From the UHGV virus genome UHGV-0214148: a DNA stretch of 64,000 nucleotides. One strand, given 5' to 3'. Position numbers and translations under genes: made by a program. Each line of letters begins with the position of its first letter. Within the stretch, counting starts at the first letter, position 1. Under the pieces are notes generated by a model, which saw only the letters and a list, made by a program, of their open reading frames with translations, did not search any database and was not told where the DNA came from. This document shows, piece after piece, positions 1-64,000 of this stretch. The DNA is from a virus.

Positions 1-171
1 GCTTTCCTCTTTTAACGTCTCTAAATGCGCCTCAACGCGTTTTACGTGGAGCTCAAGTGCTTGTGGGTCTGTTACGAAAGTATAGAATCTGTCATCACGA
101 CGTAAGCTACACAGAATCCATAAGGTGAAGGGGTCACGACAGACTTTGATAAGTTCTTTTGGCCATTCCAT
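1..171 (-). CDS. hypothetical protein, partial (N-terminal 57 codons; gene continues beyond window start)
   Basis: Open frame from ATG at 171 to window edge with no stop; in-frame stop just upstream; start abuts stop of gene 173..562. Not in ORF track because truncated. Confidence 0.35.
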   Translation of the reverse strand, partial: MEWPKELIKVCRDPFTLWILCSLRRDDRFYTFVTDPQALELHVKRVEAHLETLKEES

Positions 172-172
172 C

Positions 173-562
173 TTAGCTACCTACGCTAGAGAGTATCCAA
201 TTGCTTTTGATAGCGTTAATTTGTTTAACTGATTCCCGAATGCCTTCAAACATTTTGATGCGCTCTGGCGTAGTAAGACATTGTTTAAGGTCTTTATCGA
301 GAGAGAACAACATTGCCAGTTTTGCAAGCGAAACACTCAAGATATCAGACAATTCGTTGTTTCTACGCCACTCTGGGTTATGGACGATAGTCACTAGAGG
401 ACCGATATCTTCACAAGAACATTCTTTGTTCAGTAGTTTGTCACGTTGCTCGCACAGATAAGTTTCATCTGTAATTAATCGTTCCAGGTCATCTTGACGT
501 GTGATAGCACGAGTAGAAATCATTAATACAACAAACGGGTCTTTAAATAATTCGTTTTTCAT
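173..562 (-). CDS. hypothetical protein; paralog of 58680..59051
   Basis: 129-aa ORF; N-terminus MKNELFKDPFVVLMI is identical to that of ORF 58680..59051; strong SD (AAAGGAG) upstream. Confidence 0.7.
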   Translation of the reverse strand: MKNELFKDPFVVLMISTRAITRQDDLERLITDETYLCEQRDKLLNKECSCEDIGPLVTIVHNPEWRRNNELSDILSVSLAKLAMLFSLDKDLKQCLTTPERIKMFEGIRESVKQINAIKSNWILSSVGS

Positions 563-615
563 TCTTAATACTCCTTTAGGTTAAACAGTCGAATAGCGTG
601 TAATTCTACAACGCT

Positions 616-640
616 CACCTAAGTAAAATATATCTAAGAT
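616..640. promoter_or_regulatory. AT-rich promoter-like motif CACCTAAGTAAAATATATCTAAGAT
   Basis: Near-identical copies at 59101 and 63484; lies between a terminator hairpin and the start of gene 173..562. Orientation unresolved. Confidence 0.4.
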
Positions 641-668
641 AATTTTCAATAGGGTTAAAATAAAGGTG

Positions 669-697
669 GGCTAGTCTATTCGATGAATAGACTAGCC
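669..697 (-). terminator. stem-loop terminator (GGCTAGTCTA / TAGACTAGCC)
   Basis: 10-bp perfect stem; A-rich tract on plus side gives a U-run on the minus transcript; downstream of gene 706..1257. Confidence 0.55.
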
Positions 698-705
698 GAA
701 TGGTT

Positions 706-1257
706 TTACTGCACGCACAAAATCTGACCTGAGTATTCGAAGGGATTTTCTGCGAATGTTCTGAGTTGTCGGCAAATGGCGTCAACGTCAGGCTCATCCG
801 TCCGCGTATAGATCGCGGTCCCGTTCTTTAACACCCACTCACGGCAATTCCGGCCATAGTCATCCACTAACAATCTCCCCTTATCAGCGTAAGTCGCTTT
901 TTCTGCAGAGCTTGTGGTTACGATAACTTTGTGACCAGGCACACCAAAGTGTTTCTCGAAGAATAATTTTTTACACTCAACAACACGGTCGTGATCGAAA
1001 TGGTCTTCCGAACCCGACGTTAATATCGCCCAGCATTCCCCCAGACTTTCTACCGTTTCGAGGATTTTTGCAGCCTCGGGTATAGGGTCTAGTTTATAGA
1101 AAAGATCCGGGTCCTTTAAATACATTTCCCGGACCAGTGCACGGCGGTGCAATTCCGGCATTCCATGAAATTCTTGTATGGACATTCCTTGAAAGTGGTG
1201 GGTCAACACGTATTTACGCCAACTCGCGAACACGCCGTCACTATCTAAATTGAACAT
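706..1257 (-). CDS. HAD-superfamily 5'(3')-deoxyribonucleotidase-like protein
   Basis: 183-aa ORF; N-terminal DSDGV (HAD motif I, DxDx[TV]); size and layout resemble the NT5C-type nucleotidase family. Motif-level only. Confidence 0.5.
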   Translation of the reverse strand: MFNLDSDGVFASWRKYVLTHHFQGMSIQEFHGMPELHRRALVREMYLKDPDLFYKLDPIPEAAKILETVESLGECWAILTSGSEDHFDHDRVVECKKLFFEKHFGVPGHKVIVTTSSAEKATYADKGRLLVDDYGRNCREWVLKNGTAIYTRTDEPDVDAICRQLRTFAENPFEYSGQILCVQ

Positions 1258-1323
1258 TTTTGATTATCCTTTTTGTAGAAGTTCCTCCGACACAATAACG
1301 GTAGAAATTGTAAAATAAAAAAA

Positions 1324-1623
1324 TTAGGACTGCTTAATCGAAAGAATGAACCGAAACGGTTCAGTTAACAAGAGGTAAGTACGTGTAAAGTCGATTTCGG
1401 TACCGGCTTGACGCACATCGCAATAAAATTTCGCGATATCTTGTTGTGAAATACCTGCGACAATGTTGTTGACTTTACGTTTGGTGTCAAAACGTTCAGC
1501 GAGTATCGAAGAAAGCACTTCCTTTCCAGCATGCTCTTGAACGGCATAGATTGTTAGTGCTTTCAATTCCTCAGGCGTTAAAGTTTGCAAAGTCGGAGGT
1601 ATGGCAATGTTAACCACTTTCAT
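1324..1623 (-). CDS. hypothetical protein
   Basis: 99-aa ORF in minus-strand gene train. Confidence 0.45.
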   Translation of the reverse strand: MKVVNIAIPPTLQTLTPEELKALTIYAVQEHAGKEVLSSILAERFDTKRKVNNIVAGISQQDIAKFYCDVRQAGTEIDFTRTYLLLTEPFRFILSIKQS

Positions 1624-1672
1624 GCTTCCCTCACAATCGACAAATTCGGGTTGCAGACCATGAACTGGGCGA

Positions 1673-2311
1673 TTATGGAGTTACAGTGTATTCGTTTAAC
1701 GCAGCGTCAAAAATACCCCGAGAGATTTCTTTTGCATCAGAAATCGTAATCTGAGGTTCCCGTTCACTACACGCTACAGTAAGCTCGTAGAATGAACCAC
1801 CCTTTAATAGCTGGTTAGCATTCAAACGAACGTCTTGGTTAAGCGCTACTGCTAACGTGTGAGTGTATCCGTTGTTTGCCAGTCGAACTAAACGCAGTTC
1901 ACCGACCATACTGGGTTTAATTTCCCAGTTCGATAAGCGGTGAGGAACAATCCACACTTCATTAGCGCGGTAGGGTTCAGCCGACAGTTCTATCGAGGGC
2001 TGGACAACATCACGTTCGTCGAACCCATACAGATAAAAACGTGGCACAGCGGTTGTGGTTTCCGCAGGTGTAAAGTAGCGACGGACACCACGCAGGCAAC
2101 GTTCTAAATCGACAGAGCAGCAAATACGGGGTACCGTTTTGTCTTCGTCTCTGTAAACGCTATAAGGAATCCGAGGTGTGAAAACCGAAATCTTTCGATC
2201 GCTGATATGCAACGGGGCGCTATCTAACTTTTTCAAAGAAACTTTCTTTGCGGTGCGCGGCAGTTGTTGCTCTAACCACTTCACCAACGAAGGTTCAATA
2301 GTATCAGCCAT
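1673..2311 (-). CDS. hypothetical protein
   Basis: 212-aa ORF; stop immediately followed by start of the next downstream gene. Confidence 0.55.
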   Translation of the reverse strand: MADTIEPSLVKWLEQQLPRTAKKVSLKKLDSAPLHISDRKISVFTPRIPYSVYRDEDKTVPRICCSVDLERCLRGVRRYFTPAETTTAVPRFYLYGFDERDVVQPSIELSAEPYRANEVWIVPHRLSNWEIKPSMVGELRLVRLANNGYTHTLAVALNQDVRLNANQLLKGGSFYELTVACSEREPQITISDAKEISRGIFDAALNEYTVTP

Positions 2312-3115
2312 TTACCACTTCCCGTTACCTAAACCCATAACACGCAGGTTAGTTTTCTTATTAGCGATGGCCAGGTACTCCTGCGCTAACGCACGAACTT
2401 CACCACGACGAGATTCTGTCGCGATAGTAGACGTAGTGTTAGGATTTCGCAGAATGTCCTCCAGCGCCTGGAGGGAGACGCGACGGTCCAGCAGAACGCG
2501 TGTGGATTCTTGAGCCACCTTACTACCGCGTTGAATCGCAGAGTATTTGTTACAAATCTGCAACCCGTCTTCGATAACCCAGTCAAACGTTACCAGGCGA
2601 TCCAGGCGACGTGTTTTCACACCACCTACATAACCTTCACGTACGATTGCACGCAGAGAGAAACATACATTCTGGTGTGGGTTTTCGAGCGCTTCTGCTA
2701 AGTACGGACCACGTTCACGGTTCGGCTTAATCCAGCCCCAGATTTCCATAACTGGTAACCCGTTACAGGTTTGGTCGGTTGGAATCACTTCAACTTCACG
2801 AATGTGCATACAGACGTTTTTCGTCTCAATCCATTCGTTGCGATCGATCCATTGCGCTTCGGTCATACCGGGTTCTGGTGCCGGGTGATCTTCTTCCCCG
2901 AACAGATTCCCTGCTTTCACTTTACGCATAAAGATGTTCGAGCGTTCGAATACGTGCTTAGACTCGTTATAGGCGTAAAAAATCCCTTCCGAGTTAAAGA
3001 TATTCAAAGCACCCAATAGTACGCGGTAATAACCATCCGCGTCTTTCTCCAGTGTGGCTGGAGCGTTAACACCGGCTAACGCTACGCAGTTGTAACGCAG
3101 TGTTAAATTGTCCAT
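2312..3115 (-). CDS. hypothetical protein
   Basis: 267-aa ORF, directly abutting downstream gene (operon-like). Confidence 0.6.
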   Translation of the reverse strand: MDNLTLRYNCVALAGVNAPATLEKDADGYYRVLLGALNIFNSEGIFYAYNESKHVFERSNIFMRKVKAGNLFGEEDHPAPEPGMTEAQWIDRNEWIETKNVCMHIREVEVIPTDQTCNGLPVMEIWGWIKPNRERGPYLAEALENPHQNVCFSLRAIVREGYVGGVKTRRLDRLVTFDWVIEDGLQICNKYSAIQRGSKVAQESTRVLLDRRVSLQALEDILRNPNTTSTIATESRRGEVRALAQEYLAIANKKTNLRVMGLGNGKW

Positions 3116-3146
3116 TGTTTTCCCCGAGTAAAAGTAAAAGGTAAGA

Positions 3147-3881
3147 TTACCTCATAAACAAATCTTCGAGCGGTTCGGCACGCACCGGGTCAACCTGTAG
3201 CGCAGAACGAATACCACGTTTAAGTTCCACGTCCGCAAGCTTCGCCAGTCTCGACGTTTTGTTAAGTGAACCACTGCGCAATGGAATAAACTGCACAGGG
3301 TTGTTAAGATCGCTATCTTTCTTCAGCGTGTAACGGAAGAACGTTCTCGGATCACCCACTTTACGCTGCGTGTGCGCTGCGTAAACGTCAGCGGTAATCT
3401 GATCGGCAAATACAGTAAAACCGTTCCATTTCTTGACTTTATCAGGTGCCAAGAGTTCAGCATCATCCGCTGCAGTAAACCAGAAAGGACGATTACCAAA
3501 GTCGTAAATATACGACGCAATGTTGTAAATAGGGTGAGACAACACCTGTAAATTGCGGTTGGGGAAAACCACTGTACCGGGATCAAAACGAAATTCGTAA
3601 TAAGGAACACCAAAGACGTCGATCTCTTCAAACGCCGTTGGGGTAATCTCCATAAGCGTTGTCACGCTGGACACCCCATATGTTTTACGGTCGGTAGAAA
3701 TCGCAAAGATCCCTACAATTGTTACCGTAGAAGAAATAACCGCCAACTCTTTCGCCACAAACCCAACGGGGATGTAAATGTAACACCCCCCTTTGGTAGT
3801 GGTGACCGTGCCGTTATTTACCAAGTCCGCATGAACCTTAGTAGGGTCACGACGGGCTGTTTCAATCGCACTCACGATCAC
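3147..3881 (-). CDS. hypothetical protein
   Basis: 244-aa ORF. Confidence 0.55.
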   Translation of the reverse strand: MIVSAIETARRDPTKVHADLVNNGTVTTTKGGCYIYIPVGFVAKELAVISSTVTIVGIFAISTDRKTYGVSSVTTLMEITPTAFEEIDVFGVPYYEFRFDPGTVVFPNRNLQVLSHPIYNIASYIYDFGNRPFWFTAADDAELLAPDKVKKWNGFTVFADQITADVYAAHTQRKVGDPRTFFRYTLKKDSDLNNPVQFIPLRSGSLNKTSRLAKLADVELKRGIRSALQVDPVRAEPLEDLFMR

Positions 3882-3893
3882 CTCCTAAGCGCG

Positions 3894-5354
3894 TTAAAGT
3901 TTATCGACAAATACTGAACCTGCAATCCAGTTCAGTACATAGTCAATCATCCAACTGGTTGCGGCTTCTGCCGGGTCGGTGTTCTCAATCATCGCGGTAT
4001 GAATCGCACGCATCAGCGGATCAATTTCGTAGGCGCAGAATACGGCGTTACATGCAGTCCGGATGATAAACAACGTAATGTCTTCGTCTGCGTTGACAAA
4101 GAAATCATCACAAATCCCCATAACAACCTGTTTGACTTCTTCGCGAGTGCGCGTCAGTTCACCAACAGTCAGGTAGCCCTGGTCGAGCTGGTCGATTGCA
4201 ATCGAGAACGCAGTTTTCAGTGCCTGGCGGTTACGACTTACCCAGTCGAGTTCATTTCGTTTCTGAACGATAATTGCACGACGATTGTAAGCTTCAACGT
4301 AGGCTTTCTGGTTTTCCAGCAGAGACGCGACACGTGCGGAAACGTTATAGTCGCCTTCGTCCATCAGGTAAATGGCACCCAGCAGGGCTTCAACGATACC
4401 GCCTTTTTCCAGGTAGTCATCCATCGTTTCCTGACAGATATAGACGTTTTTCTCGTTGGTATCGTAAGAGTAAACGATGTTACCTGTGGCGACACGGTTA
4501 GCCACTGCTTTTTCAAAGCCGTATACCCAACCGATAGACGTGTAATAGGCACGACCCATTTCCGCTTTCCATTTCAGGGCGTCAACACCTGAGTCAGGCC
4601 ACGGACGTTCAATGAAGAACGAAGACAACAGCAGCACCAGAACACGTTCTTTTACCATTTCCGGTGCTTTATCTGCAACAGGTACGGTGTAGTTACCTGC
4701 CAGCAGCAGTTTTGCTGCATCGTACATGCTGAGGTTCAGGTCGTTCAGTAATTTACGCACCAGCTCATCGTACGCTTTTACACCTGTTTCCGGAATCTCG
4801 ATGTCGGTCGGTACATCGAACTTGATTGGGTCGTAAGTCGTACCGTTACCCATCGGGTTGGCGATTTCTTGAATCAGCGCCTGGACAACTGGGGAATCCA
4901 CACACGGATCGATACCTACCGGAATCAGGTTCCAGTCTTCGACCAACGGTTTGACATCTTCAATCGTGTTATTCTGGATAACCAGCTGCACAAACGGTTG
5001 AACAACGTTACGGGCAAAGTCCAGCATCCCGTTGCAACGCTGAATGGCCATGTTCTTCAGTTCGAATAACGTGGTTTCATGATCGTCAACACGCAGTGCT
5101 TCAACTTCAACAGCACCGTCACGAATAATCGAAGCTTCTGCCGTACCGTCTACAGGACGTTTAAGCTGCGTAATCGCGGGCAGTTCCTGGAAGAACTGTT
5201 CGTCGGTGATTGTGGTATCGAAAACGCGGGTAGGGTCGACCGCACGGTTGAGCAAATCAACCGGAGAGTCAACGTCTGTGCCAAGCTGAACATTATGCTG
5301 TTTGCACAGTTTCATGGCGTTAGTAACCGCATTCAGCGAGTATAAACTGATCAT
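3894..5354 (-). CDS. hypothetical protein (possibly virion-associated)
   Basis: 486-aa ORF; 4-bp overlap with upstream gene start; no recognisable catalytic motif. Structural role is a guess from position beside the RNAP block. Confidence 0.55.
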   Translation of the reverse strand: MISLYSLNAVTNAMKLCKQHNVQLGTDVDSPVDLLNRAVDPTRVFDTTITDEQFFQELPAITQLKRPVDGTAEASIIRDGAVEVEALRVDDHETTLFELKNMAIQRCNGMLDFARNVVQPFVQLVIQNNTIEDVKPLVEDWNLIPVGIDPCVDSPVVQALIQEIANPMGNGTTYDPIKFDVPTDIEIPETGVKAYDELVRKLLNDLNLSMYDAAKLLLAGNYTVPVADKAPEMVKERVLVLLLSSFFIERPWPDSGVDALKWKAEMGRAYYTSIGWVYGFEKAVANRVATGNIVYSYDTNEKNVYICQETMDDYLEKGGIVEALLGAIYLMDEGDYNVSARVASLLENQKAYVEAYNRRAIIVQKRNELDWVSRNRQALKTAFSIAIDQLDQGYLTVGELTRTREEVKQVVMGICDDFFVNADEDITLFIIRTACNAVFCAYEIDPLMRAIHTAMIENTDPAEAATSWMIDYVLNWIAGSVFVDKL

Positions 5355-5644
5355 TGTTTAACCTCTTTATTCGTGCTGATGTTCGCCTGAAGCATCGCGT
5401 ACAAACGCGCGCCCACCAGATCTGCGATATCACGTTTCAGCAGTTTCTGATCACCGATACGGTCAGACATTCCTGAGTTACCGCGAATCAGACCATGCAC
5501 AATCTCCGTTGCTAATTCGACAGTATTACCTAAAGACACGTAGTTGGTACGTTGAATGGGACTGTATCCCTCCACGTTTTGCTGGGTAATATTTTTCCCA
5601 GTCGGAATACCGTGTCGCTGTTTGATTTTATCTAGAATAGACAT
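5351..5644 (-). CDS. hypothetical protein
   Basis: 97-aa ORF, translationally coupled to 3894..5354. Confidence 0.5.
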   Translation of the reverse strand: MSILDKIKQRHGIPTGKNITQQNVEGYSPIQRTNYVSLGNTVELATEIVHGLIRGNSGMSDRIGDQKLLKRDIADLVGARLYAMLQANISTNKEVKQ

Positions 5645-5665
5645 TCTCTTCTCCGGAGTTTACAA

Positions 5666-5684
5666 GGGTGGGAGCGACCCACCC
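5666..5684 (-). terminator. stem-loop (GGGTGGG / CCCACCC) downstream of the RNAP beta-like gene
   Basis: 7-bp GC stem; weak U-run, so may be a stability or attenuating element rather than a full terminator. Confidence 0.3.
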
Positions 5685-5691
5685 CTCGAGA

Positions 5692-8600
5692 TTATTTAAG
5701 TGTCGCGGGTAAATCAGGCACAGCTTCCCCATCGAGTATACGCCCGATGAGAATCCCGGCTTGTTCACCTACAGCATTCGCGGTACCGATACGTTGGATT
5801 GAACCTACGATACGCGCATCGACGGAATCACGACCGAACAACACGTCCAGGTCATCACCATCCTCTGTTTTGTTATCCCCGTACATGACTTCTTGTACGG
5901 TGGTTTTTAGCTGGTTAGCAATAACCATCTTATCCGCAGCGGCCATCTCAACGTCGTGTGTAATAAAGAATCGAACACAAAGTGAGTTAAAGGCCAAGGG
6001 TACACCTTCGACACGGTAGTCGCCGTTTACACTACCTGAAACCGGATCACCGCGTCCGACTGCCAGTGCGGCTTTACGACGAATTCTGTCGTATTTACGC
6101 ACCAGCTCAGCAAGACTTGGCGTCATGTCTTCGGTTTCACCGTGATACACCACTTCGATTTTATCCACGATACCACGTACCCCTGCACGAGGTGCGTACG
6201 AACTTAAACTTTGCAACGTTGCGGCTGCTTCCTGACTAAAGGCACTCATATCGCCCGTCAAGTCGTCAGTAAACGTGCATAGGATTGTATCGACGTCTAC
6301 GTGGTCGCCCTCATTCACGATTTCCAAAAGCATCTGGTTGCTGTTAATCGTCACTTCTTTCAGCTTTGTTACCTGCCCCACCATTTTCTTCGCGAACCGT
6401 TCAGAAATTGCGTTGGAGTCTTCGATAACTTCTTCAGCTTCTAATAAAGCAACGGTGGCCAGCACCCCGTTTTTCCAGGAAACCTGAGTAGGATCGTAAA
6501 TATCAGGTTCAAAGTGTTGCTCGTTGTACGTAATCACTGCCCCGGCCGGGAGCTTGTCACCGGCTTTCCAGCGTGTTACCAAGGTGTGCGGATAGAAGGT
6601 ACCTTCGTGGGGGCCGAACCAGCGCCCTAGAGGAAAGGCTTCTTTACTTCCATCTTCGTACGTAATTTCAATGTGGTCTTTCGACAGACCAGTTATCTTA
6701 CCTGCTTTATCAATAACGCGTGCATGTTTCACCGAAGTACGGTGAGCGACGAATTTCTCCTGTTCAGTACGATACGGGGTTGTGGTTGCCCCATTACAAC
6801 TGGTGGCAGAACCTAACTGAATCCCAACGAAGTTCTGACGTTTTGCATCGTCCATTAACGTATCGGGTACTAACCCGTCAATAAACGAAAGAGTATCGCT
6901 TGGTTTCGGGGTTTTCTCTTCACGCTTAAACGTGGTACCGTCAACGGTGTCAAAACGTGGGTTATTGGTGACGAAAGCAGTAATCCCTACGTCGCCGTTA
7001 TCTACGGTGTTACCCGAGACTATCCCGATATCACTGGGTTGGAACTCACGTGTGTGGTAGACCATCGTTTTACGATTACGACCACCTGTACCCCCCATCG
7101 TAATAACGTCTTTTTCTTTAATTGACTGGATAGGGTTAGCGCCTGGTGCCAAAAGTACCGACGGGTCGGAGTTAATCGCACCCCAAACCATATCTTGCGT
7201 CAGTTCGAACTTACGGTTACTGCCCGGTGCGTTATTGTAGTTACGCATCGCTCTGACCATCGCAGTATAGATGTGGTAGGCAATCCTCTGATTTCCTAAG
7301 AACATCATTTCGTCGCCGTTAATCTCTGGTAAAGAGTGGTCAGTTTGTAACAGTTCGTTAGAACGTTCCAGCAAGCCAATAAAGGTTTCCGGCTCACCCA
7401 TTTTCCTGAGGATACGTGCGTGCATGTCGTCAACAAACGCGGACCGCATCTGTTTCAGCTCGTTGATGTACCGTGGCGTTAGGCCATCTGCTTCACGTAA
7501 TAAGTTCAGGTAAATGTCTTCGCGGTCTGCTTCTGATTCGGTATAAGCAACCAGGTGTTTGAGATAGCGATCCAAACCATGCAGAATCATCCTCTGCTGA
7601 TCGTTATCGCAAGTAACTAAAAGTTTACAGTCTTGTAGTCGAATAATACTGTCGTAGGCATTCTTATCAACACGTTGCCCTGCAGGAACCAACTCGTATT
7701 GGATACCGAAATGTTTCAACATTCCCTGGAGTCCAAGATAGAACGAGAAGATAAAACCAAGCGACAAAGATTTACCCATCAAAGACAGCTCGGTCATTTC
7801 GCGAGGCACTTTCTGGTTATTAAAGCCCAGTACCTCTGCGATAGTTCCCACCGGTTCAACTTTGTTTCCGTTCACACCGTAAAGCATGGATTTGTCATCC
7901 ATTGCCAGGATTGTTTCACTACGCGGACGTTTCGCCACTGGTAAAAGTTTGGCAGCATCGGCGTCTCTGAGTTGCTCGTCGTTAAAGAAGTTAACGGCTT
8001 CTTTGTAGTCGAAGTTCCACATATAGCCATTCGCATTAAAGCTGGCAATACGACGTGCAATCTCCGTATACTGACGAGGCAGATGTTGCGTAGGATCGAA
8101 CACATTTGCTAAACGTGCATCGGTGACTTCGGTGTTTGTCGGGTCAACGGCGCGTGTGATAATCGCGTTGGTTAACCAACGACCGTAATCGTTCGCGACC
8201 TTATCACTACGACGGACAAAGTTTTTACCGTAAGCGGTAGTCAGTGCGACAGTATCCGGTGCAACCTTACGAATCGGTAAGTCCACACGTTGGCGACGCA
8301 TGGTGTATTCGACACCATTAGCGACCCAAGTACCGTCCTCGGTCAAGCCTGGGATAGAGAAGCGAACGGTTGTTGGCTCACCGCCGACTGGCTGAACACG
8401 TAAAGTGTGATGCTCGATAGTTCCTGTAACAGAAACTTCTTTTTCCACCGTGTGGTTGTGAACCGCCAGACCCAAACGTTGTGAACTGGCGACCGCCGCC
8501 AGTACGTCTTTGGTCATCATGGTCTGGTTGTATTGTTTCACCATCTGGTCGGTGACGTTCTCTGCCCACCCTTCATCGGTAACAAGCCGCTGAACTTTTT

Positions 8601-9858
8601 TCGGTTCGGCTTTAACGACAATATCTTTCTCGTGAACAGTCAGTGCTTCCCCGTAGGTTTCTTTCGGGTTATACGGGTTAGGTAGCTGAACGAAACGTTT
8701 AGACGATTCTGACAGGAACTGATATGCTTTAGAACTTAAGCGGCCCGCTTCAGCTAAGCGTTGTGCTTCCTGTTTAATAATCTCGTCATGTGGAATGACT
8801 TTCTCGACGACGATGGTCGTCGGTTTGACGTCTTCCTTCGGTTCTTCAATAACAACGTCTTCTTTTTCATCGAAGGTGTTATCGGACTCCACCACAGCGT
8901 CATTAACAACATCGTCATCGTCGACAACATCAACGGTTTCTTCTTCGACGTCTTTAAGGAAAACACGCTCGTCGCCTTCAGGCGTTAGGAATTCAGCTTC
9001 GTACGCGTTAGACGGTGCTTGTGTCATTACACGCACCAGCGTACGGTAGAACATCCTGGCCATTTGGTCATCACTTAAACGACCGCCGGACGACTTACGC
9101 ATTTTCTCTACAACACCCATGTTCATGGACGTAAAGCCCGTGTTGTGGGTGAAGATAAAGTTCATTCGTGACAGCTGAGTTAAATCCATTCCCGAGAATA
9201 AGGAATCGGATTGTTTTCCATAAGCCCAAGCAAACAACTCCAATAACCACAGCAAGTTAAAGTCCTGGAACTTCTCAATCTTGCTCTTAACGCGGTCGTT
9301 ATAGGTTGTTTGAAACTTCTGGAACGAAGGTAGAGTCGAACCCAGCTCAATAACGAAATAGTTCTGACGCATGTATTCTTGCGTGTCGTATTTGAACTGG
9401 TTAATCATCAACAGTTGGATGTTACGCAGTCTATCGTACCAGGCTAACTGGGTATCAGGATAGTAGTAGTGCGACAACATCGGTGTGTAGTTCTCGACCA
9501 GGAGAACTTTTAAGTCTTTGCGAACCAGATCGTCTGAGGTAAGACGACGCATTGGTCGGTTTGCACGGTGGTAAGCAAAGATAGCACGTTCTTGACCCTG
9601 AACAGGTTTGTTGCGCGGATGACCGCTAATACCGTCTTCCGGTAATTTAAAGTGGTGACGAACCTGTGCAGGTTTTTCTAACGGTTGAATAATCTCGAGT
9701 GTTGCAGGTGGCGCTAATACCACCTGGTCGAGATCAATGACATGGAGTACAGAACCACGTGGTATCTGTAGCTTCTCGAGCGGGATAATCCTCGGATTAC
9801 CAAACTCGTCAGTTTTACGCACCGAGAAGCGTTGGTTAAACTGTTTAATGAGCAGCAT
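5692..9858 (-). CDS. multisubunit RNA polymerase beta-subunit-like protein (N-terminal/central portion)
   Basis: 1388-aa ORF. [19 protein letters not shown] resembles bacterial RpoB [34 protein letters not shown] resembles FLEHDDANRALMGANM (bacterial sequences quoted from memory). Contains an acidic insertion ([12 protein letters not shown]). Adjacent to the beta-prime-like gene. Confidence 0.6.
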   Translation of the reverse strand: [1388 protein letters not shown]

Positions 9859-9867
9859 TGCTTAGCC

Positions 9868-11487
9868 TTATGGGTTCTTTAATAACGCTTGCGTTGCACG
9901 TTTAATCACGTTGTTGATAGGATTGATTTTAAAGTTCCCATCAGAATCGAACCAGTAGTTTTTCGAGTGTATCCAATTTCGGTTTTCCTCGAGCGCTTCC
10001 TGGGACATAGGCGCGTTAAACGACCCGGTATCGCCGTCGTAGTCACCTCCTAAGCCACCTAGACGTGAGGGGTGTGGTGCCATCGACTCAACGAAGGTAG
10101 GAACCGACCGGTCAGGGTAGCTGATAGCCCCTCGGGGTTTTTCAGTTTCCCAGTCATCTTCCAGTTCTTTTAAGTATAAAGATGACGTGGTGGTCTCCAA
10201 TCTTATGGTCGATGAATACGTCGAGCCTCGGCCTGTAACGGGATAACGTGTAACGAAACCGAAATAATCGTTCCAAAGTTCGTAGCCCGACAAATAAAGC
10301 AATTCGACGAGTGTCATACCGTGGACGAATTTTCGGTCAAACGTTTTAGGAAGTTCTTCAATATCGTAGAACACCTTAAAATGTTTGGTGTCTTGGTAAA
10401 CCAACGCAATGTAGTGGGTGTCATCCAACATAATCGGCTGATGGCGAAGCTCGCGAGCTTCCATTCGGTTGATTAAGGATTCAATCCCGTCGTCGGTGGT
10501 AAAGGTGTCGTATACACGACCACCTACTTCCAAGAATTCACGTTTAAGGGTTTTGGTGTTTACGCCGTAAAGGTTGCCATCACCAGCACGGATGTTACCG
10601 AGGTAACGTTCACGTATTTGGTACTGCGCAACAGGGAGTAATGCTTTTAAACCCTGGTATAAACCAATTTTGGTGTCGGTAGGACGAATAGCGTCTTCAC
10701 GACCCATGCACTTAGACCCCGTCGAGAACGAGGACAGTACGTTACGTGTCCCGTTCATTAATTTACGAGACGTAACCTTACGACGTTGGAAACCCCCTTT
10801 ACCGTCTTGGATGTTAAAGAAATACATCCAGATATCGTTGAAGGTTTGTTGCAGCTTCCAGCGCACGGGGTTAGTTAGTTCAACACGGGTTGCTCGGTCA
10901 GGGATCGCCCTGGCGAGTGATACCAACCGACGATACATCCCGCCGATTTCTTCTTCCTGTTCTCTACCATCTTGTCGAATTACTAAATCGCGTAAACCCG
11001 CGGGTAACACGAGAACGTATCGACTAAGACTAACGGGACGGAATTTCAAAAAGAAATCCACGGTTTCGTCACGTTGTAGGGACTCGTTACGCTTAGGTTT
11101 TAAATCGTTATAGTGACTGAGGAAGAAGTTAAAACCGGTATCTGCGCCTGGGTCTCCCGGCAAGGCCGGTTCGAAATCTTTTTCTTTTTCGCTCCAGGTT
11201 GCGTAGCGTTTTCCAGAACAAATTTCTTCGTAGAGTTGTTTGAGTTGGAATAACGCCAAACACACCGTCGGCGAAATGATATCGAGTTTAATATCGATAT
11301 AAGAGAAAGTAGAGTCTCGCGCTTCACTCCCCGTGAGTCCAAATATCTCTGTAGAGTAAAGACCTTCGGGGTGAAAGTTTTTTGTTAACCCCTGGAAAGT
11401 ATCCGTGGTCGTGACGGGTCGTAATCGCGACACAAGAGACTTGTTTACATTGAGCAGATAAAAGTCAACCCAATTAAGTTTATTCAC
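9868..11487 (-). CDS. multisubunit RNA polymerase beta-prime-subunit-like protein (N-terminal portion with catalytic DxDGD)
   Basis: 539-aa ORF, GTG start with AGGAG SD. GGDYDGDTGSFNAPMSQEA resembles NADFDGDQMAVHVPLTLEA; KGGFQRRKVTSRKLMNGTRNV resembles RpoC [21 protein letters not shown] (from memory). Confidence 0.65.
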   Translation of the reverse strand: MNKLNWVDFYLLNVNKSLVSRLRPVTTTDTFQGLTKNFHPEGLYSTEIFGLTGSEARDSTFSYIDIKLDIISPTVCLALFQLKQLYEEICSGKRYATWSEKEKDFEPALPGDPGADTGFNFFLSHYNDLKPKRNESLQRDETVDFFLKFRPVSLSRYVLVLPAGLRDLVIRQDGREQEEEIGGMYRRLVSLARAIPDRATRVELTNPVRWKLQQTFNDIWMYFFNIQDGKGGFQRRKVTSRKLMNGTRNVLSSFSTGSKCMGREDAIRPTDTKIGLYQGLKALLPVAQYQIRERYLGNIRAGDGNLYGVNTKTLKREFLEVGGRVYDTFTTDDGIESLINRMEARELRHQPIMLDDTHYIALVYQDTKHFKVFYDIEELPKTFDRKFVHGMTLVELLYLSGYELWNDYFGFVTRYPVTGRGSTYSSTIRLETTTSSLYLKELEDDWETEKPRGAISYPDRSVPTFVESMAPHPSRLGGLGGDYDGDTGSFNAPMSQEALEENRNWIHSKNYWFDSDGNFKINPINNVIKRATQALLKNP

Positions 11488-11516
11488 GCTAAATCTCCTG
11501 ATACGGATTAAACGTT

Positions 11517-14500
11517 ATGGCTAAAAAAGGTAAAGATGATTTCGATGAAATCGATCTTGATAACATGGACGACTGGGACGATTTTGATGAGCCCCCTCGT
11601 CAACAAGACCAATCGCGTAACCCGGTCATGGACACATTTCGTGCTGCCCGTAAGTCGGCGTTGTCGACTATCTGGCCCGAAAACAAACGTGATCAGGTTA
11701 TTTTAAAAGGGATGCCTAAACCTGCGGCAGAAGCCTACGAAGGCTATCAAAACGTTAAAGCTGCAGGTCAAGACATTCTGGCCCATACGAAAGACGAGAT
11801 TGAAAAGACGTCTCGCGTCGTTAAGATGCAAGCGAGACAGTTAGGCCCAACACTGAAACGGTATTTACCGGAATCCGTAACACGGAAAATCGACAAGTGG
11901 GCACGTAACGATCAAATCGACTATGGGAATTACGATCCTAAACAAGCGATGATGGATCGTGAGCTGGACAGCGTGTTCTCAGGCGCACCGCAGACAGCTG
12001 ACCAGCAACGTGAGATGCAAGAGGGGATGGTTGAAGACCGCTTGCGCGACACGATTAAGGACATGAAGTCCGACGCGCTGTTCCAGACCGTAATCGGTAT
12101 TGCAAAAGACGTCAACTTAACGACTAGCTTAAGTCGTGGCGTATTGTTAAATGTTCAGCGTAAGCAGTTAGAGCTGCAATATCGGACATTGTTTGCTTTG
12201 CAGGATATTGCGAAACTCAAACAAGACGAGTTTGCACGCAACACCCCGGCATTAGAAGCCATCGTTAAGAACACAGCACTACCGGACTACGCGAAGGAAG
12301 AGTTTTCTGAAATTCGTTGGGCTAATGTAAAACGTAAAGCTGCGGAGTGGATGAACCCCTTACACTACGCAGACAATTTCGTCGATCAGATTCGTGAAAA
12401 TGCGAAGAAGAAAATCTCGAACATCTTTAGTGACGGTCGTGGGATTCTAGAACAAGTTCTAGGGATGGCTCAGGAAGATGACTTTGGCATGTCGGACAGC
12501 TCATCGTTGACTCCTGACCGCCGTAACACAAACTCGCGTAATAAAGCGGCAGGCTTTGCAGGTGGTTGGTTAGCAAAACGCCTCTTACAACCCCAGATCG
12601 AGCGTCTCCAAAACTGGACCCGTGGCGAGTTAGAGAAAAACCCAGAAGTAATGAAGCGGTTGGAAAAGCTGAATTACATCGTTAGTAATAAATCGTCACT
12701 TTCTAACTCAGCTATTGCGGGGGAGTCGAGCGGCTGGTTAGCGGACTTTTTCCGCCTGTTGAACGATGTAGGATTGGTTAACCCGCTACGTCGCGAAACC
12801 TTAGCATTAGACGATCGTTCTGCGGAATCTCTTTCTGCCGCGGCGAAATTCGATCGTAAAGCTTACCTTAGTATCACCGAAGTTATTCCGACGTTACTGT
12901 CCGAGATTAACAAATCTATTCGTCGTGGATATGGCGAACACCACGATCAGGTTTATGACCTGACCACGCGCGGTATGGTGGATCGCAAAGTTATTGGTAA
13001 TCGTGTACGTAAGGCCGTTGCTAATGACGATCAGCGCAAACGTTTACAGACGTACATCAACGACACTGTCGACTTTATCGATAAAGATAAAACGCTCGAT
13101 AGGAAAACACGTCAGGCGTTAGCGGACTACATCGAGTCTCGTGCCTCAGAAGGGAAAGCGTTCGATGTAGGGTCTTTATTGAAAGACCCGATGCACATGT
13201 ATCGGTACATGAACGCAAACGCTGTGGAAGCGATTCAGGGTGTTTTAGAAGCCCGTTCTGCGGAACTGGTTGGCGGACACCATGAACTGAGTAATGCGAT
13301 TTCAAACAAAATCGCCGCTATTCAGTCAACGATTCGTGCACGTCAAGACACGGTTGATGCTGCGTCTGTGATTTACGGCGAGAACGCACTTCGCGATTCC
13401 GGTATTTTTAAATACGATGCGAAGAACGACATTTTCGAGGTCGATAAGGACATTAACGATCCCTATACGCTATTTAACGACCTGTCGATGGGTAAGACCC
13501 GTTCTGGCCGTTCGTTAACCCGTGAGCAAGAGATTCAACGTAAGCTGCAAAATGGTTCTGCGTTGGGTGATTACTTGCGTCGGATGGGTGCAGGTGCAGA
13601 GCCGAGCTTTGAAGACAAAGAACTGTCCAACGTACGTGGTGGTGGAAAAGGTGGTCGCGGTCGTGGTTTAAGCGCCCGTCAACTCGCTGCTGTACTTTAT
13701 GGAGAGAAATCCACCAACTTTGTTGAGCTCTTAAGCAGCCGTCCAGATACGAACGCTGGGCTGGAACAACAGTTCGATCGATTGATTGATGCGGTACGTA
13801 AACAGTCCGAATCTAGCACCGTGCAAGATATCCTCAAACACGTTAAGAACATGGATGAGGAAGGTATTCTTCTGGCCAGTTTAGGCGGTAGTCGCGATGA
13901 CGGCGACGAATCTGAAAGTTCGAGTGAATCGGGCCGTAAACGTCGTCGTAAGCGCAAACGTATTGTACTAGGCGAGACAGGTTTGTTACGTCGCTGGGCT
14001 GGGGTGCTTTGGGATACCGGTTCTGGTGTAGGACGGTTTGGTAAGAATCTGTTCCTGCGCGGGAAAGATCGCCTACAAGCATTAGGTGGTTTTATTCGTG
14101 GGAAATTCTCAGGCGGTTCCTCCGAAGGTCCCGGCGTATTTAGCCGACTGAAAGGGTTAGTAACAGGTACATTATCGACGGGTTGGAATTCTGCCGTAGC
14201 TTTCGGTAAAGGTGTTTTAGGCGTTCGCGACATCTACGATGAACGTGGTAACGTCGTATTACAAGGAAGTCGTTTAGAGGCTGGGGAATATTACCAGGCT
14301 GACCCGAAAACTGAGAAGCTGATTCAACTTAAAACTCTCGACGATATTAAACTGGGACGTGACATCGTCGACGAAGCGGGTAATTTAATCTTAGCGGCTG
14401 CTGATTTGGCTGCCGCAGGTAAACTGCGCTTCTACAAAGGCGGTAAAGTTCAAGCGCTTTTCCAGTACATTTCTGGGAAAGCAGGAACGGCGGTAAACAA

Positions 14501-17500
14501 AGCTGTGACCTTACCGAAGAAACTTCTGGGTTTCATTTCGCCTAAAGCGGCTTCGTTGTTCGAGAAAGCACGCGAGTGGTTAAATGAGGTTCCAGAGGGC
14601 GCAGAGAAAACCCGTTTACAAAGCATGATTTCCCGCGTAACGGGGATGCCAGCTCGTCTGTGGAACAATGCAAAACGTGGGTTTGAGAAGCTCAAAGAGT
14701 TGGCTTCTGATAATCCGTTGACACGTTGGTGGCAGAACCGTAAGGAAGGGGGTTCTGGTGGTGGGTTTAGTGTGTTCTCGTGGTCGAATGGCCGCAAAAC
14801 TAACCACATCTTAATCCGTATCTACAAACTCCTTAACCGGAGATTGCCAGGTGAACCTGAAGATGACACCTGGACAGAACAGATGGAGCGGAATACAGGG
14901 GCCAGTTCAGTTAAAGGATTATTCCAACGTGCTAAGGACATACGCGATGGGTTCCGTGAACATTTTCAAGGGTTCCGGGATTGGCGTGGTCGGATGCGTG
15001 ACAGAATGTCCCGTTACCGCAGTGCGGTAGGTGGTCGTCTTTCTCGTTGGGGTGGTGCAGCACGTGATTGGTTTGACCGTTTCCGTGGCCGTGCAAGCGA
15101 TATGGTCGATACCTTCCGTGATCCGCGTTACGACATTGGAACACGTTATCGAATGGAGAGTCGTTTAGCAGGACGCGATGACGACGTTGCTGAGTTTTAT
15201 CGTCAACACATCTACGCAAGAGGCAAGGTGTCTAAAACACGTATCATCGATGCGGCAAAAGAAGACTTGGATACCGTAACGGATAGCGCTGGACGTGTGA
15301 TTAATAAAGGGAAACAGAAAGCCCGTAGCGTTGGGTCAGCTTTACTGGAACGCCTGAACCGAATGGTTAATCTTCAGGAAATGTCGTGGTTTAATACCAT
15401 GCGCGATTCTGCGGAAAAAGCAGGTGCTTCGGATGGTTTGTTAAGAACCATGTTCAGTAAGTTCGGTCAACGTAACAAGCCACCTGCCAGTGATGAAAAA
15501 CGCGATTACTTCCAGTTCTTCCGACGCCGTCGTCGCTCTAAGGAAGAGGAAAAGGCTAAGAAAGAGGCTGAGAAGAAAGGCGGTAAACGTGGGGTAATGG
15601 ATTTCCTTAAAGGACTGCCGTTGGTAGGGCCGATTGTGAGTATTTTAGGCACAGTGGGTTCAATCTTAGGTAAAGTCGCAAAATGGGGAATCTTCAAGCC
15701 TGTTGGGTTTGCAGGTAAAGCGTTGTGGAACGTTGGTAAATTTGCCGTAACCCGTTTGGCTGTCCCTGCGGTGAGTGCTGTCGCGACGGCAGCATCTGCA
15801 GTGGTAACTGCGGTTGGCTGGCCGATTATTGGTTTGGTCGCTGCAGGCGCTGCGCTGTCTTGGTTTGCGTATAAAACGGCAACCCGTGTGAATGCTCAGT
15901 ATCTGGATAACATGCGATTGGCACAGTACGGATTTAGAGATCACGATGAGTGGTCTTCCGACGATGGCGCAAAAGCACGTTATTTAGAAGACAACTTGAA
16001 ACCGTACATCTCTTATACAGAGAATGGTCAAGCACAGTTGCGTGGTTTGTCCGGTGACGACGTGAAGAAACTGGCCGAAGGGTTTGGTACTAACGTAGAA
16101 GACAAAGGCGAAATGCTGGCGTTTACCGCGTTTATGTTACAACGTTTTGTGCCGATCTATTTACGTTGGATTACGGCACTGAAATCCATGGATAATGATA
16201 TCGCGTTAGCAGATGTCGGTAATCCTGCGAAAGTGTCGAAAGCAGACATGCTTACCATCTTTAACAAAATGAAGATGACAAAAGATGCACCTGCTTTTAA
16301 ATCACTGACAGACCCCCGTAAAGTTAACCAAGGTTGGTTCTCTAAAGCGTGGGATTTCGTGACCTTCACACCGGCAGAATTTTTGTCAGGTGAAGAAGTT
16401 GTCGAAGCACAAGATCGTGTTTTCCGGTCTATCAACATGCGTCGCGATGATAAGCGTAAGGAAACAACTGGGGCCGGTGGTGTGCCTGAAGGACATAAAG
16501 TTGCTTCTGTGGCAGAATCTTCGCAGGTACTCGCGAAGAACGATACCGAGCGTAACGAAACTGTTGCTAAAGCTGAGGGTTGGGAAGACGGTACTGAACA
16601 GGTTCAAATTCAAGTTGACTGGAGAGCATTACCTGAGAAGAAAGATTTGGACGCGATGGAATCCGTCCGTTGGAAATCTTACGGTGTGAAATCTGTTAAT
16701 GAGACAACACGTACCCTCTTTAGGTTGCTTGAGAAAGAAGTGTTGAAAGACACGGATATCAAAAATTGCATTTATAAGGGCGATTGGAAGAAAGCAATTT
16801 CTGCGATTGCGCCTGATGCAATTGGCGGTCCAAAAGAGGAACGTTACAAGAACTGGTTCTATAATCGATTCTTACCTGTATTCATGACCTACGTTTATGG
16901 TGTAAAACGTTACGTGCCTCATGCCGATCCGTTGGATTTGAAACTCACAGGGGGGTTCCTCTATGAGCTGGCACTGATGATGCGTGGTGCTTACAACATG
17001 AAAGGGGGTATCCGACAGTCTGTGTGGGAAATCGCATTTAACCCGTTAGGAGGCGATGCGAATACCGATGCAGGTTCAGTGAGGGAAGAATTAGCAACGC
17101 TGAAAGAGTTGTCTAAAGAACCCGATCTGGCTGTAAGGAATATGCTCAAAGAAACACCGAGCACGCCTAAGCGTATGACATGGAAATCACCAGCGACAAA
17201 CTCCAGTGTCCATCAGACGAATGAAGATAGCAAAGAGCGTTATAAGGGAATTAACAGCTACGGCGAAGCTTCAAACGATGGCTACTTACCGAAAGGTGGT
17301 CAGTCCTACGGTACGCCAGGTGACTTATCACAAGTTGTCGGCGATATGGGTATAGGGAACTATGCGAAGTATTCCACTGGACAATCGGGTATCACCCTCG
17401 GTGAGTTACAAGACGGTGATTACAAGTCGTTAGTGACTAAATACCCAAGGGAAATGCTCGGTAAACCGATGCAGTCAAATACTGAAGCCATCAAGTCATT

Positions 17501-18683
17501 GATTATTGACGCGGCAAACATGGTGGGTATTCCGCCATCTGTTGCGATTGCGATGGCACAAGCAGAATCTGGCTTGCAGTATGGCAACTATCCTGGCGCA
17601 TCCTCTGGCAGACCGAGAAGTAATAAGATGACTGCCGCTGGCCTGTTCCAATTCACCAACGGTACTTGGAACGGGGTTATGAAGCAATACGCCCGAAGAT
17701 ACGGTATCCCACAAACCGATCAGTTCGACCCGTGGGCTAACGCAATCTTAGGTGTTAACTTCATTAGAGACAACATCAAGACCGCACAAAAGGATTTGGG
17801 TGGGATTGCCCCGCCACCGGCAGTAGCGTACCTGTACCACTTCTTAGGTCCAGGTGGCGGTGCTGAGTTCCTTAAAGCCTGGAAAACCAATCCTAACGGC
17901 TCGCCCGACAAAGTGAAGTATATTACACCTGCCGTTCTTAACGGTAACGAAGGTGTTTTCTACATCATGAACGGGAAGAAACGTGTTAGGATGCGTACGG
18001 TCGGCGAGGTTGTCGAGGAGCTGAACCGCCGTATGGGTGCGGTTGGAACTAACGAGATTGCAGCAAATCCTGCGTCTGCGAAAAACATGACAAAAGGGTT
18101 ATCTCCAGTTCCATCGTCTCCTGCAATTGCTGCGGGCGCTGCTAACGATCCGTCTATTGCTGGTCCGGCAGATAACCTACCAGCCGCGAACGAGGCGAAT
18201 CGTGACACCGCTTTAGCAGACAAAGGCGCGATGGGTGCTGAAGATATTAAAGCTGCAACGGGTGGTGGTCCGGCTGTGCCGAGTCCTGGCGGCGACGTTA
18301 CGCCGAGTGATGCGTCTGTCGTTGTAGAAACGGTGGGTAAAAATGCGCGTGCCGACGGCCTGGCCGAAGAGGAAGTTGCCAAAGTAAAAGAAGGTGCTAG
18401 ACAGCAAATGGAGAAATCCGCACGTCCTGCACCAACGGTAACGTCTGATGCACAGACTGCGCCAACAGTGAACAGCGGTGATCCGATTAGCGTACAACAG
18501 CTGGCGGTTGCAAAAGAGTCTGCGGGATATCTGAGGGAGATTGTTACAATTCTTCGTCAGCGGCCACAGGCTATGCAGCCATCCCCAGCGACCTCGGCAG
18601 CTTCTGCTCCGGGATCAGCATCACGTAACATCGCGGTTGAACAACCTGCCCGCCAACTCGATGTTGGTCGTAAACGGGCGTAA
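11517..18683 (+). CDS. giant virion-type protein with C-terminal lytic transglycosylase (SLT) domain
   Basis: 2388-aa ORF. SLT motifs AMAQAESGLQYG and AAGLFQFTNGTWNG near the C-terminus; acidic N-terminus; Arg/Lys-rich stretch; Gly/Ala-rich hydrophobic segment (LPLVGPIVSILGTVGSILG...); Ala/Pro-rich C-terminal tail. Confidence 0.8.
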   Translation: MAKKGKDDFDEIDLDNMDDWDDFDEPPRQQDQSRNPVMDTFRAARKSALSTIWPENKRDQVILKGMPKPAAEAYEGYQNVKAAGQDILAHTKDEIEKTSRVVKMQARQLGPTLKRYLPESVTRKIDKWARNDQIDYGNYDPKQAMMDRELDSVFSGAPQTADQQREMQEGMVEDRLRDTIKDMKSDALFQTVIGIAKDVNLTTSLSRGVLLNVQRKQLELQYRTLFALQDIAKLKQDEFARNTPALEAIVKNTALPDYAKEEFSEIRWANVKRKAAEWMNPLHYADNFVDQIRENAKKKISNIFSDGRGILEQVLGMAQEDDFGMSDSSSLTPDRRNTNSRNKAAGFAGGWLAKRLLQPQIERLQNWTRGELEKNPEVMKRLEKLNYIVSNKSSLSNSAIAGESSGWLADFFRLLNDVGLVNPLRRETLALDDRSAESLSAAAKFDRKAYLSITEVIPTLLSEINKSIRRGYGEHHDQVYDLTTRGMVDRKVIGNRVRKAVANDDQRKRLQTYINDTVDFIDKDKTLDRKTRQALADYIESRASEGKAFDVGSLLKDPMHMYRYMNANAVEAIQGVLEARSAELVGGHHELSNAISNKIAAIQSTIRARQDTVDAASVIYGENALRDSGIFKYDAKNDIFEVDKDINDPYTLFNDLSMGKTRSGRSLTREQEIQRKLQNGSALGDYLRRMGAGAEPSFEDKELSNVRGGGKGGRGRGLSARQLAAVLYGEKSTNFVELLSSRPDTNAGLEQQFDRLIDAVRKQSESSTVQDILKHVKNMDEEGILLASLGGSRDDGDESESSSESGRKRRRKRKRIVLGETGLLRRWAGVLWDTGSGVGRFGKNLFLRGKDRLQALGGFIRGKFSGGSSEGPGVFSRLKGLVTGTLSTGWNSAVAFGKGVLGVRDIYDERGNVVLQGSRLEAGEYYQADPKTEKLIQLKTLDDIKLGRDIVDEAGNLILAAADLAAAGKLRFYKGGKVQALFQYISGKAGTAVNKAVTLPKKLLGFISPKAASLFEKAREWLNEVPEGAEKTRLQSMISRVTGMPARLWNNAKRGFEKLKELASDNPLTRWWQNRKEGGSGGGFSVFSWSNGRKTNHILIRIYKLLNRRLPGEPEDDTWTEQMERNTGASSVKGLFQRAKDIRDGFREHFQGFRDWRGRMRDRMSRYRSAVGGRLSRWGGAARDWFDRFRGRASDMVDTFRDPRYDIGTRYRMESRLAGRDDDVAEFYRQHIYARGKVSKTRIIDAAKEDLDTVTDSAGRVINKGKQKARSVGSALLERLNRMVNLQEMSWFNTMRDSAEKAGASDGLLRTMFSKFGQRNKPPASDEKRDYFQFFRRRRRSKEEEKAKKEAEKKGGKRGVMDFLKGLPLVGPIVSILGTVGSILGKVAKWGIFKPVGFAGKALWNVGKFAVTRLAVPAVSAVATAASAVVTAVGWPIIGLVAAGAALSWFAYKTATRVNAQYLDNMRLAQYGFRDHDEWSSDDGAKARYLEDNLKPYISYTENGQAQLRGLSGDDVKKLAEGFGTNVEDKGEMLAFTAFMLQRFVPIYLRWITALKSMDNDIALADVGNPAKVSKADMLTIFNKMKMTKDAPAFKSLTDPRKVNQGWFSKAWDFVTFTPAEFLSGEEVVEAQDRVFRSINMRRDDKRKETTGAGGVPEGHKVASVAESSQVLAKNDTERNETVAKAEGWEDGTEQVQIQVDWRALPEKKDLDAMESVRWKSYGVKSVNETTRTLFRLLEKEVLKDTDIKNCIYKGDWKKAISAIAPDAIGGPKEERYKNWFYNRFLPVFMTYVYGVKRYVPHADPLDLKLTGGFLYELALMMRGAYNMKGGIRQSVWEIAFNPLGGDANTDAGSVREELATLKELSKEPDLAVRNMLKETPSTPKRMTWKSPATNSSVHQTNEDSKERYKGINSYGEASNDGYLPKGGQSYGTPGDLSQVVGDMGIGNYAKYSTGQSGITLGELQDGDYKSLVTKYPREMLGKPMQSNTEAIKSLIIDAANMVGIPPSVAIAMAQAESGLQYGNYPGASSGRPRSNKMTAAGLFQFTNGTWNGVMKQYARRYGIPQTDQFDPWANAILGVNFIRDNIKTAQKDLGGIAPPPAVAYLYHFLGPGGGAEFLKAWKTNPNGSPDKVKYITPAVLNGNEGVFYIMNGKKRVRMRTVGEVVEELNRRMGAVGTNEIAANPASAKNMTKGLSPVPSSPAIAAGAANDPSIAGPADNLPAANEANRDTALADKGAMGAEDIKAATGGGPAVPSPGGDVTPSDASVVVETVGKNARADGLAEEEVAKVKEGARQQMEKSARPAPTVTSDAQTAPTVNSGDPISVQQLAVAKESAGYLREIVTILRQRPQAMQPSPATSAASAPGSASRNIAVEQPARQLDVGRKRA

Positions 18684-18691
18684 CAGTAATC

Positions 18692-18720
18692 GGGGGTAGG
18701 TAACTACCCCCTACTTTTTT
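18692..18720 (+). terminator. intrinsic terminator after giant protein gene
   Basis: GGGGGTAG / CTACCCCC stem followed by TTTTTT. Confidence 0.6.
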
Positions 18721-18731
18721 AGAGGTATAAA

Positions 18732-20903
18732 GTGGACGCTAGAACAGCTAACGACTCAAGCTGGGTCAAAAGCCTCTTTAACGGCGTGTTGGATGGCCGA
18801 GATGAACGTTTCCTGGCCTTGCGACGCTACTCCAACGGTATGTTATCGTTCGAGGACACCACGTTAGGTGGCAGTAAAGCGATTAACACACCACCCCAAT
18901 TTACATGGTTTGCAGATCCGCCCTCGACTGGCGCATTTGCACAACCTGACAACCCGAGGGCCGAAACCAAAACATTCTCCAATAATCGAGAAACAGGTTC
19001 GTATAAACTCGGTACTTATTTCTACGAAAGCATTAATCAGAATTCGTTTTATGTTCACTGTCGGTTCGGTAAACCGAAATATCTGGGTATGGCCGCATTC
19101 TTTGCGAACATGTACGACTCCAACCTAGCGTACTTGGCCCGTACTGGTGACTATCCAGGTATGATGAGAACGATGGTTTCGTATTTAGGTGCAGCCGCAA
19201 TATGGGCCACTGTAGGTACCGTTGCTTTTGCGGTTATTCTCATCACGCCACGAATTCTAAAAGCGGTGTTGAACAAACAAACATCGCGTTACTATTACGT
19301 CAAGCCAACGATGCATTTGTATTTGCGTGCTGTGCAAAACATTCTAAATACGCAACTTATTTATCGTCGTTTGGTTCCCACAGGCGTGCTCGGTAATTTC
19401 AAACTACAAGAAAATACCGACGATGGCACAAATTCATACAGTAATGATAAACAAGACTGGTATGCTTCGTTGCCTACTATCTGGAAAGATAACGGGGAGT
19501 TTGACGTTTATCGAATGATAAACCGCTATCAAACGTTAGCGAATTATCAGACCAAAGCCATAGAGCAAATGCGTGTTGAAAGCGGTGGAGATGAAGAAGC
19601 ATTTGCAAGAAAACTACGTGCGTTTTATAACGAAGGGATGTACTCCAAACGTGTTATCAATGATGCGGGTAGTTTCGAAGTTTCGTTGCATGACTTAGAA
19701 ATGGTCGCTCAAAAAGACAACGCTTATAAAGCGCCTTTTGAAGATATTAACGATCAAGAGTCTATGTTGGTTGAAGGGATCACTGGCACACTAACCGCTG
19801 GCGGTACCGCAGATGAAATTGATGCGAACACAAAGAAACTTCGAGAATCAATGGCAGCAAACATGGCTGCTGCGGAAAAAGCTGAAAGCGAAATCGGCGG
19901 TGAGGAAGTCCCTGATATAGCCAAGATACAAGAATGGGCAGATGCGGGTTCTAAAGAAAATGTAGGTACCTTCTTTAAAGATTTCGTCGAAATGGGTAAA
20001 AACTATATCGACGGTATTAAGGAAAATGCGCTTTCTGAAATCCGTAATGGTTCGCAATGGGTATCGTGGCGTATCGATGCTAAAGACACGGTTTCTCGTT
20101 CGTTCTCTAACTCCACTAAAGAGCCAGAGATTTCTGGTACCGTTAACTCGTTAACCGCGAAAGCACGTTCGTTAGAAGTCAACTTATCCGGTGGTCAAAC
20201 GGGTTTCAGCGCTGTAGATGCTTTAGTTTCCGGGATTAAGTCCGCGATGCGTGGCGTTGCCGACACCTTACATTTGACAGGGATCATGTCGTTGTACAAT
20301 TCTTCGGTAATTGACTTTCCAGAAGTGTGGGACAGTTCGGATGCGTCGGGTGATGACATTACGTTAACGATACCGTTACGCTGTTGGTCTGGCAACGATT
20401 TGGATATCTTCCAAGACTTGCTCGTTCCACTGTCATTCTGGATCGCTGCGGTTTGTCCGCTGGCTACAGGTAAACAATCTTTTACTCACCCGTTCTATTT
20501 AGAGTGTTACTCACAAGGACGCTTTTCTTTCCGTAATGCGATGGTGACGTCAATGTCATTGCAATTCGGTGTGGGTGGTTTAGGTTGGCGGCCAGGTGAT
20601 TCCGTTCCGCTGTCTTGCGATATCTCTGTTACTATTCGTGATTTGACTCGCGTTATGTACATGCCCATTGTTACCGACACAGGTGTGTGGGATGACGATA
20701 ATAAATTCAGTGAATTTATGGCGTGTTTAGGTGGTGCTACGTTGTACGAGCGTACTAACGGTATTGCGCGTGCCAAGATTAATGCGAGCATCTGGGCACA
20801 AAACTGGGCATCCGCGTGGTCACAGGGTAGTTTTATTAACTCTGCACTGGATGTTATCCCAGCACGCCAGATCGCGAACATCTTCTTGCCGCAAGCACGT
20901 TAA
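18732..20903 (+). CDS. hypothetical protein (possibly virion-associated)
   Basis: 723-aa ORF directly downstream of the giant gene on the same strand; one hydrophobic segment (AIWATVGTVAFAVILI). Confidence 0.6.
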   Translation: MDARTANDSSWVKSLFNGVLDGRDERFLALRRYSNGMLSFEDTTLGGSKAINTPPQFTWFADPPSTGAFAQPDNPRAETKTFSNNRETGSYKLGTYFYESINQNSFYVHCRFGKPKYLGMAAFFANMYDSNLAYLARTGDYPGMMRTMVSYLGAAAIWATVGTVAFAVILITPRILKAVLNKQTSRYYYVKPTMHLYLRAVQNILNTQLIYRRLVPTGVLGNFKLQENTDDGTNSYSNDKQDWYASLPTIWKDNGEFDVYRMINRYQTLANYQTKAIEQMRVESGGDEEAFARKLRAFYNEGMYSKRVINDAGSFEVSLHDLEMVAQKDNAYKAPFEDINDQESMLVEGITGTLTAGGTADEIDANTKKLRESMAANMAAAEKAESEIGGEEVPDIAKIQEWADAGSKENVGTFFKDFVEMGKNYIDGIKENALSEIRNGSQWVSWRIDAKDTVSRSFSNSTKEPEISGTVNSLTAKARSLEVNLSGGQTGFSAVDALVSGIKSAMRGVADTLHLTGIMSLYNSSVIDFPEVWDSSDASGDDITLTIPLRCWSGNDLDIFQDLLVPLSFWIAAVCPLATGKQSFTHPFYLECYSQGRFSFRNAMVTSMSLQFGVGGLGWRPGDSVPLSCDISVTIRDLTRVMYMPIVTDTGVWDDDNKFSEFMACLGGATLYERTNGIARAKINASIWAQNWASAWSQGSFINSALDVIPARQIANIFLPQAR

Positions 20904-20919
20904 TGTTTGAGAGGAAATA

Positions 20920-21483
20920 ATGGCTAATACGCTATTAGGTAAATCAGGAAAACAACTGGTTTATGAGTTATTAGTAAAAAAGAATCCTGGTTTGGTAGAG
21001 AAAGGTATTACAATCGATAAGTTGAATTTTGGTACACCGTCACATATTCCTGCGGTAGAAACACCAGAAACTCAATTTACACGATTAAATACCCAACTTA
21101 GCGTCCAGGGAATTATTGAACAGAAAACGTTTGGTAAAATTGACGTTATTTATCGTCGTTTGGATTTAGAGCACCTCTTAGGTGATTTTGTAGTTTCTGT
21201 TGCGGGTGTTAATGCGGCTACGGTATCTGAGGTACTACAGCTTTTCCGCAATAAGTACAATTTACAGATTACTGACGACGAAGTTGAGAACCCAACAGCT
21301 GCACCAGACAGCAAAGATAAAACCATCATTACCATGAATGGGACGTCTTTGGCGTGGACAGGGCGGCTGGAAGTGTACTTAACAGAGCTGCCGTCCGACG
21401 GTAAGGATATTTCGAAGTTGATTAAAGTCACTGAACTTGACGGCTTGACGTATATCTCTTCTGGAATTGTTCCAGGCGCTTAA
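20920..21483 (+). CDS. hypothetical protein
   Basis: 187-aa ORF with AGGAAA-type SD; followed by a bidirectional terminator. Confidence 0.55.
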   Translation: MANTLLGKSGKQLVYELLVKKNPGLVEKGITIDKLNFGTPSHIPAVETPETQFTRLNTQLSVQGIIEQKTFGKIDVIYRRLDLEHLLGDFVVSVAGVNAATVSEVLQLFRNKYNLQITDDEVENPTAAPDSKDKTIITMNGTSLAWTGRLEVYLTELPSDGKDISKLIKVTELDGLTYISSGIVPGA

Positions 21484-21507
21484 AAAAGAAAAAAAAATAA
21501 GAAAGTC

Positions 21508-21533
21508 TACCTACCTCCTTTCGGAGGTAGGTA
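21508..21533. terminator. bidirectional terminator between convergent genes
   Basis: TACCTACCTCC / GGAGGTAGGTA stem with long A-run before and T-run after. Confidence 0.65.
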
Positions 21534-21540
21534 CTTTTAT

Positions 21541-22374
21541 TTATTTCGCCAGGTCTGCTTCTTTTACAAAGATACCGTCGGCGTTCAGATAACCTTTACG
21601 GTCTTTGATTTCGTGCCAGGCCAAAGAGAAACAATGGCGAATATCCAGTTTGTAATACAAGGCGATGCGGGCAAGATGGGCTAAACCCAGGCTAACGAAA
21701 TCGAAACCATGATCTTTGCCTTCCATAAAGGTTGTGGCAAAACTTTCAATAGCGTGAAGGTATTGTTGATGTGGGTATCCAGCGTTGTTTAAATTTTCTT
21801 CAACTTCAGCTACGTCTTCAACGTTTAAGCGTAGACCAGACTCGATGCAGTCTTCTGCCACTGTAAGGTGACCAGAATACGCATCCCCTAATTCGATGAT
21901 GTTTACCAGAACCACCAACGCATCACCAATGCCATCCATGATCAGTTCAGGTTTGTTTTTACTGATACCCGCCGCAATTTCACCTAACTCTTCAAAGAAC
22001 TTCGTGATTTGGGTTTCCAGTTTACCGTTATCGAGAATACCACGTTCTTTAGACCAACCTTTAACGAGTTTTACACATTTTGCGATCGTGCAAACTAGAA
22101 CAGATTCTGTATGCATTACCGTGCCGTTGTAAACAGCATCGGTAAGCTTAATAGGCGCTACAATCGTTTCAATATCCAGTTCTTGATTACCGGTGTGGCG
22201 TTTACCTTCTACACGAATACGGTTGGTACCAGGGTTTACACCAATTGTGTAAATGGCATCGAACTGTACTGCATTCTCATTCAGCGCGCGCAGTTGTGCG
22301 TTAACTTCTTCCAGGTGCTGACCAGGATTAACCACGATGTTGTAAATAGTGTTGATGTCAAAACGTTCGCCCAT
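21541..22374 (-). CDS. MazG-like nucleoside triphosphate pyrophosphohydrolase domain protein
   Basis: 277-aa ORF; EELGEIAAG...DGIGDALVVLVNI matches the MazG/HisE all-alpha NTP-PPase signature; extra N-terminal domain of about 120 aa. Confidence 0.5.
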   Translation of the reverse strand: MGERFDINTIYNIVVNPGQHLEEVNAQLRALNENAVQFDAIYTIGVNPGTNRIRVEGKRHTGNQELDIETIVAPIKLTDAVYNGTVMHTESVLVCTIAKCVKLVKGWSKERGILDNGKLETQITKFFEELGEIAAGISKNKPELIMDGIGDALVVLVNIIELGDAYSGHLTVAEDCIESGLRLNVEDVAEVEENLNNAGYPHQQYLHAIESFATTFMEGKDHGFDFVSLGLAHLARIALYYKLDIRHCFSLAWHEIKDRKGYLNADGIFVKEADLAK

Positions 22375-22414
22375 TTTAAAACTCCATTAGTTCAAACAAA
22401 AAGAATAAGGATTA

Positions 22415-22435
22415 GGGGTGCTACATAAGCACCCC
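22415..22435 (-). terminator. stem-loop terminator (GGGGTGCT / AGCACCCC)
   Basis: 8-bp stem preceded on plus by an A-rich tract. Confidence 0.45.
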
Positions 22436-22443
22436 AGGAACTG

Positions 22444-22587
22444 TTAAATTTTGCAAGCCCCGCCTGAGCAGTTATCGTCTTCCGTAGTTGGGTCAGCACC
22501 CTTCTCTACGGTAGCTTCCGGGTCTAACCCAGGGATTGCAAATTCATCAGTTTCTTTAACGGCTTCTACTTTAACTTCTTCAGTCAT
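22444..22587 (-). CDS. small acidic hypothetical protein (start uncertain)
   Basis: Internal ATG of track ORF 22444..22758 chosen because the longer form overlaps 22631..22813; weak SD. Confidence 0.25.
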   Translation of the reverse strand: MTEEVKVEAVKETDEFAIPGLDPEATVEKGADPTTEDDNCSGGACKI

Positions 22588-22630
22588 TTTAGTTCCCAAA
22601 TTTCTTACAAAGGGGTTAACAGTTTTGATT

Positions 22631-22813
22631 TTAAGGTTGGCGAATGTGAGACAGAAGCAGGCCCATCCGTAATGGAACTGACGCGGCCATTGCCCTTTTA
22701 TATTGCACAGTGCGTACTTTCGATTTACCAGGTCCCTTACGTACACGGTTGTAGCCAATAAAATATAGAGTACCTGTAAAGAATCTGAGGTTATGAAAAT
22801 ATGGCTTCTTCAT
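22631..22813 (-). CDS. small hypothetical protein
   Basis: 60-aa ORF; strong SD (AAGGAGGAA); ATGA overlap with stop of upstream ORF. Confidence 0.45.
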   Translation of the reverse strand: MKKPYFHNLRFFTGTLYFIGYNRVRKGPGKSKVRTVQYKRAMAASVPLRMGLLLSHIRQP

Positions 22814-22995
22814 TGTTCCTCCTTCTCGAATGGGTTAGATTCAAGGAACTTGGAATAATCAAATTGGATTACTTGGAAACGTTTACGTCCTTTACGTGGC
22901 CCTTTGCACCAGCGTGTAACAATGGTACGGAACTTCTTCGGCTCGAAATACGTTATCGTGAAATTAAGAACATCGTCTAACATATTAGCCCCCAT
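22810..22995 (-). CDS. small hypothetical protein
   Basis: 61-aa ORF with AAGGTGAA SD. Confidence 0.4.
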   Translation of the reverse strand: MGANMLDDVLNFTITYFEPKKFRTIVTRWCKGPRKGRKRFQVIQFDYSKFLESNPFEKEEQ

Positions 22996-23003
22996 AGTTC
23001 ACC

Positions 23004-23393
23004 TTAATCGGTGTGCAAAGTGAGATAATTGCTTTCAAAATCGAAAGTTTCGATTAGTTTTTGCAATTCTTCCAACGCGCGCTGTTTCCATTCATCGCGT
23101 GGAATGAGCTGATCCAATTCTTCAATATATTGTTTAAAAGCGGTGAGTTGTTCTTTATTGATTGCGAACTCACTGCTACCGCATACCGTCGTTATATTGA
23201 ATTCGGATTTAAGTTTGTTAAATGCGTTCCAACAAAACGACAGCCTTTCCGCCCACATTAATTCACCCTGATCGAATATTTCTCCGAGTATGTCGTCAAC
23301 ATGATCGACGTAATATTGGTGCTCCCAAGCCTGACGCACGGATTCTTTTACAGCGGATTTTGAGTATGAATAAACGTAGATATCGATTGACAT
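23004..23393 (-). CDS. hypothetical protein
   Basis: 129-aa ORF preceded by a 216-bp intergenic region carrying inverted repeats. Confidence 0.55.
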   Translation of the reverse strand: MSIDIYVYSYSKSAVKESVRQAWEHQYYVDHVDDILGEIFDQGELMWAERLSFCWNAFNKLKSEFNITTVCGSSEFAINKEQLTAFKQYIEELDQLIPRDEWKQRALEELQKLIETFDFESNYLTLHTD

Positions 23394-23609
23394 AACGAAT
23401 TTACTCCCTGAGTTAATTTAATCAGTAAGGTCGGATTAGAACCTTTTCGAAGTATTTATAAATAAATACCTTCTTGGTTTGATGTTTTCTTGGACCTTTC
23501 TTGATACGAGAGATCAAGATACGATCGATGTAACATTCTCTTATAACACGTCTTCTAGGAATGTAACAGGGAACCGCCTCTAATTCTTCCATACAACTAA
23601 CCCCACTGA

Positions 23610-24056
23610 TTAACCCATTAAATGTATTACGACGTCTTTAGTTACTGAGTTTGCCAGTAAGCGAAAGAACTTCATGTAACGGAAAATGCTAAAGAAAACC
23701 CCAGCGTTATCTACAATAACAAGGCTGTATTTTTCTTTTTCTGTACCCATTTGGTAACCGATGATTTGCGTGATATTCTCCGGCAAGTCTTCGAGACCCA
23801 AACGGAACAGCACATCGTCCTCTAAGAACCCTTTCGGATTAACGAATAATACCTTCCCTTTATGGTTCTTAGCTAACTCGACAGCAAAGTCTGTAAGTCC
23901 TGTCTGTCTGCCTGTACCGTAGCGGATAGTACGGAACTCAGATAAAGCTTTGGCTCCATAACGATCAGTAAACGGATTATCTTTAGAATCCAGATCAGTT
24001 AAACCTTTTGATAATTCTTCTACTACGATGTTATAGTTAACATGAGTTTTAGACAT
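23610..24056 (-). CDS. hypothetical protein
   Basis: 148-aa ORF; weak degenerate P-loop-like pattern (YGTGRQTG ... LVIVDNAG), not sufficient for a call. Confidence 0.5.
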   Translation of the reverse strand: MSKTHVNYNIVVEELSKGLTDLDSKDNPFTDRYGAKALSEFRTIRYGTGRQTGLTDFAVELAKNHKGKVLFVNPKGFLEDDVLFRLGLEDLPENITQIIGYQMGTEKEKYSLVIVDNAGVFFSIFRYMKFFRLLANSVTKDVVIHLMG

Positions 24057-24113
24057 TTTATCGTTCCTTTTAGTTTCGAGGTGGTTCAGATATAGATTGC
24101 GTGTGAAATAACT

Positions 24114-24410
24114 TTATTGAAAATCTCGTTTGGCCTTGCTGATGATTTGAGAAATTCGGCTTGGTGTCACTCCGTGTATTTCGGCCAATTTCTTGTTACT
24201 TAGGCCACCCAATTTACCAACAAGAATATTCAATACACGTAAGTCTTTTAACGTTGCCGAAATCTTCTCTAAGATTTCGATATCAGCTTGATCAAACTTA
24301 CCTTTGGCCTGCAATGCTATTCCGGCACGTTCGGTGATAGTTTTTAGTTCAGCTAATCGACTAATACCGAAAGAAGTTAACTCTGCGTACGATTTCTCAT
24401 TAATCATCAT
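24114..24410 (-). CDS. small helix-turn-helix protein (sigma region-4-like)
   Basis: 98-aa ORF; C-terminal LSNKKLAEIHGVTPSRISQIISKAKR is a typical HTH. Confidence 0.5.
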   Translation of the reverse strand: MMINEKSYAELTSFGISRLAELKTITERAGIALQAKGKFDQADIEILEKISATLKDLRVLNILVGKLGGLSNKKLAEIHGVTPSRISQIISKAKRDFQ

Positions 24411-24417
24411 GTACTCC

Positions 24418-25452
24418 TTAGACAGCTATGGGAGCTTTAATTGTGTCGTGCGATTGATATCCAATCAATTCGAAGTCTTCGTATTTGTAATCGAAGATAG
24501 AATCAGGTTTACGTTTGATAACCAGTTTAGGTAGCGGGTAAGGTTCGCGAGTAAGTTGTAGTTTTGCCTGCTCCAGATGGTTAGAATAAAGATGAACATC
24601 TACGCCACTATAAACCAACTCGTCTGGAACCATATTGAGTTGTTGAGCAATCATGTGGGTTAACAATGCGTAAGAAGCGACGTTAAACGGCGCGCCAAGT
24701 AGGTAATCGTTGCTCCGCATCATGTAAAAACACGAAAGTTTACGGCGTGGAATGCCCTCTCGATCTAAAGTTTCATGAAGTCGTTCTTCGTCATCAATAT
24801 CTTCGTGATTAATAAGTGGCGCGTTCGCAAATTTTTCCGGTTCATTTGCTTCGTACCAATCCAGTCGCTCAAGCAGTGTCATTTCCGTTGTGTAGAATTG
24901 GAAATAGTTGTGACATGGATTAAGTGCCATATCGTCCAGGTCACCTACATTCCAGGCACTAACAATAATACGACGGGAGTCAGGGTCTTCACGAAGTTGT
25001 TGGATAACTTTGCTGATCTGGTCATGTGCTTTTTCATAAACCAAATACGTTGTACCATCTTCCTTCATATTCCCAATATACTTGTAACCCCGTTGCATTA
25101 GTTGTTGTGTACGTCTTACGTCATGACACTCCACAACTTTACAGTCGCGCCATTCGCGCCATTGTTTACCATAAACTGGCCCTAAGTTCCCCTCTTCATC
25201 ACTCCATGCATTCCAAATTTTTACCCCGTTCTCTTGCAGGTACTTCACGTTAGTGTCACCGTTTAAGAACCACAACAGTTCATGAATGATACTTTTCAGG
25301 TGAACCTTTTTCGTAGTAACTAATGGAAAACCTTCTTTCAGGTCAAAACGTAGTTGACGGCCAAATACAGAAAGTGTCCCTACGCCTGTACGGTCTTTCT
25401 TGACAACACCGTTATCCAGAATGTCTTGCATTAACGCTAAATACTGTTTCAT
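24418..25452 (-). CDS. thyA: thymidylate synthase (ThyA family) with insertions
   Basis: 344-aa [27 protein letters not shown], catalytic-Cys motif [23 protein letters not shown] and C-terminal IKAPIAV closely match enterobacterial ThyA; two insertions make it about 80 aa longer. Confidence 0.9.
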
Positions 25453-25769
25453 TTGTTATTATTCCCCATTCGTTTCGTTAAAATATCTAAATTACGTTGC
25501 GCTTGTTCAGGACTAAATATAATGTTTTCCTGACTATACGTTACATGGAAATGTTTTTTGTTAACAATGTCAACCTTAAGGCCACGAACTTCGAATTGCC
25601 GTTTAGCCTCTTCAACCTTTTTTGGTGAGATTCTAAGAAGACCTGGAAATAGTTCGTCTGCAGGAACGTAATATTTGATCTCCTTAGTTTCGGGAATTAA
25701 TTCGATTCTATCTAAACTGACGCTTATAATTTCGTCAATCTTTTTCTTGATATTGTCGTTCGTAACCAT
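25449..25769 (-). CDS. hypothetical protein
   Basis: 106-aa ORF; ATGA stop/start overlap with thyA. Confidence 0.55.
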
Positions 25770-26077
25770 CAGATTTTGTCCTTTTCGAGTTCAGTTAAAA
25801 TTTCAAATAGGTCTGCGTTGGATTGCAGTACGATTTCACTGCCTTCTGCTACAACGGTAATTGTTGGCTTCTTACCACGTAGCAAGAACTCCCAACGCAT
25901 TGTTCTTACGTGGCTGTCGAGTAACTGCTTTAATTTGTGGTTAACTTCGACTTCCAATTTGCCCAGTAACTGCGGTGTAATAGCTTCGCCTGAGTTTTTG
26001 TTATAAAGTGTACGCACTAAAGAACGTAAAGAATAACCAATGCACTGCGAAATTGCCCAACCCGAATAGTTTTCCAT
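25769..26077 (-). CDS. hypothetical protein
   Basis: 102-aa ORF, coupled. Confidence 0.5.
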   Translation of the reverse strand: MENYSGWAISQCIGYSLRSLVRTLYNKNSGEAITPQLLGKLEVEVNHKLKQLLDSHVRTMRWEFLLRGKKPTITVVAEGSEIVLQSNADLFEILTELEKDKI

Positions 26078-26078
26078 G

Positions 26079-26624
26079 TTAATCCTTCAAAATGTCTTTA
26101 AGCTTTAGTTTTGTATAGAACGGAGAACTGCTTAGTTCTTCTGTCCAACTTATACGTCCGTTTTGTAGAACCCGGTCGAAGATTAGGCCGTTCATCTTTA
26201 CAATTCTAGCCAACTGATAAAAGAGCGTCGTGAGGTGTAGTCGACGCTCCATTTGTGCGCGTGCGGTACAACTGCGTACCGCTTTGATAGTAAGTACCGC
26301 TTCCGGCATCAACGTCGCCGCGATTGTCTCAGGATGTTCGTTTTTCCATTTCTTAATGGCTAGTAGTCTGTGTAACGATTTTTCAAGGGGACGTAAATCC
26401 CCGTTATTCATCACGTAAACCAAGGCAGCAAGATCCCACAAGGCAATACCTACTGCTTTAGCAACAAACAACCCATCGTGTGTTGTCGTGGATTCACAGA
26501 CTTTGCCAATACTTCCATAAACACGTGCAGTCCATGCGTCTGTCTGTTCGCCAGGTTTTATACCCGCGTTATCCAGAAAGTGTTTAAACGCATTAACGTG
26601 ATCAGTTAACTGTATTTGTTTCAT
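26079..26624 (-). CDS. hypothetical protein
   Basis: 181-aa ORF. Confidence 0.55.
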   Translation of the reverse strand: MKQIQLTDHVNAFKHFLDNAGIKPGEQTDAWTARVYGSIGKVCESTTTHDGLFVAKAVGIALWDLAALVYVMNNGDLRPLEKSLHRLLAIKKWKNEHPETIAATLMPEAVLTIKAVRSCTARAQMERRLHLTTLFYQLARIVKMNGLIFDRVLQNGRISWTEELSSSPFYTKLKLKDILKD

Positions 26625-26638
26625 TTCCGATACCCGAT

Positions 26639-27238
26639 TTAGTCACGAGACTTTATTTTAAGGTACGCAACCGCAGCTCCCATGATTGCAATACCGGCAC
26701 CCCAACCTATCTTTTCTATCACAGTCAAATCAGACCATTTCTTCTCTTCCGTAGTAGACGGGCCTGTATTCGATGTGGAGGTTTGCGTTCTCATGCGTTC
26801 TGTTTCAACACTGTTACGTTCGATTTCGTCTTCTACCTGTTTCAACAACGCTTCGCGGTCTAGGTATTTGGCGTTTATCTCCGCTGTTCTGGCATTCATT
26901 TCTGCAGCCCTTTGACGTTTCCGTTCTTCAATTTTCCTAATCAGATCTTCTAAATAGAGCCTGGTTTCTTCCACAGCTTGTTCATAGACGTCTATGCGAT
27001 CAGGAAGAATTCTCCTGTGGTTGGATTTGTTGCGAACGGAGGCAATCATGTGTAATTTCCGTTCGTATTTTGGTTCGAGAAGATGAGCTATGCTTTCGGT
27101 CTTCTCATGAAGCCCACGACCAGTACCGCCGAGTTTTTCCACAAGTTCTTCTACAGAAATTGCAAGATCGAGAATATATCCACGCATAATTGTTTCTCCG
27201 CTTAAACGCAGTCTTGGGAGACATAAGTCTGTTCCCAA
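26639..27238 (-). CDS. membrane-anchored coiled-coil protein
   Basis: 199-aa ORF; charged helical region (EERKRQRAAEMNARTAEINAKYLDREALLKQVEDE) and C-terminal hydrophobic segment (IGWGAGIAIMGAAVAYL). Confidence 0.5.
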   Translation of the reverse strand: MGTDLCLPRLRLSGETIMRGYILDLAISVEELVEKLGGTGRGLHEKTESIAHLLEPKYERKLHMIASVRNKSNHRRILPDRIDVYEQAVEETRLYLEDLIRKIEERKRQRAAEMNARTAEINAKYLDREALLKQVEDEIERNSVETERMRTQTSTSNTGPSTTEEKKWSDLTVIEKIGWGAGIAIMGAAVAYLKIKSRD

Positions 27239-27247
27239 CTGTAAAAA

Positions 27248-27616
27248 TCATTTCAACAAAACAAGATGAATTTGGTATTCGTCATCCGCAGGAGAAGAAT
27301 AATCGCCAGTTACAGGTAACGTTATATCTTCCAGTAGAGCGTGGAAGGGTAATCCACGAGCAGCCTCAACTGTTCGTACAAGCGGAAAACCTGTTCTTTT
27401 AATCCAATTGTAATCAACAAACATAACACCGCCAGGAGTTCCCGAACCTTCCCACACACGAAATTCCACAGTCTTTCCCGAAAAGTTGGCAAGTACAGTG
27501 CGCAGTCCTAATTGCACATAACGGGGGAAGGGTACTTCAATAACTTGTTTTGGTAAAACAAATTCAGGGAATTTAAAACCGAAACCTTTGGGTGTACTAA
27601 AAAACTGAGCTTGCAT
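27248..27616 (-). CDS. hypothetical protein
   Basis: 122-aa ORF with the conserved SD context CCTAAAGGAG. Confidence 0.55.
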   Translation of the reverse strand: MQAQFFSTPKGFGFKFPEFVLPKQVIEVPFPRYVQLGLRTVLANFSGKTVEFRVWEGSGTPGGVMFVDYNWIKRTGFPLVRTVEAARGLPFHALLEDITLPVTGDYSSPADDEYQIHLVLLK

Positions 27617-27648
27617 GGTAATTCTCCTTTAGGGTAAAAAATGAAAAT

Positions 27649-27674
27649 ACCCTACTCCTAGTCAGGAGTAGGGT
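27649..27674 (-). terminator. stem-loop terminator, CCCTACTCC/GGAGTAGGG stem family
   Basis: ACCCTACTCC / GGAGTAGGGT stem; same stem as hairpins at 46993 and 47611; A-rich plus-side flank. Confidence 0.55.
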
Positions 27675-27679
27675 AGGTG

Positions 27680-28339
27680 TTACATACGGGTAACTGAATC
27701 CCAGTAATCACGAAGATATTCTTGGTCTTCAGGATCTTTTGGCGTAGCCGGAATATGGCCGTCAAACTCAAACGGAATCACAGACAGAACATCCGCAATC
27801 TCGTAACGCTCGACTTCCAGTTCAACTTTCACCCAGTCACCGACGCTGGTACCGCTACGCATCTCAGTGAGGAGATCGTTAAAGTCACCCGAAACTTCAA
27901 TTGCGGGGTGTCCGGTGGTGATACTGAAAATATCAATATCCCAATGCTTAGCACCTTTATCGGCTAATTCACCCGGTTCTAAGTGAATACGTTTCACCAG
28001 GTGCGCCAAATAACCGTCCTTGTAAAAAGAGAGTGCAGAACTAATACCGATATCCGAATTCTCTTCAACCTTTCCGTCCAGGAATTTACGCTTAAGCGTT
28101 AGCTGTGCTGTACCGTCTTCTTTAATACGGATACGGCGACGCCCACCTTCTATCGGCATGAGAATGTCCATGAACATCTTAGCAGATTGTGCGTGGAGCC
28201 AATCCCATCCCGCTTGCGTAGGTTTAACCCAGACGCAATATTCCTTTTCCACTTCGCGTTTAATGGATTCGCCCGCAACGCGAATAACCTCTTCTTCCTG
28301 CGCTTTTTCCAATTGCGCAAGGGTATCGAATAATCCCAT
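27680..28339 (-). CDS. hypothetical protein
   Basis: 219-aa ORF followed by a terminator hairpin. Confidence 0.55.
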   Translation of the reverse strand: MGLFDTLAQLEKAQEEEVIRVAGESIKREVEKEYCVWVKPTQAGWDWLHAQSAKMFMDILMPIEGGRRRIRIKEDGTAQLTLKRKFLDGKVEENSDIGISSALSFYKDGYLAHLVKRIHLEPGELADKGAKHWDIDIFSITTGHPAIEVSGDFNDLLTEMRSGTSVGDWVKVELEVERYEIADVLSVIPFEFDGHIPATPKDPEDQEYLRDYWDSVTRM

Positions 28340-29181
28340 TAGATTAATCCCATACTTTCACTGACGCTCGTAATGTCGAACGTTGTGTCGTTAAAGTCGA
28401 TGTTTTCTACAATAGAAACCACCAGATTAGGAAGCCATTCTGAATGGGGTGGTGTAATAACCCGACCGTTCATAACGTAGTAATGCAAGAACGGTAATCC
28501 CATCGAATGACAGTACGATAACACATTACCTAAGCAGCTTCCGTCAAACTTCAAGAGTTGGAGTTTACGCAATAATGCGTTTTGAAATGCGCCGCTCGCG
28601 TAATTGCTAAACTCGCCAGGCCGATAATCCGTGCCCCCGTAAATACTCGCCTTTAATCGCCGACCGCGTTGTATACATTCAGCCCCAGTCAGGGTGCGTA
28701 ATAAACGGATGTCAGGATATTCAGTTTCCAAACGACCCAAAGCGTTTATTCCGTAACCCTTGTAGAACAGATAGTCTACGATCCTTAAATAATGATAGTA
28801 GCCTTCTAACGTTAAAAACTGACCGTGAATTGTGTCGAATTTCGCACCGTTAGGTTGCGCGTAGAAGTTACTGATCATTTTCCCTACGGTAGTACGACCG
28901 TTAGAATAAAGGTTAAGATGGTTGATACCATCAGTAAAAGGGAGTTTTTCGGGTAACGCACAAACGTAGCCTAAACGACGAAGGTATAGGACATAAACAA
29001 AGCGCTCATCAGGAGTAAGCACGATGTTTGACGCGTTAACGTATCCATTAGGATTATTTTGGCCAGGTTGATAACCCAACGTTAATGCCAGAGCGTGATT
29101 GTCTTCGCCCTGACTTTTGATCTTCTTTAATACGGAACGCAGTAATTGTGGTTCGGACATAACCGGCCTCTTAAATTGCAA
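28339..29181 (-). CDS. hypothetical protein
   Basis: 280-aa ORF, coupled to neighbours. Confidence 0.55.
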   Translation of the reverse strand: MQFKRPVMSEPQLLRSVLKKIKSQGEDNHALALTLGYQPGQNNPNGYVNASNIVLTPDERFVYVLYLRRLGYVCALPEKLPFTDGINHLNLYSNGRTTVGKMISNFYAQPNGAKFDTIHGQFLTLEGYYHYLRIVDYLFYKGYGINALGRLETEYPDIRLLRTLTGAECIQRGRRLKASIYGGTDYRPGEFSNYASGAFQNALLRKLQLLKFDGSCLGNVLSYCHSMGLPFLHYYVMNGRVITPPHSEWLPNLVVSIVENIDFNDTTFDITSVSESMGLI

Positions 29182-30445
29182 AATAGTCTTCCACGATTTT
29201 ATCGGTAGACTGGTAACTTACACTACCTGCAGCAATCACGTAATTACGTTTCTCGGTGGTCAGTAGCGCCTGAATCGCATTTACGCCTGCATAGGTGTAA
29301 AGTTTAAGTTCAGTCATTTCTGGCGTGATGTTTTTCGCTTTGTCCCATTTTGCATCTAATCCTTTAAATAACGTTAATAGACGAGTGCCATACGTTTTGA
29401 AACTAACACCGGGTTCAACCCGAAGGTTAGCCATAAGGTTCTGGATAACGGTGGTTGCGATCTGAGTCCCTTGCCCCGGTTGCAGTTTATCCAGATAGTA
29501 TTCCGTTGAATCCAGATTACCTGTCGCTGCTGCCTGAATCATCAGCTCGCCGTACAGTACCTCTTTCGCTTGCGCATCGGTAATCGCTTGAAGCATCGGT
29601 TCGATTTTAGCCGGTAAACCATAACTGTTCAGTTTGGTAGACAGGCCATAAATCAGCGCTGAAGAGGTATTAATGTCTAACGTGGAGAAACTGTTGCTGC
29701 CTTTAAAGCTGTTAATCAGGTTATCGATGGCTAGGAAGTCGTCCAAGTCTTTGTAGCTGTCGAAAGTATGCTGTACGTCATCAACGATCGAGGTGATTTG
29801 ATAACGCATACTGTTGACTTCGGACATAAACCCGTTGACTTCTTGGCTAACTTCCGAGGGGAGTTTAGCCAGTTGCCCAGCAATGTTCATCGTCCCTTCG
29901 AGACGTTTTTTCACCGAGTTAAAGTCAGTACCGATACCTGATAAAACAGAGTCGGTTAAGCTGCCGATGCTGTCCCACCCTTTATTTAACAGTTTCCCCA
30001 TTCCACCCGGACTTAGGTAGTCTAACGCTTTTAGGCCATCTTCATCCTTTTTCTTAAAAGGTTCAGAAACGTCACGCTTTTGTGGGTCGAGGACAGGAAG
30101 CGTTTCTTTGGTATTAGATGCAAAACCGGGAACCTTTTGTCCTGGAGATACACCGGAAGCCGAACTCCCCGCAGTCTTACTTCCCCCAACACTGGCGGTA
30201 TCGCTACCGCCAAAAAGGTTACCAATTTTGCTGGTCAGTTCGTTGCCGCCGCTAATCAGTTTGTTGAATGTTTCACCCGCACGTTCTGATAATCGGTTGA
30301 CGCTATCGACCGTGCTTTTAATACCACGCTCCGCATTCTCCACCGTCGATTGTACGCGGTTTGCGGCGTTCTTTGCCGTATTAACGGAATTATCGATTGC
30401 TGACTGACCTTTATTTATCTGACTGGTTATTTGGTCGATTTTCAT
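29171..30445 (-). CDS. hypothetical protein
   Basis: Track ORF 29171..30472 begins at a TTG; the internal ATG at 30445 has a GGAG SD and is preferred. Low-complexity Ser/Gly/Thr-rich N-terminal half. Confidence 0.5.
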   Translation of the reverse strand: MKIDQITSQINKGQSAIDNSVNTAKNAANRVQSTVENAERGIKSTVDSVNRLSERAGETFNKLISGGNELTSKIGNLFGGSDTASVGGSKTAGSSASGVSPGQKVPGFASNTKETLPVLDPQKRDVSEPFKKKDEDGLKALDYLSPGGMGKLLNKGWDSIGSLTDSVLSGIGTDFNSVKKRLEGTMNIAGQLAKLPSEVSQEVNGFMSEVNSMRYQITSIVDDVQHTFDSYKDLDDFLAIDNLINSFKGSNSFSTLDINTSSALIYGLSTKLNSYGLPAKIEPMLQAITDAQAKEVLYGELMIQAAATGNLDSTEYYLDKLQPGQGTQIATTVIQNLMANLRVEPGVSFKTYGTRLLTLFKGLDAKWDKAKNITPEMTELKLYTYAGVNAIQALLTTEKRNYVIAAGSVSYQSTDKIVEDYFAI

Positions 30446-31256
30446 TCTGGTCTCCAATTTGGTATTCGTCAAGGTTTACCGTGACCTGAACTTCGTAGAT
30501 TTTATTGTCTTTCTGACGCCTTAAGGTCAGAAGGATTTCGAAACTACGAACATCAATTGCCTTGAGTACCCTCATAAACCATTTCCAGGAAAACTTCTTT
30601 TTTAACCTTAGATTGTGCTGCATGTTGTGCCGCAAATCATTTCGTTTCGACGGCGTCTGCTCACAGTTAGCAGGATCGTTAACGAAGTTTGTGGAAAGAC
30701 GGTACCACCAGTCCGCATTCATTTTCATGTTTGCGAAGATAGTCCAAGTTAGCCGAGATAACGGATGTACCATCATCTTTGCGGTCTCACCACAGTTCTG
30801 GAAATAACGGTTCAATTGCGCAGTTGCAGACTCTTTAGGTCGTTCGTCGTTATCTTCGAACAAATCCCGAGCGAGATCTTCACGCACGCGTGTGGTAATT
30901 TCAGATACGGTTTTTGTTTTGAAGTGTCCTCGGTAAGTGGTTACACAAATCCGCAGTGTCTCCACTCCGGTAATCACCAACCCTTCTGTAAAACCTCGCC
31001 AGGTAAGATCGACAGGTAGTGCAGGGATGTTACCTGAACTCAGCTTCGTGGAGATACGTTGTATTCGATCGTCCATCGTTGCTTTTGAACGTGTTTTAAA
31101 TTCTGGAGACAGAATATGTTTGGCGACGGCGAGTTTATAATCCGAAGGCTTCCATCCGATCAATTCTTTATAATTCCAATATAGTGTTTGAAGTGGTCCG
31201 CCTGCACGTTCGTCTTCAGCGTCCACGACCACACTTACTTTTTTGCTATCCATCAC
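30411..31256 (-). CDS. hypothetical protein
   Basis: 281-aa ORF. Confidence 0.55.
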   Translation of the reverse strand: MMDSKKVSVVVDAEDERAGGPLQTLYWNYKELIGWKPSDYKLAVAKHILSPEFKTRSKATMDDRIQRISTKLSSGNIPALPVDLTWRGFTEGLVITGVETLRICVTTYRGHFKTKTVSEITTRVREDLARDLFEDNDERPKESATAQLNRYFQNCGETAKMMVHPLSRLTWTIFANMKMNADWWYRLSTNFVNDPANCEQTPSKRNDLRHNMQHNLRLKKKFSWKWFMRVLKAIDVRSFEILLTLRRQKDNKIYEVQVTVNLDEYQIGDQNENRPNNQSDK

Positions 31257-31286
31257 ATCACCTTGTTACAAGGGGTTACTGGTTTA

Positions 31287-31835
31287 TTAAATAGGACGTT
31301 CTAAAAGGTAGTGTTCAATCAACGTTTCCAACTCCCGGAATAAATGCGCAGTTTGATTTACCAGCGCTTTGTCTTCGTCGGACTCCGGTTTAAGGAACGC
31401 TGATTCATAGGGTTGAATTAGCGCGAGTAATTTACCCAGCTTATAAGCGGCAACCTCAGGACTGGACGTCCCAAAATAAGTGTCTAGCCATCGGTATTCC
31501 GCCAAGTCGTTTCGTTTATTTAAAGCGTCAGGTAATGGTAGCCATTCGATTGAACTCCTGTTAATTGCTCGTTGGTATTCATTAATGAGAAATGCCAAAC
31601 GTTGATAAACGAGGTCAATGTTATTAATACGCAATTCGAGGAAACCGCGAAGGCTGGGACGAAAAGGTTCTTCATTTATGTTTAAAGGCAACGTAAGCAA
31701 TTGTAAGCCGGTAAAGACTCTGACATAGGGGTTGTGGGTGTTCTTATGGAACTCCTGCTTCAGAGACTCTCTGAGGGCTTTTAAACGATTATTCTCTAAC
31801 CGTTGTTTAAAACGAGTTATTATTCCTGTTAACAT
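31287..31835 (-). CDS. hypothetical protein
   Basis: 182-aa ORF; AT-rich motif 26-45 bp upstream of start. Confidence 0.55.
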   Translation of the reverse strand: MLTGIITRFKQRLENNRLKALRESLKQEFHKNTHNPYVRVFTGLQLLTLPLNINEEPFRPSLRGFLELRINNIDLVYQRLAFLINEYQRAINRSSIEWLPLPDALNKRNDLAEYRWLDTYFGTSSPEVAAYKLGKLLALIQPYESAFLKPESDEDKALVNQTAHLFRELETLIEHYLLERPI

Positions 31836-31860
31836 AATTCACTCCTAAAGAATGTCTCAC

Positions 31861-31880
31861 GTAGATAATATCTGTCTGAC
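31861..31880. promoter_or_regulatory. AT-rich promoter-like motif (GATAATATCTGT variant) in divergent intergenic region
   Basis: Shares the ATAATATCT core; equidistant from divergent starts at 31835 and 31907. Confidence 0.3.
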
Positions 31881-31906
31881 TTCTTTTTGAAATTGAGGTA
31901 GTAAGA

Positions 31907-32371
31907 ATGGCTGACGAAGAAGTGAAATATCAGGCGTTTGATGGAGATGTGGACGACGAAGAATCGCTTCTCCGCCAAACGCAACAAGCCCGTGTACGGA
32001 TTGTGAATCTCATCTTAGACGATCCTCAAGCACACAAAGACTTGAAAACGGTAGACCGGCTGGGGTCTTTGCTTAACGACGTTGATAAACAAATCATTTC
32101 CAAACGTCGCGTCGCTGCTGCACAGAAAAACAGCGAAGCTAACCAAGATTTGGCGAATGCACTTAATAGCATCCTCATGCAACGTGGCAATATCAAAATA
32201 CGTCGTCACGATGAGGAAATCGAAGAAACCCAGGGCTACCAGCCCCCCGTTCCTGTTATTCCTGATGTTGAAGTAACAGAAGGGGAGCTGGCACCAGTAG
32301 GTGAACAAATCGACGTTAAGTCCATTATGACGGCGGCGTTTGCACGTCCTGAACAGGGCGAGCAAGACTAA
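31907..32371 (+). CDS. acidic hypothetical protein
   Basis: 154-aa plus-strand ORF, divergent from 31287..31835; Asp/Glu-rich. Confidence 0.5.
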   Translation: MADEEVKYQAFDGDVDDEESLLRQTQQARVRIVNLILDDPQAHKDLKTVDRLGSLLNDVDKQIISKRRVAAAQKNSEANQDLANALNSILMQRGNIKIRRHDEEIEETQGYQPPVPVIPDVEVTEGELAPVGEQIDVKSIMTAAFARPEQGEQD

Positions 32372-33047
32372 ATAAAGCGGCATCTCGTGGGTCGACACCG
32401 ACCCACTCTGCCATAAACCGGATATGTTCCTTAAACGGGTTAACGCCGTCTTGTTTGATTTGTTCAACCAACACTCCGGTCAGTTCTGGTGTGAGCATGG
32501 CAGGGTGTGTGATGGTAAAGCTCGGAATCGGTTTTTTCAAGTGTGTGGCGTTAAGCTTAATCCACTCGAACCAATCGTACATTATCCAGCAATCCCACGC
32601 CAATGACAATCTCCCCGGTGTGAGATCTTCTAACGACCAAGACACCAATTCAACTTGTACGTTATTGTAGTACATCCGAAACAGATTCAAAAAGGCTTGA
32701 AGTTCTTCGCCTGTTAAATCCGTATAAGGCCACGTATTAATGGTAAGTGTGGGTTTTTCAATTGGCGAATGCATTTCGATTTCAAGCAACATACACTCGA
32801 ATTCGTTTTTCATTGTTGCCAATAATTCAGTAGGCTGCGCATTAATCAACGCGCGCTTATCCCGCTTCCGCCACTCTTCATCCCATTTTTCAAATCCGAG
32901 TACGCCAGCCCAAGCTTCTGTATAGCGACGACGATAAACGTCGTAGTCTAGCAATGCTAAGCTTTCAGGCTTAACGGCTTTTACCCAACCTAAACGCGTA
33001 TCAAATAACGTATCAATATCGATTAAGAAACGCCGAGATAATCTCAT
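32325..33047 (-). CDS. hypothetical protein
   Basis: 240-aa ORF; 3' end overlaps the convergent gene 31907..32371 by 47 bp. Confidence 0.5.
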   Translation of the reverse strand: MRLSRRFLIDIDTLFDTRLGWVKAVKPESLALLDYDVYRRRYTEAWAGVLGFEKWDEEWRKRDKRALINAQPTELLATMKNEFECMLLEIEMHSPIEKPTLTINTWPYTDLTGEELQAFLNLFRMYYNNVQVELVSWSLEDLTPGRLSLAWDCWIMYDWFEWIKLNATHLKKPIPSFTITHPAMLTPELTGVLVEQIKQDGVNPFKEHIRFMAEWVGVDPRDAALFSLARPVQDVQTPPS

Positions 33048-33712
33048 GACGGATGGCCTATGTTGTTACCGATATGCATCGCTTTTAGGTACGCCGACCA
33101 CGTACGTGTTGCTTTAGAACTCGTTCGCTCCGCTCCAGGCAAATCAATACGCCCTTTACCGGTTTGGCGCAGTGATTGATAGAAAGCACGTTGTAGTGCG
33201 TCGTTACCACCACGCGCCCACAAGAACTCTTTCAGTGTCCAGTCGTGACCATCGGAATACATGATGTATGCTTCTGGGAAGGACACCCCGGATGCTTTGG
33301 AAGGTCCGACGACTTGACCGGAGAGTTTATCGCGAACTTTGTCGTTTTTCGCAACCGCCATTTTCTTTTCTTGCATCTGTGTCTGACGACGGACAGGCAA
33401 GCGTAAGACTAAGTGAGGGTAACGAGTACGGTGATAGACACCCGTTTTTGGTTCTGTTAACCAGAGTCGTTGCTCCAGGTTTACCCCGAGAATTTTGCAC
33501 ACCTCGATATTGCGCAGGTGGTCAATTTCGACTTTACTTCCCACCGGGTTGTAAATAGGCAAACCGTTACGAAGTCGGTTAAACTGTTCGTCGGTCATTC
33601 GCGCGAAGGCTTTCTTCGCGGCTTCGGCATTAATGCCAGAAGGGTCTACCAACTTTAAGATTTGTAAGGCGTAGGCTTCCGCCTTTTTACGCCGCGCTGG
33701 TTCGAGTTTCAT
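33044..33712 (-). CDS. hypothetical protein
   Basis: 222-aa ORF, coupled. Confidence 0.55.
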   Translation of the reverse strand: MKLEPARRKKAEAYALQILKLVDPSGINAEAAKKAFARMTDEQFNRLRNGLPIYNPVGSKVEIDHLRNIEVCKILGVNLEQRLWLTEPKTGVYHRTRYPHLVLRLPVRRQTQMQEKKMAVAKNDKVRDKLSGQVVGPSKASGVSFPEAYIMYSDGHDWTLKEFLWARGGNDALQRAFYQSLRQTGKGRIDLPGAERTSSKATRTWSAYLKAMHIGNNIGHPS

Positions 33713-33986
33713 TGTCTACCGCCTTACGTAAATTGGATAACGTTTCTGCTTCAAGCAGGTCAATCCAGTAGCTGATAGCTTCCGTGTTTTCAGGAAGTTC
33801 GGAACGTACTGGCGCATACCCGTAACGTACTAATAGATTCGAGTAATACTCAGCGACCTTTAAACAAAAGGATTCCAGATCGGGAAACGGGTGAGTGAAG
33901 GCTTCACGAAATTCGGCCGCTGTTTCTAAATTAACACTTGCCAATCCTTCACTTAAGCGTTCCACAATCTCCGTTTGATAACGCAT
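33687..33986 (-). CDS. hypothetical protein
   Basis: 99-aa ORF with AAGGAGT SD right after a hairpin. Confidence 0.5.
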   Translation of the reverse strand: MRYQTEIVERLSEGLASVNLETAAEFREAFTHPFPDLESFCLKVAEYYSNLLVRYGYAPVRSELPENTEAISYWIDLLEAETLSNLRKAVDNETRTSAA

Positions 33987-34000
33987 GATGACTCCTTAGG

Positions 34001-34024
34001 TCGGGTAGGGTAAACCCTACCCGA
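34001..34024. terminator. stem-loop (TCGGGTAGGG / CCCTACCCGA) with T-run
   Basis: 10-bp perfect stem followed on plus by TTTATTTCTTTTT; sits just upstream of the SD of gene 33687..33986. Confidence 0.4.
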
Positions 34025-34030
34025 GCCTAT

Positions 34031-35527
34031 TTATTTCTTTTTCGTCAGGAACTTCGGTTCTAGTCCATCGACAGCCATACCCAGAATAGTACGTGCAGTC
34101 AGTGTACGTTTACCACCTTTAGTTTCCTGGTCTTTAAACATCCAGTATTCTACCGTGTTGTCCAGAATTTCATTCCAGTCCCACTTCTCGTCAATCAGTT
34201 TGTAAATCTCACCCATGCTGAGATGATACTTCATTTCAAGACGATGGTAGTTGTTTTGCATATACGCAATTGCCGCAGTGATTTCTAAAGCGCGACGTAA
34301 GCGTGCGTTATCAGAAATCATGTCGCGGATTGTCGTGCGTTGGAATTTCACACCAGGTAGAATGTCCAGTTCTTTGATGGAGCCGCCACTACCGCTTGAT
34401 GTGAAACCAAAGTCTGACTTCTTCAGCGTGTCACTTAAATAGTGCCACAGGCTCAGGTGATATAACAGACCCATTTCCTGAGAGAAGATCATCTGAAATT
34501 TCACACCGGTGTGACCACCCTTCGCACGATACTGGGTAAAGGTGATAATCTTCAAGTCGTTTACCGACGCATTCATCGCTTTAGAACGTGACGTCGGATA
34601 AAGTTCTTCGTTAACACCGGTCTGTGCGTTATAGCTCTGGTCTTTCTTCAGTTCCCCTGATTTCGTCGCGACAATAAAAGAGTTTGTTAAGAAGCTAAGC
34701 TGACGGCGAGGAATACCTGCGAATTTTAGATCGTCGTTGGCGTCGTCGAGAATTTTCGCATTTGCTTTTTGTGCCTGTCGACCACCCGCCATCGCTTTCC
34801 CAGAGTCATCGGCCATCTGTGCCACGAAGCCCATGTAAAAACCGCCGCGTGCAAACGCAGACGGCCAGCGGCTCATCATATTCGATTTTTGCAGCGCATC
34901 GTGGGCGTTCAGGATGTTCTGATCAGAATCCCCGATATCCGTTTTTGCGTGCTTGTCTTCCAGCGAACTGGAATGCCATTCTGACAGGGAGTCGATAGAA
35001 TAAAGCCAGGGGTCCAGGATTTCTTTTAACTTGCGACGAACCGGATCGGGGAACGGTGTTACACGGGTTTTACCAGACATATACTGTTTGAAGCGTTTTT
35101 CAACTTCATCACGAATATAATCACTGTAATACTGTTCCCCAGGCATTACGTCAGAACCGACCAGGTTATAACGACCTTCGTGGATAAGCTCCAGTACAGA
35201 TGTTCCGTCGTCGATACCGTTGGCGTTCATGGCAGAGATGTACCCAGTTTCTAAACGATCGAGGGCAGCGGACACTTCTGTATCGTACTTAGAACCCCAC
35301 TCTGCTTTATAACGTTGCAGGATTTGGAAGATACAGAAATCTAACAAGGTGGATTTAAAAGTGTTACCGCGACCTGCGAAACCCATGATGTGGGCAAAAC
35401 CACCGTTAAGGTAGTACAAACCATCTTCACCTTTTTCGTAGTTACCTAAGGCATGATCCATGATGGTGTAAACGTTAAAACGTGGACGAATTACTTCACC
35501 GATAACTTGCTTAGTTGGGCCTGCCAT
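34031..35527 (-). CDS. P-loop protein, possible RecA/UvsX-like recombinase
   Basis: 498-aa ORF; GGFAHIMGFAGRGNTFKSTLLDF...RYKAEWGSKYDTE resembles the Walker A region of phage UvsX (GG..LAGPSKSFKS...RQY...YDSE, from memory). Single-motif evidence. Confidence 0.4.
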   Translation of the reverse strand: MAGPTKQVIGEVIRPRFNVYTIMDHALGNYEKGEDGLYYLNGGFAHIMGFAGRGNTFKSTLLDFCIFQILQRYKAEWGSKYDTEVSAALDRLETGYISAMNANGIDDGTSVLELIHEGRYNLVGSDVMPGEQYYSDYIRDEVEKRFKQYMSGKTRVTPFPDPVRRKLKEILDPWLYSIDSLSEWHSSSLEDKHAKTDIGDSDQNILNAHDALQKSNMMSRWPSAFARGGFYMGFVAQMADDSGKAMAGGRQAQKANAKILDDANDDLKFAGIPRRQLSFLTNSFIVATKSGELKKDQSYNAQTGVNEELYPTSRSKAMNASVNDLKIITFTQYRAKGGHTGVKFQMIFSQEMGLLYHLSLWHYLSDTLKKSDFGFTSSGSGGSIKELDILPGVKFQRTTIRDMISDNARLRRALEITAAIAYMQNNYHRLEMKYHLSMGEIYKLIDEKWDWNEILDNTVEYWMFKDQETKGGKRTLTARTILGMAVDGLEPKFLTKKK

Positions 35528-35542
35528 TTAGCGCTCCGATAA

Positions 35543-35842
35543 TTAACGATTCTTGGTCGGAAGAAGAAGACGGCGGTTGTGCCAGAATTCAAAGTAGGTC
35601 TCTACCCACTCAGTAACTTCTTCCGCATTTTCAGGATAAGGGTTTTCAATAGACTCGAAACGGCGTTTATTACGCTCGTCAATTTCCAGTTCCATAACAC
35701 GTTTACCGCTCGGGCACGACGTTACGCTCAAGACTTTTCCAACTTGAATAGGTTTACCGTTCTGACCTTTTTTAACAGGCGTCAGATAAATTTCCGGTTC
35801 TAAACGCGGTGTGGTGTTTCGAGTCAGTAATTTGATTTTCAT
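35543..35842 (-). CDS. hypothetical protein
   Basis: 99-aa ORF. Confidence 0.5.
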   Translation of the reverse strand: MKIKLLTRNTTPRLEPEIYLTPVKKGQNGKPIQVGKVLSVTSCPSGKRVMELEIDERNKRRFESIENPYPENAEEVTEWVETYFEFWHNRRLLLPTKNR

Positions 35843-35940
35843 CGAGCTTTACCTTTATGGAAGAGTCTCGGTCATAAGGTTTGGGTGAACTGTAAAAAGA
35901 CTTTACTATGTAACCCTGACTTATAATCCGAGGTTTTAGA

Positions 35941-36696
35941 ATGAATGTAAATCCACTTGCAGCGTTATCTAGCTTCGCCGCTAAAGCGTCTGCAATCTTA
36001 CCGAAAGGGTTTAGCGGCCCTCAACAAGAGATTGCATTAACCACTTATGACGAGATGTCGGACGTTTCCAAGTGGATGCAACAAGAAAAATTCCTACACT
36101 TTGCGGGAATGTTGGTTATCGTTCCACCTGGGTTTAATACCTACGTGATGGATCATTTGAACCGCTTAGAATCCGTATGGAGTTCACTACAAAACATCTA
36201 TACGGGTATTCTGCTGCCGGTCGATAAACAACTTTCGGCCCTTACACATGATGTGGGGGTACTGTCATTACCGATTGGTTTCCGTTACAAAAACGTTAAT
36301 TTGCCGTTACGTAATGTTAACCCGAAAGACCTGGTTAACTTATTAGCGAAATCGTACACTAATAACGTTATTGACCAGCGACCAATTGAGAAGACGTACC
36401 ACAGCGCGTCTGAGATTGACGTTGCGTTCAATCGTGCTAAAGCCCTGAACGTTGAAATTACGAAACGTTTACGGACGAACATCGACAAGTCAATCGAGTC
36501 CATTCGCACTACGTCGGAAATCTTGTCTGAACAAAACATTCATCCGAATGTAGCAAAAGAACTGACGATGATGTTAGATTTTGCGTCCGATTGGGTGGAG
36601 CTGTTTGGTCTGTTCATGAAACAGGTTAACGAGTTAATCGAATGCCTGAACGTTACTGCCGAACGCTTAAAAGCGCTTAAGGCAAACAAAAAATAA
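35941..36696 (+). CDS. hypothetical protein
   Basis: 251-aa plus-strand ORF bounded by divergent intergenic region and bidirectional terminator. Confidence 0.55.
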   Translation: MNVNPLAALSSFAAKASAILPKGFSGPQQEIALTTYDEMSDVSKWMQQEKFLHFAGMLVIVPPGFNTYVMDHLNRLESVWSSLQNIYTGILLPVDKQLSALTHDVGVLSLPIGFRYKNVNLPLRNVNPKDLVNLLAKSYTNNVIDQRPIEKTYHSASEIDVAFNRAKALNVEITKRLRTNIDKSIESIRTTSEILSEQNIHPNVAKELTMMLDFASDWVELFGLFMKQVNELIECLNVTAERLKALKANKK

Positions 36697-36706
36697 AAAA
36701 GTAAAG

Positions 36707-36736
36707 TTACCCCTAGACCACACGGTCTAGGGGTAA
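36707..36736. terminator. bidirectional terminator between convergent genes
   Basis: 13-bp stem TTACCCCTAGACC / GGTCTAGGGGTAA with A-run before and T-run after. Confidence 0.65.
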
Positions 36737-36741
36737 ACTAT

Positions 36742-37641
36742 TTATTTCCCACGATAAAATCCAGAGATGTAACTCGGCGCTATCCATCGCCATTCGCGCC
36801 AGCGCATTTCTGACATTTTACCACACCATACACGCTTCCAATGCGCACGACGGATATGTGCGGCGCAATAAATCGCCAAACAAACCTCGTGTCCTTCCTT
36901 GCGTTGCTGCTCTATATCTTCCCATTGTACCGGACTTACATCTAAAACGACTGCTTCACTACGTGGGCGAATTTCTGTATCAGGAACATAACGAATGGAC
37001 CTTCCGCGAAATTCTTTCTTCTCGCGCTCAGTTCGTTTAATTCGTGACGAAAGATATAGCCCGATGTAGACCGCGTCGAGTAGTCGCTGATTCTCCTTAA
37101 CCGAAGTAAGGAGCGGCTTTAACTCCACGAAATCATCATTACTTTTATCGATCGTGTAAATCTCAAACTCCATGTATACCGACTCGCCATGTTCTTCGCA
37201 TGACATCACAAAGAGAACTTCTTCACCTTCGTAAAGACGTCTTCCGATAAATAACGTGATTGGACTTTCGTCGAGATTTACATTAACCGAGAAAGTAAAT
37301 GAAGGGATGGTTTCTATCCAGAAGTACGGGATATTTTTTAGTCTCTCAGTTTTTGCTAAGAGCGCCATCAGTTCTTCATCCGAGATGATTTCAACAGCAG
37401 CGTATTGCCATCCTAGTCCCAGAGACTGCTTAATCAGTCTGGGAATCTGTTCGGTAACACCATACTCACGATAGGTCGGATCTTTAACTGGCATAAACGT
37501 TACGGGTATTTGACGTTTATGCTCGTTAATGAACCGAATAAAACGACACTGATCTAATCCGTGAATTGTTTGGTGTGCCTTTTCTATTTGTTCACTCATG
37601 CGTCTTAGCGCTTTCCCGTAAAGTCTATTATTCGTTGTCAT
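36742..37641 (-). CDS. hypothetical protein, paralog of 37667..38593 (Trp/Arg-rich C-terminus)
   Basis: Start moved to internal ATG at 37641 (AGGAG SD; avoids 131-bp overlap). C-terminus AAHIRRAHWKRVW... parallels AAHIRRAHWRRYW... in the neighbour. Confidence 0.6.
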   Translation of the reverse strand: MTTNNRLYGKALRRMSEQIEKAHQTIHGLDQCRFIRFINEHKRQIPVTFMPVKDPTYREYGVTEQIPRLIKQSLGLGWQYAAVEIISDEELMALLAKTERLKNIPYFWIETIPSFTFSVNVNLDESPITLFIGRRLYEGEEVLFVMSCEEHGESVYMEFEIYTIDKSNDDFVELKPLLTSVKENQRLLDAVYIGLYLSSRIKRTEREKKEFRGRSIRYVPDTEIRPRSEAVVLDVSPVQWEDIEQQRKEGHEVCLAIYCAAHIRRAHWKRVWCGKMSEMRWREWRWIAPSYISGFYRGK

Positions 37642-37666
37642 TTTAATACTCCTAAACACTTTTAGC

Positions 37667-38593
37667 TTAATTGTGGGGTACGTAGCCACGGACAAATGTA
37701 GGTGGAATCCAACAAAGTTTTCTCTTTCTTTCACCATTTCTAGGGCCGACCCAATATCTGCGCCAGTGTGCGCGACGGATGTGGGCAGCCTTAGCATGTT
37801 TGATACCTTGCATGGTTTTCAAGTCAGTGTTAAACCCTTTTAGATAATTCACTTGTCCTGGCGTGATATCTATCTTAACATCGCGTTCACGAGGTTTAAC
37901 GTCGTAACTAATACTACCGTTCTTTTTGATTTCCTTGAACTTAATATCATTAAAAGACTCCCTGTAATTGGGCGGGATTAGCGTACACAGAAATATCATC
38001 GAAGTAGCGGCTTTGGCCAGAGATAACCATAGCATCTTTTCTTGTTCGGTCCGTACGCCAGTTGTATAATCGATTTCAACAAGCCCGTTTCCAACACTAC
38101 ATATCTCTAACGAGCAGGTGGCGATTGTGGTAACGCCTTCTGTTAACCCGTAATCAGTATTTGTAGCGATTATAATAAACCTTCTTTTCCCATTTTTTCG
38201 ATAGCCGAGAAAGAAAGTCTCATCCTCTTTACCTACGTCGATTGCTACAGTCCATGTGGGTATAAAGTCCAACCATTCTTCAGGGAATTTACTGGGCATC
38301 TCAGTCTCGAAAACAAGTTCTCTAAGTGCTTGGTTGGATATTAAGGAAGCACCACCGTATAGCCATCCAATTGCCAATGTTTGAGCGTGAAGGGAACGGG
38401 GATCTTTGAGACCTAACTCAGCGTCGTAAGGTATAAAGGCATTGGTTAAATGGTTACGATTCTTTTTTATCCATTTCGAGACAGGATTTTCCTTTATTCG
38501 GTTTTCTTCCATGACATTTTCAAGATGCTGAGACCCCATTTGTCTAAGGCAGTCTTTAATACCTTTTACTTTTTTACTTTTGTACAAATACAT
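37667..38593 (-). CDS. hypothetical protein, paralog of 36742..37641
   Basis: 308-aa ORF; shared internal blocks (LGLGWQYAA / LAIGWLYGG) and C-terminal AAHIRRAHW motif. Confidence 0.6.
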   Translation of the reverse strand: MYLYKSKKVKGIKDCLRQMGSQHLENVMEENRIKENPVSKWIKKNRNHLTNAFIPYDAELGLKDPRSLHAQTLAIGWLYGGASLISNQALRELVFETEMPSKFPEEWLDFIPTWTVAIDVGKEDETFFLGYRKNGKRRFIIIATNTDYGLTEGVTTIATCSLEICSVGNGLVEIDYTTGVRTEQEKMLWLSLAKAATSMIFLCTLIPPNYRESFNDIKFKEIKKNGSISYDVKPRERDVKIDITPGQVNYLKGFNTDLKTMQGIKHAKAAHIRRAHWRRYWVGPRNGERKRKLCWIPPTFVRGYVPHN

Positions 38594-38627
38594 GGTTTAT
38601 TCTCCTAAAATGGTTAAAAACAAAGTA

Positions 38628-38647
38628 ACCCTAGCCGAAGCTAGGGT
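38628..38647 (-). terminator. stem-loop terminator (ACCCTAGC / GCTAGGGT)
   Basis: 8-bp stem, CGAA loop, A-rich plus-side flank. Confidence 0.5.
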
Positions 38648-38652
38648 GTCTA

Positions 38653-39141
38653 TTAGTCGATTTTGACGTAATCAGGATAATTAGCTTTTAGCCACTCCCA
38701 TAGTTGCAGAGCAAGTTGGTTTTCGTTACGCTTGATGATTTCTACGATTTCGTTCAAGAGAGAGTCTTCAACCCAAATCCGGGTATAAAATTTTTCCCAT
38801 TCCGGTTCTGTATAAGGGACTAGCGGAGTAGGGAATCGACCCATGTGGTACGCATCAGAAACTTTCTTTAAGAACTCGTTGCGACCATGGCGTAGACGTT
38901 GCCGAACGTCTGTTTCTGTCATGCGCTTGCTTGATGGATCGAAGAAGTCAAGTATGATAAATATGTATCCAAATAAGCTCTGAGAAGAAAAGTAGGACGC
39001 GGCGTAGTCCGCCATCCAGGGAGTGTCTACAACCAACGGAGTCAACTTTTCTTCAATTTCTTTTCTTACACGTGTTCCGTTATTGAGAAATTCATGTACG
39101 AAATCGGTGTCACGAATATCGAAGTTATGATTTAAGTTCAT
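38653..39141 (-). CDS. hypothetical protein
   Basis: 162-aa ORF. Confidence 0.55.
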   Translation of the reverse strand: MNLNHNFDIRDTDFVHEFLNNGTRVRKEIEEKLTPLVVDTPWMADYAASYFSSQSLFGYIFIILDFFDPSSKRMTETDVRQRLRHGRNEFLKKVSDAYHMGRFPTPLVPYTEPEWEKFYTRIWVEDSLLNEIVEIIKRNENQLALQLWEWLKANYPDYVKID

Positions 39142-39142
39142 T

Positions 39143-39667
39143 TTATTGTCCTAAAATTGGGGAGAGTTTGTCTGCGGTGTTTAACAACGCTTTTGTAATT
39201 TCGTGGTTGGTCTCTTTTAGGATGACGCAGCAGAGAGTGGTATAAACCTCGATTGCTAACGTGATTTCTTGTTCAGTCAGACACGGTTCGGTACCGCCAA
39301 CCCCATAACGTTGCGCCGCATACTCAATTTCAAGTTTCAAACGTTTTCGTAGTGCCTCGTCATCAGTTAAACGCGTACACGCCCGATCGAAACGTCTATT
39401 GTAAGCCTCGATCTTGTGGACAATTTCGCGTCGCAGTTGGTCGACATTTACGTTATCATCAAGAGTGATGGTGACGTTGTCAACTAAACAGTAATGCACT
39501 GTGTGTCGTAAGTTGTGCAATGTGGCGACAGTAACGACCCGCTCCTGATGGTCGCTAAAGCCGTGAGCACCACAGAGCTTGCGTGCAACTGCGCCGGAGA
39601 TTTTCTCCTCTAGCGCTATCGGTGTGGCAATGGTTGTTTTCTTACGAAGCTGAATTAAAATATCCAC
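39143..39667 (-). CDS. hypothetical protein
   Basis: 174-aa ORF, coupled. Confidence 0.55.
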   Translation of the reverse strand: MDILIQLRKKTTIATPIALEEKISGAVARKLCGAHGFSDHQERVVTVATLHNLRHTVHYCLVDNVTITLDDNVNVDQLRREIVHKIEAYNRRFDRACTRLTDDEALRKRLKLEIEYAAQRYGVGGTEPCLTEQEITLAIEVYTTLCCVILKETNHEITKALLNTADKLSPILGQ

Positions 39668-39669
39668 GA

Positions 39670-40212
39670 TTATACTCCTTTAGGTTGACCGTATTTTGAT
39701 GACAGGTAGATGAGCTCAGCATGGCAGATTTTCTCAACTAACCCGAGTGTCTCAAGGAAAATATCCCGGATACGGGACATTGTTTCGTTGGTAAGAATAT
39801 CGCTCCAACACGTTGTGTCTATTATATCCGTCGTTGAAGATTGTCGCTGCAGTATGGCGACATACACTTCGTCGAGGGTATCTGGAGCATTATTCTGTAA
39901 GTAATGCGCGGCATGTAGAAAGGCTTTCTCAAGAATCAGGTGAATATCCGTATCGGGATCAGTTACCCGCACCAAATGTGGGTATGTCATGGCCGAATGG
40001 ATTTTTCGCTCTAACTGTTCAATGAGATTATTCACCATCGCTTCTGAATCCAGGATAGTAATTTCGACCCCACTGTGTTCTTCAGAAATCTTGTTCTCAT
40101 GTACTGCTATCGCGTCGTGCAGTTCAAACGCAACGCGGCTACGCATCCCACTTAACAGTTTGTTTAATTTGCCCCGTGACTCGCTGAGTGAGAAATCGAT
40201 AAGTATTTTCAT
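39670..40212 (-). CDS. hypothetical protein
   Basis: 180-aa ORF, coupled. Confidence 0.55.
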   Translation of the reverse strand: MKILIDFSLSESRGKLNKLLSGMRSRVAFELHDAIAVHENKISEEHSGVEITILDSEAMVNNLIEQLERKIHSAMTYPHLVRVTDPDTDIHLILEKAFLHAAHYLQNNAPDTLDEVYVAILQRQSSTTDIIDTTCWSDILTNETMSRIRDIFLETLGLVEKICHAELIYLSSKYGQPKGV

Positions 40213-40213
40213 G

Positions 40214-40951
40214 TTAATAGCCCTGATAAATGATGTCGTCGCGGTCTTTACGTAACTGGCAGTATGTTACGTCAGCACCGTTAGGGATTTGTACGCCAGC
40301 GTCTTCAAGATAAATAACACCAGTCTGATTACAGAAATAAAAAGACCACAAGTACGGATTGCCTTGACAACTGTTTTCACGATGATCGAAGGGCCAATAG
40401 CCTCGATACAATTCGTCGTAATCACCGCGCTCGATACCAAAAGCAATCATTTCTTTTTCCCACAATCTGCTTTCGGCGTCGTAAATCGAAAACCAGAAAC
40501 CGACGAGGTTCTTTGTCCGTTTAACGTTCATTAAGTCGTTATAAATGGGGTAGAGTGCTTTATTGAAACTTTCTAACAACTCTGGAGAGAGTAGAAAGTT
40601 CACGTAGTATTCTAGCCATTGATAAACGGCTTCCCAGACATCTTCAGAAGAGAAATGCTCGAATACGGCGTCATCACAATCGTAGTTATCGAAGACCCCT
40701 GAGAGATCTATTATGACGTCGCGAAGGTCAAAGTTTCGGTTGGTATTGACAGCCTCAATAACTTCGGAGATAAGGCGAGTAAAGACGTTTGTGCAGGCAG
40801 TCTGTGCGGTATAAAAGAATTCTCCTTGTACGGTTGACCACTTCGGGTCCTTCAAATGTTCATTGAAGTATTGTGGCCAAATTTTATAAAAGATTCCCTC
40901 GAACAACGAGGGGTTGATACGTTGTAATTGAGGGACATAAACTTTTAGCAT
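40214..40951 (-). CDS. hypothetical protein
   Basis: 245-aa ORF; GGAG SD; AT-rich motif just upstream. Confidence 0.55.
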   Translation of the reverse strand: MLKVYVPQLQRINPSLFEGIFYKIWPQYFNEHLKDPKWSTVQGEFFYTAQTACTNVFTRLISEVIEAVNTNRNFDLRDVIIDLSGVFDNYDCDDAVFEHFSSEDVWEAVYQWLEYYVNFLLSPELLESFNKALYPIYNDLMNVKRTKNLVGFWFSIYDAESRLWEKEMIAFGIERGDYDELYRGYWPFDHRENSCQGNPYLWSFYFCNQTGVIYLEDAGVQIPNGADVTYCQLRKDRDDIIYQGY

Positions 40952-40973
40952 TTTAATAACTCCAATGGTGTTA

Positions 40974-40999
40974 CACCTGGATAATATCTATCTAAGAAT
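40974..40999. promoter_or_regulatory. AT-rich promoter-like motif CACCTGGATAATATCTATCTAAGAAT
   Basis: Related to the 616/59101/63484 copies; upstream of gene 40214..40951, overlapping the stop of 40988..41656. Confidence 0.35.
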
Positions 41000-41656
41000 A
41001 TTTTTAGCGAAAAAAGGATCGACTATAAACTCCTTCACCTGTGAGTCATAACCCGAATGTATTTGATCGCTACTGAGCAAATACCCGTCTAAATCGTGTG
41101 GAAGAATCCAAGAATCCCCCTGTTTAAAAATACCATAATCTGTTGTTCCAGAGGAAAAAACGATTTCCTCTGGAGAGGAATAGATGTGGCGTAAGGCAAG
41201 ATCGGACGGCTTTAACACGATTAATCGAACGGGATGTTGACTGACTGCCTCTTTAATAAACTGTTCACGATTAAAGCAAATTATTTTTTCGGGGTAAGTT
41301 TCGAATTCAGCCCATGTCCGCCTGATAACTAATTTGGAAATCTTTCTCAATTCTTCAGAATGCTCTGCGTAGCCGATACACTCCTTGCGTACTTCATGAT
41401 TTTCTACCGATGCTGCGAATTTTTGGAATAGGTGTTGTTGGAAAAAGCCGTTCTCCGGGATATCACAACCTGCGTTGTATAGTGCAATGATCTCCCACAA
41501 CAACGAAAGAGAAAACACAAATGCTAACTTTTCCACCACTTCCCAATCTTCGGAGTAAGGGGCTTTAAAGCCCCAATACTGCCGTGCGTTATACATAAAG
41601 TGAGTTTGTAAAAACCGAGGGGCTTTTGACAAGACCTCACTATAAACGATCAGCAT
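40988..41656 (-). CDS. hypothetical protein
   Basis: 222-aa ORF. Confidence 0.55.
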   Translation of the reverse strand: MLIVYSEVLSKAPRFLQTHFMYNARQYWGFKAPYSEDWEVVEKLAFVFSLSLLWEIIALYNAGCDIPENGFFQQHLFQKFAASVENHEVRKECIGYAEHSEELRKISKLVIRRTWAEFETYPEKIICFNREQFIKEAVSQHPVRLIVLKPSDLALRHIYSSPEEIVFSSGTTDYGIFKQGDSWILPHDLDGYLLSSDQIHSGYDSQVKEFIVDPFFAKNILR

Positions 41657-43170
41657 TCAAGCTCCTTATCCGTCAATATTCGTTTGTTTGAATAATAGCC
41701 GCACCACAACCCATGATATTTTTCCCCGATATAAACCAACGCATATTCGATATACTGCCGTTCTGGACGCCGTACCGCCACGTAGAATCGTCCTTCTGGT
41801 TCTTTCATACGGTTGATTTCCGTACGCGTCGGTATGTCGATACCTCGAGTAAGGATAGTTTTAACCTTGTTTTTGCTACCAGGGATATGGATGGTTACGT
41901 CAAAACCTTTATCTACGTTACGATAAAAGTCTTTCTTCGGCTTACCTTTCTCATCGTAAAGCAGGTCAGTAATGTCGTTCATTACGACTGAGTTTTTCCC
42001 CTCCATGGCATCGCGTAACCAACCTGCAAGCTCATCACGAATCGTAATGCAGCGATAAGACAATAACGCGGGACGAAGAATTCGTGTAATCGAAAGATCT
42101 TCAAACATCCACAGGTTTTTGTCTTCGCTAAAATGCATCCGATCGATAGGAATACCGTTAGCTGCGGCTTCTGCGAACTTTTTACGCTTTACGAATAAGT
42201 TAAATACAACGGCGATGGGATCAAATTGACGTAAACGGGGCACCCCTTCCCACGCTTTCGCAGAGTGGGTATTTACTAACTCGTATACGTTATCCCACGG
42301 TTCTTTGGTAAACATTACGCAGAATTGTGCGTCTGGAATGTACTTACCAACGAAGACGATATCGTCCTTCTGTTTTGCATGGTTCCCACCGAACATGTAA
42401 TAAAGTTTATTACCGTTAACCGTAACCGTGGGATGGGGTTCGTTCACCATCGGGTAACAGAACTTCGTAACACAGATATCGGGAAAGGCAGACAAATTGA
42501 CACCTTCACCAACAACTTCTGGTTGCTGATCTTCCTCAGGCATCTCGTCTTTTGACCAATACGGTGTATAGTCTAGCCCATCGCCTCGTGCCGAGATACT
42601 TGAACCCTTCCGTGCTAACTCGTCGGCACGTTCGTTTCCATAGCGTCCTGAGTGCCCTTTAATTTTAAGGACACGAACACCTTTCCCTTCTTTCTTTAAC
42701 CGCTGTTTAACCTCCCACATCCGTTGGATTAATTCCAAGTTCGCAATAGGCGTACCGTCAGCACGACGCCAACCGCGTGCAGCCCAACCATCAATCCAAT
42801 CGTTATACGTGTTGACAACGTAAGATGCGTCGATATAGATAACATAGTTTTTGGCAACGAAAGGTGCGTGTTCGAAAACGGTCAGGAGAGCCACGAGTTC
42901 TGCAACGTCGGAGTGTGACATTTTTGGTACAGGCACAACACCGTCAATAAACTCCACGGTTTCAGGTAAAGGTGGAAGTTTTTCATCCTTGTTTATCTGG
43001 CGGTATCCTGACGTCGTAATCCCCTCGGGAATAGAGGGATGGCGATAAACCCGACCATCCTCAATCGCTTCACGATTAAATAAGTATCCATGAATCCCCG
43101 CTCCTGTACCGAGCGGGGAGGTCAAATGGCTACCATCCGTGTAAATTACTGCAACATCAACGTTCTTCAT
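41650..43170 (-). CDS. RNase H (RNase HI-type) domain protein with about 300-aa C-terminal extension
   Basis: 506-aa ORF; VAVIYTDGS ... YVIYIDASYVVN ... KGHSGRYGNERADELARKG match RNase HI catalytic motifs. Confidence 0.8.
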   Translation of the reverse strand: MKNVDVAVIYTDGSHLTSPLGTGAGIHGYLFNREAIEDGRVYRHPSIPEGITTSGYRQINKDEKLPPLPETVEFIDGVVPVPKMSHSDVAELVALLTVFEHAPFVAKNYVIYIDASYVVNTYNDWIDGWAARGWRRADGTPIANLELIQRMWEVKQRLKKEGKGVRVLKIKGHSGRYGNERADELARKGSSISARGDGLDYTPYWSKDEMPEEDQQPEVVGEGVNLSAFPDICVTKFCYPMVNEPHPTVTVNGNKLYYMFGGNHAKQKDDIVFVGKYIPDAQFCVMFTKEPWDNVYELVNTHSAKAWEGVPRLRQFDPIAVVFNLFVKRKKFAEAAANGIPIDRMHFSEDKNLWMFEDLSITRILRPALLSYRCITIRDELAGWLRDAMEGKNSVVMNDITDLLYDEKGKPKKDFYRNVDKGFDVTIHIPGSKNKVKTILTRGIDIPTRTEINRMKEPEGRFYVAVRRPERQYIEYALVYIGEKYHGLWCGYYSNKRILTDKELEC

Positions 43171-43172
43171 TC

Positions 43173-43907
43173 TTAATCCCTGGTTAATTGATCACGAATC
43201 TGCGGCGCAACATACTCGCCCGTTTTCAGTTCTTCGTGACAGGCTTTGGCGCGTTCAAACCCGTATTGGCGAGTGACCAAAGCGAGGTGGTAAATACGTG
43301 CCGTGGTGTAGGCTTCTTTTGCTGCATCCCACATTGCATGGTGCTCAAAAGCGGGCTTACCGCGTGTCCAGTAAATTTGCTCTACGGTTAGGTCAGGCTC
43401 GAACCCAAATGCAAAGGCTAAACGTTCTGCGGTACGATCGCTATCCAGTGCACTGAATTTACGGAACTTCCCTGGCGGAATATCACATTGTGCGAATGCG
43501 TTCATGAAAATCGGCGCATCGAAGTCAGGACCACGCATGGTAATAACAAACTCGTGTTTTGCGGTGATCTCCCCGAGCCATTTTTGCATCGCCCACAGCG
43601 CGTCTGGCAATGCTGTTGTCCCACCCCATGCCTCCGCATAAGCTTCACGAGACGGTGCGTATTCGGGTTCGCCTTTACCTTCCCACCAACCGACGGTTTG
43701 TGGGTCTTCGTGGAAAATGGCTTTTGCTTTAGGATCGTTAGGATCGATCCTGATGTATGAGGAACCGACCATTTTCAATGTAGGGACGTCAAAAGCCACT
43801 AAACCCGCACTTAACAGATAAGCATCGGGACGTAATGATTTGGTTTCAGCATCAGCGCCAATAACCAGCGTCGGAGTGTACGGGGTGACAATTTTTGGGT
43901 AGGTCAT
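43173..43907 (-). CDS. DEDDh-type 3'-5' exonuclease
   Basis: 244-aa ORF; LVIGADAETKS (Exo I D-x-E) and FEHHAMWDAAKEAY (Exo III H-x4-D). Confidence 0.65.
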   Translation of the reverse strand: MTYPKIVTPYTPTLVIGADAETKSLRPDAYLLSAGLVAFDVPTLKMVGSSYIRIDPNDPKAKAIFHEDPQTVGWWEGKGEPEYAPSREAYAEAWGGTTALPDALWAMQKWLGEITAKHEFVITMRGPDFDAPIFMNAFAQCDIPPGKFRKFSALDSDRTAERLAFAFGFEPDLTVEQIYWTRGKPAFEHHAMWDAAKEAYTTARIYHLALVTRQYGFERAKACHEELKTGEYVAPQIRDQLTRD

Positions 43908-43962
43908 GTTGAATTCTCCTGTTAGTCTACATTAAAATAGTTACAAACGTTAAAAAGAAAGA

Positions 43963-43993
43963 CCCTCCTGTACCACGAATGGGTACAGGAGGG
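43963..43993 (-). terminator. stem-loop terminator (CCCTCCTGTACC / GGTACAGGAGGG)
   Basis: 12-bp stem; A-rich plus-side flank; immediately downstream of gene 43998..44456. Confidence 0.55.
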
Positions 43994-43997
43994 GGTG

Positions 43998-44456
43998 TCA
44001 GTACAAACACGATGTCAAGTATTGGTTGTACGAATCGAGTAGTGTCTGACGGTCGGAACGGTAATTCCACAACAAATTATTGAGTTTACGCGATAGGTCA
44101 CGGCTAATCTCCTGGGGCGTTAAAGAGCTTTCGTCAAGAGATAAGCGTTCAGGTACAACATGTAACTTCGGTAACTCATAACGCTCACAAAGTGGAGCCA
44201 GCATTGGTGGGCTCCAGCCACGTTTAACGGCTTGTTGGTTTAAATTTCGGGTGTAGACATAAACGTAGTAAGCATAGGTGTTGACATCCGCAACATACTC
44301 ACGCATTGCATTATTGTCAATTTTCCAATTCACCATTATCGGTGGTGTAGGAGGAAGTTCCAGTGGCCTATAAGCTGGACGTTTAACTTCGTCGCCGTAG
44401 CTATTACTCACCAACCCCATGAACACCATCATGATGAATAACAGCATTTTCATCAA
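43998..44456 (-). CDS. secreted Pro-rich protein (candidate outer spanin-like)
   Basis: 152-aa ORF; N-terminal signal-like peptide MMKMLLFIMMVFMGLVSNSYG then RPAYRPLELPPTPP; no lipobox Cys. Confidence 0.5.
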   Translation of the reverse strand: MMKMLLFIMMVFMGLVSNSYGDEVKRPAYRPLELPPTPPIMVNWKIDNNAMREYVADVNTYAYYVYVYTRNLNQQAVKRGWSPPMLAPLCERYELPKLHVVPERLSLDESSLTPQEISRDLSRKLNNLLWNYRSDRQTLLDSYNQYLTSCLY

Positions 44457-44960
44457 TCACTCCTTAGAAGACGTTAGCGTCTTTATGATCTCCTGTCGAA
44501 AGCTGTTCGCATTTAAATTGCCAACAGGTCTCGCCGAAGCCTCTTTACGTTGTTCTGGTGTTGAAGCTGGATTAACAGGAGTTTCTGGTTTTGTCGAAGA
44601 CAGATCCTTCGCCGTACCGCTCGCTTTCGATGAATTAAACGTGCTTTCATATGGCGGTTTCTGGCCGAGGCAAACGAAGAGCCTGTCGTATAACTTCCCA
44701 TTATCTTCTTTTAGTTTATCTCGATCTTGTTTCATCTCTTGGTAAGACTGCGACATATAAGTGTCATGAGACTGCACTGCAACGAGCGCGTGAAACTGTT
44801 GTACATAGGCGTAGGAGACGAAGCCAGAATACGACAACAAGATCGTGATGATTAAAGTCATTATCTTGCTTGCTCTTGATACGTTTTCTCCTTCTCCTGG
44901 TTTAAATGCTTCCATTAACATCTGAAGGAAGAACGGAAGCACTTTAAAAAATGAACCCAT
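44457..44960 (-). CDS. membrane protein with periplasmic coiled-coil (candidate inner spanin-like)
   Basis: 167-aa ORF; TM segment IMTLIITILLSYSGFVSYAYV then charged helix (EMKQDRDKLKEDNGKLYDRL); stop abuts the next start. Confidence 0.5.
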   Translation of the reverse strand: MGSFFKVLPFFLQMLMEAFKPGEGENVSRASKIMTLIITILLSYSGFVSYAYVQQFHALVAVQSHDTYMSQSYQEMKQDRDKLKEDNGKLYDRLFVCLGQKPPYESTFNSSKASGTAKDLSSTKPETPVNPASTPEQRKEASARPVGNLNANSFRQEIIKTLTSSKE

Positions 44961-44985
44961 TGCTCACCTCGGAGTATTTTTAATT

Positions 44986-46359
44986 ATGTTAGACTTACAA
45001 GGTTTTATTCAGATACCGGCACTGTTTGACAATCAGGACGGCGTCACCGCTCCGGTGGGCGAGCTGTCGGATTTGACACTCTCGTACGCGAAGAGTAAAC
45101 AGACGTTTACTAAAACCAATTTGCAAGTTCAATTGGTGACTTTTACGTCTAAACGAGAAAAACAGACGGTTGTTGTACCAGCCGAATTTTCTGATCATAT
45201 TCTAACCGTTTCTCAATGGATTTACCAGCAAGCCATCTTGGGGAATCTGAGAAATGACGAACTCGAATTCCAGCGCCTGTTATTAGGCCAATTCCAATCA
45301 ACCATTTCTGGTGTTCAGTCTGGTGCGATGATACAGACGAACAGTAACTGGTTCCCACGTTGGGTGAGCTGGAAATATGAAGTAACGGCAGATCAAGTAC
45401 AAGATGACACTGATGTAGATAATCAGATCATTGTTTGGTTCTCGGATGAAGACTTCGATCAAGATTACACAGGGTTCGAAATCGAAGTACAGATGCCGAT
45501 TTCACCAATCGACACATTTTTGTCGACCAAGTCAGTCGTTGAAAAGGCGATGGAAGGGTTTAACCTTACCGAACACCATAAGAAAATCAATGAGTTAATG
45601 GCAGGGTTTCCTTACACCGCTATCCAAACCAACTACTATACTTGGCACGATCAAGAAAACTACGAGTCTACCTTAGTTGTCCCCATGTCGGTTATTATCT
45701 ACGGACGTGCGGGAAAAAACCCAACGAAAATAAAGCAAGCGTTGCGTGAACATATTCTCGCTAATTCCAGCTTTACTGTCCCTATCGGGGTAAAAGTATT
45801 TCCCGAAATTTTCACTACCACGAAATTTACAATTGTCCCTGGATGGAAAATTCGTGGGATACCCAATGAGGAAGATGTGGCGGCGCTTTATTCCCCCATC
45901 CTTCCATATGATTTCTGGGTCAAAGCTATCAGTCGGTTTGGAGAATGGGCAGACCAGACGGTAGCAGAAAGAAATACTAAAACGATCAGTAAACCTACAA
46001 CAGACGTAACTGACTTACCAACAGTTTATAAATCATTAAACTGTGTTGTAATCAGTGGGCCGGAAAACGATACGCGGAAAGCGACCTTACACGAAACTAT
46101 CCCGGATTATGCGTTAATTGCGACGACTAACCCTGATATTGCGCGTATGTCGAAAACAACGACCGAATGGTTGGCGTTATTTTTCCAGGCACTTATTGCT
46201 GCGGAAGAATACCACCCGTATCAAACCAGCTTGGATATTGTAAAACTGGTCGATGAGGCTGACCCTGATAACTACTTCTGGGTGTTTGAATACGACAACG
46301 TAGAATATCGTATCCTGTCTCGGAAAGCGAAATGGTACACCGAGTTAGACGAGGAGTAA
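44986..46359 (+). CDS. hypothetical protein
   Basis: 457-aa plus-strand ORF, divergent from 44457..44960 across 25 bp. Confidence 0.6.
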   Translation: MLDLQGFIQIPALFDNQDGVTAPVGELSDLTLSYAKSKQTFTKTNLQVQLVTFTSKREKQTVVVPAEFSDHILTVSQWIYQQAILGNLRNDELEFQRLLLGQFQSTISGVQSGAMIQTNSNWFPRWVSWKYEVTADQVQDDTDVDNQIIVWFSDEDFDQDYTGFEIEVQMPISPIDTFLSTKSVVEKAMEGFNLTEHHKKINELMAGFPYTAIQTNYYTWHDQENYESTLVVPMSVIIYGRAGKNPTKIKQALREHILANSSFTVPIGVKVFPEIFTTTKFTIVPGWKIRGIPNEEDVAALYSPILPYDFWVKAISRFGEWADQTVAERNTKTISKPTTDVTDLPTVYKSLNCVVISGPENDTRKATLHETIPDYALIATTNPDIARMSKTTTEWLALFFQALIAAEEYHPYQTSLDIVKLVDEADPDNYFWVFEYDNVEYRILSRKAKWYTELDEE

Positions 46360-46362
46360 TGA

Positions 46363-46986
46363 ATGGCTACGCGTTTACCACTCCAGGTACCAGTCAACAC
46401 CACGGGACTGTTCAAAGTAAAAACACCATTTACTTTAGCCGAGACGGTCATTTATACGGTAGAAGCGTCACGTACCTTCCCAGATTTAGTACGTCAGAAT
46501 ATTGACGTTTATAACTCGTATTACCAGCCAGTAGGGCTAGGACGTGAAGAATATTTAGCAGATGCGAATGTTAGTGCGTCGATCCTGACATTTAAATCTC
46601 GGGACGGTCAAGTTGTATACATACCTGACACCTACCTGGAATCATACCCAGGTTTATCCGGGATCACGTATCAACGAAATGTGTTAGTGGTAGATTTGGC
46701 ACTGGTACCGGATTACGTGAAAGTGTCGTCTATAACAAAAGACGTTTCAGATATTCTCACGCATACACTAGGGATTGAGCCGAAAGTTGAAATCACAACG
46801 CTCGAGTATGAAGGGAAGGTAACGGAGGAACAACACTTGCAGATGGAAGCGGCACGAAAAAATAAAATTCGTGAATCTATTCCATTAGGTGAGAAAGTTG
46901 CTGCGTTGACAGAAGAGAACAAAAAATTAAAAGAGTTAAACAACCAAATGTTAGAGATTCTTAAAGCTAACGGGTTAGTTAACTAA
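46363..46986 (+). CDS. hypothetical protein
   Basis: 207-aa ORF, coupled to 44986..46359; followed by bidirectional terminator. Confidence 0.55.
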   Translation: MATRLPLQVPVNTTGLFKVKTPFTLAETVIYTVEASRTFPDLVRQNIDVYNSYYQPVGLGREEYLADANVSASILTFKSRDGQVVYIPDTYLESYPGLSGITYQRNVLVVDLALVPDYVKVSSITKDVSDILTHTLGIEPKVEITTLEYEGKVTEEQHLQMEAARKNKIRESIPLGEKVAALTEENKKLKELNNQMLEILKANGLVN

Positions 46987-46992
46987 AAAGAT

Positions 46993-47018
46993 TACCCTAC
47001 TCCTTCGGGAGTAGGGTA
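46993..47018. terminator. bidirectional terminator, CCCTACTCC/GGAGTAGGG stem family
   Basis: TACCCTACTCC / GGAGTAGGGTA stem, TTCG loop, A-run before and T-run after; between convergent genes. Confidence 0.65.
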
Positions 47019-47027
47019 GCTTTTATT

Positions 47028-47579
47028 TTAAATGTCGACTTCTAGTTTACGGTAATCGATGACGCCTTGAGCAATCATAGCAGCAACATCGTTCCAGGTA
47101 CGAAAAATGAAGTAAACTGTGTCTCCGTTTAAAAAGATGTTAGATTCTTTATCCGGGAAATCATCTTCACTGAGGTAGTAGTAGGGTTTGTCGAATGGGA
47201 AGTCGCGCTCATCAGAGGAACCAAGTACCGCATAACGATTGCCACAATCAAACAGAATCTTCCAACCAGACATTTCACTATTAGCGTCAATACGATCGTC
47301 GATTTCAACGGTAATAGGAGAACGATCAAGAAAGCTGATTGTAACCTCCCCGTTATGCTGTCGTTTAAATCGACGAATATCTGTAGGCACAATTTCAGAT
47401 GCTGCTATAAGGGAATAAAGTTGTGTTACGGTGATCTTTTTGTAAACACTATCGCCATCCCACAAACGATCAAATAAGAAATTAGCCAGGAAATTTATAT
47501 CCTTTAAACGTGTGCGGAAAACAGAACCACGGCGAATACCGTAAGCCAGATGAGTTAAATATTCAGACGATGGAAACAT
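47028..47579 (-). CDS. hypothetical protein, paralog of 47641..48573
   Basis: 183-aa ORF; N-terminus MFPSSEYLTHLAYGIRR parallels MTFPSEVIYELANTLRRR; conserved SD context. Confidence 0.55.
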   Translation of the reverse strand: MFPSSEYLTHLAYGIRRGSVFRTRLKDINFLANFLFDRLWDGDSVYKKITVTQLYSLIAASEIVPTDIRRFKRQHNGEVTISFLDRSPITVEIDDRIDANSEMSGWKILFDCGNRYAVLGSSDERDFPFDKPYYYLSEDDFPDKESNIFLNGDTVYFIFRTWNDVAAMIAQGVIDYRKLEVDI

Positions 47580-47610
47580 TTTAATACTCCTAAGGTGGAA
47601 AAAGAATTAA

Positions 47611-47632
47611 CCCTACTCCCGGAGGAGTAGGG
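47611..47632 (-). terminator. stem-loop terminator, CCCTACTCC/GGAGTAGGG stem family
   Basis: Same 9-bp stem as 27649 and 46993; between the paralogs 47641..48573 and 47028..47579. Confidence 0.55.
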
Positions 47633-47640
47633 GATTTAAA

Positions 47641-48573
47641 TTACTTTTTGGTTTGACCAAGGTTTTCAAGAACCAGTTCACGAATGTACTTCTGAGTACG
47701 TTTTTTCGGCGGTAGAGCCATAAGAGTGTCAACGATTCCCTGGCCGCCGATAACCTTGCTGACGAGTTGTTGAACTTGGAAGAGTTCTGCTTCTTCGTCA
47801 CTGATCTCATTAGCTTGGTCTTTCTGACACAACGCTTCTACCAGGTCAGCTACGGATATTTCATTTTCGTCACCGGGGAAATCCAGGTTTAACGATTCGA
47901 AAACATCACGCTTAACGAGTACAGATTTCAGATCATCGTAGTTTTCACAAACGGCGACTTCTGTGCCAGGTACCGTTTCTTCTTCGTCTTGATCTTCATT
48001 CTCAGAGGCGAAGTAACTTACTTCTGTTGCGTGGAACGTTGCGTCAGCTTTTCTCAGTACGTAGCTCACATGCGACCAATTGCTCAGGATGAAGTAGACA
48101 ACACCCCCAATTAATCCGATGTTGCCCTGGCGAAGTTCGAGAGCAATTTCCAGGCGGCGTGAAATCTCACCCAAACCAAAGAAAGTCTCGTCGCAGGCCG
48201 CAACAACTTCGTACTGATTCACTCCTTGTTCTACAACAACGTACCAGTTATCCGGGAGAGGATACGGGTTGTGCATGAAAGAAAGTTCGTTCCCTGCGCC
48301 TGGGTCAACAGTAACGGATGTATGGCGCATTCCCATGGAGAAGTTGAACGTATCCCCGTTTTGAACCGCAATTGCACCGTCAATCGGAAGAATTTTGGTG
48401 GCACGATCAATAGAGAAAATCGCTTCCTGTGTAATTGAAGACTGATTACTGCCTAGGAAGTGATTACGCAGAAAAGCAGCGGTTTCACCTACAGTGGTTT
48501 GTAGCATATGGTAGTTATAACGACGACGCAGCGTGTTAGCCAGTTCGTAAATTACTTCAGATGGAAAAGTCAT
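47641..48573 (-). CDS. hypothetical protein, paralog of 47028..47579
   Basis: 310-aa ORF; acidic insertion (ENEDQDEEE); followed by a hairpin with the same stem as the one after its paralog. Confidence 0.55.
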   Translation of the reverse strand: MTFPSEVIYELANTLRRRYNYHMLQTTVGETAAFLRNHFLGSNQSSITQEAIFSIDRATKILPIDGAIAVQNGDTFNFSMGMRHTSVTVDPGAGNELSFMHNPYPLPDNWYVVVEQGVNQYEVVAACDETFFGLGEISRRLEIALELRQGNIGLIGGVVYFILSNWSHVSYVLRKADATFHATEVSYFASENEDQDEEETVPGTEVAVCENYDDLKSVLVKRDVFESLNLDFPGDENEISVADLVEALCQKDQANEISDEEAELFQVQQLVSKVIGGQGIVDTLMALPPKKRTQKYIRELVLENLGQTKK

Positions 48574-48626
48574 TTTAATAGTCCTCTTTTAGGTTTGTTC
48601 AAATCAACTAAGGGTTATGTAAAAAG

Positions 48627-49106
48627 TTAAAATAAAGGCAAGTTACGCCATTGTCCTACCGAGTAAAAAGCTTTTGGATGTTTACGGATATACGCTTTCG
48701 CTTCTTCTGGCAACCAACGATCGCCTGCCAGTTTTTGTTGTGCAACAATTACCGCCATCAACAAATAAGGGTTTTTCGCACCGGGGAACTTTGCATTGGT
48801 TTCTAGTGCAATATCCAACATTGACGACCAGCCCAGTAATTTATGTTGCGCCGGTAAACGTTCTTCAATATACATCAGCCATTTCATGATTTGTTTAGGC
48901 TTGTACGGACAGGTATAATTCGCCCAACACACCATGACGAACTTAATAACCTTCGCAATCACCCATACAGGGACAGTCACGAAAAGGCAGAAAATGGCCA
49001 ACTGTGAGGCGGGCGCTTCGACAAAAGTAACCGCTACAAGAACCATACACAGTTCAAGTACCACAAACCAAAAACGCGTTGGATAACGCCAAATGAATTT
49101 TATCAT
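48627..49106 (-). CDS. integral membrane protein
   Basis: 159-aa ORF; several hydrophobic segments (FWFVVLELCMVLVAVTFV, LAIFCLFVTVPVWVIAKVIKFVMV). Confidence 0.55.
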   Translation of the reverse strand: MIKFIWRYPTRFWFVVLELCMVLVAVTFVEAPASQLAIFCLFVTVPVWVIAKVIKFVMVCWANYTCPYKPKQIMKWLMYIEERLPAQHKLLGWSSMLDIALETNAKFPGAKNPYLLMAVIVAQQKLAGDRWLPEEAKAYIRKHPKAFYSVGQWRNLPLF

Positions 49107-49139
49107 AACTCTGTTCCTTTAGGGAATGAAAATAAAAGT

Positions 49140-49167
49140 ACCCCTTACTCCGTATAGGGTAAGGGGT
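49140..49167 (-). terminator. stem-loop terminator (ACCCCTTAC / GTAAGGGGT)
   Basis: 9-bp stem with A-rich plus-side flank; downstream of gene 49173..49682. Confidence 0.45.
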
Positions 49168-49172
49168 AGAAG

Positions 49173-49682
49173 TTAGAAGAACGGCTGATTTGGAATGACA
49201 GCGTACTCTAAAATGAACATATGTTCCGGGGCGTCTTCTTTACGCCAGACTTTGTGTGTCGACACAAGTTTTTCCAGAATCGTTAAGAAACTACGTTGGC
49301 AGTATGTGTTTTCACCAAGCAGTAGATTTTGAAGTTCTACAGTAGCGTCCATATACGCCTGTTTAAAGACTAAACTACGGTTATACTGCCCGGTAAAATT
49401 CCAAAGCAAGACCTTCCCTTCTTCGGTTTCTTTTACCGTTGGCCGTAAACCACAAATCCACAGTAAGGCAAGGTTGACGTTCCAGTCAAACTCTAAACCT
49501 TCTTCTTCGTCAACACCGAATGCTGTGGGTAAAGCATCGTAAAATTCGTGTTTCTCTGCGAATTCTTCATCCGACTTAATCTCGTCTTCGATACTGCTTC
49601 GGACGATACTGTAAACGTCTTTCGCGGTCAATTGTGCGGCTTTTGTAATGCCTTTATACCAATCGGTTACTACGATGCTCAA
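49173..49682 (-). CDS. hypothetical protein
   Basis: 169-aa ORF; 4-bp overlap with upstream gene. Confidence 0.55.
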   Translation of the reverse strand: MSIVVTDWYKGITKAAQLTAKDVYSIVRSSIEDEIKSDEEFAEKHEFYDALPTAFGVDEEEGLEFDWNVNLALLWICGLRPTVKETEEGKVLLWNFTGQYNRSLVFKQAYMDATVELQNLLLGENTYCQRSFLTILEKLVSTHKVWRKEDAPEHMFILEYAVIPNQPFF

Positions 49683-50404
49683 AGGGTAACTCCTCTATTG
49701 ATTGGAAAACTCGTGTTTATCGTATCCCAAATTCTACTAACTTCCGCCAGTTGAATCTGACGTGGTGTTTTCTTCGCAAACGCAAGCTGACGTGGGGCCG
49801 AGCCCACAACAACAGGCACATCGATTTTCGCGCTATAGAACGCGGCGTCTTTCATAAAGCCTGCCATTTCTCGTTGTGCTGCTCGAGATTTGCTTTTGAT
49901 TCGCGTGTGAGCGCCACTTTCACCCCAGTGGTAAGCTAACGCAACTTCAGCCATGGTGGGCTTGCGTTTGAGTCGTTTGGTTAACCCCTTCTCAAGATGT
50001 TTAACATACGCAGTAGCCAGCAAAACAGCGTTACGCGGATTATACAAATCGGCATTCTGACTAAGACCTAATTCTTTTCCATAAAGCTTTAGCAGATTAC
50101 GCTTGGTACTTGGAAGCATCTGTACCAGGCTGTGTGCTCGTGAGCTTTTGTTGTAAGCCTTGGGATCAAAACGCGATTCACGATAAATCAGTGTAATCAT
50201 CAGCTTGGGATCAACGCCCTGCTTTCGTGAGATTTCCACAATTAACGGGCTGACTTTTTCGAACCGATGTTGGATTTGTGCAAACTCTCGCTGATGCTTA
50301 GAATGTGGCGTTGACGTTGACGCCTGTGCGTTAAACGCGAAAAGTGTTACCAGTAAAAGAAAGAAGATACGAAACATTTTGTTTCTCCAGTTGGATTTAT
50401 ACAT
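49679..50404 (-). CDS. secreted lytic transglycosylase (SLT domain)
   Basis: 241-aa ORF; signal peptide MFRIFFLLLVTLFAFNAQAS; LIYRESRFDPKAYN...SLVQMLPST matches family-1 lytic transglycosylase motifs. Start may be the internal Met (MFRIF). Confidence 0.7.
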   Translation of the reverse strand: MYKSNWRNKMFRIFFLLLVTLFAFNAQASTSTPHSKHQREFAQIQHRFEKVSPLIVEISRKQGVDPKLMITLIYRESRFDPKAYNKSSRAHSLVQMLPSTKRNLLKLYGKELGLSQNADLYNPRNAVLLATAYVKHLEKGLTKRLKRKPTMAEVALAYHWGESGAHTRIKSKSRAAQREMAGFMKDAAFYSAKIDVPVVVGSAPRQLAFAKKTPRQIQLAEVSRIWDTINTSFPINRGVTL

Positions 50405-50462
50405 TTCCGTATTCCGTAAGACGAAATGACGGCGCGGACAGCTAATACTCCTTTGTTGTGTG

Positions 50463-50488
50463 CCCTAATGATAATATCTATTTAAAAG
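50463..50488. promoter_or_regulatory. AT-rich promoter-like motif CCCTAATGATAATATCTATTTAAAAG
   Basis: Same core; upstream of the secreted transglycosylase gene, overlapping the stop of the macro-domain gene. Confidence 0.35.
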
Positions 50489-51038
50489 AGTTTGGAATTA
50501 ATGACTCTGCTTCTTGGTACAGCTTATCAGGTAAGTATAACGTGTAGCGCTGCCTCCTCGGTTCAAGTTTTTTGTAAAGCCACAAAAAGATTTCTTGTCT
50601 TTCCCAGGAATCTAACCACCCATTTGCCATTCCCAACGGAGGGATAGCAACGCTGGTATCCAGATCCTCAACACAGTCTGCTAATGCGGTAATGCCCGCA
50701 GTAACATAAGAAACCTGGGATTTTAAACGCCAATGTGTTTTCGTGGGGAGCAAGATACACTTTTCGTCAGAGTAAACGTAAACGCTTCCAATCTTAATTT
50801 CGTCTTCACGACACCGCTTACGATAATCCTGATAAAGGTTGGGGTAGCGTTCACGACACGCGAGTGCAATACCGCGACCCATTGCTCCTACGCAGTTAAT
50901 GGTAACGACTTTATAGTCTTCGGGCGCATTAAAAAGATCGTTACCAATTTCAGATTCTTTACGTACCGTTAACATAACGAAACGCCCGGAGTTGATGTGT
51001 AGTATTAAAACGTGTACCGCCGATTGATAGCTCGACAA
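50478..51038 (-). CDS. macro-domain (ADP-ribose hydrolase-like) protein
   Basis: 186-aa ORF; VVTINCVGAMGRGIALACRERYP ... LLPTKTHW ... VAIPPLGMANGWLDSW follows the pattern remembered for TARG1/DarG-type macro domains. Confidence 0.55.
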   Translation of the reverse strand: MSSYQSAVHVLILHINSGRFVMLTVRKESEIGNDLFNAPEDYKVVTINCVGAMGRGIALACRERYPNLYQDYRKRCREDEIKIGSVYVYSDEKCILLPTKTHWRLKSQVSYVTAGITALADCVEDLDTSVAIPPLGMANGWLDSWERQEIFLWLYKKLEPRRQRYTLYLPDKLYQEAESLIPNSFK

Positions 51039-51062
51039 GTATAGCGATATATGTTTTACCCA

Positions 51063-51431
51063 TTATCGATTTTTCGTAATCCATTGCTTGACCGCCGCTT
51101 CTAAACCTTCGTGTTGTAAGCCCAGGCGCTGCATAGTCAGTGACAAGTTAAGCGTGTGGACGACCTGCTCACGGAACTGATGATCGTTCATACGGTCCCA
51201 GACATTCTCTACTGAAATATTGTGTTTCCAGAGCAAATAAGCTTCACGACACGATGCGCGACGAACTAAACTGGGTTTAACAAAAGGCAACTCGATTTCA
51301 GGCAAGTAACCTAAAAGCTTAACTAACGGCGTTACCTGCGTCTTACCGAAGTCACCACATTGATAACAAATTTGCAGAATATCAATTTCATTCAACGGTA
51401 TGCCGTAAATTGATGGGTTCTCTGTGAACAT
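51063..51431 (-). CDS. hypothetical protein
   Basis: 122-aa ORF; GAGGAGAA SD. Confidence 0.5.
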   Translation of the reverse strand: MFTENPSIYGIPLNEIDILQICYQCGDFGKTQVTPLVKLLGYLPEIELPFVKPSLVRRASCREAYLLWKHNISVENVWDRMNDHQFREQVVHTLNLSLTMQRLGLQHEGLEAAVKQWITKNR

Positions 51432-51633
51432 TCATATTCTCCTCAGGCTCGAAATGTGATTCGGGTGGCAACGTCCCTAAAGCCCCTTGGATACAAGCCG
51501 TCAGTGAAGGTTTGCCGAAACAGACCTTACCTATCGTCCCCACATTGGGATGCTGTAAGAACGCTTTCGCACGTTCGTATTCTTTCCAACAAATACTCGT
51601 ATCCAAACCACCCACTCCGTACGATTTTAACAT
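51388..51633 (-). CDS. hypothetical protein
   Basis: 81-aa ORF with AGGAGAG SD; 3' end overlaps downstream gene by 44 bp. Confidence 0.4.
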   Translation of the reverse strand: MLKSYGVGGLDTSICWKEYERAKAFLQHPNVGTIGKVCFGKPSLTACIQGALGTLPPESHFEPEENMNVHREPINLRHTVE

Positions 51634-51699
51634 AATTAGCTCTCCTGACGTAAATTTCTCACACTCATAGTGAGGTACGCCAAGAGAGCTTTATTGTTT

Positions 51700-52143
51700 T
51701 TAGAATGTTTTGCTAAAATCGACCCACTCACGATCGTGTGAGTAAACCGCTTGATAGCCGCGTCGGATGAAATACTCTTTTGCTTCTTTACATTTCGCAT
51801 ACATGCCAGTAACAATCTCGCCGAAAACTTCATCAGCTGCAATTGCTTTGAAAATCTCTTTCATTACACCCCGTTGACGATAGTCTGGGAGCACGTATAC
51901 CGAACGTATCTTAAGTGAACCGTTACGATTCCGATAACTACAGTATCCTACCGCGACATCATCCTGATACACCAGAACTATGCAGTTACCTTCGATCAGC
52001 TGTCGCGCATTTAACTTCGGCACCGACGTTTTGATTTTCAGTAACGTGGCCTGGTGGTCTAAGTAACGGTAGTGTAGTTTGAGTAAATCGGCAGCTTGAC
52101 GCTCACCGACTTTAGAAGATGCGTTCAACAAATAAATTTCCAT
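51700..52143 (-). CDS. GNAT-family N-acetyltransferase
   Basis: YVLPDYRQRGVMKEIFKAI matches the acetyl-CoA-binding motif. Start set to ATG at 52143 (track ORF begins at a TTG two codons upstream). Confidence 0.6.
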   Translation of the reverse strand: MEIYLLNASSKVGERQAADLLKLHYRYLDHQATLLKIKTSVPKLNARQLIEGNCIVLVYQDDVAVGYCSYRNRNGSLKIRSVYVLPDYRQRGVMKEIFKAIAADEVFGEIVTGMYAKCKEAKEYFIRRGYQAVYSHDREWVDFSKTF

Positions 52144-52174
52144 TTGCAAACCTTAGAGACGCAAAAAAGTAAAA

Positions 52175-52303
52175 TTAAAACCAACGCACGATGACGAATG
52201 CCGCAGCGGCTAATATGGCCGTGGTGATTATCAATCCACCCCATGAAAGTTCCGCGTCGTATAGTGCGGATATCGCTACATTCGTAGTGTTTATCGAGGT
52301 CAT
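52175..52303 (-). CDS. small hydrophobic protein (42 aa)
   Basis: Hand-translated: MTSINTTNVAISALYDAELSWGGLIITTAILAAAAFVIVRWF; AGGAGCAGAAA SD; below ORF-track size cutoff. Confidence 0.35.
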   Translation of the reverse strand: MTSINTTNVAISALYDAELSWGGLIITTAILAAAAFVIVRWF

Positions 52304-52317
52304 TTTCTGCTCCTAGT

Positions 52318-52341
52318 AATACCCTCACGTCGGAGGGTATT
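52318..52341. terminator. stem-loop (AATACCCTC / GAGGGTATT) between small membrane protein genes
   Basis: 9-bp stem followed on plus by TTTT; a second hairpin (GGGCGTTT/AAACGCCC) lies about 15 bp further on. Confidence 0.35.
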
Positions 52342-52360
52342 TTCCGGATTATTTGGGCGT

Positions 52361-52459
52361 TTAATCTTCAAACGCCCATCTGTGTTGTTTAACCAGCAAG
52401 TTTAAACCTTTACCGATTAACCACATCGCACCAAGTGTTAACAGAACCCCTTCAACCAT
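52361..52459 (-). CDS. small hydrophobic protein (32 aa)
   Basis: Hand-translated: MVEGVLLTLGAMWLIGKGLNLLVKQHRWAFED; AGGAGAAGGGAAT SD. Confidence 0.35.
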   Translation of the reverse strand: MVEGVLLTLGAMWLIGKGLNLLVKQHRWAFED

Positions 52460-52470
52460 ATTCCCTTCTC

Positions 52471-52656
52471 CTAATTCCGCCATTCGCATTCGCGTTGACG
52501 CCAAATTGAACCCCACGATAGTTTAATCAGATAAGATGAAACTACCCATAAAATCATCACCACACAAAACATGACATAAAGAACCGCTAGAATGGACATG
52601 AAGCCAAACCCTGCCGCATCCACAATACGACGGAACCAATCAGTTTGCATAAACAA
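52471..52656 (-). CDS. small membrane protein (61 aa)
   Basis: Track ORF; long hydrophobic core FGFMSILAVLYVMFCVVMILWVVSSYLI; GAAGGAG SD. Confidence 0.45.
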   Translation of the reverse strand: MFMQTDWFRRIVDAAGFGFMSILAVLYVMFCVVMILWVVSSYLIKLSWGSIWRQRECEWRN

Positions 52657-55144
52657 TTTTTACTCCTTCGTTATACACCGCAGGCAATGTCACCCCTTCC
52701 GGTTCGATGACACAGTACGATGCTTCATTAAGTTTAGAATGAACCTCGGCTTCGTGGGAGACTACCAACAGTTGGGAAAATTCTCCCGAGTTTGCTAACG
52801 TTTTAATAAAGCCGACCAGGTTGTTACGGTGCTCCTCATCCATGCCTTCCGAAGGCTCATCCAAAAGCAACGGAAACTGATGCAACTTCAGCGCTTTGTA
52901 CGCAGTCAGCCTGAACATCAGATTAAATATCGCACGCTGCGCCTTAGATCCTTTACGCACGTCAGGAACAGGCTCAGGATGCGTTTTTAGCTGGACAGGA
53001 AAAGTATAATCCAAATCGCCGTCAGTGAGGTCACAAGGCATAACGCGCATGGGGTACGTCCAGACTTGTTCGATATAACGCGTCATTAACTCTGTGATTC
53101 TAACGATAGCGTTGTAAAAATACTTTCTAAGTACACCCTTTTCTGGCGAGAAGGCTTGAATCATCAGTTTGTTATTGAACTGCTGGGCTTGTAAGTCAGC
53201 AAGTTCGCGTTCCAAACTGTTGAGCTGATTCAATTCATTTTCCATCTGACGATAACGTTCGCGTGCGGTTGTAAAAGCATCCAGCTTCCCTTCTCGAGCA
53301 CGTAAGAGTTCCTCGACGACTGTATTTGTCAACGTAACCTTAACATCACTCTCTAGCCGTTCGAATAACGCACTGAAATCATCTACAGCACGTTTAACAT
53401 TCACCAGATAGGTAAGTGTCGTGTTAGCCAGTTCGTGCTCTCTACGACGCATTGAGAGCATTTCTGTGGCTTTACCTAATCGCGACTGTTGGAAGGCGAT
53501 TTTCTGTTGTAAAGCGCCATCGACGTTACCAACGGCCGCTACGGCATCCTGCCATTCTTTTTCCGCCTTCACTAACCGTTGTCGGGTTTCATGATACTCA
53601 ATAGCAGAGTACAACTCGCTGTCAAACGCTGCGCATAGACTCCCGAACTGTTCACGTGATTCAGTGAAGACGTTACGTTCTTGCAAACGCTTAAAGAACA
53701 TGCTCAATACCGGGTCCTTTGAATACGTCAGTACAATCTCACGAACCTGCCGCATATAAGTTACATCAGATTCTAATTCAACACGATAGCGTAATAGGGC
53801 CTCTAACTGTGTTTGCAGTTCCGTGCGCTGCTGTTGTTGTCCGCGAATCGAAGACTCAAGTTCAGGTAAAGAACGCGTAACACCGGGCCGAAACTTAAAC
53901 CGACACTGCGGGCAATCCACTTCCGCTGTTTCTAAGTAGTGATTACGCTCGTGATTTAAATTCTGTAAAACGTTCTCCACTCGCTGGAGTCTATCCCGCA
54001 ACCCTGCGGTTTTTTGATCCATCACCAGAAGCCGTTCTTCCAAAACATTGAGTTTTTCGGTTGAATGAATTGCGTCCAGCGTTGTTCCTAACCGTTGCCC
54101 CCAGACACGCGCGTCGGTAGCCGCACGAAGTTGGTCTAAATTGACGTTGTCGTTAAATAGACCCGGAAAGAGATGCTCGGTGTCCCATTTGGTAAGTAAC
54201 TCACGTAAACGCGCCAATGTATTCTTGAGACCTTCGTGATTCCGCATCAGGTAGTCTTGTCGTGTTGACTCATCCATCAATAACGACAAGTCTTTATTCA
54301 ACATCGATACCTCTGTTTCAGTAGACACGACAGCTTCGCGGGCCGTCGCTTCGTTTTGTCGCGCGACCAGTATCTGTTCATCGGTAGGCAGGCCACCACG
54401 ATGTTGTAATATTGCGTCGATGGTTGGGCCCAAGCTGTTTAATAACGCTTGGATTGTTTCGATGGTGACGGCACGATTTAATCCTGGCAACTGTTCGATT
54501 TCTCGGTTCAATTCACGTAAATCCGATTCCAAACCTTTTAATCTCGTCGCTAACTGCTGCCGTTCTTCCTCGTTCTCAATAACACGCGTCCGTAATTCGG
54601 CGATCTTGCGGCTGGTGATTTCAATACCCCCATTTAAGGCAGTAAGGTTTTTACGTAAACGTTGATAAAACCCTAACGCGTAAGTGAGGTCAGAGGTACT
54701 TAAACGGTAAAACCATTTGCGGCGTAATTCGGTTCCCGCATCGGTTAACAACACCTCACCATTTAATAGTTCTTTAATCTCTTTCGTAATACCCGTGATT
54801 TCTTCAACACGGGAGTTGTAGACTTTCGCATTACCTTGCTCGACGATCTTTGTCCCCGTGGTCAGGTTCTCAATATCGCAAACCAAAGAGTTGCCTTTAC
54901 GGGCAACTTTGAATCGATAGCGTTGATCGCCAACTAAACAGTAGTTCGTGTAAGAACCGCCGTCCCTGAATTCAGTTTTAGCTGGTGCTAAGGGTAAGAA
55001 CACAGACAGTAGACTGGTTTTCCCGCAGCCGTTCCCACCCAGGATAATTGTTGTCGGAGACTGGATAGTGAAATCGAAGGTTTCAATTTCATGTAACCCC
55101 ATCCCCGTAAAACCTTTGAGTATAATGCGTTCAACTTTTAGCAT
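52640..55144 (-). CDS. Rad50/SbcC-like SMC-family ATPase
   Basis: Walker A GGNGCGKTS at N-terminus; long coiled-coil centre with CPQC zinc-hook-like motif; C-terminal LLLDEPSEGMDEEH (Walker B) and VVSHEAE. Start set to ATG at 55144 (GGAGGTG SD). Confidence 0.75.
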   Translation of the reverse strand: MLKVERIILKGFTGMGLHEIETFDFTIQSPTTIILGGNGCGKTSLLSVFLPLAPAKTEFRDGGSYTNYCLVGDQRYRFKVARKGNSLVCDIENLTTGTKIVEQGNAKVYNSRVEEITGITKEIKELLNGEVLLTDAGTELRRKWFYRLSTSDLTYALGFYQRLRKNLTALNGGIEITSRKIAELRTRVIENEEERQQLATRLKGLESDLRELNREIEQLPGLNRAVTIETIQALLNSLGPTIDAILQHRGGLPTDEQILVARQNEATAREAVVSTETEVSMLNKDLSLLMDESTRQDYLMRNHEGLKNTLARLRELLTKWDTEHLFPGLFNDNVNLDQLRAATDARVWGQRLGTTLDAIHSTEKLNVLEERLLVMDQKTAGLRDRLQRVENVLQNLNHERNHYLETAEVDCPQCRFKFRPGVTRSLPELESSIRGQQQQRTELQTQLEALLRYRVELESDVTYMRQVREIVLTYSKDPVLSMFFKRLQERNVFTESREQFGSLCAAFDSELYSAIEYHETRQRLVKAEKEWQDAVAAVGNVDGALQQKIAFQQSRLGKATEMLSMRRREHELANTTLTYLVNVKRAVDDFSALFERLESDVKVTLTNTVVEELLRAREGKLDAFTTARERYRQMENELNQLNSLERELADLQAQQFNNKLMIQAFSPEKGVLRKYFYNAIVRITELMTRYIEQVWTYPMRVMPCDLTDGDLDYTFPVQLKTHPEPVPDVRKGSKAQRAIFNLMFRLTAYKALKLHQFPLLLDEPSEGMDEEHRNNLVGFIKTLANSGEFSQLLVVSHEAEVHSKLNEASYCVIEPEGVTLPAVYNEGVKIVYAN

Positions 55145-55194
55145 ACCCACCTCCATAAAGACGGAGTGTGGTGTAAAAAGAAAAAAATAAAGAA

Positions 55195-55218
55195 AGGGAG
55201 AACCCGAAGGTTCTCCCT
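55195..55218 (-). terminator. stem-loop terminator (AGGGAGAACC / GGTTCTCCCT)
   Basis: 10-bp stem, CGAA loop, long A-run on plus side; between gene 55223..55831 and the ATPase gene. Confidence 0.6.
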
Positions 55219-55222
55219 AACG

Positions 55223-55831
55223 TTATTTGGTATACAGCTGATAACCCATTGAAGCCCAATAATCAATGTTCTTCGCGTTTTCTACCCAAACCTGTCCCGC
55301 CTTTGTGGCTAAGACTTCCATTGTCAATGTACAGATCAGATTTGTTACCTGGATACAATTTCCAGGTGTAACATCATCCAGATAAACCGGATATAAAAAC
55401 GGCGATTTAATGGATTGGTACGGGTAAGAATAGTGGCTACCGACTTTCCACCCTTCTTCTACAGGGCAGAGATTATAAGTGCGTGTTTCAGGAACTGCGT
55501 TTTCAGAGATCCAGTTAACAACATCGGCTTTGATTCGATCGTGGTCGATATAGTAGAACACAACACGTTGTGGGATACTTGTGGTACCAGCCGGGTCTAA
55601 AGCCTCCAACGCCTTAAAAGGCGACGTTAACAATGTTGTACTGTTCTCAAGTGCGTAAACCAACTTTTCGTAAGCGGTTGGCGTTTTGCGTTTAAAATAT
55701 TCCCGTAAGCGAGGGTACGCCAGGAAGCCCTCTACTTCTTCTTCCATTAAGTCAATGAATAAAGGCGTATGCGAAAATCGCTCTGCATTTTGCATCGCTT
55801 CAAGAAAACGAACTAATGTAATTTCGTTCAT
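55223..55831 (-). CDS. hypothetical protein
   Basis: 202-aa ORF upstream of the ATPase; no Mre11/SbcD phosphoesterase motifs seen. Confidence 0.55.
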   Translation of the reverse strand: MNEITLVRFLEAMQNAERFSHTPLFIDLMEEEVEGFLAYPRLREYFKRKTPTAYEKLVYALENSTTLLTSPFKALEALDPAGTTSIPQRVVFYYIDHDRIKADVVNWISENAVPETRTYNLCPVEEGWKVGSHYSYPYQSIKSPFLYPVYLDDVTPGNCIQVTNLICTLTMEVLATKAGQVWVENAKNIDYWASMGYQLYTK

Positions 55832-55861
55832 CTGGTCTTTCCTTTTAGATCAAAAAAAGAA

Positions 55862-55879
55862 GCCCCGAGTAAACGGGGC
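55862..55879 (-). terminator. stem-loop terminator (GCCCCG / CGGGGC)
   Basis: GC stem preceded on plus by AAAAAAAGAA. Confidence 0.5.
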
Positions 55880-55887
55880 CGGGCTAA

Positions 55888-56364
55888 TTACAGCCCTAAG
55901 TGCGTGAGTGATAAAATAGGTTGTGTTTCACCTTTAATCGTCGCGAAGGAACGATACATTTCTGCGTTACTTGAAAAAACTTCGTTAGCAACGATACATT
56001 CACCCGTCTCTAAAGAAAGGAGATAAATGTAGTCGCTCCATACGCTTTGTACCAACACCCACTCAAGTGCGGTATCATTTTCGCGTGTTGTTCGCAGGTG
56101 GTGAAAGTAAGGACGGATCGCATCAACTGCCGCATTAAAACGACGGTGATAAATTCGGGTTAAATCAAAGGTCCAGATTGTTTCCAGGTCGACTGGATGT
56201 AATGTGCGCACCGTTTCGATAATCGTCGACTGATCGTTAAGGCGCGAGGCTTCGGCGATACGTAGCAGTTTCCAGGCTACCGTTAAGTTGTGGCGAATTT
56301 GTTCAGGTTTAGCCGACAGGTCATGATGAAATTGCGCAGCTTGGTAAACGTTAGATAATTGCAT
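55888..56364 (-). CDS. hypothetical protein
   Basis: 158-aa ORF with conserved SD context; flanked by terminators. Confidence 0.55.
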   Translation of the reverse strand: MQLSNVYQAAQFHHDLSAKPEQIRHNLTVAWKLLRIAEASRLNDQSTIIETVRTLHPVDLETIWTFDLTRIYHRRFNAAVDAIRPYFHHLRTTRENDTALEWVLVQSVWSDYIYLLSLETGECIVANEVFSSNAEMYRSFATIKGETQPILSLTHLGL

Positions 56365-56401
56365 TTTAATACTCCTTTAGGTAAATATGTCGTAAAAAGG
56401 A

Positions 56402-56418
56402 CCCCGGACGTACCGGGG
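56402..56418 (-). terminator. stem-loop terminator (CCCCGG / CCGGGG)
   Basis: GC stem preceded on plus by an A-rich tract; downstream of the secreted-protein gene block. Confidence 0.5.
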
Positions 56419-56430
56419 CCAAGACTACAC

Positions 56431-56820
56431 TCAAAGATCTAATTCGATAGCACCAGCCATCTTGCCCCGTTCTTCTATAACGATCAGATAACGGTCGCGA
56501 GATTTGCTTTTAGCGAGAGTTAAGACAACGGTAGGGTCGCACGTTTTCGTGGTGATAGGAAGAACCTCTCTTGCGACGGAATCGAGCAGAAAGTAATAAC
56601 CTGCGGGACACATTGTGCCGCCATCAGCTTTTACCAGAATATAGCGCCCGTCTGCGCCGACTTCTTGGCAGATTGTTTCACCGACTTCGCAAACTTCAAA
56701 CCCCGGAGGATTGTACTGGTAATCGGTATTGTTGTTTGGGGTTAGCAGTAAATCGTTAACTTGAGTAGATGCTGCTACACTCAGGGAGAAGAAGAATGCT
56801 AAAACGCAGACGAGACGCAT
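56431..56820 (-). CDS. small secreted Cys-containing protein (paralog of 56831..57241)
   Basis: 129-aa ORF; signal peptide MRLVCVLAFFFSLSVAAS; mature part has CQ...G.RY...GG..C pattern shared with neighbour. Confidence 0.55.
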   Translation of the reverse strand: MRLVCVLAFFFSLSVAASTQVNDLLLTPNNNTDYQYNPPGFEVCEVGETICQEVGADGRYILVKADGGTMCPAGYYFLLDSVAREVLPITTKTCDPTVVLTLAKSKSRDRYLIVIEERGKMAGAIELDL

Positions 56821-56830
56821 GAGTTACTCC

Positions 56831-57241
56831 TTAAATTTTAAGTTTATCCATAGCTACAACGATAGGTTTTTCCGAAGTGTCTAATATCCCTACCATTGGC
56901 ACACCATCTACGACTTCGAAGAATGGTTTGTTATTACCAGAGCATAGACGTTTGTCGTTGTATTCGAGACGCTGAGCCTTCCACGTTTCGAGGTTGAGTA
57001 CGGACATTGGGCTGTCGTAGCACCAGGCACCACCTTGCTCAACGATGAATACGTATCTGCTACCTTTGTATTTAAACAGGCTCTTTGCCTGGCAGTACAA
57101 CCCGTCTATTTCCGTACAATAGAAATCATCGGTGCTATTGACGTACTTAATATTGTCTGGCAACTGTATTGTCTTTGCTGTAGCGTTGACAGAGAACAGA
57201 ACAGCCATTGCAATGAGAAGAGTATTAATGATAGTTTTCAT
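56831..57241 (-). CDS. small secreted Cys-containing protein
   Basis: 136-aa ORF; signal peptide MKTIINTLLIAMAVLFSVNATA; shares Cys pattern with 56431..56820. Confidence 0.55.
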   Translation of the reverse strand: MKTIINTLLIAMAVLFSVNATAKTIQLPDNIKYVNSTDDFYCTEIDGLYCQAKSLFKYKGSRYVFIVEQGGAWCYDSPMSVLNLETWKAQRLEYNDKRLCSGNNKPFFEVVDGVPMVGILDTSEKPIVVAMDKLKI

Positions 57242-57252
57242 GATAAAAGTCC

Positions 57253-57738
57253 TTAGTATTTAGATTGTTCTACGTACTTCTTAACCAGGTAAGCGAATTC
57301 GGCAACACCGATATCACCGAACCAAATCAGGTAACCGGGGTCGATGTTGTAGTAATAACCGACGAGTTTCTTGGTGTGTGGGTTGTATAGCGTTACGATG
57401 TATTCCCAACCACAAGCGTTAGCTTTACAACCGCCACTTTCAATCCAGATTTTGTTGTTGATGTTTACCGGATACATGTTACCGCCAGGGCCATCCATGT
57501 AACCTTTAGAGCCGAACATACCATCCAGTCCCACAGGGTCTAGTGTTTTATCAACAACGGCTTTAAACGACTTATCGGTATCGTACAAGTCGTTGATGTT
57601 TGGGCACGCATTTGGCTGGCCTTCCCAAGCGTTTCCATCACAGGTAAGCAATTCGTCTACGGAGGCCGCATCTACAGTTGGCGTGGCACCGATAAACAAG
57701 AAAACCAGAAAGAACATCAGTGTATGTAAACGTTTCAT
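57253..57738 (-). CDS. small secreted Cys-containing protein
   Basis: 161-aa ORF; signal peptide MKRLHTLMFFLVFLFIGATPTVDA. Confidence 0.55.
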   Translation of the reverse strand: MKRLHTLMFFLVFLFIGATPTVDAASVDELLTCDGNAWEGQPNACPNINDLYDTDKSFKAVVDKTLDPVGLDGMFGSKGYMDGPGGNMYPVNINNKIWIESGGCKANACGWEYIVTLYNPHTKKLVGYYYNIDPGYLIWFGDIGVAEFAYLVKKYVEQSKY

Positions 57739-57756
57739 TGTAACTACTCCTTTAGA

Positions 57757-58149
57757 TTATTCGGCAGGACGATTTAAGGTAACGCGTCCGATTAATTCAG
57801 CGTTGTGAAAGAAGTCCACAGCGGTATAGTTACCAACTGATAGCGGATGGATACTAACTGACATTACTTTTGGTTGTTCGCAGGCGATATCCGTCAGGCG
57901 TTGGTAGACTTGTGCACGAGTGTCAGCAATGAGTAATCCCGTACACGTTTCACCACGCACTAAACGATAAACTTGCAGTTTACCGAAACTGCGCATTAAC
58001 GTAGGCGTCTCATCCGGGTTGATAATCGGTGACTCAGGAGCCGGTTCGTAATAGCGGACATCCGAATCACCGAAAGCATAAGTGCCAGTAATTCCGACCG
58101 CACAGAAAACAATGATAGTATAAAGTATAGTTCTGATATTCATTTTCAC
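57757..58149 (-). CDS. small secreted protein
   Basis: 130-aa ORF; signal peptide MKMNIRTILYTIIVFCAVGITGTYA. Confidence 0.55.
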   Translation of the reverse strand: MKMNIRTILYTIIVFCAVGITGTYAFGDSDVRYYEPAPESPIINPDETPTLMRSFGKLQVYRLVRGETCTGLLIADTRAQVYQRLTDIACEQPKVMSVSIHPLSVGNYTAVDFFHNAELIGRVTLNRPAE

Positions 58150-58171
58150 GCACTCTAAAAAAGATTAATAC

Positions 58172-58633
58172 TTATTTGTTAGGACGGGTGTGTCCACAGT
58201 TCTGGAAGAAAGTTTCAGATAAACGATCGCCTTCTACGGTAAAGTTAGCGGCATCGTTACCATTGATACTCACACTGAAAGTTTTGGCATTACCGATAGC
58301 AATAACGAAAGCAACCCAAGCGTGTTCTGCCTTGTCGCTACCGTCCACGGTAGGGATGTTATAGGTTTTGCCGTTTACGACAATATCCATCGTGTTATCT
58401 TCAGCGTTAGTTGCACCTACGGGTTCCCCGTAATACCAAACCATGCGACCGTAAAATTTGCGATTCACAGTTTCTGTGTCACAGTTGATAGACAGTCCGT
58501 TTCCGGCGGTGTCTTCGATTTCGTAAACTGCCTGGCCAGGGTTTTGTATTTGTTCCCAACTATTGATTGCAGCGTATGCGCTATTGAGGCCGAAAGTTAA
58601 AATGGTTATTAAGAATGTGATAAAGGTTTTCAT
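58172..58633 (-). CDS. small secreted protein
   Basis: 153-aa ORF; signal peptide MKTFITFLITILTFGLNSAYA. Confidence 0.55.
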   Translation of the reverse strand: MKTFITFLITILTFGLNSAYAAINSWEQIQNPGQAVYEIEDTAGNGLSINCDTETVNRKFYGRMVWYYGEPVGATNAEDNTMDIVVNGKTYNIPTVDGSDKAEHAWVAFVIAIGNAKTFSVSINGNDAANFTVEGDRLSETFFQNCGHTRPNK

Positions 58634-58679
58634 TGAAATGCTCCTTCGAGTTATGGGGAAGCTCCCACAAATTATGAAA

Positions 58680-59051
58680 TTAAATAACTGTGTTGGGTAA
58701 TGCTTTAATCTGTGTATAACTATCTCCGATACCTCTTATCATTTCCAGACGCTCTTCTGTAGAAAGGCTTTGGTTAATGTCTTTGTCAAGATTGAACAGT
58801 GTCAAGAGTTTTGCAATTGCAACCGTCAAGTTGTCGGACAGCTCGTTGTTTTTACGCCATTCTTCGTTACGGAAAATAGAGATAAGGTCTTTCGCCTGGC
58901 CTTCAGCGTGCGGTTTGGCTAACTGCGCGTCACGCTGTTCGATAAGGTATGCTTCGTTAGTAAGTAAACGTTTCAGGTTTTCTGGGTTAGTGGCAGCGCG
59001 AGTAACGATCATTAATACAACAAACGGGTCTTTAAATAATTCGTTTTTCAT
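58680..59051 (-). CDS. hypothetical protein; paralog of 173..562
   Basis: 123-aa ORF; N-terminal 15 residues identical to ORF 173..562; homologous upstream region. Confidence 0.7.
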   Translation of the reverse strand: MKNELFKDPFVVLMIVTRAATNPENLKRLLTNEAYLIEQRDAQLAKPHAEGQAKDLISIFRNEEWRKNNELSDNLTVAIAKLLTLFNLDKDINQSLSTEERLEMIRGIGDSYTQIKALPNTVI

Positions 59052-59100
59052 CTTTAGTTCTCCTAAAATGGTTTTCGTTAAGTGAGAGCTTTTGTACTCT

Positions 59101-59125
59101 CACCTAAGTAATATATATCTGAAAT
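59101..59125. promoter_or_regulatory. AT-rich promoter-like motif CACCTAAGTAATATATATCTGAAAT
   Basis: Between terminator hairpin 59158..59177 and the start of gene 58680..59051; preceded by imperfect inverted repeat AGTGAGAG/CTCTCACC. Confidence 0.4.
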
Positions 59126-59157
59126 TATTTTTAATATTAACGAACAAAAAAATAAAA

Positions 59158-59177
59158 GGTGGGGGTAAACCCCCACC
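59158..59177 (-). terminator. stem-loop terminator (GGTGGGGG / CCCCCACC)
   Basis: 8-bp GC stem, TAAA loop, preceded on plus by AAAAAAATAAAA; directly upstream (minus sense) of motif 59101..59125. Confidence 0.6.
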
Positions 59178-59181
59178 GATG

Positions 59182-59760
59182 TTATACATCGAACCGATAC
59201 TGCCGGGAGTTAATGAGGAATTCGGTATTCAGCTCAATCCATTCGAGTAAATCACCCAACGGTAATCGGTTTGGGTTTTCTAACTCAATAGACGCTACCG
59301 GATAAGAGTTTACTAATTCCGTAATTGTATCAATACCCTCTTGCGTTCCATCGTCTTCTAAGGTGATTGTAAACGGCATATCGGTACGATCCGCATTAGG
59401 ATTGTACAAACTGACTTTTGTTGCTTGGACAAACGCAGACAGGTCGTCACGTATAATGCGTGTATCAGGCGATAGAACTACCCAGAGATGCTGCCCTGGC
59501 TGGAGTTTACGTTTTGCGTAGTTTAAGAAAGGACTTGCCATCAAGTTTTCCAAACCACAACAGATGCTACGTAACTGTATTCCGCGCGGATCTCGGTAAT
59601 CCACATCGAAAATTCCCACAGGTTCATTCGCTGCCTGTTTTATCAGAAAGGCCAATACCGTGTCCGCTCTTTCTGGTAAGGAAAGCTCTATTCCCTCAAG
59701 CTCCCCATCGACGAGATTTTCTAACCAAACGTCTTTTCGCATTTCTATTAATCGGTACAC
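59182..59760 (-). CDS. hypothetical protein
   Basis: 192-aa ORF. Confidence 0.55.
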   Translation of the reverse strand: MYRLIEMRKDVWLENLVDGELEGIELSLPERADTVLAFLIKQAANEPVGIFDVDYRDPRGIQLRSICCGLENLMASPFLNYAKRKLQPGQHLWVVLSPDTRIIRDDLSAFVQATKVSLYNPNADRTDMPFTITLEDDGTQEGIDTITELVNSYPVASIELENPNRLPLGDLLEWIELNTEFLINSRQYRFDV

Positions 59761-59772
59761 GGTTCCACCTCA

Positions 59773-60546
59773 CTAATAATTAAGTTTTACATCGGCAATA
59801 AACAGCAATTGTTTACCATGTTGCTGCACTTCTTTCCAACCTAGTTTCATAGCAGCGTCAACAACATCTAACATGCTGTAACGGGACATCAAAGATTCTG
59901 ATTTTGTTCCTGACATTAAGTAAAGTGGCTCATTAGGGCTACGGTCACGTGCGTCAGGAAGTTCCCGAGAGACTGCTGATCCTTCGGGTACGGTAACAAC
60001 ATGAATCACGGTAAATGGTCTCTTGTGCGTCAGATAGATACGAAACCCAACGTGTTCAGATTCATGAAAGACTTTCTTCACAACCACATCTTTTAGTGTC
60101 GTCTGAACATCAGCCCCAGGTAATATCGTGGTTTCACGTGAAACGAAACAACGGCTATTTTCAATCGTGGAGAAATAATTACGTATCGGCAAACTAGCGT
60201 TATGATCGCGCAGTTTTTTGCTCAGTAGATCGAAGTTCAGTTCTTTAACCTTTTCTAGCCATTCTTTGGCTTGTTGAATGTAATAACTACCAACAGCGCG
60301 ATAAGTTAATACCTTACCTGTGCTCACTTGCCAGAGCTTGATGCTTAGTGAATTTGGCTTATAGCGACGATACTCACCACGCGTATAGTTGATGCGCTCG
60401 TAACGCTCTACACCGTCAACGGGTGCAGTTTCGACCGATTGTAATTGCAGCGTACGATCTAATCTATCGGCAAATAGTAGTGATGTTAGCGGGCCTTCGA
60501 TCATATACGGTTCGGTTTTAAAGATATCGTCTAAATGGACTTTCAT
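59773..60546 (-). CDS. hypothetical protein, GW/QLLF C-terminal motif family (member 1)
   Basis: 257-aa ORF ending ...AAMKLGWKEVQQHGKQLLFIADVKLNY. Confidence 0.6.
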   Translation of the reverse strand: MKVHLDDIFKTEPYMIEGPLTSLLFADRLDRTLQLQSVETAPVDGVERYERINYTRGEYRRYKPNSLSIKLWQVSTGKVLTYRAVGSYYIQQAKEWLEKVKELNFDLLSKKLRDHNASLPIRNYFSTIENSRCFVSRETTILPGADVQTTLKDVVVKKVFHESEHVGFRIYLTHKRPFTVIHVVTVPEGSAVSRELPDARDRSPNEPLYLMSGTKSESLMSRYSMLDVVDAAMKLGWKEVQQHGKQLLFIADVKLNY

Positions 60547-60568
60547 TTCTATTTCCTTCTTAACAAAA

Positions 60569-60587
60569 GCCGCGACTAAAGCGCGGC
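60569..60587 (-). terminator. stem-loop (GCCGCG / CGCGGC) between paralog family members
   Basis: 6-bp GC stem with A-rich plus-side flank. Confidence 0.4.
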
Positions 60588-60613
60588 AGTTAGAGAAAGT
60601 GTATTTTCACTTA

Positions 60614-61765
60614 TTAGAGGTCAGCAACAAACAACAGCTGACTGCCGTATTTTTGCACGTCAGCCCAACCGTAGTCTTTCCCGATTATAGGTAGATGTAA
60701 AATATCCAGCTTCTCGTCTTTCGCTTTTAGTTTCGCCATTAACGCATTGGACTCCTCAGCACTGAGGAGTAATGCTGGCTCTTTTTCAGTACGTCCTTCT
60801 GCGGTTGGGAAGAAATTGTAATAGCTGCGAGTAGGTAAATCGACAGAAAAACTACGATTGCCTATTCTGGCGATGAACGCAACTCCTTCACAGTTAGCAT
60901 CTACACTGCACGACCATCCCGCCTCCGTTAAAAGACCTTTTAACAGACACCACACTTTAAGTTGGTTCTTAGAAACTGTACGGTAAATAGCAAGATGTTC
61001 AGGAAGTAAATGTACGCCCATAACCACGTTTTCAGATTTCTCGTCAAGCAACTCTGGATGCTGTATCGGGAACAATAATTCAGTGATACCCACGTTATCA
61101 ATTTTGTTAACAAAATCAGTTAATTCATCTTTTAAGGTAGACACTTGATTTTCTCCTTTGTCTTCAATAATCAGGTGGGGTTCGCCGCTAATTAAAATGT
61201 GGTAAACGAGATCGTCAGTAGAACGGTAAGTGAGCTTGATTGCTTTATCACTTAATATTTCGTAGCGGAAGAAACTTTCGTACCAACTTGAGCCGAAATC
61301 GTTTTGTGTAAGCTCCTGCTCAACTTTGATGGTTTTTGCTTCAAAGCCGATTAACTCGCTTAATAACGCGAGTTCTTGTTTAGTTAAAATAGCTACACCG
61401 TGAAAGGGCACTTGTTCAAGCTGAAAACATAACTTAGTGACTTCACCATTTGGGAAGACCTTAAACATAATCTTCCGGTTGCTACTCTTTTCCCTAACAA
61501 CGAGTTTACGGTAATTTAGTCCACAATTTGTGTAAGCCGCGAACTGGTAACCTTCAATTTCTTCATCGGAAGTACAGACATCGACAGGCGCGATAATCTC
61601 ATCGTATTCACTAAGTACACAGCAGCCCAATTTATAACCAAACAACGTATGTTGTAAAAAATAGTCGAGGGTTAAGCTTGGTAGTGGCCAAGCCCGATTA
61701 TAGCATCTGTCCATCAGTTCTTTTAGGTACTTGGCATGTCTTGGTTTAGAAATAATATTTCGCAT
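60614..61765 (-). CDS. hypothetical protein, GW/QLLF C-terminal motif family (member 2)
   Basis: 383-aa ORF ending ...GKDYGWADVQKYGSQLLFVADL; FFPTAEGRTEKEPALLLSAEESNALMAKLKA parallels member 3. Confidence 0.6.
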   Translation of the reverse strand: MRNIISKPRHAKYLKELMDRCYNRAWPLPSLTLDYFLQHTLFGYKLGCCVLSEYDEIIAPVDVCTSDEEIEGYQFAAYTNCGLNYRKLVVREKSSNRKIMFKVFPNGEVTKLCFQLEQVPFHGVAILTKQELALLSELIGFEAKTIKVEQELTQNDFGSSWYESFFRYEILSDKAIKLTYRSTDDLVYHILISGEPHLIIEDKGENQVSTLKDELTDFVNKIDNVGITELLFPIQHPELLDEKSENVVMGVHLLPEHLAIYRTVSKNQLKVWCLLKGLLTEAGWSCSVDANCEGVAFIARIGNRSFSVDLPTRSYYNFFPTAEGRTEKEPALLLSAEESNALMAKLKAKDEKLDILHLPIIGKDYGWADVQKYGSQLLFVADL

Positions 61766-61796
61766 TTTTACTCTCCTTTAGGGGTTTTTTCGTTAC

Positions 61797-62351
61797 TTAA
61801 GCAGGGCAAGCTAAGAACAACAACTGCTGACCGATTTTACGTACGGTATACCAACCGTGGGCTTTAGCGACCGCGATCAACGTTTCCCAGTCATCAACAT
61901 CACATTGCTCGTTCCGAAGTTTTGTAAAGAGTGCTTCGGCTTCGTCTTGGTTTAATAACTTACCTGGATTATCAGGGGTGGTGCCAGAAGGGGTTGGAAA
62001 GAAATCGTATTGACACGCTAAGAGAAAATCAACCAGATACTTGGTGTTCTCTTTATAAACCAGCGTGGAAGTCTTCCCTTCGTGGAAGAAGCTGCCTGTT
62101 TTCCAAACGCTATCTTTCAGTAAGCTCTGAAGGTAATCTGTAAAGCCCGTTCTAAATGGGATATGCGTTTTACGCGTGATGTTGCGACGCAGCGGGGTTT
62201 CCTCTACAGCTTGTACACTTACCCCTACTATCATCGCACCTGGCTGGATAATGGTATTGGTCAGTACGGTATAAGGACGGACAAAGAAATGTTCGCCTAC
62301 GCCTTTTTCAAGGGTTTGGATAATTTCATTTTTCAGTTCAGTTTGAAACAT
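61797..62351 (-). CDS. hypothetical protein, GW/QLLF C-terminal motif family (member 3)
   Basis: 184-aa ORF ending ...AKAHGWYTVRKIGQQLLFLACPA; FFPTPSGTTPDNPGKLLNQDEAEALFTKLRN block. Confidence 0.6.
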   Translation of the reverse strand: MFQTELKNEIIQTLEKGVGEHFFVRPYTVLTNTIIQPGAMIVGVSVQAVEETPLRRNITRKTHIPFRTGFTDYLQSLLKDSVWKTGSFFHEGKTSTLVYKENTKYLVDFLLACQYDFFPTPSGTTPDNPGKLLNQDEAEALFTKLRNEQCDVDDWETLIAVAKAHGWYTVRKIGQQLLFLACPA

Positions 62352-62377
62352 GGTATATTCTCCTTTTAGGTTTTTAC

Positions 62378-63112
62378 TTACGCGGTTTTAATTAGCAGCA
62401 GATAGCCCTTCGTAATCTCAGCACAACTCCACCCTTTTACGGCAGCGACACCACGAAGGTAATTTTCTGTGTGATACTGTAAAAACGGATCGTCTGGATT
62501 AATCTCAACTAGGTGAGTGGCTTTAGAAATCGTTTCCGCCTCTGGGATTTGTTTTGTTAAGCCTGATGCAATCAGTTCAATAACGCGGTATCCCTCTAAC
62601 CAAGAAACATAGATACGTAAACCGTATAACTTACCGTTATCTTTTAAGGGATAAAGACTGATGCCCCGGCCGAGCAACGTTAATTCTACATCAGTGGGAA
62701 GGTTTTCTACATGCTTGATTAACCCTACCCCATGTCTAAACAGTGGGAAGTAAGAGTATAGCGTCAGCATACTGCTTCCTCCAATAAACGTAACATCGGA
62801 AACGGTAGGCGTGCTGGCAATGAGGCGAACATGTTCCGCTACGACTTCAAGTTCGGCGTCACTGATCAATTTATAGAATAAAATGACGCTGGTTTCGGTA
62901 TTAAGAACAAAGAAGAACCGGTTGGCGTGACTGCTTATCGTGTATTCGTCAACCATGCTGTCGATAACGTCACTGTCTGGATAATCTTCGGGTTTAATTG
63001 TTTCAGCAGAGACTAACTTAGCAGGTTGGGATTGCCCTATTAGTTCATTAACCACCGTAGAAGAAAGTTCTAAACTGGTGTTAGTAAAGATATCGTCTAA
63101 TAATTCACTCAT
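62378..63112 (-). CDS. hypothetical protein, probable divergent member of the GW/QLLF family
   Basis: 244-aa ORF ending ...AAVKGWSCAEITKGYLLLIKTA (weaker match). Confidence 0.5.
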   Translation of the reverse strand: MSELLDDIFTNTSLELSSTVVNELIGQSQPAKLVSAETIKPEDYPDSDVIDSMVDEYTISSHANRFFFVLNTETSVILFYKLISDAELEVVAEHVRLIASTPTVSDVTFIGGSSMLTLYSYFPLFRHGVGLIKHVENLPTDVELTLLGRGISLYPLKDNGKLYGLRIYVSWLEGYRVIELIASGLTKQIPEAETISKATHLVEINPDDPFLQYHTENYLRGVAAVKGWSCAEITKGYLLLIKTA

Positions 63113-63453
63113 GATTTACTCGCTAATCTCAATAAAGGGGAGTCTATTATTATGGATTGTAAAAGAGGTATAAGGAAGTCACTACGTTCCTCTGGGAAGA
63201 GTATGTCGGTATACTACGTATACCTCCGCTATTTATATCCGTATACATAATGCCCCCTACCCCCTACCGGTATCCCGAGTAGCAGAATAAAGGGGCAGAC
63301 TGTAAAATTTTAGTACCTGTTATCGGAAGGTACTAAATGGAGTGTAGTCTTTAAGCCGTTTGAGCAGCTCATTGAGACTTTCTTTCTTTTTAGTAGACAT
63401 GATCTGTCTCCCCAAATGGTTTAATCAATCCGTTTCGAATGAAACGTGTCCGT

Positions 63454-63480
63454 AGGGGCTGAACTGGCACTTCAGCCCCT
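63454..63480. terminator. stem-loop (AGGGGCTGAA / TTCAGCCCCT) adjacent to promoter-like motif
   Basis: 10-bp perfect stem; flanks are not strongly U-rich in either direction, so function is uncertain. Confidence 0.35.
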
Positions 63481-63483
63481 ATT

Positions 63484-63508
63484 CACTTAAGTAATATATA
63501 TCTGAAAT
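63484..63508. promoter_or_regulatory. AT-rich promoter-like motif CACTTAAGTAATATATATCTGAAAT
   Basis: 24/25 identical to the 59101 copy; directly after hairpin 63454..63480 and about 25 bp upstream of the plus-strand start at 63534. Confidence 0.4.
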
Positions 63509-63533
63509 CAATTCCGATCTAAGGAACGTCCCG

Positions 63534-64000
63534 ATGGAGAAATCCAGTGTTGATTTTTTCTCAATTGGTATCGTCGCGGAAGACAAACCCCGTGGTACAG
63601 ATCGGGTAAAAGTGATACCAATTGAAACCAACTTTGCTAACCCTACCGTGGTGCAATCTGTTTCTTCAGCAACTGAAAAGACGCATGAAACGTCTGGCGC
63701 AACAGATAACCTAACCATTAAGACGGGTAACACGATAACAGCAAAGTGGTGGAAGTTTAACTCCAACCGAATTAATTCCCCTGACGTTAAACGAGAAGAC
63801 TACGTTATCTTGTTACGTTTGGGGAAAACCGATATTTATTTTTGGATTGATCTGAACTTCGCTAACGTTAAGCGATTAGAAGATGCGGTTTATGCGTGGT
63901 CGGCTGACCCTGAAAACCAAATGGCGGATGACTTGTCCAATGCGTATGTGTTGAACGTTTCGACGATTGACAAACATATCACGCTAAGAACAAGTATGGT
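63534..64000 (+). CDS. hypothetical protein, partial (continues beyond window end)
   Basis: ATG at 63534 with AAGGA SD 8 nt upstream; open to window edge (155 codons, hand-translated). Preferred over the antisense track ORF 63479..63766. Confidence 0.5.
   Translation, partial: MEKSSVDFFSIGIVAEDKPRGTDRVKVIPIETNFANPTVVQSVSSATEKTHETSGATDNLTIKTGNTITAKWWKFNSNRINSPDVKREDYVILLRLGKTDIYFWIDLNFANVKRLEDAVYAWSADPENQMADDLSNAYVLNVSTIDKHITLRTSM

Follow-up and report, generated by a model that had tools for sequence, protein, structure and literature searches.

A small, fast-evolving gene and its diverged paralogue, separated by 58 kb in a giant phage resembling SPN3US

The window analysed here, a 64,000 nt stretch of the virus genome UHGV-0214148, contains two real, well-diverged copies of a small, fast-evolving gene, situated 58 kb apart in a giant phage resembling SPN3US. 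Ordinary gene-family evolution accounts for the pair, which is neither a terminal repeat nor an assembly error. The overall explanation that we favour, and consider quite probable, is that these are diverged, fast-evolving paralogues, each within one of the phage's generic early units, lying at hypervariable, recombining loci and probably encoding a host-directed early factor.

The gene pair and its genomic setting

Both ORFs (copy A, 173..562, encoding 129 aa; copy B, 58680..59051, encoding 123 aa) lie where the first-pass annotation placed them, but on the minus strand; reading them from the plus strand was rejected, as stops occur throughout the plus-strand frames. The proposal that they are paralogues was correct: the two proteins align without gaps at 68 of 123 identical positions (55%; BLASTP E value 1e-46), and they do share an identical 15-residue N-terminus, MKNELFKDPFVVLMI. 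The first 44 nt of the two CDSs are also identical, as against 59% identity over nt 46-369. Where conserved residues have degenerate codons, the same codon is used in 12 of 13 cases within the first 15 positions but in only 23 of 51 (45%) elsewhere, an excess for which a binomial estimate from those counts is approximately 5e-4. Comparing the window with itself by BLASTN detected just two internal repeats, namely the gene pair (68% identity over 395 nt) and a 26 nt promoter match, and a search of the window with the A3 profile returned copies A and B only. The downstream neighbour of copy A (1..171, minus strand; translated as the N-terminal 57 codons of a gene cut by the window edge) was linked to the family only with a wider profile and hhalign. 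Its ATG is one base past the copy A stop codon. The gene is orthologous to SPN3US ACQ60_gp016 and represents a third member of the family, distantly related and in tandem: full-length relatives matched the family profile with an hhalign probability of 92% (E value 5.4e-7 over 91 columns), and gp016 itself was found with the profile by hmmsearch (E value 3.2e-5).

The window is syntenic with about 162-224 kb of the Salmonella jumbo phage SPN3US, with matching gene order. Copies A and B fall at positions equivalent to ~165.7 kb and ~223.3 kb of SPN3US, a spacing of ~58 kb in both genomes. Translation, a PHROG match, synteny and an AF2 model together identify copy A as the positional orthologue of SPN3US ACQ60_gp017 (YP_009153543.1). 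It is the fourth gene after the S80 prohead protease, three others intervening, and thereby occupies the conserved position downstream of the prohead-protease cluster, from which copy B is 58 kb distant. The neighbour on the copy A side is 63% identical to its SPN3US counterpart, the downstream neighbour of copy B is 51% identical to its Seoulvirus counterpart, and an ORF encoding 1388 aa (5692..9858, minus strand) is 77% identical to the SPN3US protein annotated as an RNA polymerase beta subunit, although the ORF gives no match in Pfam. Megablast found no close cultured relative, the best having ~73-74% identity in conserved genes, and Rfam and tRNA scans of the whole window found nothing. 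Copy A, placed after the prohead-protease cluster just as in SPN3US, is the ancestral gene, and an older, very divergent tandem paralogue comes directly behind it.

Copy B, identified by translation, BLASTP and a PHROG match, is an additional copy peculiar to this lineage, bordering a conserved gene block on the upstream side. Sister genomes carry several alleles of it, and P0027, P0031 and P0020 all occupy one and the same locus. A tblastn search found one place per Seoulvirus genome; at the Seoulvirus position equivalent to copy B such a gene is absent, and the intergenic region carries an early promoter only. Orthology between the upstream neighbour of copy B, a 192-aa gene, and the Seoulvirus neighbour was considered and dropped, BLASTP giving no detectable homology. 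Copy B may have been inserted behind a resident early promoter, a placement taken from the position of the downstream flank only, because the upstream neighbour lacks a Seoulvirus homologue.

It had been suggested that the copies might sit near the two ends of a circularly permuted or terminally repeated genome, and also that very high nucleotide identity would mark them as an artefact of a single locus. That they are one sequence seen twice, whether through a long terminal repeat, circularly permuted ends or duplication during assembly, is extremely improbable. The identical first 44 coding bases and the similar promoter modules are what such an origin would predict, and the contig of one relative, L019, ends 83 nt upstream of the B-locus gene, as assemblies do at repeats. 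However, the 68% identity is far from that of an artefact and stops at the gene borders, the genes flanking the two copies are unrelated, and the 58 kb spacing equals the distance between the orthologous positions inside SPN3US, making both positions internal in genomes that, among relatives, measure 223-228 kb. Furthermore, both loci, with several alleles each, recur in many independent assemblies, and are found together on the single IMG/VR contig IMGVR_UViG_3300029126_000001. The chief value of this negative outcome is that the repeat neither marks genome ends nor signals a problem with the assembly.

Predicted early transcription units

Each gene would head its own early transcription unit, ordered as the terminator of the preceding gene, a phiKZ-type early promoter (with a TATATTAC core), a stem-loop opening the leader, a Shine-Dalgarno sequence and the ATG. 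The arrangement of terminator, motif and Shine-Dalgarno sequence first described from the window is real at both copies, each having hairpins and a shared 22-mer followed by AGGAG. Intrinsic-terminator-like hairpins end the upstream 183-aa gene on the copy A side (669..697, minus strand; 13 bp stem) and the upstream 192-aa gene on the copy B side (59158..59177, minus strand; 8 bp GC stem, then a T run). Motif searching placed the predicted virion RNA polymerase early promoters at 614..635 for copy A (AGATATATTTTACTTAGGTGAG; minus strand), with an orthologous site upstream of SPN3US gp017, and at 59099..59120 for copy B (AGATATATATTACTTAGGTGAG; minus strand). A third such module (63482..63503, minus strand) heads an unrelated unit containing a small ORF. 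The copy A leader starts with a weak stem-loop (595..615, minus strand; AGCGT...ACGCT; z score -1.1), the 5' arm of which overlaps the conserved GTGAG of the promoter, while that of copy B starts with a strong 12 bp stem-loop built on GGTGAGAG/CTCTCAC (59078..59107, minus strand), the whole 71 nt leader folding at -19.9 kcal/mol (z score -5.75). Leader folding revealed a hairpin after all 14 of the early-promoter sites tested, with a mean z score of -3.5.

The shared upstream motif, AGATATATWTTACTTAGGTGAG, fits the phiKZ-type early promoter consensus, which is attributed to the virion RNA polymerase; the equivalent in 201phi2-1 is TTTRARR_BTATATTACDWHDGTG (PMC7058600 Table 2), and such motifs are early promoters in every profiled jumbo phage of this kind, according to review (PMC7598289; PMC8244752). 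Both sites have an AT-rich conserved core of ~10 nt (TATATTTTAC and TATATATTAC) followed by TTAGGTG. The 22-mer occurs three times in the window, always in intergenic sequence and on the coding (minus) strand, where none would be expected by chance, and seven times in SPN3US, always on the plus strand. It precedes unrelated genes in phiEaH2, the early promoter is present also in SPAsTU and SPFM2, and the copy B promoter stretch gave a megablast match to unannotated intergenic DNA of the Erwinia phages phiEaH2, Stratton and Asesino. The genome also encodes a putative subunit of a virion multisubunit RNA polymerase, in the 1388-aa ORF. From consensus matching and analogy we infer the promoter assignment and early timing: both genes are predicted to lie behind the phage's standard early promoter, which would be read by a virion-packaged RNA polymerase.

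These sites share with phiKZ-like early promoters the same core, including the downstream GTG, as well as the intergenic, coding-strand location at the head of small non-structural genes and the repetition through the genome and across related genera. They differ in number, there being three in the 64 kb here and seven strong sites in SPN3US, compared with 31 in N1M2 and 32 in phiKZ (PMC7058600; PMC8244752), and in the hairpin that starts within the conserved GTGAG after every site tested, which is unmentioned for phiKZ-like promoters in PMC7058600, PMC7598289 and PMC8244752. It is very unlikely that the motif is instead a promoter for host sigma-70, or a repeat with a purely structural role. 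Weakly -35/-10-like sequences do occur, each copy having TTGAAA or TTAAAA placed 17 nt ahead of TTACTT; however, a sigma-70 scan of the coding strand upstream of both genes found no site, and the best conserved stretches are TATATWTTAC and the YTARGTGAG after it, which do not resemble sigma-70 sequences. The agreement with the published jumbo-phage early consensus, and the retention of the motif at the nucleotide level between phage genera otherwise ~73% identical or less, likewise favour a virion RNA polymerase promoter.

The further idea that the upstream regulatory region had been duplicated along with the gene finds no support, as the likeness is limited to ~40 nt of promoter consensus plus the Shine-Dalgarno sequence; the terminators, 5' UTR hairpins and remainder of the leaders differ between the copies. 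Unrelated genes in the window, in SPN3US and in phiEaH2 are preceded by this motif as well, which marks the regulatory region as generic; resemblance arising from the common early-unit design of these phages is no proof of co-duplication. Separately, a candidate leader motif, AATCGACYAT, was discarded: it has a strand bias of 11 to 0 in SPN3US but showed no enrichment in the window.

Hypervariability and exchange between the loci

At the A locus, the window and the sister genome L023 are 90-100% identical in the flanks but only 36-48% identical in the gene body; past the stop codon the identity is again 92%. Among sister genomes at the B locus, identity is 80-96% for most flanks and 45-65% for the gene body. 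There are at least four allele types at the A locus and at least three at the B locus, and different types share 19-51% identity in the C-terminal part. Other genes of the B region are also mosaic, hence this hypervariability is not peculiar to the family. Both loci act as hypervariable cassettes, in which the promoter, leader and first ~11-45 codons are retained, while the remainder of the gene is swapped, or diverges strongly, between genomes nearly identical elsewhere; the variable C-terminal two-thirds may have been shaped by diversifying selection.

Some alleles combine sequence of different types. One (P0020/L018) occupies the B locus and has a promoter and leader of the B type, yet over nt 1-126 its CDS agrees with the A-type L006 allele in all but one of 126 positions, before continuing as B2-type sequence. 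This A-type tract of 126 nt, in a natural allele of the B locus, shows that gene conversion takes place between the two loci. Another allele, L008, is A-type to about nt 140 and novel beyond. The identical first 44 nt would result from recombination between the loci combined with constraint, at the protein level, on the N-terminal DPFV helix.

It is possible, though distinctly the weaker proposition, that this 5' block owes its preservation to selection acting directly on the nucleotide sequence rather than to gene conversion, for instance as an unstructured A/U-rich translation-initiation region, a regulator binding site or an early-mRNA localisation signal. The sequence ATGAAAA(A/G)CGAATT(A/G)TT(T/C)AAAGACCCGTTTGTTGTA(T/C)TAATG is nearly invariant in seven of the nine allele types examined (A1, A2, B1, B2, B3 and the chimera among them), even in alleles only 45-50% identical in protein, and the block differs between the window's A allele (A_win) and B2 at 1 of 42 nt, below the divergence of orthologous flanks (~5-20%). 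It is also A/T-rich, as is usual for efficient translation-initiation regions. However, SPN3US retains DPFV with synonymous changes (GAC CCC TTT GTT GCC) and differs over the rest of the 5' end, alleles L023 and L024 already diverge after nt ~32-35, the clear A-to-B conversion tract of 126 nt reaches well beyond the block, and there is no match in Rfam. Selection on the mRNA and recombination are compatible with each other as causes, and the sister genomes are too close, with too few variable sites, for the two to be separated.

Both loci contain a composite intergenic module of terminator, promoter and hairpin, and in this respect resemble the PeSL (promoter-early stem-loop) cassettes of T4-type phages, in which composite promoter and stem-loop/terminator modules lie beside small non-essential ORFs in variable regions and bound indels and gene replacements between close relatives (PMC2839356; PMC4122927). 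The module may also have a role in recombination here. The PeSL promoter is a strong sigma-70-like one, whereas the promoter here is of the jumbo-phage type; unlike PeSL, the recombination boundary extends beyond the intergenic module to take in the first codons; and mini-circles, a further point of comparison with PeSL, are without evidence here. The variable segment begins just after the module and first codons and ends at the next gene, with no second module. More speculatively, in SPN3US-like nucleus-forming jumbo phages the virion-polymerase early-promoter module and the first ~14 codons of this gene family might act as a portable homology arm, in a PeSL-like shuffling built on a non-sigma-70 promoter, moving and swapping variable C-terminal early-effector cassettes between dispersed loci and co-infecting phages and so yielding a pool of at least seven allele types under diversifying selection from host defences; we put this forward tentatively, as something that may well not hold.

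The protein family and its probable role

Both proteins belong to PHROG 27024 (phrog_27024; copy A, E value 2.9e-11 over residues 1-71; copy B, E value 6.5e-11 over residues 1-94). Tblastn matches to Seoulvirus and Erwinia phage genes had E values of 8e-9 to 9e-7, and SPN3US gp017 matched the family profile at 8.6e-40. Profile searching across 1.84 billion representative proteins recovered only 11 clusters at E<=1e-3. At the sequence level, this all-alpha family is confined to SPN3US/Erwinia-type jumbo phages with their own multisubunit RNA polymerases. SPN3US gp017, of the same family and in the same genomic position as copy A, has the same upstream order of terminator, promoter, hairpin and Shine-Dalgarno sequence as the window copies, and shares with them the N-terminal DPFV and central WRxxN motifs. 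While only one copy of this subfamily is detectable in Seoulvirus genomes, besides the distant tandem neighbour gp016, the window lineage has a second, dispersed copy and many alleles. Copy A is only ~24% identical to its SPN3US orthologue, and comparison with the identities of core genes indicates that the family evolves much faster than they do.

The AF2 model of copy A (pLDDT 84, pTM 0.78) predicts an all-helical orphan fold. Searches for a function gave sub-threshold noise only in Pfam and no match in NCBIfam; a sequence profile search of the PDB also gave no match, and Foldseek against BFVD returned only an uncharacterised Erwinia phage protein. We think it highly improbable that these proteins belong to the virion or are ejected from it, with the conserved N-terminus as a capsid-targeting or protease-processed propeptide, despite the position of copy A four genes downstream of the prohead protease and the many small proteins that SPN3US packages (PMC7411985; PMC10052503). 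An early-type promoter serves each gene separately, with a terminator insulating it from the genes upstream; the neighbours of copy B are non-structural hypothetical genes; hypervariability would be unusual for assembly components; and a literature search on SPN3US gp249 (orthologue) found no link to the virion. The protein is instead probably a non-structural early accessory factor acting on the host, in takeover or counter-defence.

The regular design of promoter, leader hairpin and Shine-Dalgarno sequence offers a simple route to the annotation of early units in SPN3US-like phages. In nucleus-forming jumbo phages, early genes do their work before the protective shell has formed, and most are uncharacterised; this timing makes them prime candidates for host-takeover and counter-defence factors. 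Being hypervariable between near-identical genomes, with a conserved N-terminal motif and exchange between loci, the gene described here is a reasonable candidate for functional screening.

Comparison of the two paralogues

The first-pass annotation had reported related ORFs at 173..562 and 58680..59051, here termed copy A and copy B. Both exist, the point requiring correction being their strand, which is minus: the plus-strand frames are filled with stop codons, and uninterrupted proteins of 129 aa (copy A) and 123 aa (copy B) are read from the reverse strand. These align without gaps in BLASTP at 55% identity (68/123, E 1e-46), bearing out the proposed paralogy, and residues 1-15 are indeed identical in the two copies, as had been claimed. 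At the nucleotide level, coding bases 1-44 are identical, whilst the rest of the CDS is 59% identical. Conserved degenerate codons match between the copies in 12 of 13 cases within codons 1-15, versus 23 of 51 elsewhere, for which a binomial estimate is ~5e-4.

Self-BLASTN found only two repeats within the window: the A/B pair (68% over 395 nt) and a 26-nt promoter match. It had also been suggested that the copies might mark terminal repeats or circular permutation, with an assembly artefact named as the reading that would refute the pair. All of these were rejected, because the copies have low nucleotide identity and unrelated flanks and both lie internally, in syntenic positions, because the lineage has genomes of 223-228 kb, and because both loci recur across independent assemblies.

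No close cultured relative of the window was found in the phage collection. Its gene content and order agree with those of Salmonella jumbo phage SPN3US (~162 to 224 kb), and it encodes an S80 prohead protease and a 1388-aa ORF with 77% identity to the protein annotated in SPN3US as RNA polymerase beta subunit. Conservation relative to SPN3US extends to the genes beside copy A (63% identity) and to the block downstream of copy B (51%). Near-identical relatives are present as 223-228 kb contigs from metagenomes and from Salmonella and Enterobacter isolate assemblies. The near-complete genomes of this lineage (source of relatives' proteins P0003-P0031) occur in many assemblies of Salmonella enterica and Enterobacter isolates, suggesting that the jumbo phage is present in cultured isolates as a carrier state or a contaminant.

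Origin of the copies and neighbouring genes

Copy A, the ancestral member of the family, corresponds in position to its SPN3US orthologue, ACQ60_gp017. The two proteins have only ~24% identity, compared with 77% for the polymerase subunit; hence the family evolves fast. One base past the copy A stop codon lies the ATG of a tandem neighbour, <1..171(-), which is cut by the window edge and is the counterpart of SPN3US gp016. Profile comparison of its full-length relatives with the family (hhalign probability 92%, E 5.4e-7; hmmsearch E 3.2e-5) identifies it as a distant third paralogue, which brings the family to three members in the window's genome.

Copy B is specific to the window's lineage. 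In Seoulviruses, tblastn gives one matching place per genome, and the equivalent boundary, lying 5' of the gene orthologous to the conserved 130-aa gene, holds an early promoter only, with no copy B. No counterpart of copy B's upstream neighbour was detectable in Seoulviruses and the downstream block is conserved, placing copy B where a variable region gives way to conserved sequence. From its position, copy B would have been inserted behind a resident promoter.

Between copy B and the 130-aa gene is a 153-aa ORF, 58172..58633(-), with a signal-peptide-like N-terminus (MKTFITFLITILTFGLNSAYA) and only a weak match to phrog_3429; it is missing from two sister genomes (L010 and L014), and is therefore a recent indel at the copy B hot spot. 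Paralogues are also found elsewhere in the window. Three adjacent ORFs of 184, 383 and 257 aa at 59773..62351(-) are related through their C-terminal domain (E 5e-12 and E 6e-8 in BLASTP); within the 383-aa gene, a mosaic segment only ~47-65% identical to the sister genomes lies between flanks of >90%. Two adjacent pairs, at 36742..38593(-) (351 and 308 aa, E 1.5e-20) and 47028..48573(-) (183 and 310 aa, E 6e-6), each have 25% identity.

Upstream regions and leader elements

Both genes are preceded by the terminator-motif-SD arrangement described in the first-pass annotation: a terminator-like hairpin (697..669(-) for copy A, 59177..59158(-) for copy B), a common 22-mer (AGATATATWTTACTTAGGTGAG), with a chance expectation of none, and, 3' of this, an AGGAG Shine-Dalgarno sequence. 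The further proposal of a duplicated upstream regulatory region is unsupported. Apart from the Shine-Dalgarno sequence, likeness is limited to ~40 nt surrounding the 22-mer, with the terminators, leader hairpins and other leader sequence differing between the copies, and the 22-mer also precedes unrelated genes: a tiny ORF at the motif's third occurrence in the window and a gene of Erwinia phage phiEaH2, the sole megablast match of the copy B region. In SPN3US it is found upstream of the copy A orthologue and at seven sites in total, all on the plus strand.

The 22-mer agrees with the consensus published for early promoters of phiKZ (TATATTAC) and 201phi2-1 (TTTRARR_BTATATTACDWHDGTG; PMC7058600 Table 2). 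According to a review (PMC7598289), motifs of this sort, found bioinformatically, have turned out to be the early promoters wherever a jumbo phage encoding its own RNA polymerases has been profiled, and such promoters are ascribed to the virion RNA polymerase (PMC7598289; phiKZ dRNA-seq, PMC8244752). No sigma-70-like site was found on the coding strand upstream of either copy. By analogy, the common motif is a generic phiKZ-type early promoter, of an already known type, with early timing and polymerase specificity predicted accordingly from these phages. The arrangement is the standard early-unit layout of the phage group, and is therefore no evidence for copying together with the gene.

A hairpin lies directly 3' of the early promoter at all 14 sites examined, among them 595..615(-), 59078..59107(-) and 63450..63480(-) in the window, and 4430, 56297, 65416, 94242, 113989, 165690 and 223280 in SPN3US. 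The conserved GTGAG usually falls within the 5' arm, with the 3' arm differing between sites. The hairpins fold with a mean MFE of -10.4 kcal/mol (mean z -3.5), compared with -5.5 kcal/mol for random 36-mers. Such a hairpin may confer mRNA stability from the 5' end, or may be part of how the promoter functions; it is not mentioned in the papers examined.

The third promoter module of the window, 63482..63503(-), precedes a GC-rich hairpin of 11 bp (fold of -35.1 kcal/mol over 99 nt, z -4.7), then a 26-aa ORF (MSTKKKESLNELLKRLKDYTPFSTFR) at 63400..63320(-), and ~200 nt of non-coding sequence before the next gene at 63112. This unit, 63320..63503(-), may code for a micro-protein or give rise to a structured early RNA. 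At the Seoulvirus position equivalent to copy B, two hairpins separate the early promoter from the next gene, the second of them terminator-like and accompanied by a T run (3404-3500 in the SPFM2 stretch L022; 165687-165790 in SPN3US). The arrangement may yield a short early transcript or act as an attenuator. Another motif, AATCGACYAT, occurs 11 times on the plus strand of SPN3US (L025-L029) and never on the minus strand; sites include 3969-3979 and 4848-4858 of genome stretch L001. It lies mostly 15-30 nt upstream of starts, with a version 3' of all seven early promoters, and could serve as a leader element or constitute a second class of promoter; the window has no such enrichment.

Allelic variation, recombination and possible function

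Hypervariability among sister genomes marks both loci. The A-locus gene body has 36-48% identity between flanks of 90-100%, with identity returning to 92% directly past the stop codon; at the B locus, the gene body is 45-65% identical and most flanks 80-96%. There are at least four allele types at the A locus and at least three at the B locus, between which the C-terminal two-thirds have 19-51% identity. Recombination between the loci is seen directly in P0020, an allele of genome stretch L018. This occupies the B-locus position with a B-type terminator, promoter and leader, yet over nucleotides 1-126 of the CDS it departs from an A-type allele at a single position (125/126 identical), before switching to the B2 type. 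An A-locus allele, in L008, is A-type to ~nt 140 and novel beyond, and in L023 and L024 divergence begins after only ~32-35 nt.

The 5' block is almost invariant across types A1, A2, B1, B2 and B3 and the chimera. This is best explained by recurrent recombination ending within the block, together with protein constraint on the N-terminal helix bearing the DPFV motif, which is kept out to the SPN3US and Erwinia-type homologues. Alternatively, the block may be kept by selection on the mRNA itself.

Both genes are additions to an existing family of hypothetical proteins, PHROG 27024; just 11 clusters were recovered by profile search among 1.84 billion representative proteins. The AlphaFold model is of good confidence (pLDDT 84, pTM 0.78) and all-helical, with nine helices, and structure and sequence-family searches gave no informative relatives. 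The early-type promoters, terminator insulation and hypervariability between near-identical genomes point to a non-structural early accessory factor interacting with the host. A function in takeover or counter-defence can, from context alone, be put forward only tentatively. The evolutionary behaviour is most nearly matched by the PeSL cassette of T4-type phages (PMC2839356, PMC4122927), whose defining sigma-70-like promoter is absent at the window loci. The resemblance is one of behaviour rather than membership, with module-mediated exchange only a candidate here. Overall, this is an ordinary paralogous pair of early genes exhibiting some instructive mosaicism.

Follow-up and report, generated by a model that had tools for sequence, protein, structure and literature searches.

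An AT-rich element recurs in the 64,000-nucleotide stretch of UHGV virus genome UHGV-0214148 analysed here (the window), raising the question of what it does and which strand it serves. A first-pass annotation claimed six copies, and all six are real. Its 25-bp pattern is matched with 0 mismatches at 616–640, 59101–59125, and 63484–63508 (0.00 expected, 100 shuffles), and three diverged copies are located at 31858–31881, 40974–40997, and 50464–50487. As claimed, all six share the same plus orientation in the text, and all six occupy short intergenic gaps or the edge of one. The 10-mer core TAATATATCT proposed for them, however, is exact in 0 of the 6 copies, and with 1 mismatch it is found 5 times versus 3.7 expected, i.e., without enrichment. 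The conserved unit is the longer RTAAWATMTRTYT, with 6 exact matches versus 0.10 expected; this unit was fitted to the six sites, the unbiased tests being a matrix trained on phage phiEaH2 and the published OBP consensus.

In the minus-strand reading, the element takes the form ttC-AAAA(−32..−26)-N-tCAGATA(G/T)ATATTA(C/T)-N5-T-G(+1)-A. A scoring matrix was trained solely on sites of Erwinia phage phiEaH2 and then run over both strands of the window, where it picks out these six sites and no others, each on the minus strand, with scores of 21.5–37.3, a test that is only partly independent since 4 of the 6 are orthologous to training sites. The maximal scores in shuffled sequence average 8.9, with 20.0 as the best of 100. 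With the OBP pattern, 5 of the 6 are found (0.04 expected), again only on the minus strand. A frequency above the base-composition expectation, which the first-pass annotation had singled out for checking, is thus borne out by shuffles, phiEaH2 matrix, and OBP pattern. The G located 7 nt after TTAY is invariant in 6/6 window and 18/18 phiEaH2 sites and forms the most conserved column (1.8 bits); besides it, the strongest conservation belongs to AGATA (−19..−15), the AAAA box, and TGA at the predicted start.

As for orientation, five copies had been placed upstream of minus-strand genes and one upstream of a plus-strand gene. In fact, a minus-strand start codon lies downstream of all six, at 54, 50, 84, 23, 23, and 60 nt from the conserved G (P1 to P6 below, respectively). 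The ambiguity is gone: strand specificity is strict, and every copy points the same way as the minus-strand genes. Two copies, 31858 and 63484, occupy divergent gaps, so that plus-strand genes also start close by (31907 and 63534, respectively), and none of the virion polymerase, tail-fibre, and virion-protein genes of the window is preceded by the motif. With a probability of roughly 0.9, we regard the six elements as early promoters of an SPN3US/phiEaH2-like (phiKZ-related) jumbo phage, all firing leftward on the minus strand. They form two subclasses: class A reads ...ATAT(A/T)TTAC-YTAGGT-GAG (616, 59101, and 63484) and has a leader of ~50 nt, while class B reads ...AGATATTAT-N6-G (31858, 40974, and 50464), its leaders being short and unstructured.

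615..648, minus strand: P1, predicted class A early promoter (−32 to +2), predicted +1 G616, leader 54 nt to ATG 562, score 33.2
59100..59133, minus strand: P2, predicted class A early promoter, predicted +1 G59101, leader 50 nt to ATG 59051, score 37.3
63483..63516, minus strand: P3, predicted class A early promoter in a divergent gap, predicted +1 G63484, score 34.4
31857..31890, minus strand: P4, predicted class B early promoter in a divergent gap, predicted +1 G31858, leader 23 nt to ATG 31835, score 29.0
40973..41006, minus strand: P5, predicted class B early promoter, predicted +1 G40974, leader 23 nt to ATG 40951, score 27.9
50463..50496, minus strand: P6, predicted class B early promoter, the weakest, predicted +1 G50464, leader 60 nt to ATG 50404, score 21.5

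The proposed resemblance of the minus-strand TATATTAC to a phiKZ-family early promoter is supported by published consensuses, a scan of phiKZ, the OBP pattern, and the virion polymerase genes of the window. The phiKZ promoter is given as TATATTAC, the OBP consensus as BSHAWWWWWTTTYARRYAKATATTATYWWADTG with that of N1M2 near-identical, and the 201phi2-1 consensus as ...TATATTACDWHDGTG (PMC7058600, Table 2). Comparison with these consensuses, which had also been suggested, reveals that OBP, N1M2, and 201phi2-1 agree with the window motif at nearly every base: their predicted promoters contain TTTYARRYAKATATTATYWWADTG, close to TTTCAGATA(G/T)ATATTA(C/T)YTAnGTG in the window, and both have an upstream A/T box. 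The 201phi2-1 pattern finds 2/6 window sites, namely the two strongest, and the phiKZ core TATATTAC is also present in 2/6. N1M2 carries 31 motif copies per genome, at operon heads (PMC7058600). The window differs from OBP and N1M2 in genus and host group (SPN3US/phiEaH2-like), and the TTAC subclass with a structured ~50-nt leader belongs to the window's group, the available portion of the source mentioning no such leader for OBP or N1M2.

Early promoters of phiKZ (28–32 sites) are read by the injected virion RNA polymerase, and their start sites were mapped experimentally. A scan of the first 50 kb of phiKZ finds 7 copies of TATATTAC on the plus strand and 0 on the minus strand; all 7 are intergenic, each is followed by N5-TG as in the window, and one is upstream of the shell-protein gene PHIKZ054. 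Thus, phiKZ shares with the window the core ATATTAC-N5-TG, a ttcAAA box ~19 nt before it, the strand bias, and the intergenic position. It lacks, however, the AGATA extension (−19..−15), and no consistent +1 hairpin was seen by eye in its seven sites. The early consensus of AR9 is AAATATATATTAT-(6N)-G+1, and in phiKZ and phiR1-37 transcription begins 6 nt past the element (PMC5312081). In AR9, 41 early start sites carrying the motif were mapped by dRNA-seq, and early transcription proceeds without new protein synthesis (PMC5312081). AR9 shares the register of ATATTAT, six bases, and a G (the mapped start in AR9), and the G located 7 nt after TTAY in the window, a start site predicted from sequence, agrees with this rule. 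AR9 differs in its uracil-containing genome, Gram-positive host, position outside the nucleus-forming family, and upstream half (AAATAT versus AGATA(G/T) in the window). According to a review, every RNAP-encoding jumbo phage has such an AT-rich motif, centred near −10, before its early operons (PMC7598289).

The window belongs to an SPN3US/phiEaH2-like (phiKZ-related) jumbo phage, and it encodes a split beta/beta'-like multisubunit virion RNA polymerase.

9868..11487, minus strand: virion RNA polymerase subunit gene, SPN3US gp240-like, 539 aa, phrog_2986 (E = 7e-234), assigned to gp240 from size and adjacency
5692..9858, minus strand: virion RNA polymerase subunit gene, SPN3US gp241-like, 1388 aa, phrog_3148

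In SPN3US, gp240 and gp241 are virion-packaged subunits of this polymerase (PMC5694885). The gp241-like protein is 82% identical to its counterpart in phiEaH2 and 76% to that in SPN3US, and no early motif was found upstream of the gp240-like gene. The reader of the promoters is most likely the RNA polymerase injected with the phage DNA. Packaged in the capsid, this multisubunit enzyme, with the two subunits listed above, would recognise AGATA(G/T)ATATTA(C/T) at approximately −19 to −7 together with the upstream ttC-AAAA box at approximately −32 to −26, and would initiate seven bases past TTAY, at the invariant G (616, 59101, 63484, 31858, 40974, and 50464). We infer the start sites, the early timing, and the identity of the polymerase from the DNA and its comparisons.

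Relatives show the same arrangement. The pattern AKATWTTAY occurs 22 times on the plus strand of phiEaH2 and 0 times on the minus strand, with 18 of the 22 in gaps directly upstream of plus-strand genes, and the matrix reports 23 plus-strand sites and 1 minus-strand site. One motif heads an operon containing a homologue of the phiKZ non-virion polymerase subunit gp55, and the motif is absent upstream of the phiEaH2 virion polymerase genes. Early promoters of a virion RNA polymerase are expected to number tens per genome, to be strand-specific, and to head co-oriented operons but not virion or late genes, a pattern that the sites of the window and phiEaH2 fit. Positional orthologues in phiEaH2 exist for four of the six window sites, and the motif is kept at orthologous positions across genomes with flanking DNA only ~70% identical. 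According to megablast of the 6-kb segment 58000–64000, only the P2 promoter region (~60 bp) is similar to GenBank phages (phiEaH2, Stratton, and Asesino). The class A 22-mer has 50 occurrences in IMG/VR, nearly all in contigs of 107–246 kb and on a single strand within each contig.

Host sigma-70 promoters are characterised by a −10 hexamer TATAAT, whose second and sixth positions are A and T, and, 16–18 bp upstream of it, a −35 hexamer resembling TTGACA. The sites could be such promoters, with TATTAT as the −10 hexamer and the start ~7 nt downstream: TATTAT, the class B core, has 5 of 6 bases in common with TATAAT, follows the rule for positions 2 and 6, and is spaced from the conserved G compatibly with sigma-70. 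The class A hexamers TATTAC and TTTTAC, however, end in C and lack the required final T, and a sigma-70 consensus scan flags 0 of the 3 strong sites. There is no −35 element either, the best match to TTGACA at 16–18 bp averaging 2.5/6 over 24 sites versus 2.48 at random positions, with none reaching 4/6, and AGATA, the AAAA box, and TGA are conserved where sigma-70 promoters are not. Moreover, the motif is common to phages of Pseudomonas, Klebsiella, Erwinia, and Salmonella, and transcription of the relatives is independent of the host polymerase (PMC7598289; PMC13282480), all of which makes a host promoter very unlikely.

We consider it similarly improbable that the element serves chiefly as the operator of a dimeric phage regulator, such as an early-gene repressor, or plays both roles. 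The class B consensus TCAGATAGATA-T-TATCTAnGTGA is indeed ~80% self-complementary, and the divergent-gap site scores on both strands (reverse-strand values of 17.3 in the window and 20.0 in phiEaH2). Partial self-complementarity is, however, frequent by chance in AT-rich sequence, class A sites are not palindromic, and a symmetric operator would not show so extreme a strand bias (22:0 and 23:1 in phiEaH2, 6:0 in the window). The centre is asymmetric (ATATTAT 19 times on the plus strand versus 2 for its complement ATAATAT), and the distance to the conserved G and start codons is fixed. Least credible of all is that the copies are functionless, whether as remnants of a gene duplicated along with the region upstream of it or as matches arising by chance in AT-rich spacers. 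Copies 1 and 2 do precede paralogous genes (55% amino-acid identity), but their leaders have diverged while the 25-bp motif was kept, and the genes behind the other four copies, as well as those behind class A sites in phiEaH2, are unrelated. The shuffle expectation of ~0 and the conservation at orthologous positions described above also contradict this explanation.

Returning to early promoters, class A sites stand out by their surroundings. The hairpins that had been reported at the three strong copies are real; they do not precede the motif, however, but follow it on the coding (minus) strand, where the first 18–32 bases of the leader are predicted to form a stem-loop. In addition, an upstream terminator insulates 2 of the 3 copies.

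595..615, minus strand: predicted stem-loop at +2 to +22 of the P1 transcript, −7.4 kcal/mol, z = −1.4, fitting the class-wide hairpin pattern
59084..59101, minus strand: predicted stem-loop at +1 to +18 of the P2 transcript, −8.3 kcal/mol, z = −3.3
63453..63481, minus strand: predicted strong stem-loop at +4 to +32 of the P3 transcript, −19.4 kcal/mol, z = −4.6
669..697, minus strand: terminator-like hairpin of the upstream gene 706–1257, 13-bp stem then CACCTTTATT, directly upstream of P1
59158..59177, minus strand: terminator-like hairpin with T-run ending the upstream operon, 8-bp stem with 7 G-C pairs then TTTTATTTTT, just upstream of P2

The 5'-end stem-loop is found again, with compensatory changes, in 56 related promoters of ~14 jumbo-phage genomes, and in 38 of 52 leaders the sense strand folds more stably than its complement; the P3 stem-loop is kept in L023 and L036, also with compensatory changes. 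Starting at +1 and folding better on the sense strand, it suggests action at the RNA level, and may, for example, protect the 5' end. It is possible, though we hold this only tentatively, that class A represents a distinct immediate-early cassette of SPN3US/phiEaH2-like phages, which consists of an upstream terminator, a TTAC promoter, a stem-loop exactly at +1, and a fixed ~50-nt leader. In that case the stem-loop might protect the earliest mRNAs against decay that depends on the 5' end, or serve as a mark for their handling or for their export out of the early infection vesicle; the cassette as a whole might be mobile among unrelated small early genes, much like the elements discussed next, and the quasi-palindromic class B site 31857–31890 could fire both ways.

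Comparable arrangements exist elsewhere. T4-type phages reportedly contain promoter-early stem-loop (PeSL) cassettes, as described by Arbiol et al. in 2010, which are said to carry sigma-70 type promoters. Similarly to the window, a terminator hairpin is followed by an early promoter, both flanking small early genes of unknown function, and near-identical cassettes precede unrelated genes. The window differs in its proposed virion-polymerase-type promoter and in the second hairpin downstream of +1. The virion RNA polymerase of phage N4, a single-subunit enzyme, recognises a DNA hairpin upstream of the start. An injected phage polymerase reading early promoters and a hairpin tied to the promoter are shared features. 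An N4-type hairpin promoter was nevertheless rejected for the window, whose hairpins begin beyond the conserved element, at +1 to +4.

This kind of element is already known, and knowledge of phiKZ-like transcription is unchanged; novelty, if any, lies in the structured-leader subclass alone, with no description of the class A cassette found in the literature searched. The six predicted start points would provide an early transcription map, with early operons, of an uncharacterised jumbo phage. Such a map marks small unknown genes probably made first, which are candidates for host takeover or anti-defence, and the compact promoters, which should work independently of the host polymerase, may be useful for engineering this phage group.

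Regarding the individual sites, these are the first genes after the class A promoters.

173..562, minus strand: first gene after P1, small protein, phrog_27024, paralogue of 58680–59051
58680..59051, minus strand: first gene after P2, phrog_27024 paralogue, 55% amino-acid identity to the protein of 173..562
63320..63400, minus strand: 26-codon ORF, first after P3, with protein-level similarity in L036

P1 is syntenic with phiEaH2 site 148038, and P2 matches both the OBP and 201phi2-1 patterns. A 102-bp deletion in the close relative L023 takes away the start of the 26-codon ORF. The plus-strand gene beside P3 (start 63534) encodes a baseplate assembly protein (phrog_3216), and no plus-strand matrix match above 8 was found at P3. 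P4 is quasi-palindromic, its reverse-strand reading scoring 17.3, and its orthologue, phiEaH2 site 116308, provides the sole reverse-strand match in the phiEaH2 genome (score 20.0). P5 overlaps the 3' end of gene 40988–41656 and is syntenic with phiEaH2 site 107613. P6 overlaps the 3' end of gene 50478–51038, and its score of 21.5 barely exceeds that of the best shuffle (20.0). The gene downstream of P6 encodes a transglycosylase, and an endolysin-like gene of this kind is an unexpected early function; the syntenic phiEaH2 site 98733 is itself upstream of a 'putative endolysin'.

The recurring AT-rich motif is real, and the resemblance to phiKZ-family early promoters proposed in the first-pass annotation is correct: the element is a new instance of a known promoter class, for which we infer the start site, when it is used, and which polymerase reads it. 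The three near-identical 25-bp copies at 616, 59101, and 63484 (class A, TTAC-type) match their pattern with 0 mismatches (0 expected, 100 shuffles), and the three diverged copies (class B) are confirmed at 31858-31881, 40974-40997, and 50464-50487. The 10-mer given in that annotation as the core is exact in no copy and is not enriched alone with 1 mismatch; the conserved unit is longer. The loose pattern C-N6-RTAAWAT likewise shows no enrichment in the window (13 found, 11.4 expected). A possible further site at 37863 (1 mismatch, ATATCAC core) falls within a gene and was rejected as a seventh copy.

Predicted early promoters, all on the minus strand, aligned to the conserved G (predicted +1), with positional orthologues in phiEaH2, a SPN3US-related Erwinia jumbo phage
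616, class A: TTAGATATATTTTAC TTAGGT G; phiEaH2 148038
59101 and 63484, class A: TCAGATATATATTAC TTAGGT G
31858, class B: TCAGACAGATATTAT CTACGT G; phiEaH2 116308
40974, class B: TTAGATAGATATTAT CCAGGT G; phiEaH2 107613
50464, class B: TTAAATAGATATTAT CATTAG G; phiEaH2 98733

According to the comparison with phiEaH2, the motif is strongly directional. AKATWTTAY occurs 22 times on the plus strand of the whole phiEaH2 genome and 0 times on the minus strand, and 18 of the 22 sites lie in gaps immediately 5' of plus-strand genes. A position matrix built from those 18 sites alone returns these six window sites and no others, each on the minus strand (scores 21.5-37.3), and is not strictly independent of the window, since four window sites are orthologues of phiEaH2 sites. 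Even so, the conservation of the sites carries information, given that the coding DNA around them is just ~70% identical. First-order Markov shuffles of the window give matrix maxima with a mean of 8.9 and a single highest value of 20.0. When the 6 kb at 58000-64000 are compared with GenBank phages by megablast, similarity is limited to ~60 bp in the promoter region at 59101. The most conserved matrix column is the G seven bases past TTAY (1.8 bits), and a minus-strand start codon follows it by 23-84 nt at every site. The orientation, previously described as ambiguous, is not in doubt; the apparent link to a plus-strand gene is explained by the position of 31858 and 63484 in divergent gaps.

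Published consensuses agree with this assignment. Predicted promoters are TBYAWWWWWTTTCARRYAKATATTATYWAAGTGWA for N1M2 (31 sites), BSHAWWWWWTTTYARRYAKATATTATYWWADTG for OBP, ...TTTRARR_BTATATTACDWHDGTG for 201phi2-1, and TATATTAC for phiKZ (PMC7058600, Table 2); the OBP element was called an early promoter on the grounds of its position at the head of early operons (PMC7058600). With at most 3 mismatches, the OBP pattern finds five of the six window sites, each in the minus-strand reading (0.04 expected), and the 201phi2-1 pattern matches 59101 and 63484. The first 50 kb of phiKZ hold seven copies of TATATTAC on the plus strand and 0 on the minus strand, in all cases intergenic and followed by N5-TG; one copy lies 5' of the shell-protein gene PHIKZ054, and a ttcAAA box upstream is common to all seven. 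The experimentally mapped early consensus of AR9 is AAATATATATTAT-(6N)-G+1, and transcription of phiKZ and phiR1-37 starts 6 nt past their elements (PMC5312081), which is the register of the window motif, with G seven bases beyond TTAY. According to a review (PMC7598289), such a motif is found upstream of early operons in every RNAP-encoding jumbo phage and is an early promoter in all transcript-profiled cases. The motif analysis of Erwinia phages in PMC6034870 concerns another phage group and another motif.

Reading the sites as sigma-70 promoters is rejected: they have no -35 element (the best matches average 2.5/6, equal to random positions, and never reach 4/6), the class A hexamers have a final C, and a consensus scanner flags 0 of the 3 strong sites. 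Partial self-complementarity of the class B consensus would suit a symmetric operator, yet a site of that kind would not show so extreme a strand bias. Duplication of whole units as the origin of the class A similarity is also rejected, as it accounts only for the paralogous pair 173-562 and 58680-59051, while the other first genes 3' of class A sites are unrelated.

The early-promoter assignment is accompanied by polymerase genes. The window encodes two RNA polymerase beta-like proteins of 539 aa (phrog_2986) and 1388 aa (phrog_3148), the latter with 82% identity to its homologue in Erwinia phages phiEaH2, Stratton, and Asesino, and 76% to SPN3US gp241. SPN3US gp240 and gp241 are virion RNA polymerase subunits packaged in the virion (PMC5694885). 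Other products include a 2388-aa tail-fibre/transglycosylase protein and SbcC-like, UvsX-like, and RNase H-like proteins. Within the window, the motif is missing upstream of the genes for the virion polymerase and the tail fibre, as well as of the virion genes on the plus strand. In phiEaH2, two copies (182317 and 182408) head an operon with a homologue of phiKZ gp55 (29% identity, E = 9e-43), a non-virion polymerase subunit, as predicted by the phiKZ/AR9 scheme, in which the injected polymerase makes the second one. The window is collinear with phiEaH2 ~84-150 kb in inverted orientation. At the DNA level it is most similar to IMG/VR contigs of uncultivated viruses (94-97% identity; UViG_3300029126_000001, 225 kb, and UViG_3300045988_113438), and similarity to GenBank phage genomes is at the protein level only (~82% for the RNA polymerase subunit). 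The source phage probably represents a species or genus close to Erskinevirus and Seoulvirus that has yet to be described.

As for the hairpins said to precede three copies, all three exist, but they lie on the coding strand at the start of the predicted transcript rather than before the motif.

Class A stem-loops, also present in comparison sequences L007-L054
595-615, minus strand, +2 to +22 of the predicted transcript, z = -1.4
59084-59101, minus strand, +1 to +18, z = -3.3
63453-63481, minus strand, +4 to +32, z = -4.6

All three class B leaders in the window are unstructured. The class A 22-mer has 50 IMG/VR occurrences, nearly all in contigs of 107-246 kb and on a single strand within each contig. 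Of 50 unique leaders, 52% have an ungapped stem of 7 bp or more that begins between +1 and +3, vs 4% of shuffled ones; pairs change in a compensatory manner at +5, +7, and +8, and G-U pairs are frequent. Among matrix-collected sites, a stem of at least 6 bp occurs in 68% of class A (n = 56; median leader 50 nt, interquartile range 49-52.5) and 25% of class B (n = 28; median leader 30 nt). The class A promoter is joined to a +1 stem-loop and a fixed ~50-nt leader, often with TCGAC...TTTAACC...AAGGAG, a leader that resembles that of T7 gene 10. In 38 of 52 leaders, the sense strand folds better than its complement, which points to a structure at the RNA level. A role as intrinsic attenuator is unlikely, because the stems are AT-rich (1-3 G-C pairs) and mostly without long T-runs (at least 4 in just 14 of 47). 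By analogy with 5'-terminal stem-loops in general, the structure may protect the 5' end of the predicted transcript; a literature search for such hairpins in the early mRNAs of jumbo phages returned nothing relevant.

Of the three class A copies, those at 616 and 59101 have a terminator-like hairpin just upstream (669-697 and 59158-59177). Both small paralogous genes, 173-562 and 58680-59051 (phrog_27024, 55% amino-acid identity), are served by a separate class A promoter with a terminator upstream, and their products may be made very early and at high levels. Directly 3' of the 63484 site is a 26-codon ORF (63320-63400, minus strand, MSTKKKESLNELLKRLKDYTPFSTFR) with protein-level similarity in L036; in a 95-98% identical relative (L023), a 102-bp deletion (window 63341-63442) takes out its start. 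The transglycosylase/endolysin-like gene has a leader (window 50404-50464, minus strand; phiEaH2 98748-98836) in which AAAGGAG, ~11 nt past the predicted start, and GCTGTCCGCGCCGT are conserved. This leader also holds a 14-codon frame lacking an ATG start, whose TAA would overlap the ATG of the transglycosylase gene; it might represent an upstream ORF or else a structural element of the leader.

Three phage lineages share a conserved non-coding element beside the baseplate gene (window ~63130-63290, minus strand; SPN3US, L056 1600-1700; phiEaH2, L003 33880-33990), with the layout GGGGG-N3/4-GGGGG ... TAG(A/C)CGGAGGT-hairpin-ACCGACAT. Its hairpin covaries (ATCC/GGAT, GAC/GTC, ATAC/GTAT), and it is ~95% identical to L036, with flanks at ~80%. 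The fold is unremarkable (z = -1.05), blastn against GenBank phages gives no match, a tRNA search finds none, including in this element, and Rfam families are absent over the whole window (gathering threshold) and around 63000-63520 (E<=1).

The promoter at 31857-31890 lies in a divergent gap and is a near-palindrome (TCAGACAGATA-T-TATCTACGTGA). Its opposite-strand matrix score is 17.3, and that of its phiEaH2 orthologue (L004 16290-16330), the sole reverse-strand match in the phiEaH2 genome, is 20.0. It might also serve the divergent gene 31907-32371, although one invariant core position is broken in the reverse reading. An unannotated, very AT-rich stretch of phiEaH2 at ~165,100-165,250 (L005 ~15100-15250) has repeated TCTTTAGATATTAT-like units and a spurious core match; it may be an origin or a repeat array. 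The annotated TTG-start CDS of phiEaH2 at JX316028.1 115984-116877 (L004 15984-16877) crosses the divergent promoter gap and is probably over-extended; alignment to the window indicates instead two genes, an ORF on the minus strand (L004 15806-16276) and one on the plus strand that begins with the ATG at 16354.

Follow-up and report, generated by a model that had tools for sequence, protein, structure and literature searches.

A predicted virion RNA polymerase gene block of SPN3US type in the jumbo phage genome UHGV-0214148

The virion RNA polymerase (vRNAP) of phage phiKZ is composed of gp178/gp149/gp180/gp80 (PMC8287921, PMC10612078), and the virion of phage Goslar contains five vRNAP subunits, gp205 and gp207 included. 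In the Seoulvirus SPN3US, gp240 and gp241 were assigned to the virion by mass spectrometry and genetics, the vRNAP complex was found in tailless heads, and an amber mutation in gp241 gave rise to virions missing gp240, gp218, gp42, and gp244; an N-terminal extension of gp241 (vRNAP beta N) was described as well (PMC5105663). The giant protein of the same neighbourhood is known from phiKZ gp181, for which peptidoglycan hydrolase activity has been measured, and from SPN3US gp239, which SPN3US workers call the tape measure protein (PMC5105663). This vRNAP block is already well known in phiKZ/SPN3US-type phages, and here it is described in a further SPN3US relative.

We analysed a window of 64,000 nt from the virus genome UHGV-0214148, in which a phiKZ-like vRNAP block had been proposed from the letters alone. 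The three open reading frames named in that original prediction are all present and intact in the ORF list: a 539-aa protein at 9868-11487 (-), a 1388-aa protein at 5692-9858 (-), and a 2388-aa protein at 11517-18683 (+). They match phrog_2986 (E=7e-234), phrog_3148 (E=0), and phrog_3201 (E=0) near full length, which far exceeds chance. Sequence comparison identifies the 539-aa protein as the orthologue of SPN3US gp240 (85.7% identity over the full length) and phiKZ gp180, and the 1388-aa protein as that of SPN3US gp241 (76% over the full length) and phiKZ gp178. Around them lies the conserved neighbourhood: a divergent gp181-like gene on one side and, downstream of the polymerase genes, a small ORF, an ORF of ~490 aa, a gp176/gp244-like ORF, and at the end of the block the prohead maturation protease (Peptidase_S80; 2312-3115 (-); phrog_3014, E=1.4e-104; PF20034). 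The divergent arrangement with a protein of 2200-2500 aa was found in all 14 chimallivirus loci checked (SPN3US, KTN4, RAY, Goslar, RP31, pTD1, PhiEaH1, an EL-like phage, and six close relatives). With this orthology and the profile matches given below, the proposed vRNAP block is well supported: very probably the genes on the minus strand supply two of the five vRNAP polypeptides of a chimallivirus of SPN3US-like (Seoul-like, PhuZ-less) type, and the divergent 2388-aa gene encodes a gp181/gp239-type tail protein.

The closest well-studied system is SPN3US, with which the window is syntenic gene by gene. The genes gp239 | gp240-gp241 ... gp244-gp245 have the same order, strands, and 29-bp divergent gap, with protein identities of 61% (gp239), 86% (gp240), 76% (gp241), 87% (gp244), and 81% (gp245), and the relative distance to the beta C gene (gp218) is unchanged. 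At the nucleotide level, identity reaches only about 73%, across about 60% of the block, many small flanking genes are 26-50% identical or missing, and the genome measures 220-227 kb here versus 240 kb in SPN3US. The best matches come from the Erwinia phages Stratton/phiEaH2 and Asesino (Erskinevirus), with 82% identity for the 1388-aa protein (to the Stratton orthologue) and 74-75% for the block DNA. These phages share the arrangement and the 29-bp gap and belong to the PhuZ-less chimallivirus clade; they infect another host genus and are separated from the present phage by genus-level divergence. Asesino has been shown to form a nucleus without PhuZ, and the nearest relatives fall in that clade (PMC11724907), so a PhuZ search is expected to be empty. 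The window contains neither a chimallin gene nor a second (non-virion) RNAP set; from the synteny with SPN3US and Asesino we infer that the phage is nucleus-forming (Chimalliviridae). A search of a phage collection found no cultured isolate of the UHGV-0214148 phage.

The phiKZ species, viewed in KTN4, has the same divergent arrangement (gp181 | gp180, gp178), followed downstream, as here, by a small ORF, an ORF of about 500 aa, a gp176-like ORF, and the protease. It differs in a protein identity of 33-35%, in a gap of 75 bp vs 29 bp, in a beta N-terminal domain that is barely alignable with the 1388-aa protein (tblastn), and in that phiKZ encodes PhuZ, which the clade of the nearest relatives lacks. 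In the Bacillus jumbo phages AR9/PBS1 beta and beta-prime are also split, and the solved AR9 nvRNAP structure supports the fold assignment of the 539-aa protein (22% identity to beta-prime N). Unlike the gene in our window, the AR9/PBS1 beta-prime N gene has no giant SLT gene beside it, and group I introns carrying homing endonucleases interrupt it; scans of our window for Rfam families and tRNAs found none, so the vRNAP-block genes contain no introns. In Thermus phage P23-45, a virion RNAP is reported to be genetically tied to the tape measure protein and to be injected, after which it transcribes the first genes; there the polymerase forms a domain within the tape measure protein and comes from another lineage of two-barrel RNAPs (10.1101/2022.12.01.518664). 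In our window polymerase and giant protein are separate divergent genes, and the SPN3US complex is carried in the head (PMC5105663).

The 539-aa gene starts with GTG preceded by AGGAG, and the same GTG start is used in 8 relatives. A profile of this family matched the solved chains of AR9 nvRNAP beta-prime (E=4e-20), chloroplast beta-prime (E=2e-11), and E. coli beta-prime 212-356 (E about 7e-10). The two features read from the letters in the original prediction, a DYDGD motif and an upstream RpoC-like Arg-rich block, were both located with profile support. DYDGD (aa 482-486; 10030-10044 (-)) aligns with DFDGD of the chloroplast and AR9 chains; D482 is invariant and D484 and G485 are nearly invariant among the 10 homologues in the profile. 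The aspartate triad D-x-D-x-D of the beta-prime motif NADFDGD holds the catalytic Mg2+, and by this alignment DYDGD is its predicted Mg-binding counterpart. The Arg-rich block GKGGFQRRKVTSRKLMNGTRNVLS (aa 229-252; 10732-10803 (-)) lies within the top-scoring stretch of the AR9 match (GKkgllqrkvasrrvangTrnVis vs GKKGFLRKNIMGSRINFSARNVI), and the matches to bacterial beta-prime span the same profile positions. The protein ends about 50 residues past the DYDGD loop. Single-sequence phmmer searches of both RNAP ORFs against the PDB returned noise only (the beta-prime DFDGD stretch at E=0.4; laccases).

For the 1388-aa protein, RpoB-like blocks had been predicted and four were located: IPGLTEDGTWVANGVEY at aa 502-518, GGTGGRNRK...SGNTVDNGDVGI at aa 922-959, DDAKRQNFVGIQ at aa 1003-1014, and ADKMVIANQLKT at aa 1308-1319 (5902-5937 (-)). 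In the last block D1309, K1310, Q1316, and K1318 are invariant, and it corresponds by sequence to the active-site block GDK..GNKG of beta. The family profile matched Thermus beta 535-656 (E=3e-11), with collinear but weak, sub-threshold stretches at 118-134, 396-464, and 822-880. Beta homology extends from about residue 500 to 1388, whereas residues 1 to about 490 are phage-specific and comprise a conserved N-terminal domain, an acidic linker at about 295-345, and a second region; bacterial beta is without such an extension of roughly 400-490 aa. Homologue searches with the extension were swamped by the acidic linker in the first instance and yielded fragments only in the second, and a five-sequence AlphaFold model reached a pLDDT of 45.8. 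The protein would represent beta up to the GDK..K active-site block, placed after about 490 phage-specific residues.

It had also been predicted that each protein covers only part of a subunit and that the remainders are encoded elsewhere. For beta this probably holds: a putative 222-aa C-terminal piece, the predicted orthologue of SPN3US gp218 (83% identity) and phiKZ gp149, is encoded 21 kb away at 33044-33712 (-), with homologues in 305 phage records. Its family profile matched E. coli beta 1160-1310 weakly (E=0.4 over the whole PDB); this stretch takes in the GGQRFGEME region and follows, collinearly and directly, on the part that the 1388-aa piece covers. Two further pieces would account for the rest of beta-prime. 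The first is an in-window candidate at 3147-3881 (-), 1.8 kb downstream, which is homologous to SPN3US gp244 (87% identity) and phiKZ gp176; its true start is probably the GTG at 3875 (242 aa), and it is a candidate fifth vRNAP subunit, the proposed beta-prime C-terminal piece. Searching the PDB with a profile built from gp244 homologues yielded weak hits only, none of them an RNAP. The second, the beta-prime middle piece, would by analogy lie outside the window as a homologue of SPN3US gp42, where the bridge helix, trigger loop, and C-terminal clamp parts should be expected.

The 2388-aa protein carries an SLT domain at aa 1995-2093 (17499-17795 (+); PF01464, E=2.3e-8, 34 bits vs a cut-off of 21.3), with AQAES at aa 2014-2018 and GLFQ at aa 2042-2045; the E-S in AQAES is the predicted catalytic Glu motif of a lytic transglycosylase. 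A Kyte-Doolittle scan found two membrane-span-like hydrophobic segments at aa 1366-1385 and 1414-1451 (15612-15869 (+)). BLASTP against the 2237-aa KTN4_221 of the phiKZ species gave E=2e-26 and 4e-18, by which we assign the protein as a homologue of the phiKZ gp181 structural peptidoglycan hydrolase. Both PHROG and GenBank label it 'tail fiber protein', and it could be read as a tail fibre or receptor-binding protein functionally unrelated to the neighbouring polymerase genes. We consider this improbable in view of the muralytic domain, the two hydrophobic segments, the homology to the KTN4 counterpart of a measured hydrolase, and the tape measure name given to gp239. The giant gene also adjoins a 723-aa gene (18732-20903 (+)) whose product is homologous to Goslar gp203 (BLASTP E=5e-29), the tail-tube initiator protein in the Goslar structure paper; the giant protein is absent from the Goslar fibres and baseplate modelled there, and 'gp204' is never named in that paper. 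The database label is probably wrong, and a tape-measure or cell-puncturing role fits better; most likely the 2388-aa protein sits in the tail lumen like a tape measure and bears a lytic transglycosylase at its C-terminus.

Very improbable is the assignment of both polymerase genes to the nvRNAP, which would serve middle/late transcription inside the phage nucleus, and not to the packaged enzyme. The two RNAP sets are split similarly and the AR9 nvRNAP is the best solved-structure match of the beta-prime profile, but that top rank reflects only which structures are solved. The orthologues gp240/gp241 are the virion proteins cited above, the SPN3US nvRNAP subunits are other genes elsewhere in its genome (e.g., gp35 and gp77), and the long N-terminal extension is a known feature of the SPN3US vRNAP beta N subunit gp241 (PMC5105663); moreover, the genes sit among structural genes (protease, tail). 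As vRNAP components, and judging from SPN3US genetics, the two pieces would assemble in the cytoplasm late in infection with beta C, the beta-prime middle piece, and probably the gp244 homologue; the complex would then be loaded into the prohead, be ejected along with the DNA, and transcribe early genes without host RNAP or sigma. The 2388-aa protein would most likely reside in the tail tube, its C-terminal lytic transglycosylase cutting peptidoglycan during injection.

We give next to no credence to the idea that the ORFs are decaying bacterial rpoB/rpoC fragments without polymerase function on a bacterial contig, for although NCBI records of the exact proteins name bacterial hosts (Salmonella and E. 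coli 'hypothetical proteins') and Pfam matched neither RNAP ORF (nor the beta C piece or the gp244 homologue), both reading frames are unbroken and show conservation across >320 phage records with invariant catalytic residues, the whole window is syntenic with a phage, the contigs are phage-sized, and a 2025 preprint explains such contigs by persistent jumbo-phage infections of sequenced isolates. The identical 539-aa and 1388-aa proteins are found on contigs of 220-227 kb from metagenomes and from Salmonella, E. coli, and Shigella isolate assemblies; this size lies above the roughly 200 kb below which the original prediction was to be doubted, and the contigs fit the "persistent Seoul-like jumbo phages" of that preprint. 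The block itself holds no new biology, being one part of the core conserved among nucleus-forming jumbo phages, and its function has been worked out in phiKZ, SPN3US, AR9, and Goslar. Its value is in annotation: proteins deposited hundreds of times as "hypothetical protein" (Salmonella, E. coli, Shigella, Enterobacter) can now be named, and by the block the contig can be recognised as an SPN3US-like phage of roughly 223 kb that bacterial isolates carry. What makes the window more interesting is this phenomenon, in which a virulent jumbo phage infects persistently.

As predicted, exactly 29 bp (11488-11516) separate the two divergent starts. Most of this spacer is occupied by the beta-prime ribosome-binding region, where CTCCT at 11496-11500 reads AGGAG on the minus strand, and by a short leader of the giant gene. 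The spacer is also 29 bp in SPN3US, Stratton, Asesino, and Huxley and 23-32 bp in Kwan, Phobos, and Derbicus; with 21-32 bp among close relatives and up to 152 bp elsewhere, a short gap is typical of the family. Both transcription units would have to start inside or against each other's 5' ends. A host-type promoter architecture, which was to count against the original prediction, is not what the window shows: sigma-70-like sites are depleted (9 found vs 22.3 +/- 5.4 in shuffles). The phiKZ late-promoter motif TATG is absent from the <=250 nt upstream of either start on the correct strand, save for one copy overlapping the ATG of the giant gene; this copy was rejected for the giant gene because transcription would start at the G. 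The ~150 bp surrounding the two starts (about 11430-11575) may form a compact bidirectional middle/late promoter for the phage's own polymerase within the first ~20 codons of both genes; a separate suggestion is that the gp244 homologue is what is left of the beta-prime C-terminus, with an SBHM fold. Taken jointly, these two suggestions are tentative, and we lean somewhat against the pair. If true, the former would be a dual-coding element with a regulatory role and would represent a promoter class still to be defined in Seoul-like phages, and the latter would complete the split enzyme.

The two transcription units would end at hairpins. GGGTGGG-TCGCT-CCCACCC (5666-5684 (-)) lies 8 nt past the beta-gene stop codon and has no clean T-run; this GC hairpin, found by reading the sequence and not listed by the terminator scan, is possibly a terminator or an RNA-stabilising stem. 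The scan did list an intrinsic-terminator-like hairpin after the giant gene, GGGGGTAG-GTAA-CTACCCCC followed by TACTTTTTT (18692-18722 (+)). A conserved intergenic motif, TAGATAGATATTATC..GTGAG, was noticed in passing. One copy with 3 mismatches at 11544-11557, 57-70 nt upstream of the beta-prime start, was rejected as a chance hit, since about 4.7 of these are expected and relatives do not conserve the site; the motif itself could help define promoters read by the vRNAP.

The coordinates predicted for the three ORFs proved exact: a 539-aa ORF (beta-prime N) at 9868..11487 on the minus strand, a 1388-aa ORF (beta N) at 5692..9858 on the same strand, and a divergent giant ORF of 2388 aa at 11517..18683 on the plus strand. 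The predicted motifs were also present in the translations. The 539-aa protein contains DYDGD (aa 482-486) and the Arg-rich block GKGGFQRRKVTSRKLMNGTRNVLS (aa 229-252), and the 1388-aa protein carries the RpoB-like blocks IPGLTEDGTWVANGVEY, GGTGGRNRK...SGNTVDNGDVGI, DDAKRQNFVGIQ and ADKMVIANQLKT. Beta-prime N starts with GTG, a start kept in 8 relatives, with AGGAG 7 nt upstream. Neither polymerase ORF was recognized by Pfam or by single-sequence PDB search. PHROGs gave end-to-end matches (539-aa, phrog_2986, E=7e-234; 1388-aa, phrog_3148, E=0), and tblastn found full-length homologues of both proteins in ~320 records of jumbo phages, ranging from SPN3US-like and Erwinia phages to phiKZ, EL, Goslar, AR9/PBS1, and Staphylococcus S6. 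Family alignments of the two proteins were then built from annotated phage loci, and every PDB chain was searched with the resulting profiles. With the 539-aa family, the matches were to the AR9 non-virion RNA polymerase, whose structure is solved (beta-prime N subunit, E=4e-20), and to bacterial beta-prime (E. coli 212-356, E about 7e-10), and the DxDGD loop was also aligned. The 1388-aa family matched Thermus beta 535-656 (E=3e-11), with weaker collinear stretches at 118-134, 396-464 (fork-loop region), and 822-880 (GDK..GNKG). Judged from these profile matches, the 539-aa protein is beta-prime ending ~50 residues beyond the catalytic loop, and the 1388-aa protein is ~490 phage-specific residues followed by beta to about residue 880 of 1119 (Thermus numbering), in agreement with the prediction that each covers part of a subunit.

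Across the entire 64 kb, the window runs collinear with the genome of Salmonella phage SPN3US. The 539-aa and 1388-aa proteins share 86% and 76% identity with SPN3US gp240 and gp241, which in that phage's virion RNA polymerase (vRNAP) are the beta-prime N and beta N subunits (PMC5105663). An amber mutation in SPN3US gene 241 yields particles without gp240, gp218, gp42, and gp244, and the vRNAP complex is found in tailless heads (PMC5105663). The observation behind the original prediction is confirmed, and its interpretation as a virion RNAP block is supported. Of the remainders expected elsewhere, the beta-prime middle piece (gp42) is absent from the syntenic stretch and is therefore encoded outside the window. 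The putative beta C-terminal piece, a 222-aa homologue of SPN3US gp218 (83% identity), is encoded by a separate gene inside the window at 33044-33712 on the minus strand. In a search of the whole PDB, the gp218-family profile reached E. coli beta 1160-1310, immediately beyond the region that the 1388-aa protein accounts for, with an E of only 0.4. The gp244 homologue (3147-3881, minus strand; 87% identity to SPN3US gp244) probably has its true start at 3875. A search with its family profile, as the proposed beta-prime C-terminal piece, was negative, and its AlphaFold model is reliable only over the beta-rich first ~115 residues. Goslar virions contain five vRNAP subunits, gp78, gp196, gp205, gp207, and gp210 (2026 Goslar study), and gp205 and gp207 are homologues of the two polymerase genes here. 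The SPN3US homologue of window 3147-3881, RefSeq YP_009153538.1, is the 240-aa gp244 protein adjoining the protease (SPN3US locus L001, 26035-26757), a candidate fifth vRNAP subunit that is not chimallin-sized. A preprint on persistent phages (10.1101/2024.12.31.630880) cites YP_009153538 as the SPN3US chimallin, which may be a typo.

The arrangement had been described as phiKZ-like, and the same layout is indeed found in KTN4 (phiKZ species) and other jumbo phages. A 2200-2500-aa protein divergent from beta-prime N and beta N, followed downstream by a small ORF, an ORF of ~490 aa, a gp244-like ORF, and the prohead protease, is shared by SPN3US, KTN4, RAY, Goslar, RP31, pTD1, PhiEaH1, and an EL-like phage, as far downstream as the fetched loci reach. 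The divergent part alone was checked in six closer relatives and is present; in contrast to the window, the layout was not found in AR9. Two ORFs separate the beta gene from the gp244 homologue, one of 486 aa (3894-5354, minus strand) and one of 97 aa (5351-5644, minus strand), with no known function (phrog_3841); their position is kept in most chimallivirus loci whose fetched stretch gets there. The product of the larger, 486-aa-type ORF is not lost with vRNAP in the SPN3US gene 241 mutant (PMC5105663). The beta-prime N gene of the window has no interruption, and Rfam detected no intron in it. The break in this gene in Goslar (L005, 9476-11662) and the EL-like phage (L009, 9452-11401) falls exactly on the DFDGD codons and adjoins an HNH or ORF179-like endonuclease; Goslar additionally has an annotated group I intron there. 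The AR9 gene (L006, 7986-12938) is assembled from three segments surrounding homing endonucleases. In several Salmonella SPFM phage records (P0025-P0029, P0060-P0062) short odd ORFs overlap these genes, with high scores at 8-19% query coverage, which suggests frameshifted or fragmented gene calls in the deposited genomes.

The giant protein is 61% identical to SPN3US gp239, named a tape measure protein by SPN3US workers (PMC5105663), and both of its halves are homologous to KTN4_221 (E=2e-26 and 4e-18), the KTN4 homologue of phiKZ gp181, a structural peptidoglycan hydrolase. It has an SLT domain at aa 1995-2093 (above the Pfam cut-off) with the E-S and GLFQ motifs of SLT enzymes, and two membrane-span-like segments (aa 1366-1385 and 1414-1451). 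The gene 3' of it encodes a protein homologous to the tail-tube initiator of Goslar, gp203. Because of these homologies, motifs, hydrophobic segments, and neighbor, we read the giant protein as a putative tape-measure-like tail-lumen protein with a muralytic C-terminus, and the label "tail fiber" of many database records was rejected in favor of this reading. A 187-aa DUF7941 protein is encoded further on (20920-21483, plus strand; PF25613, E=3e-24); Goslar virions are reported to bear a cloud of long filaments formed by DUF7941 proteins (2026 Goslar study).

The gap between the divergent starts measures 29 bp (11488-11516), as predicted; close relatives have gaps of 21-32 bp and others of 42-152 bp. 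Since the gap here houses the ribosome-binding region of beta-prime N, each promoter must overlap the 5' end of the opposite gene, so the inference that at least one promoter lies inside coding sequence is sound, if unsurprising. A second tight divergent gap of 25 bp (44961-44985), between 44457-44960 (minus strand) and a virion structural gene at 44986-46359 (plus strand), shows that tight divergent starts are a habit of this genome, not peculiar to the polymerase block. The phiKZ late promoter motif TATG (PMC4666361) is absent upstream of beta-prime N and the giant gene. Synonymous-codon identity, computed from codon-aligned sequences of eight relatives, is raised over the first 20 codons of beta-prime N (0.60 vs. 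0.476 ± 0.06) and of the giant gene (0.585 vs. 0.453 ± 0.066), by about 2 sd per gene, with other windows of each gene equally high. Gene 5' ends are often under translational constraint, and the raised identity is compatible with embedded promoters without demonstrating them. In 2000-21600 there are 9 sigma-70-like promoter sites where shuffles give 22.3 ± 5.4, a shortfall that fits a phage not using the host polymerase. The giant gene ends in a clean hairpin plus T-run (18692-18722, plus strand; terminator scan), and a GC hairpin read in the sequence follows the beta gene (5666-5684, minus strand). A GC-rich hairpin followed by a T-run occurs in many intergenic gaps across the window.

An intergenic motif recurs upstream of small genes: TAGATAGATATTATC and then, after 2-6 nt, (A)GGTGAG or GGGCAC. 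Copies lie at 31864-31877, 37862-37875, 40980-40993, 50470-50483, 59107-59120, and 63490-63503, all on the minus strand, with a weaker copy upstream of 173-562. At three or fewer mismatches there are 11 matches vs. 4.7 ± 2.2 in shuffles, and SPN3US has copies at orthologous intergenic positions (L003, 24955, 34045, and 41603). The motif is a candidate early promoter and may be the sequence recognized by the polymerase of this block. Three unusually long stretches have no convincing ORF, 37798-38449 (652 bp), 63113-63478 (366 bp), and 31020-31286 (267 bp), the rest being 94% coding; Rfam found nothing in the three, which could hold small RNAs or unrecognized small genes.

For this phage family the block is textbook material, found here in a phage that is not among cultured phage genomes but is widespread in public assemblies. 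The nearest phage records have only ~73-75% nucleotide identity across 50-60% of the block. Its closest cultured relatives, Asesino, Stratton, and SPN3US, belong to a chimallivirus clade that is nucleus-forming and without PhuZ (PMC11724907); a negative PhuZ search is therefore expected and does not weaken the interpretation. The exact 539-aa sequence is indexed in 193 assembly blocks on contigs of 222-225 kb. In NCBI it and near-identical cluster members appear as "hypothetical protein" on contigs of 220-227 kb, with many Salmonella enterica serovars, E. coli, Shigella flexneri, and Enterobacter ludwigii named as hosts, and the identical 1388-aa protein is likewise deposited many times. This occurrence fits the "Seoul-like" persistent virulent jumbo phages reported from bacterial isolate assemblies (bioRxiv 10.1101/2024.12.31.630880). 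The exact 539-aa and 1388-aa proteins are also present in gut-type metagenome assemblies.
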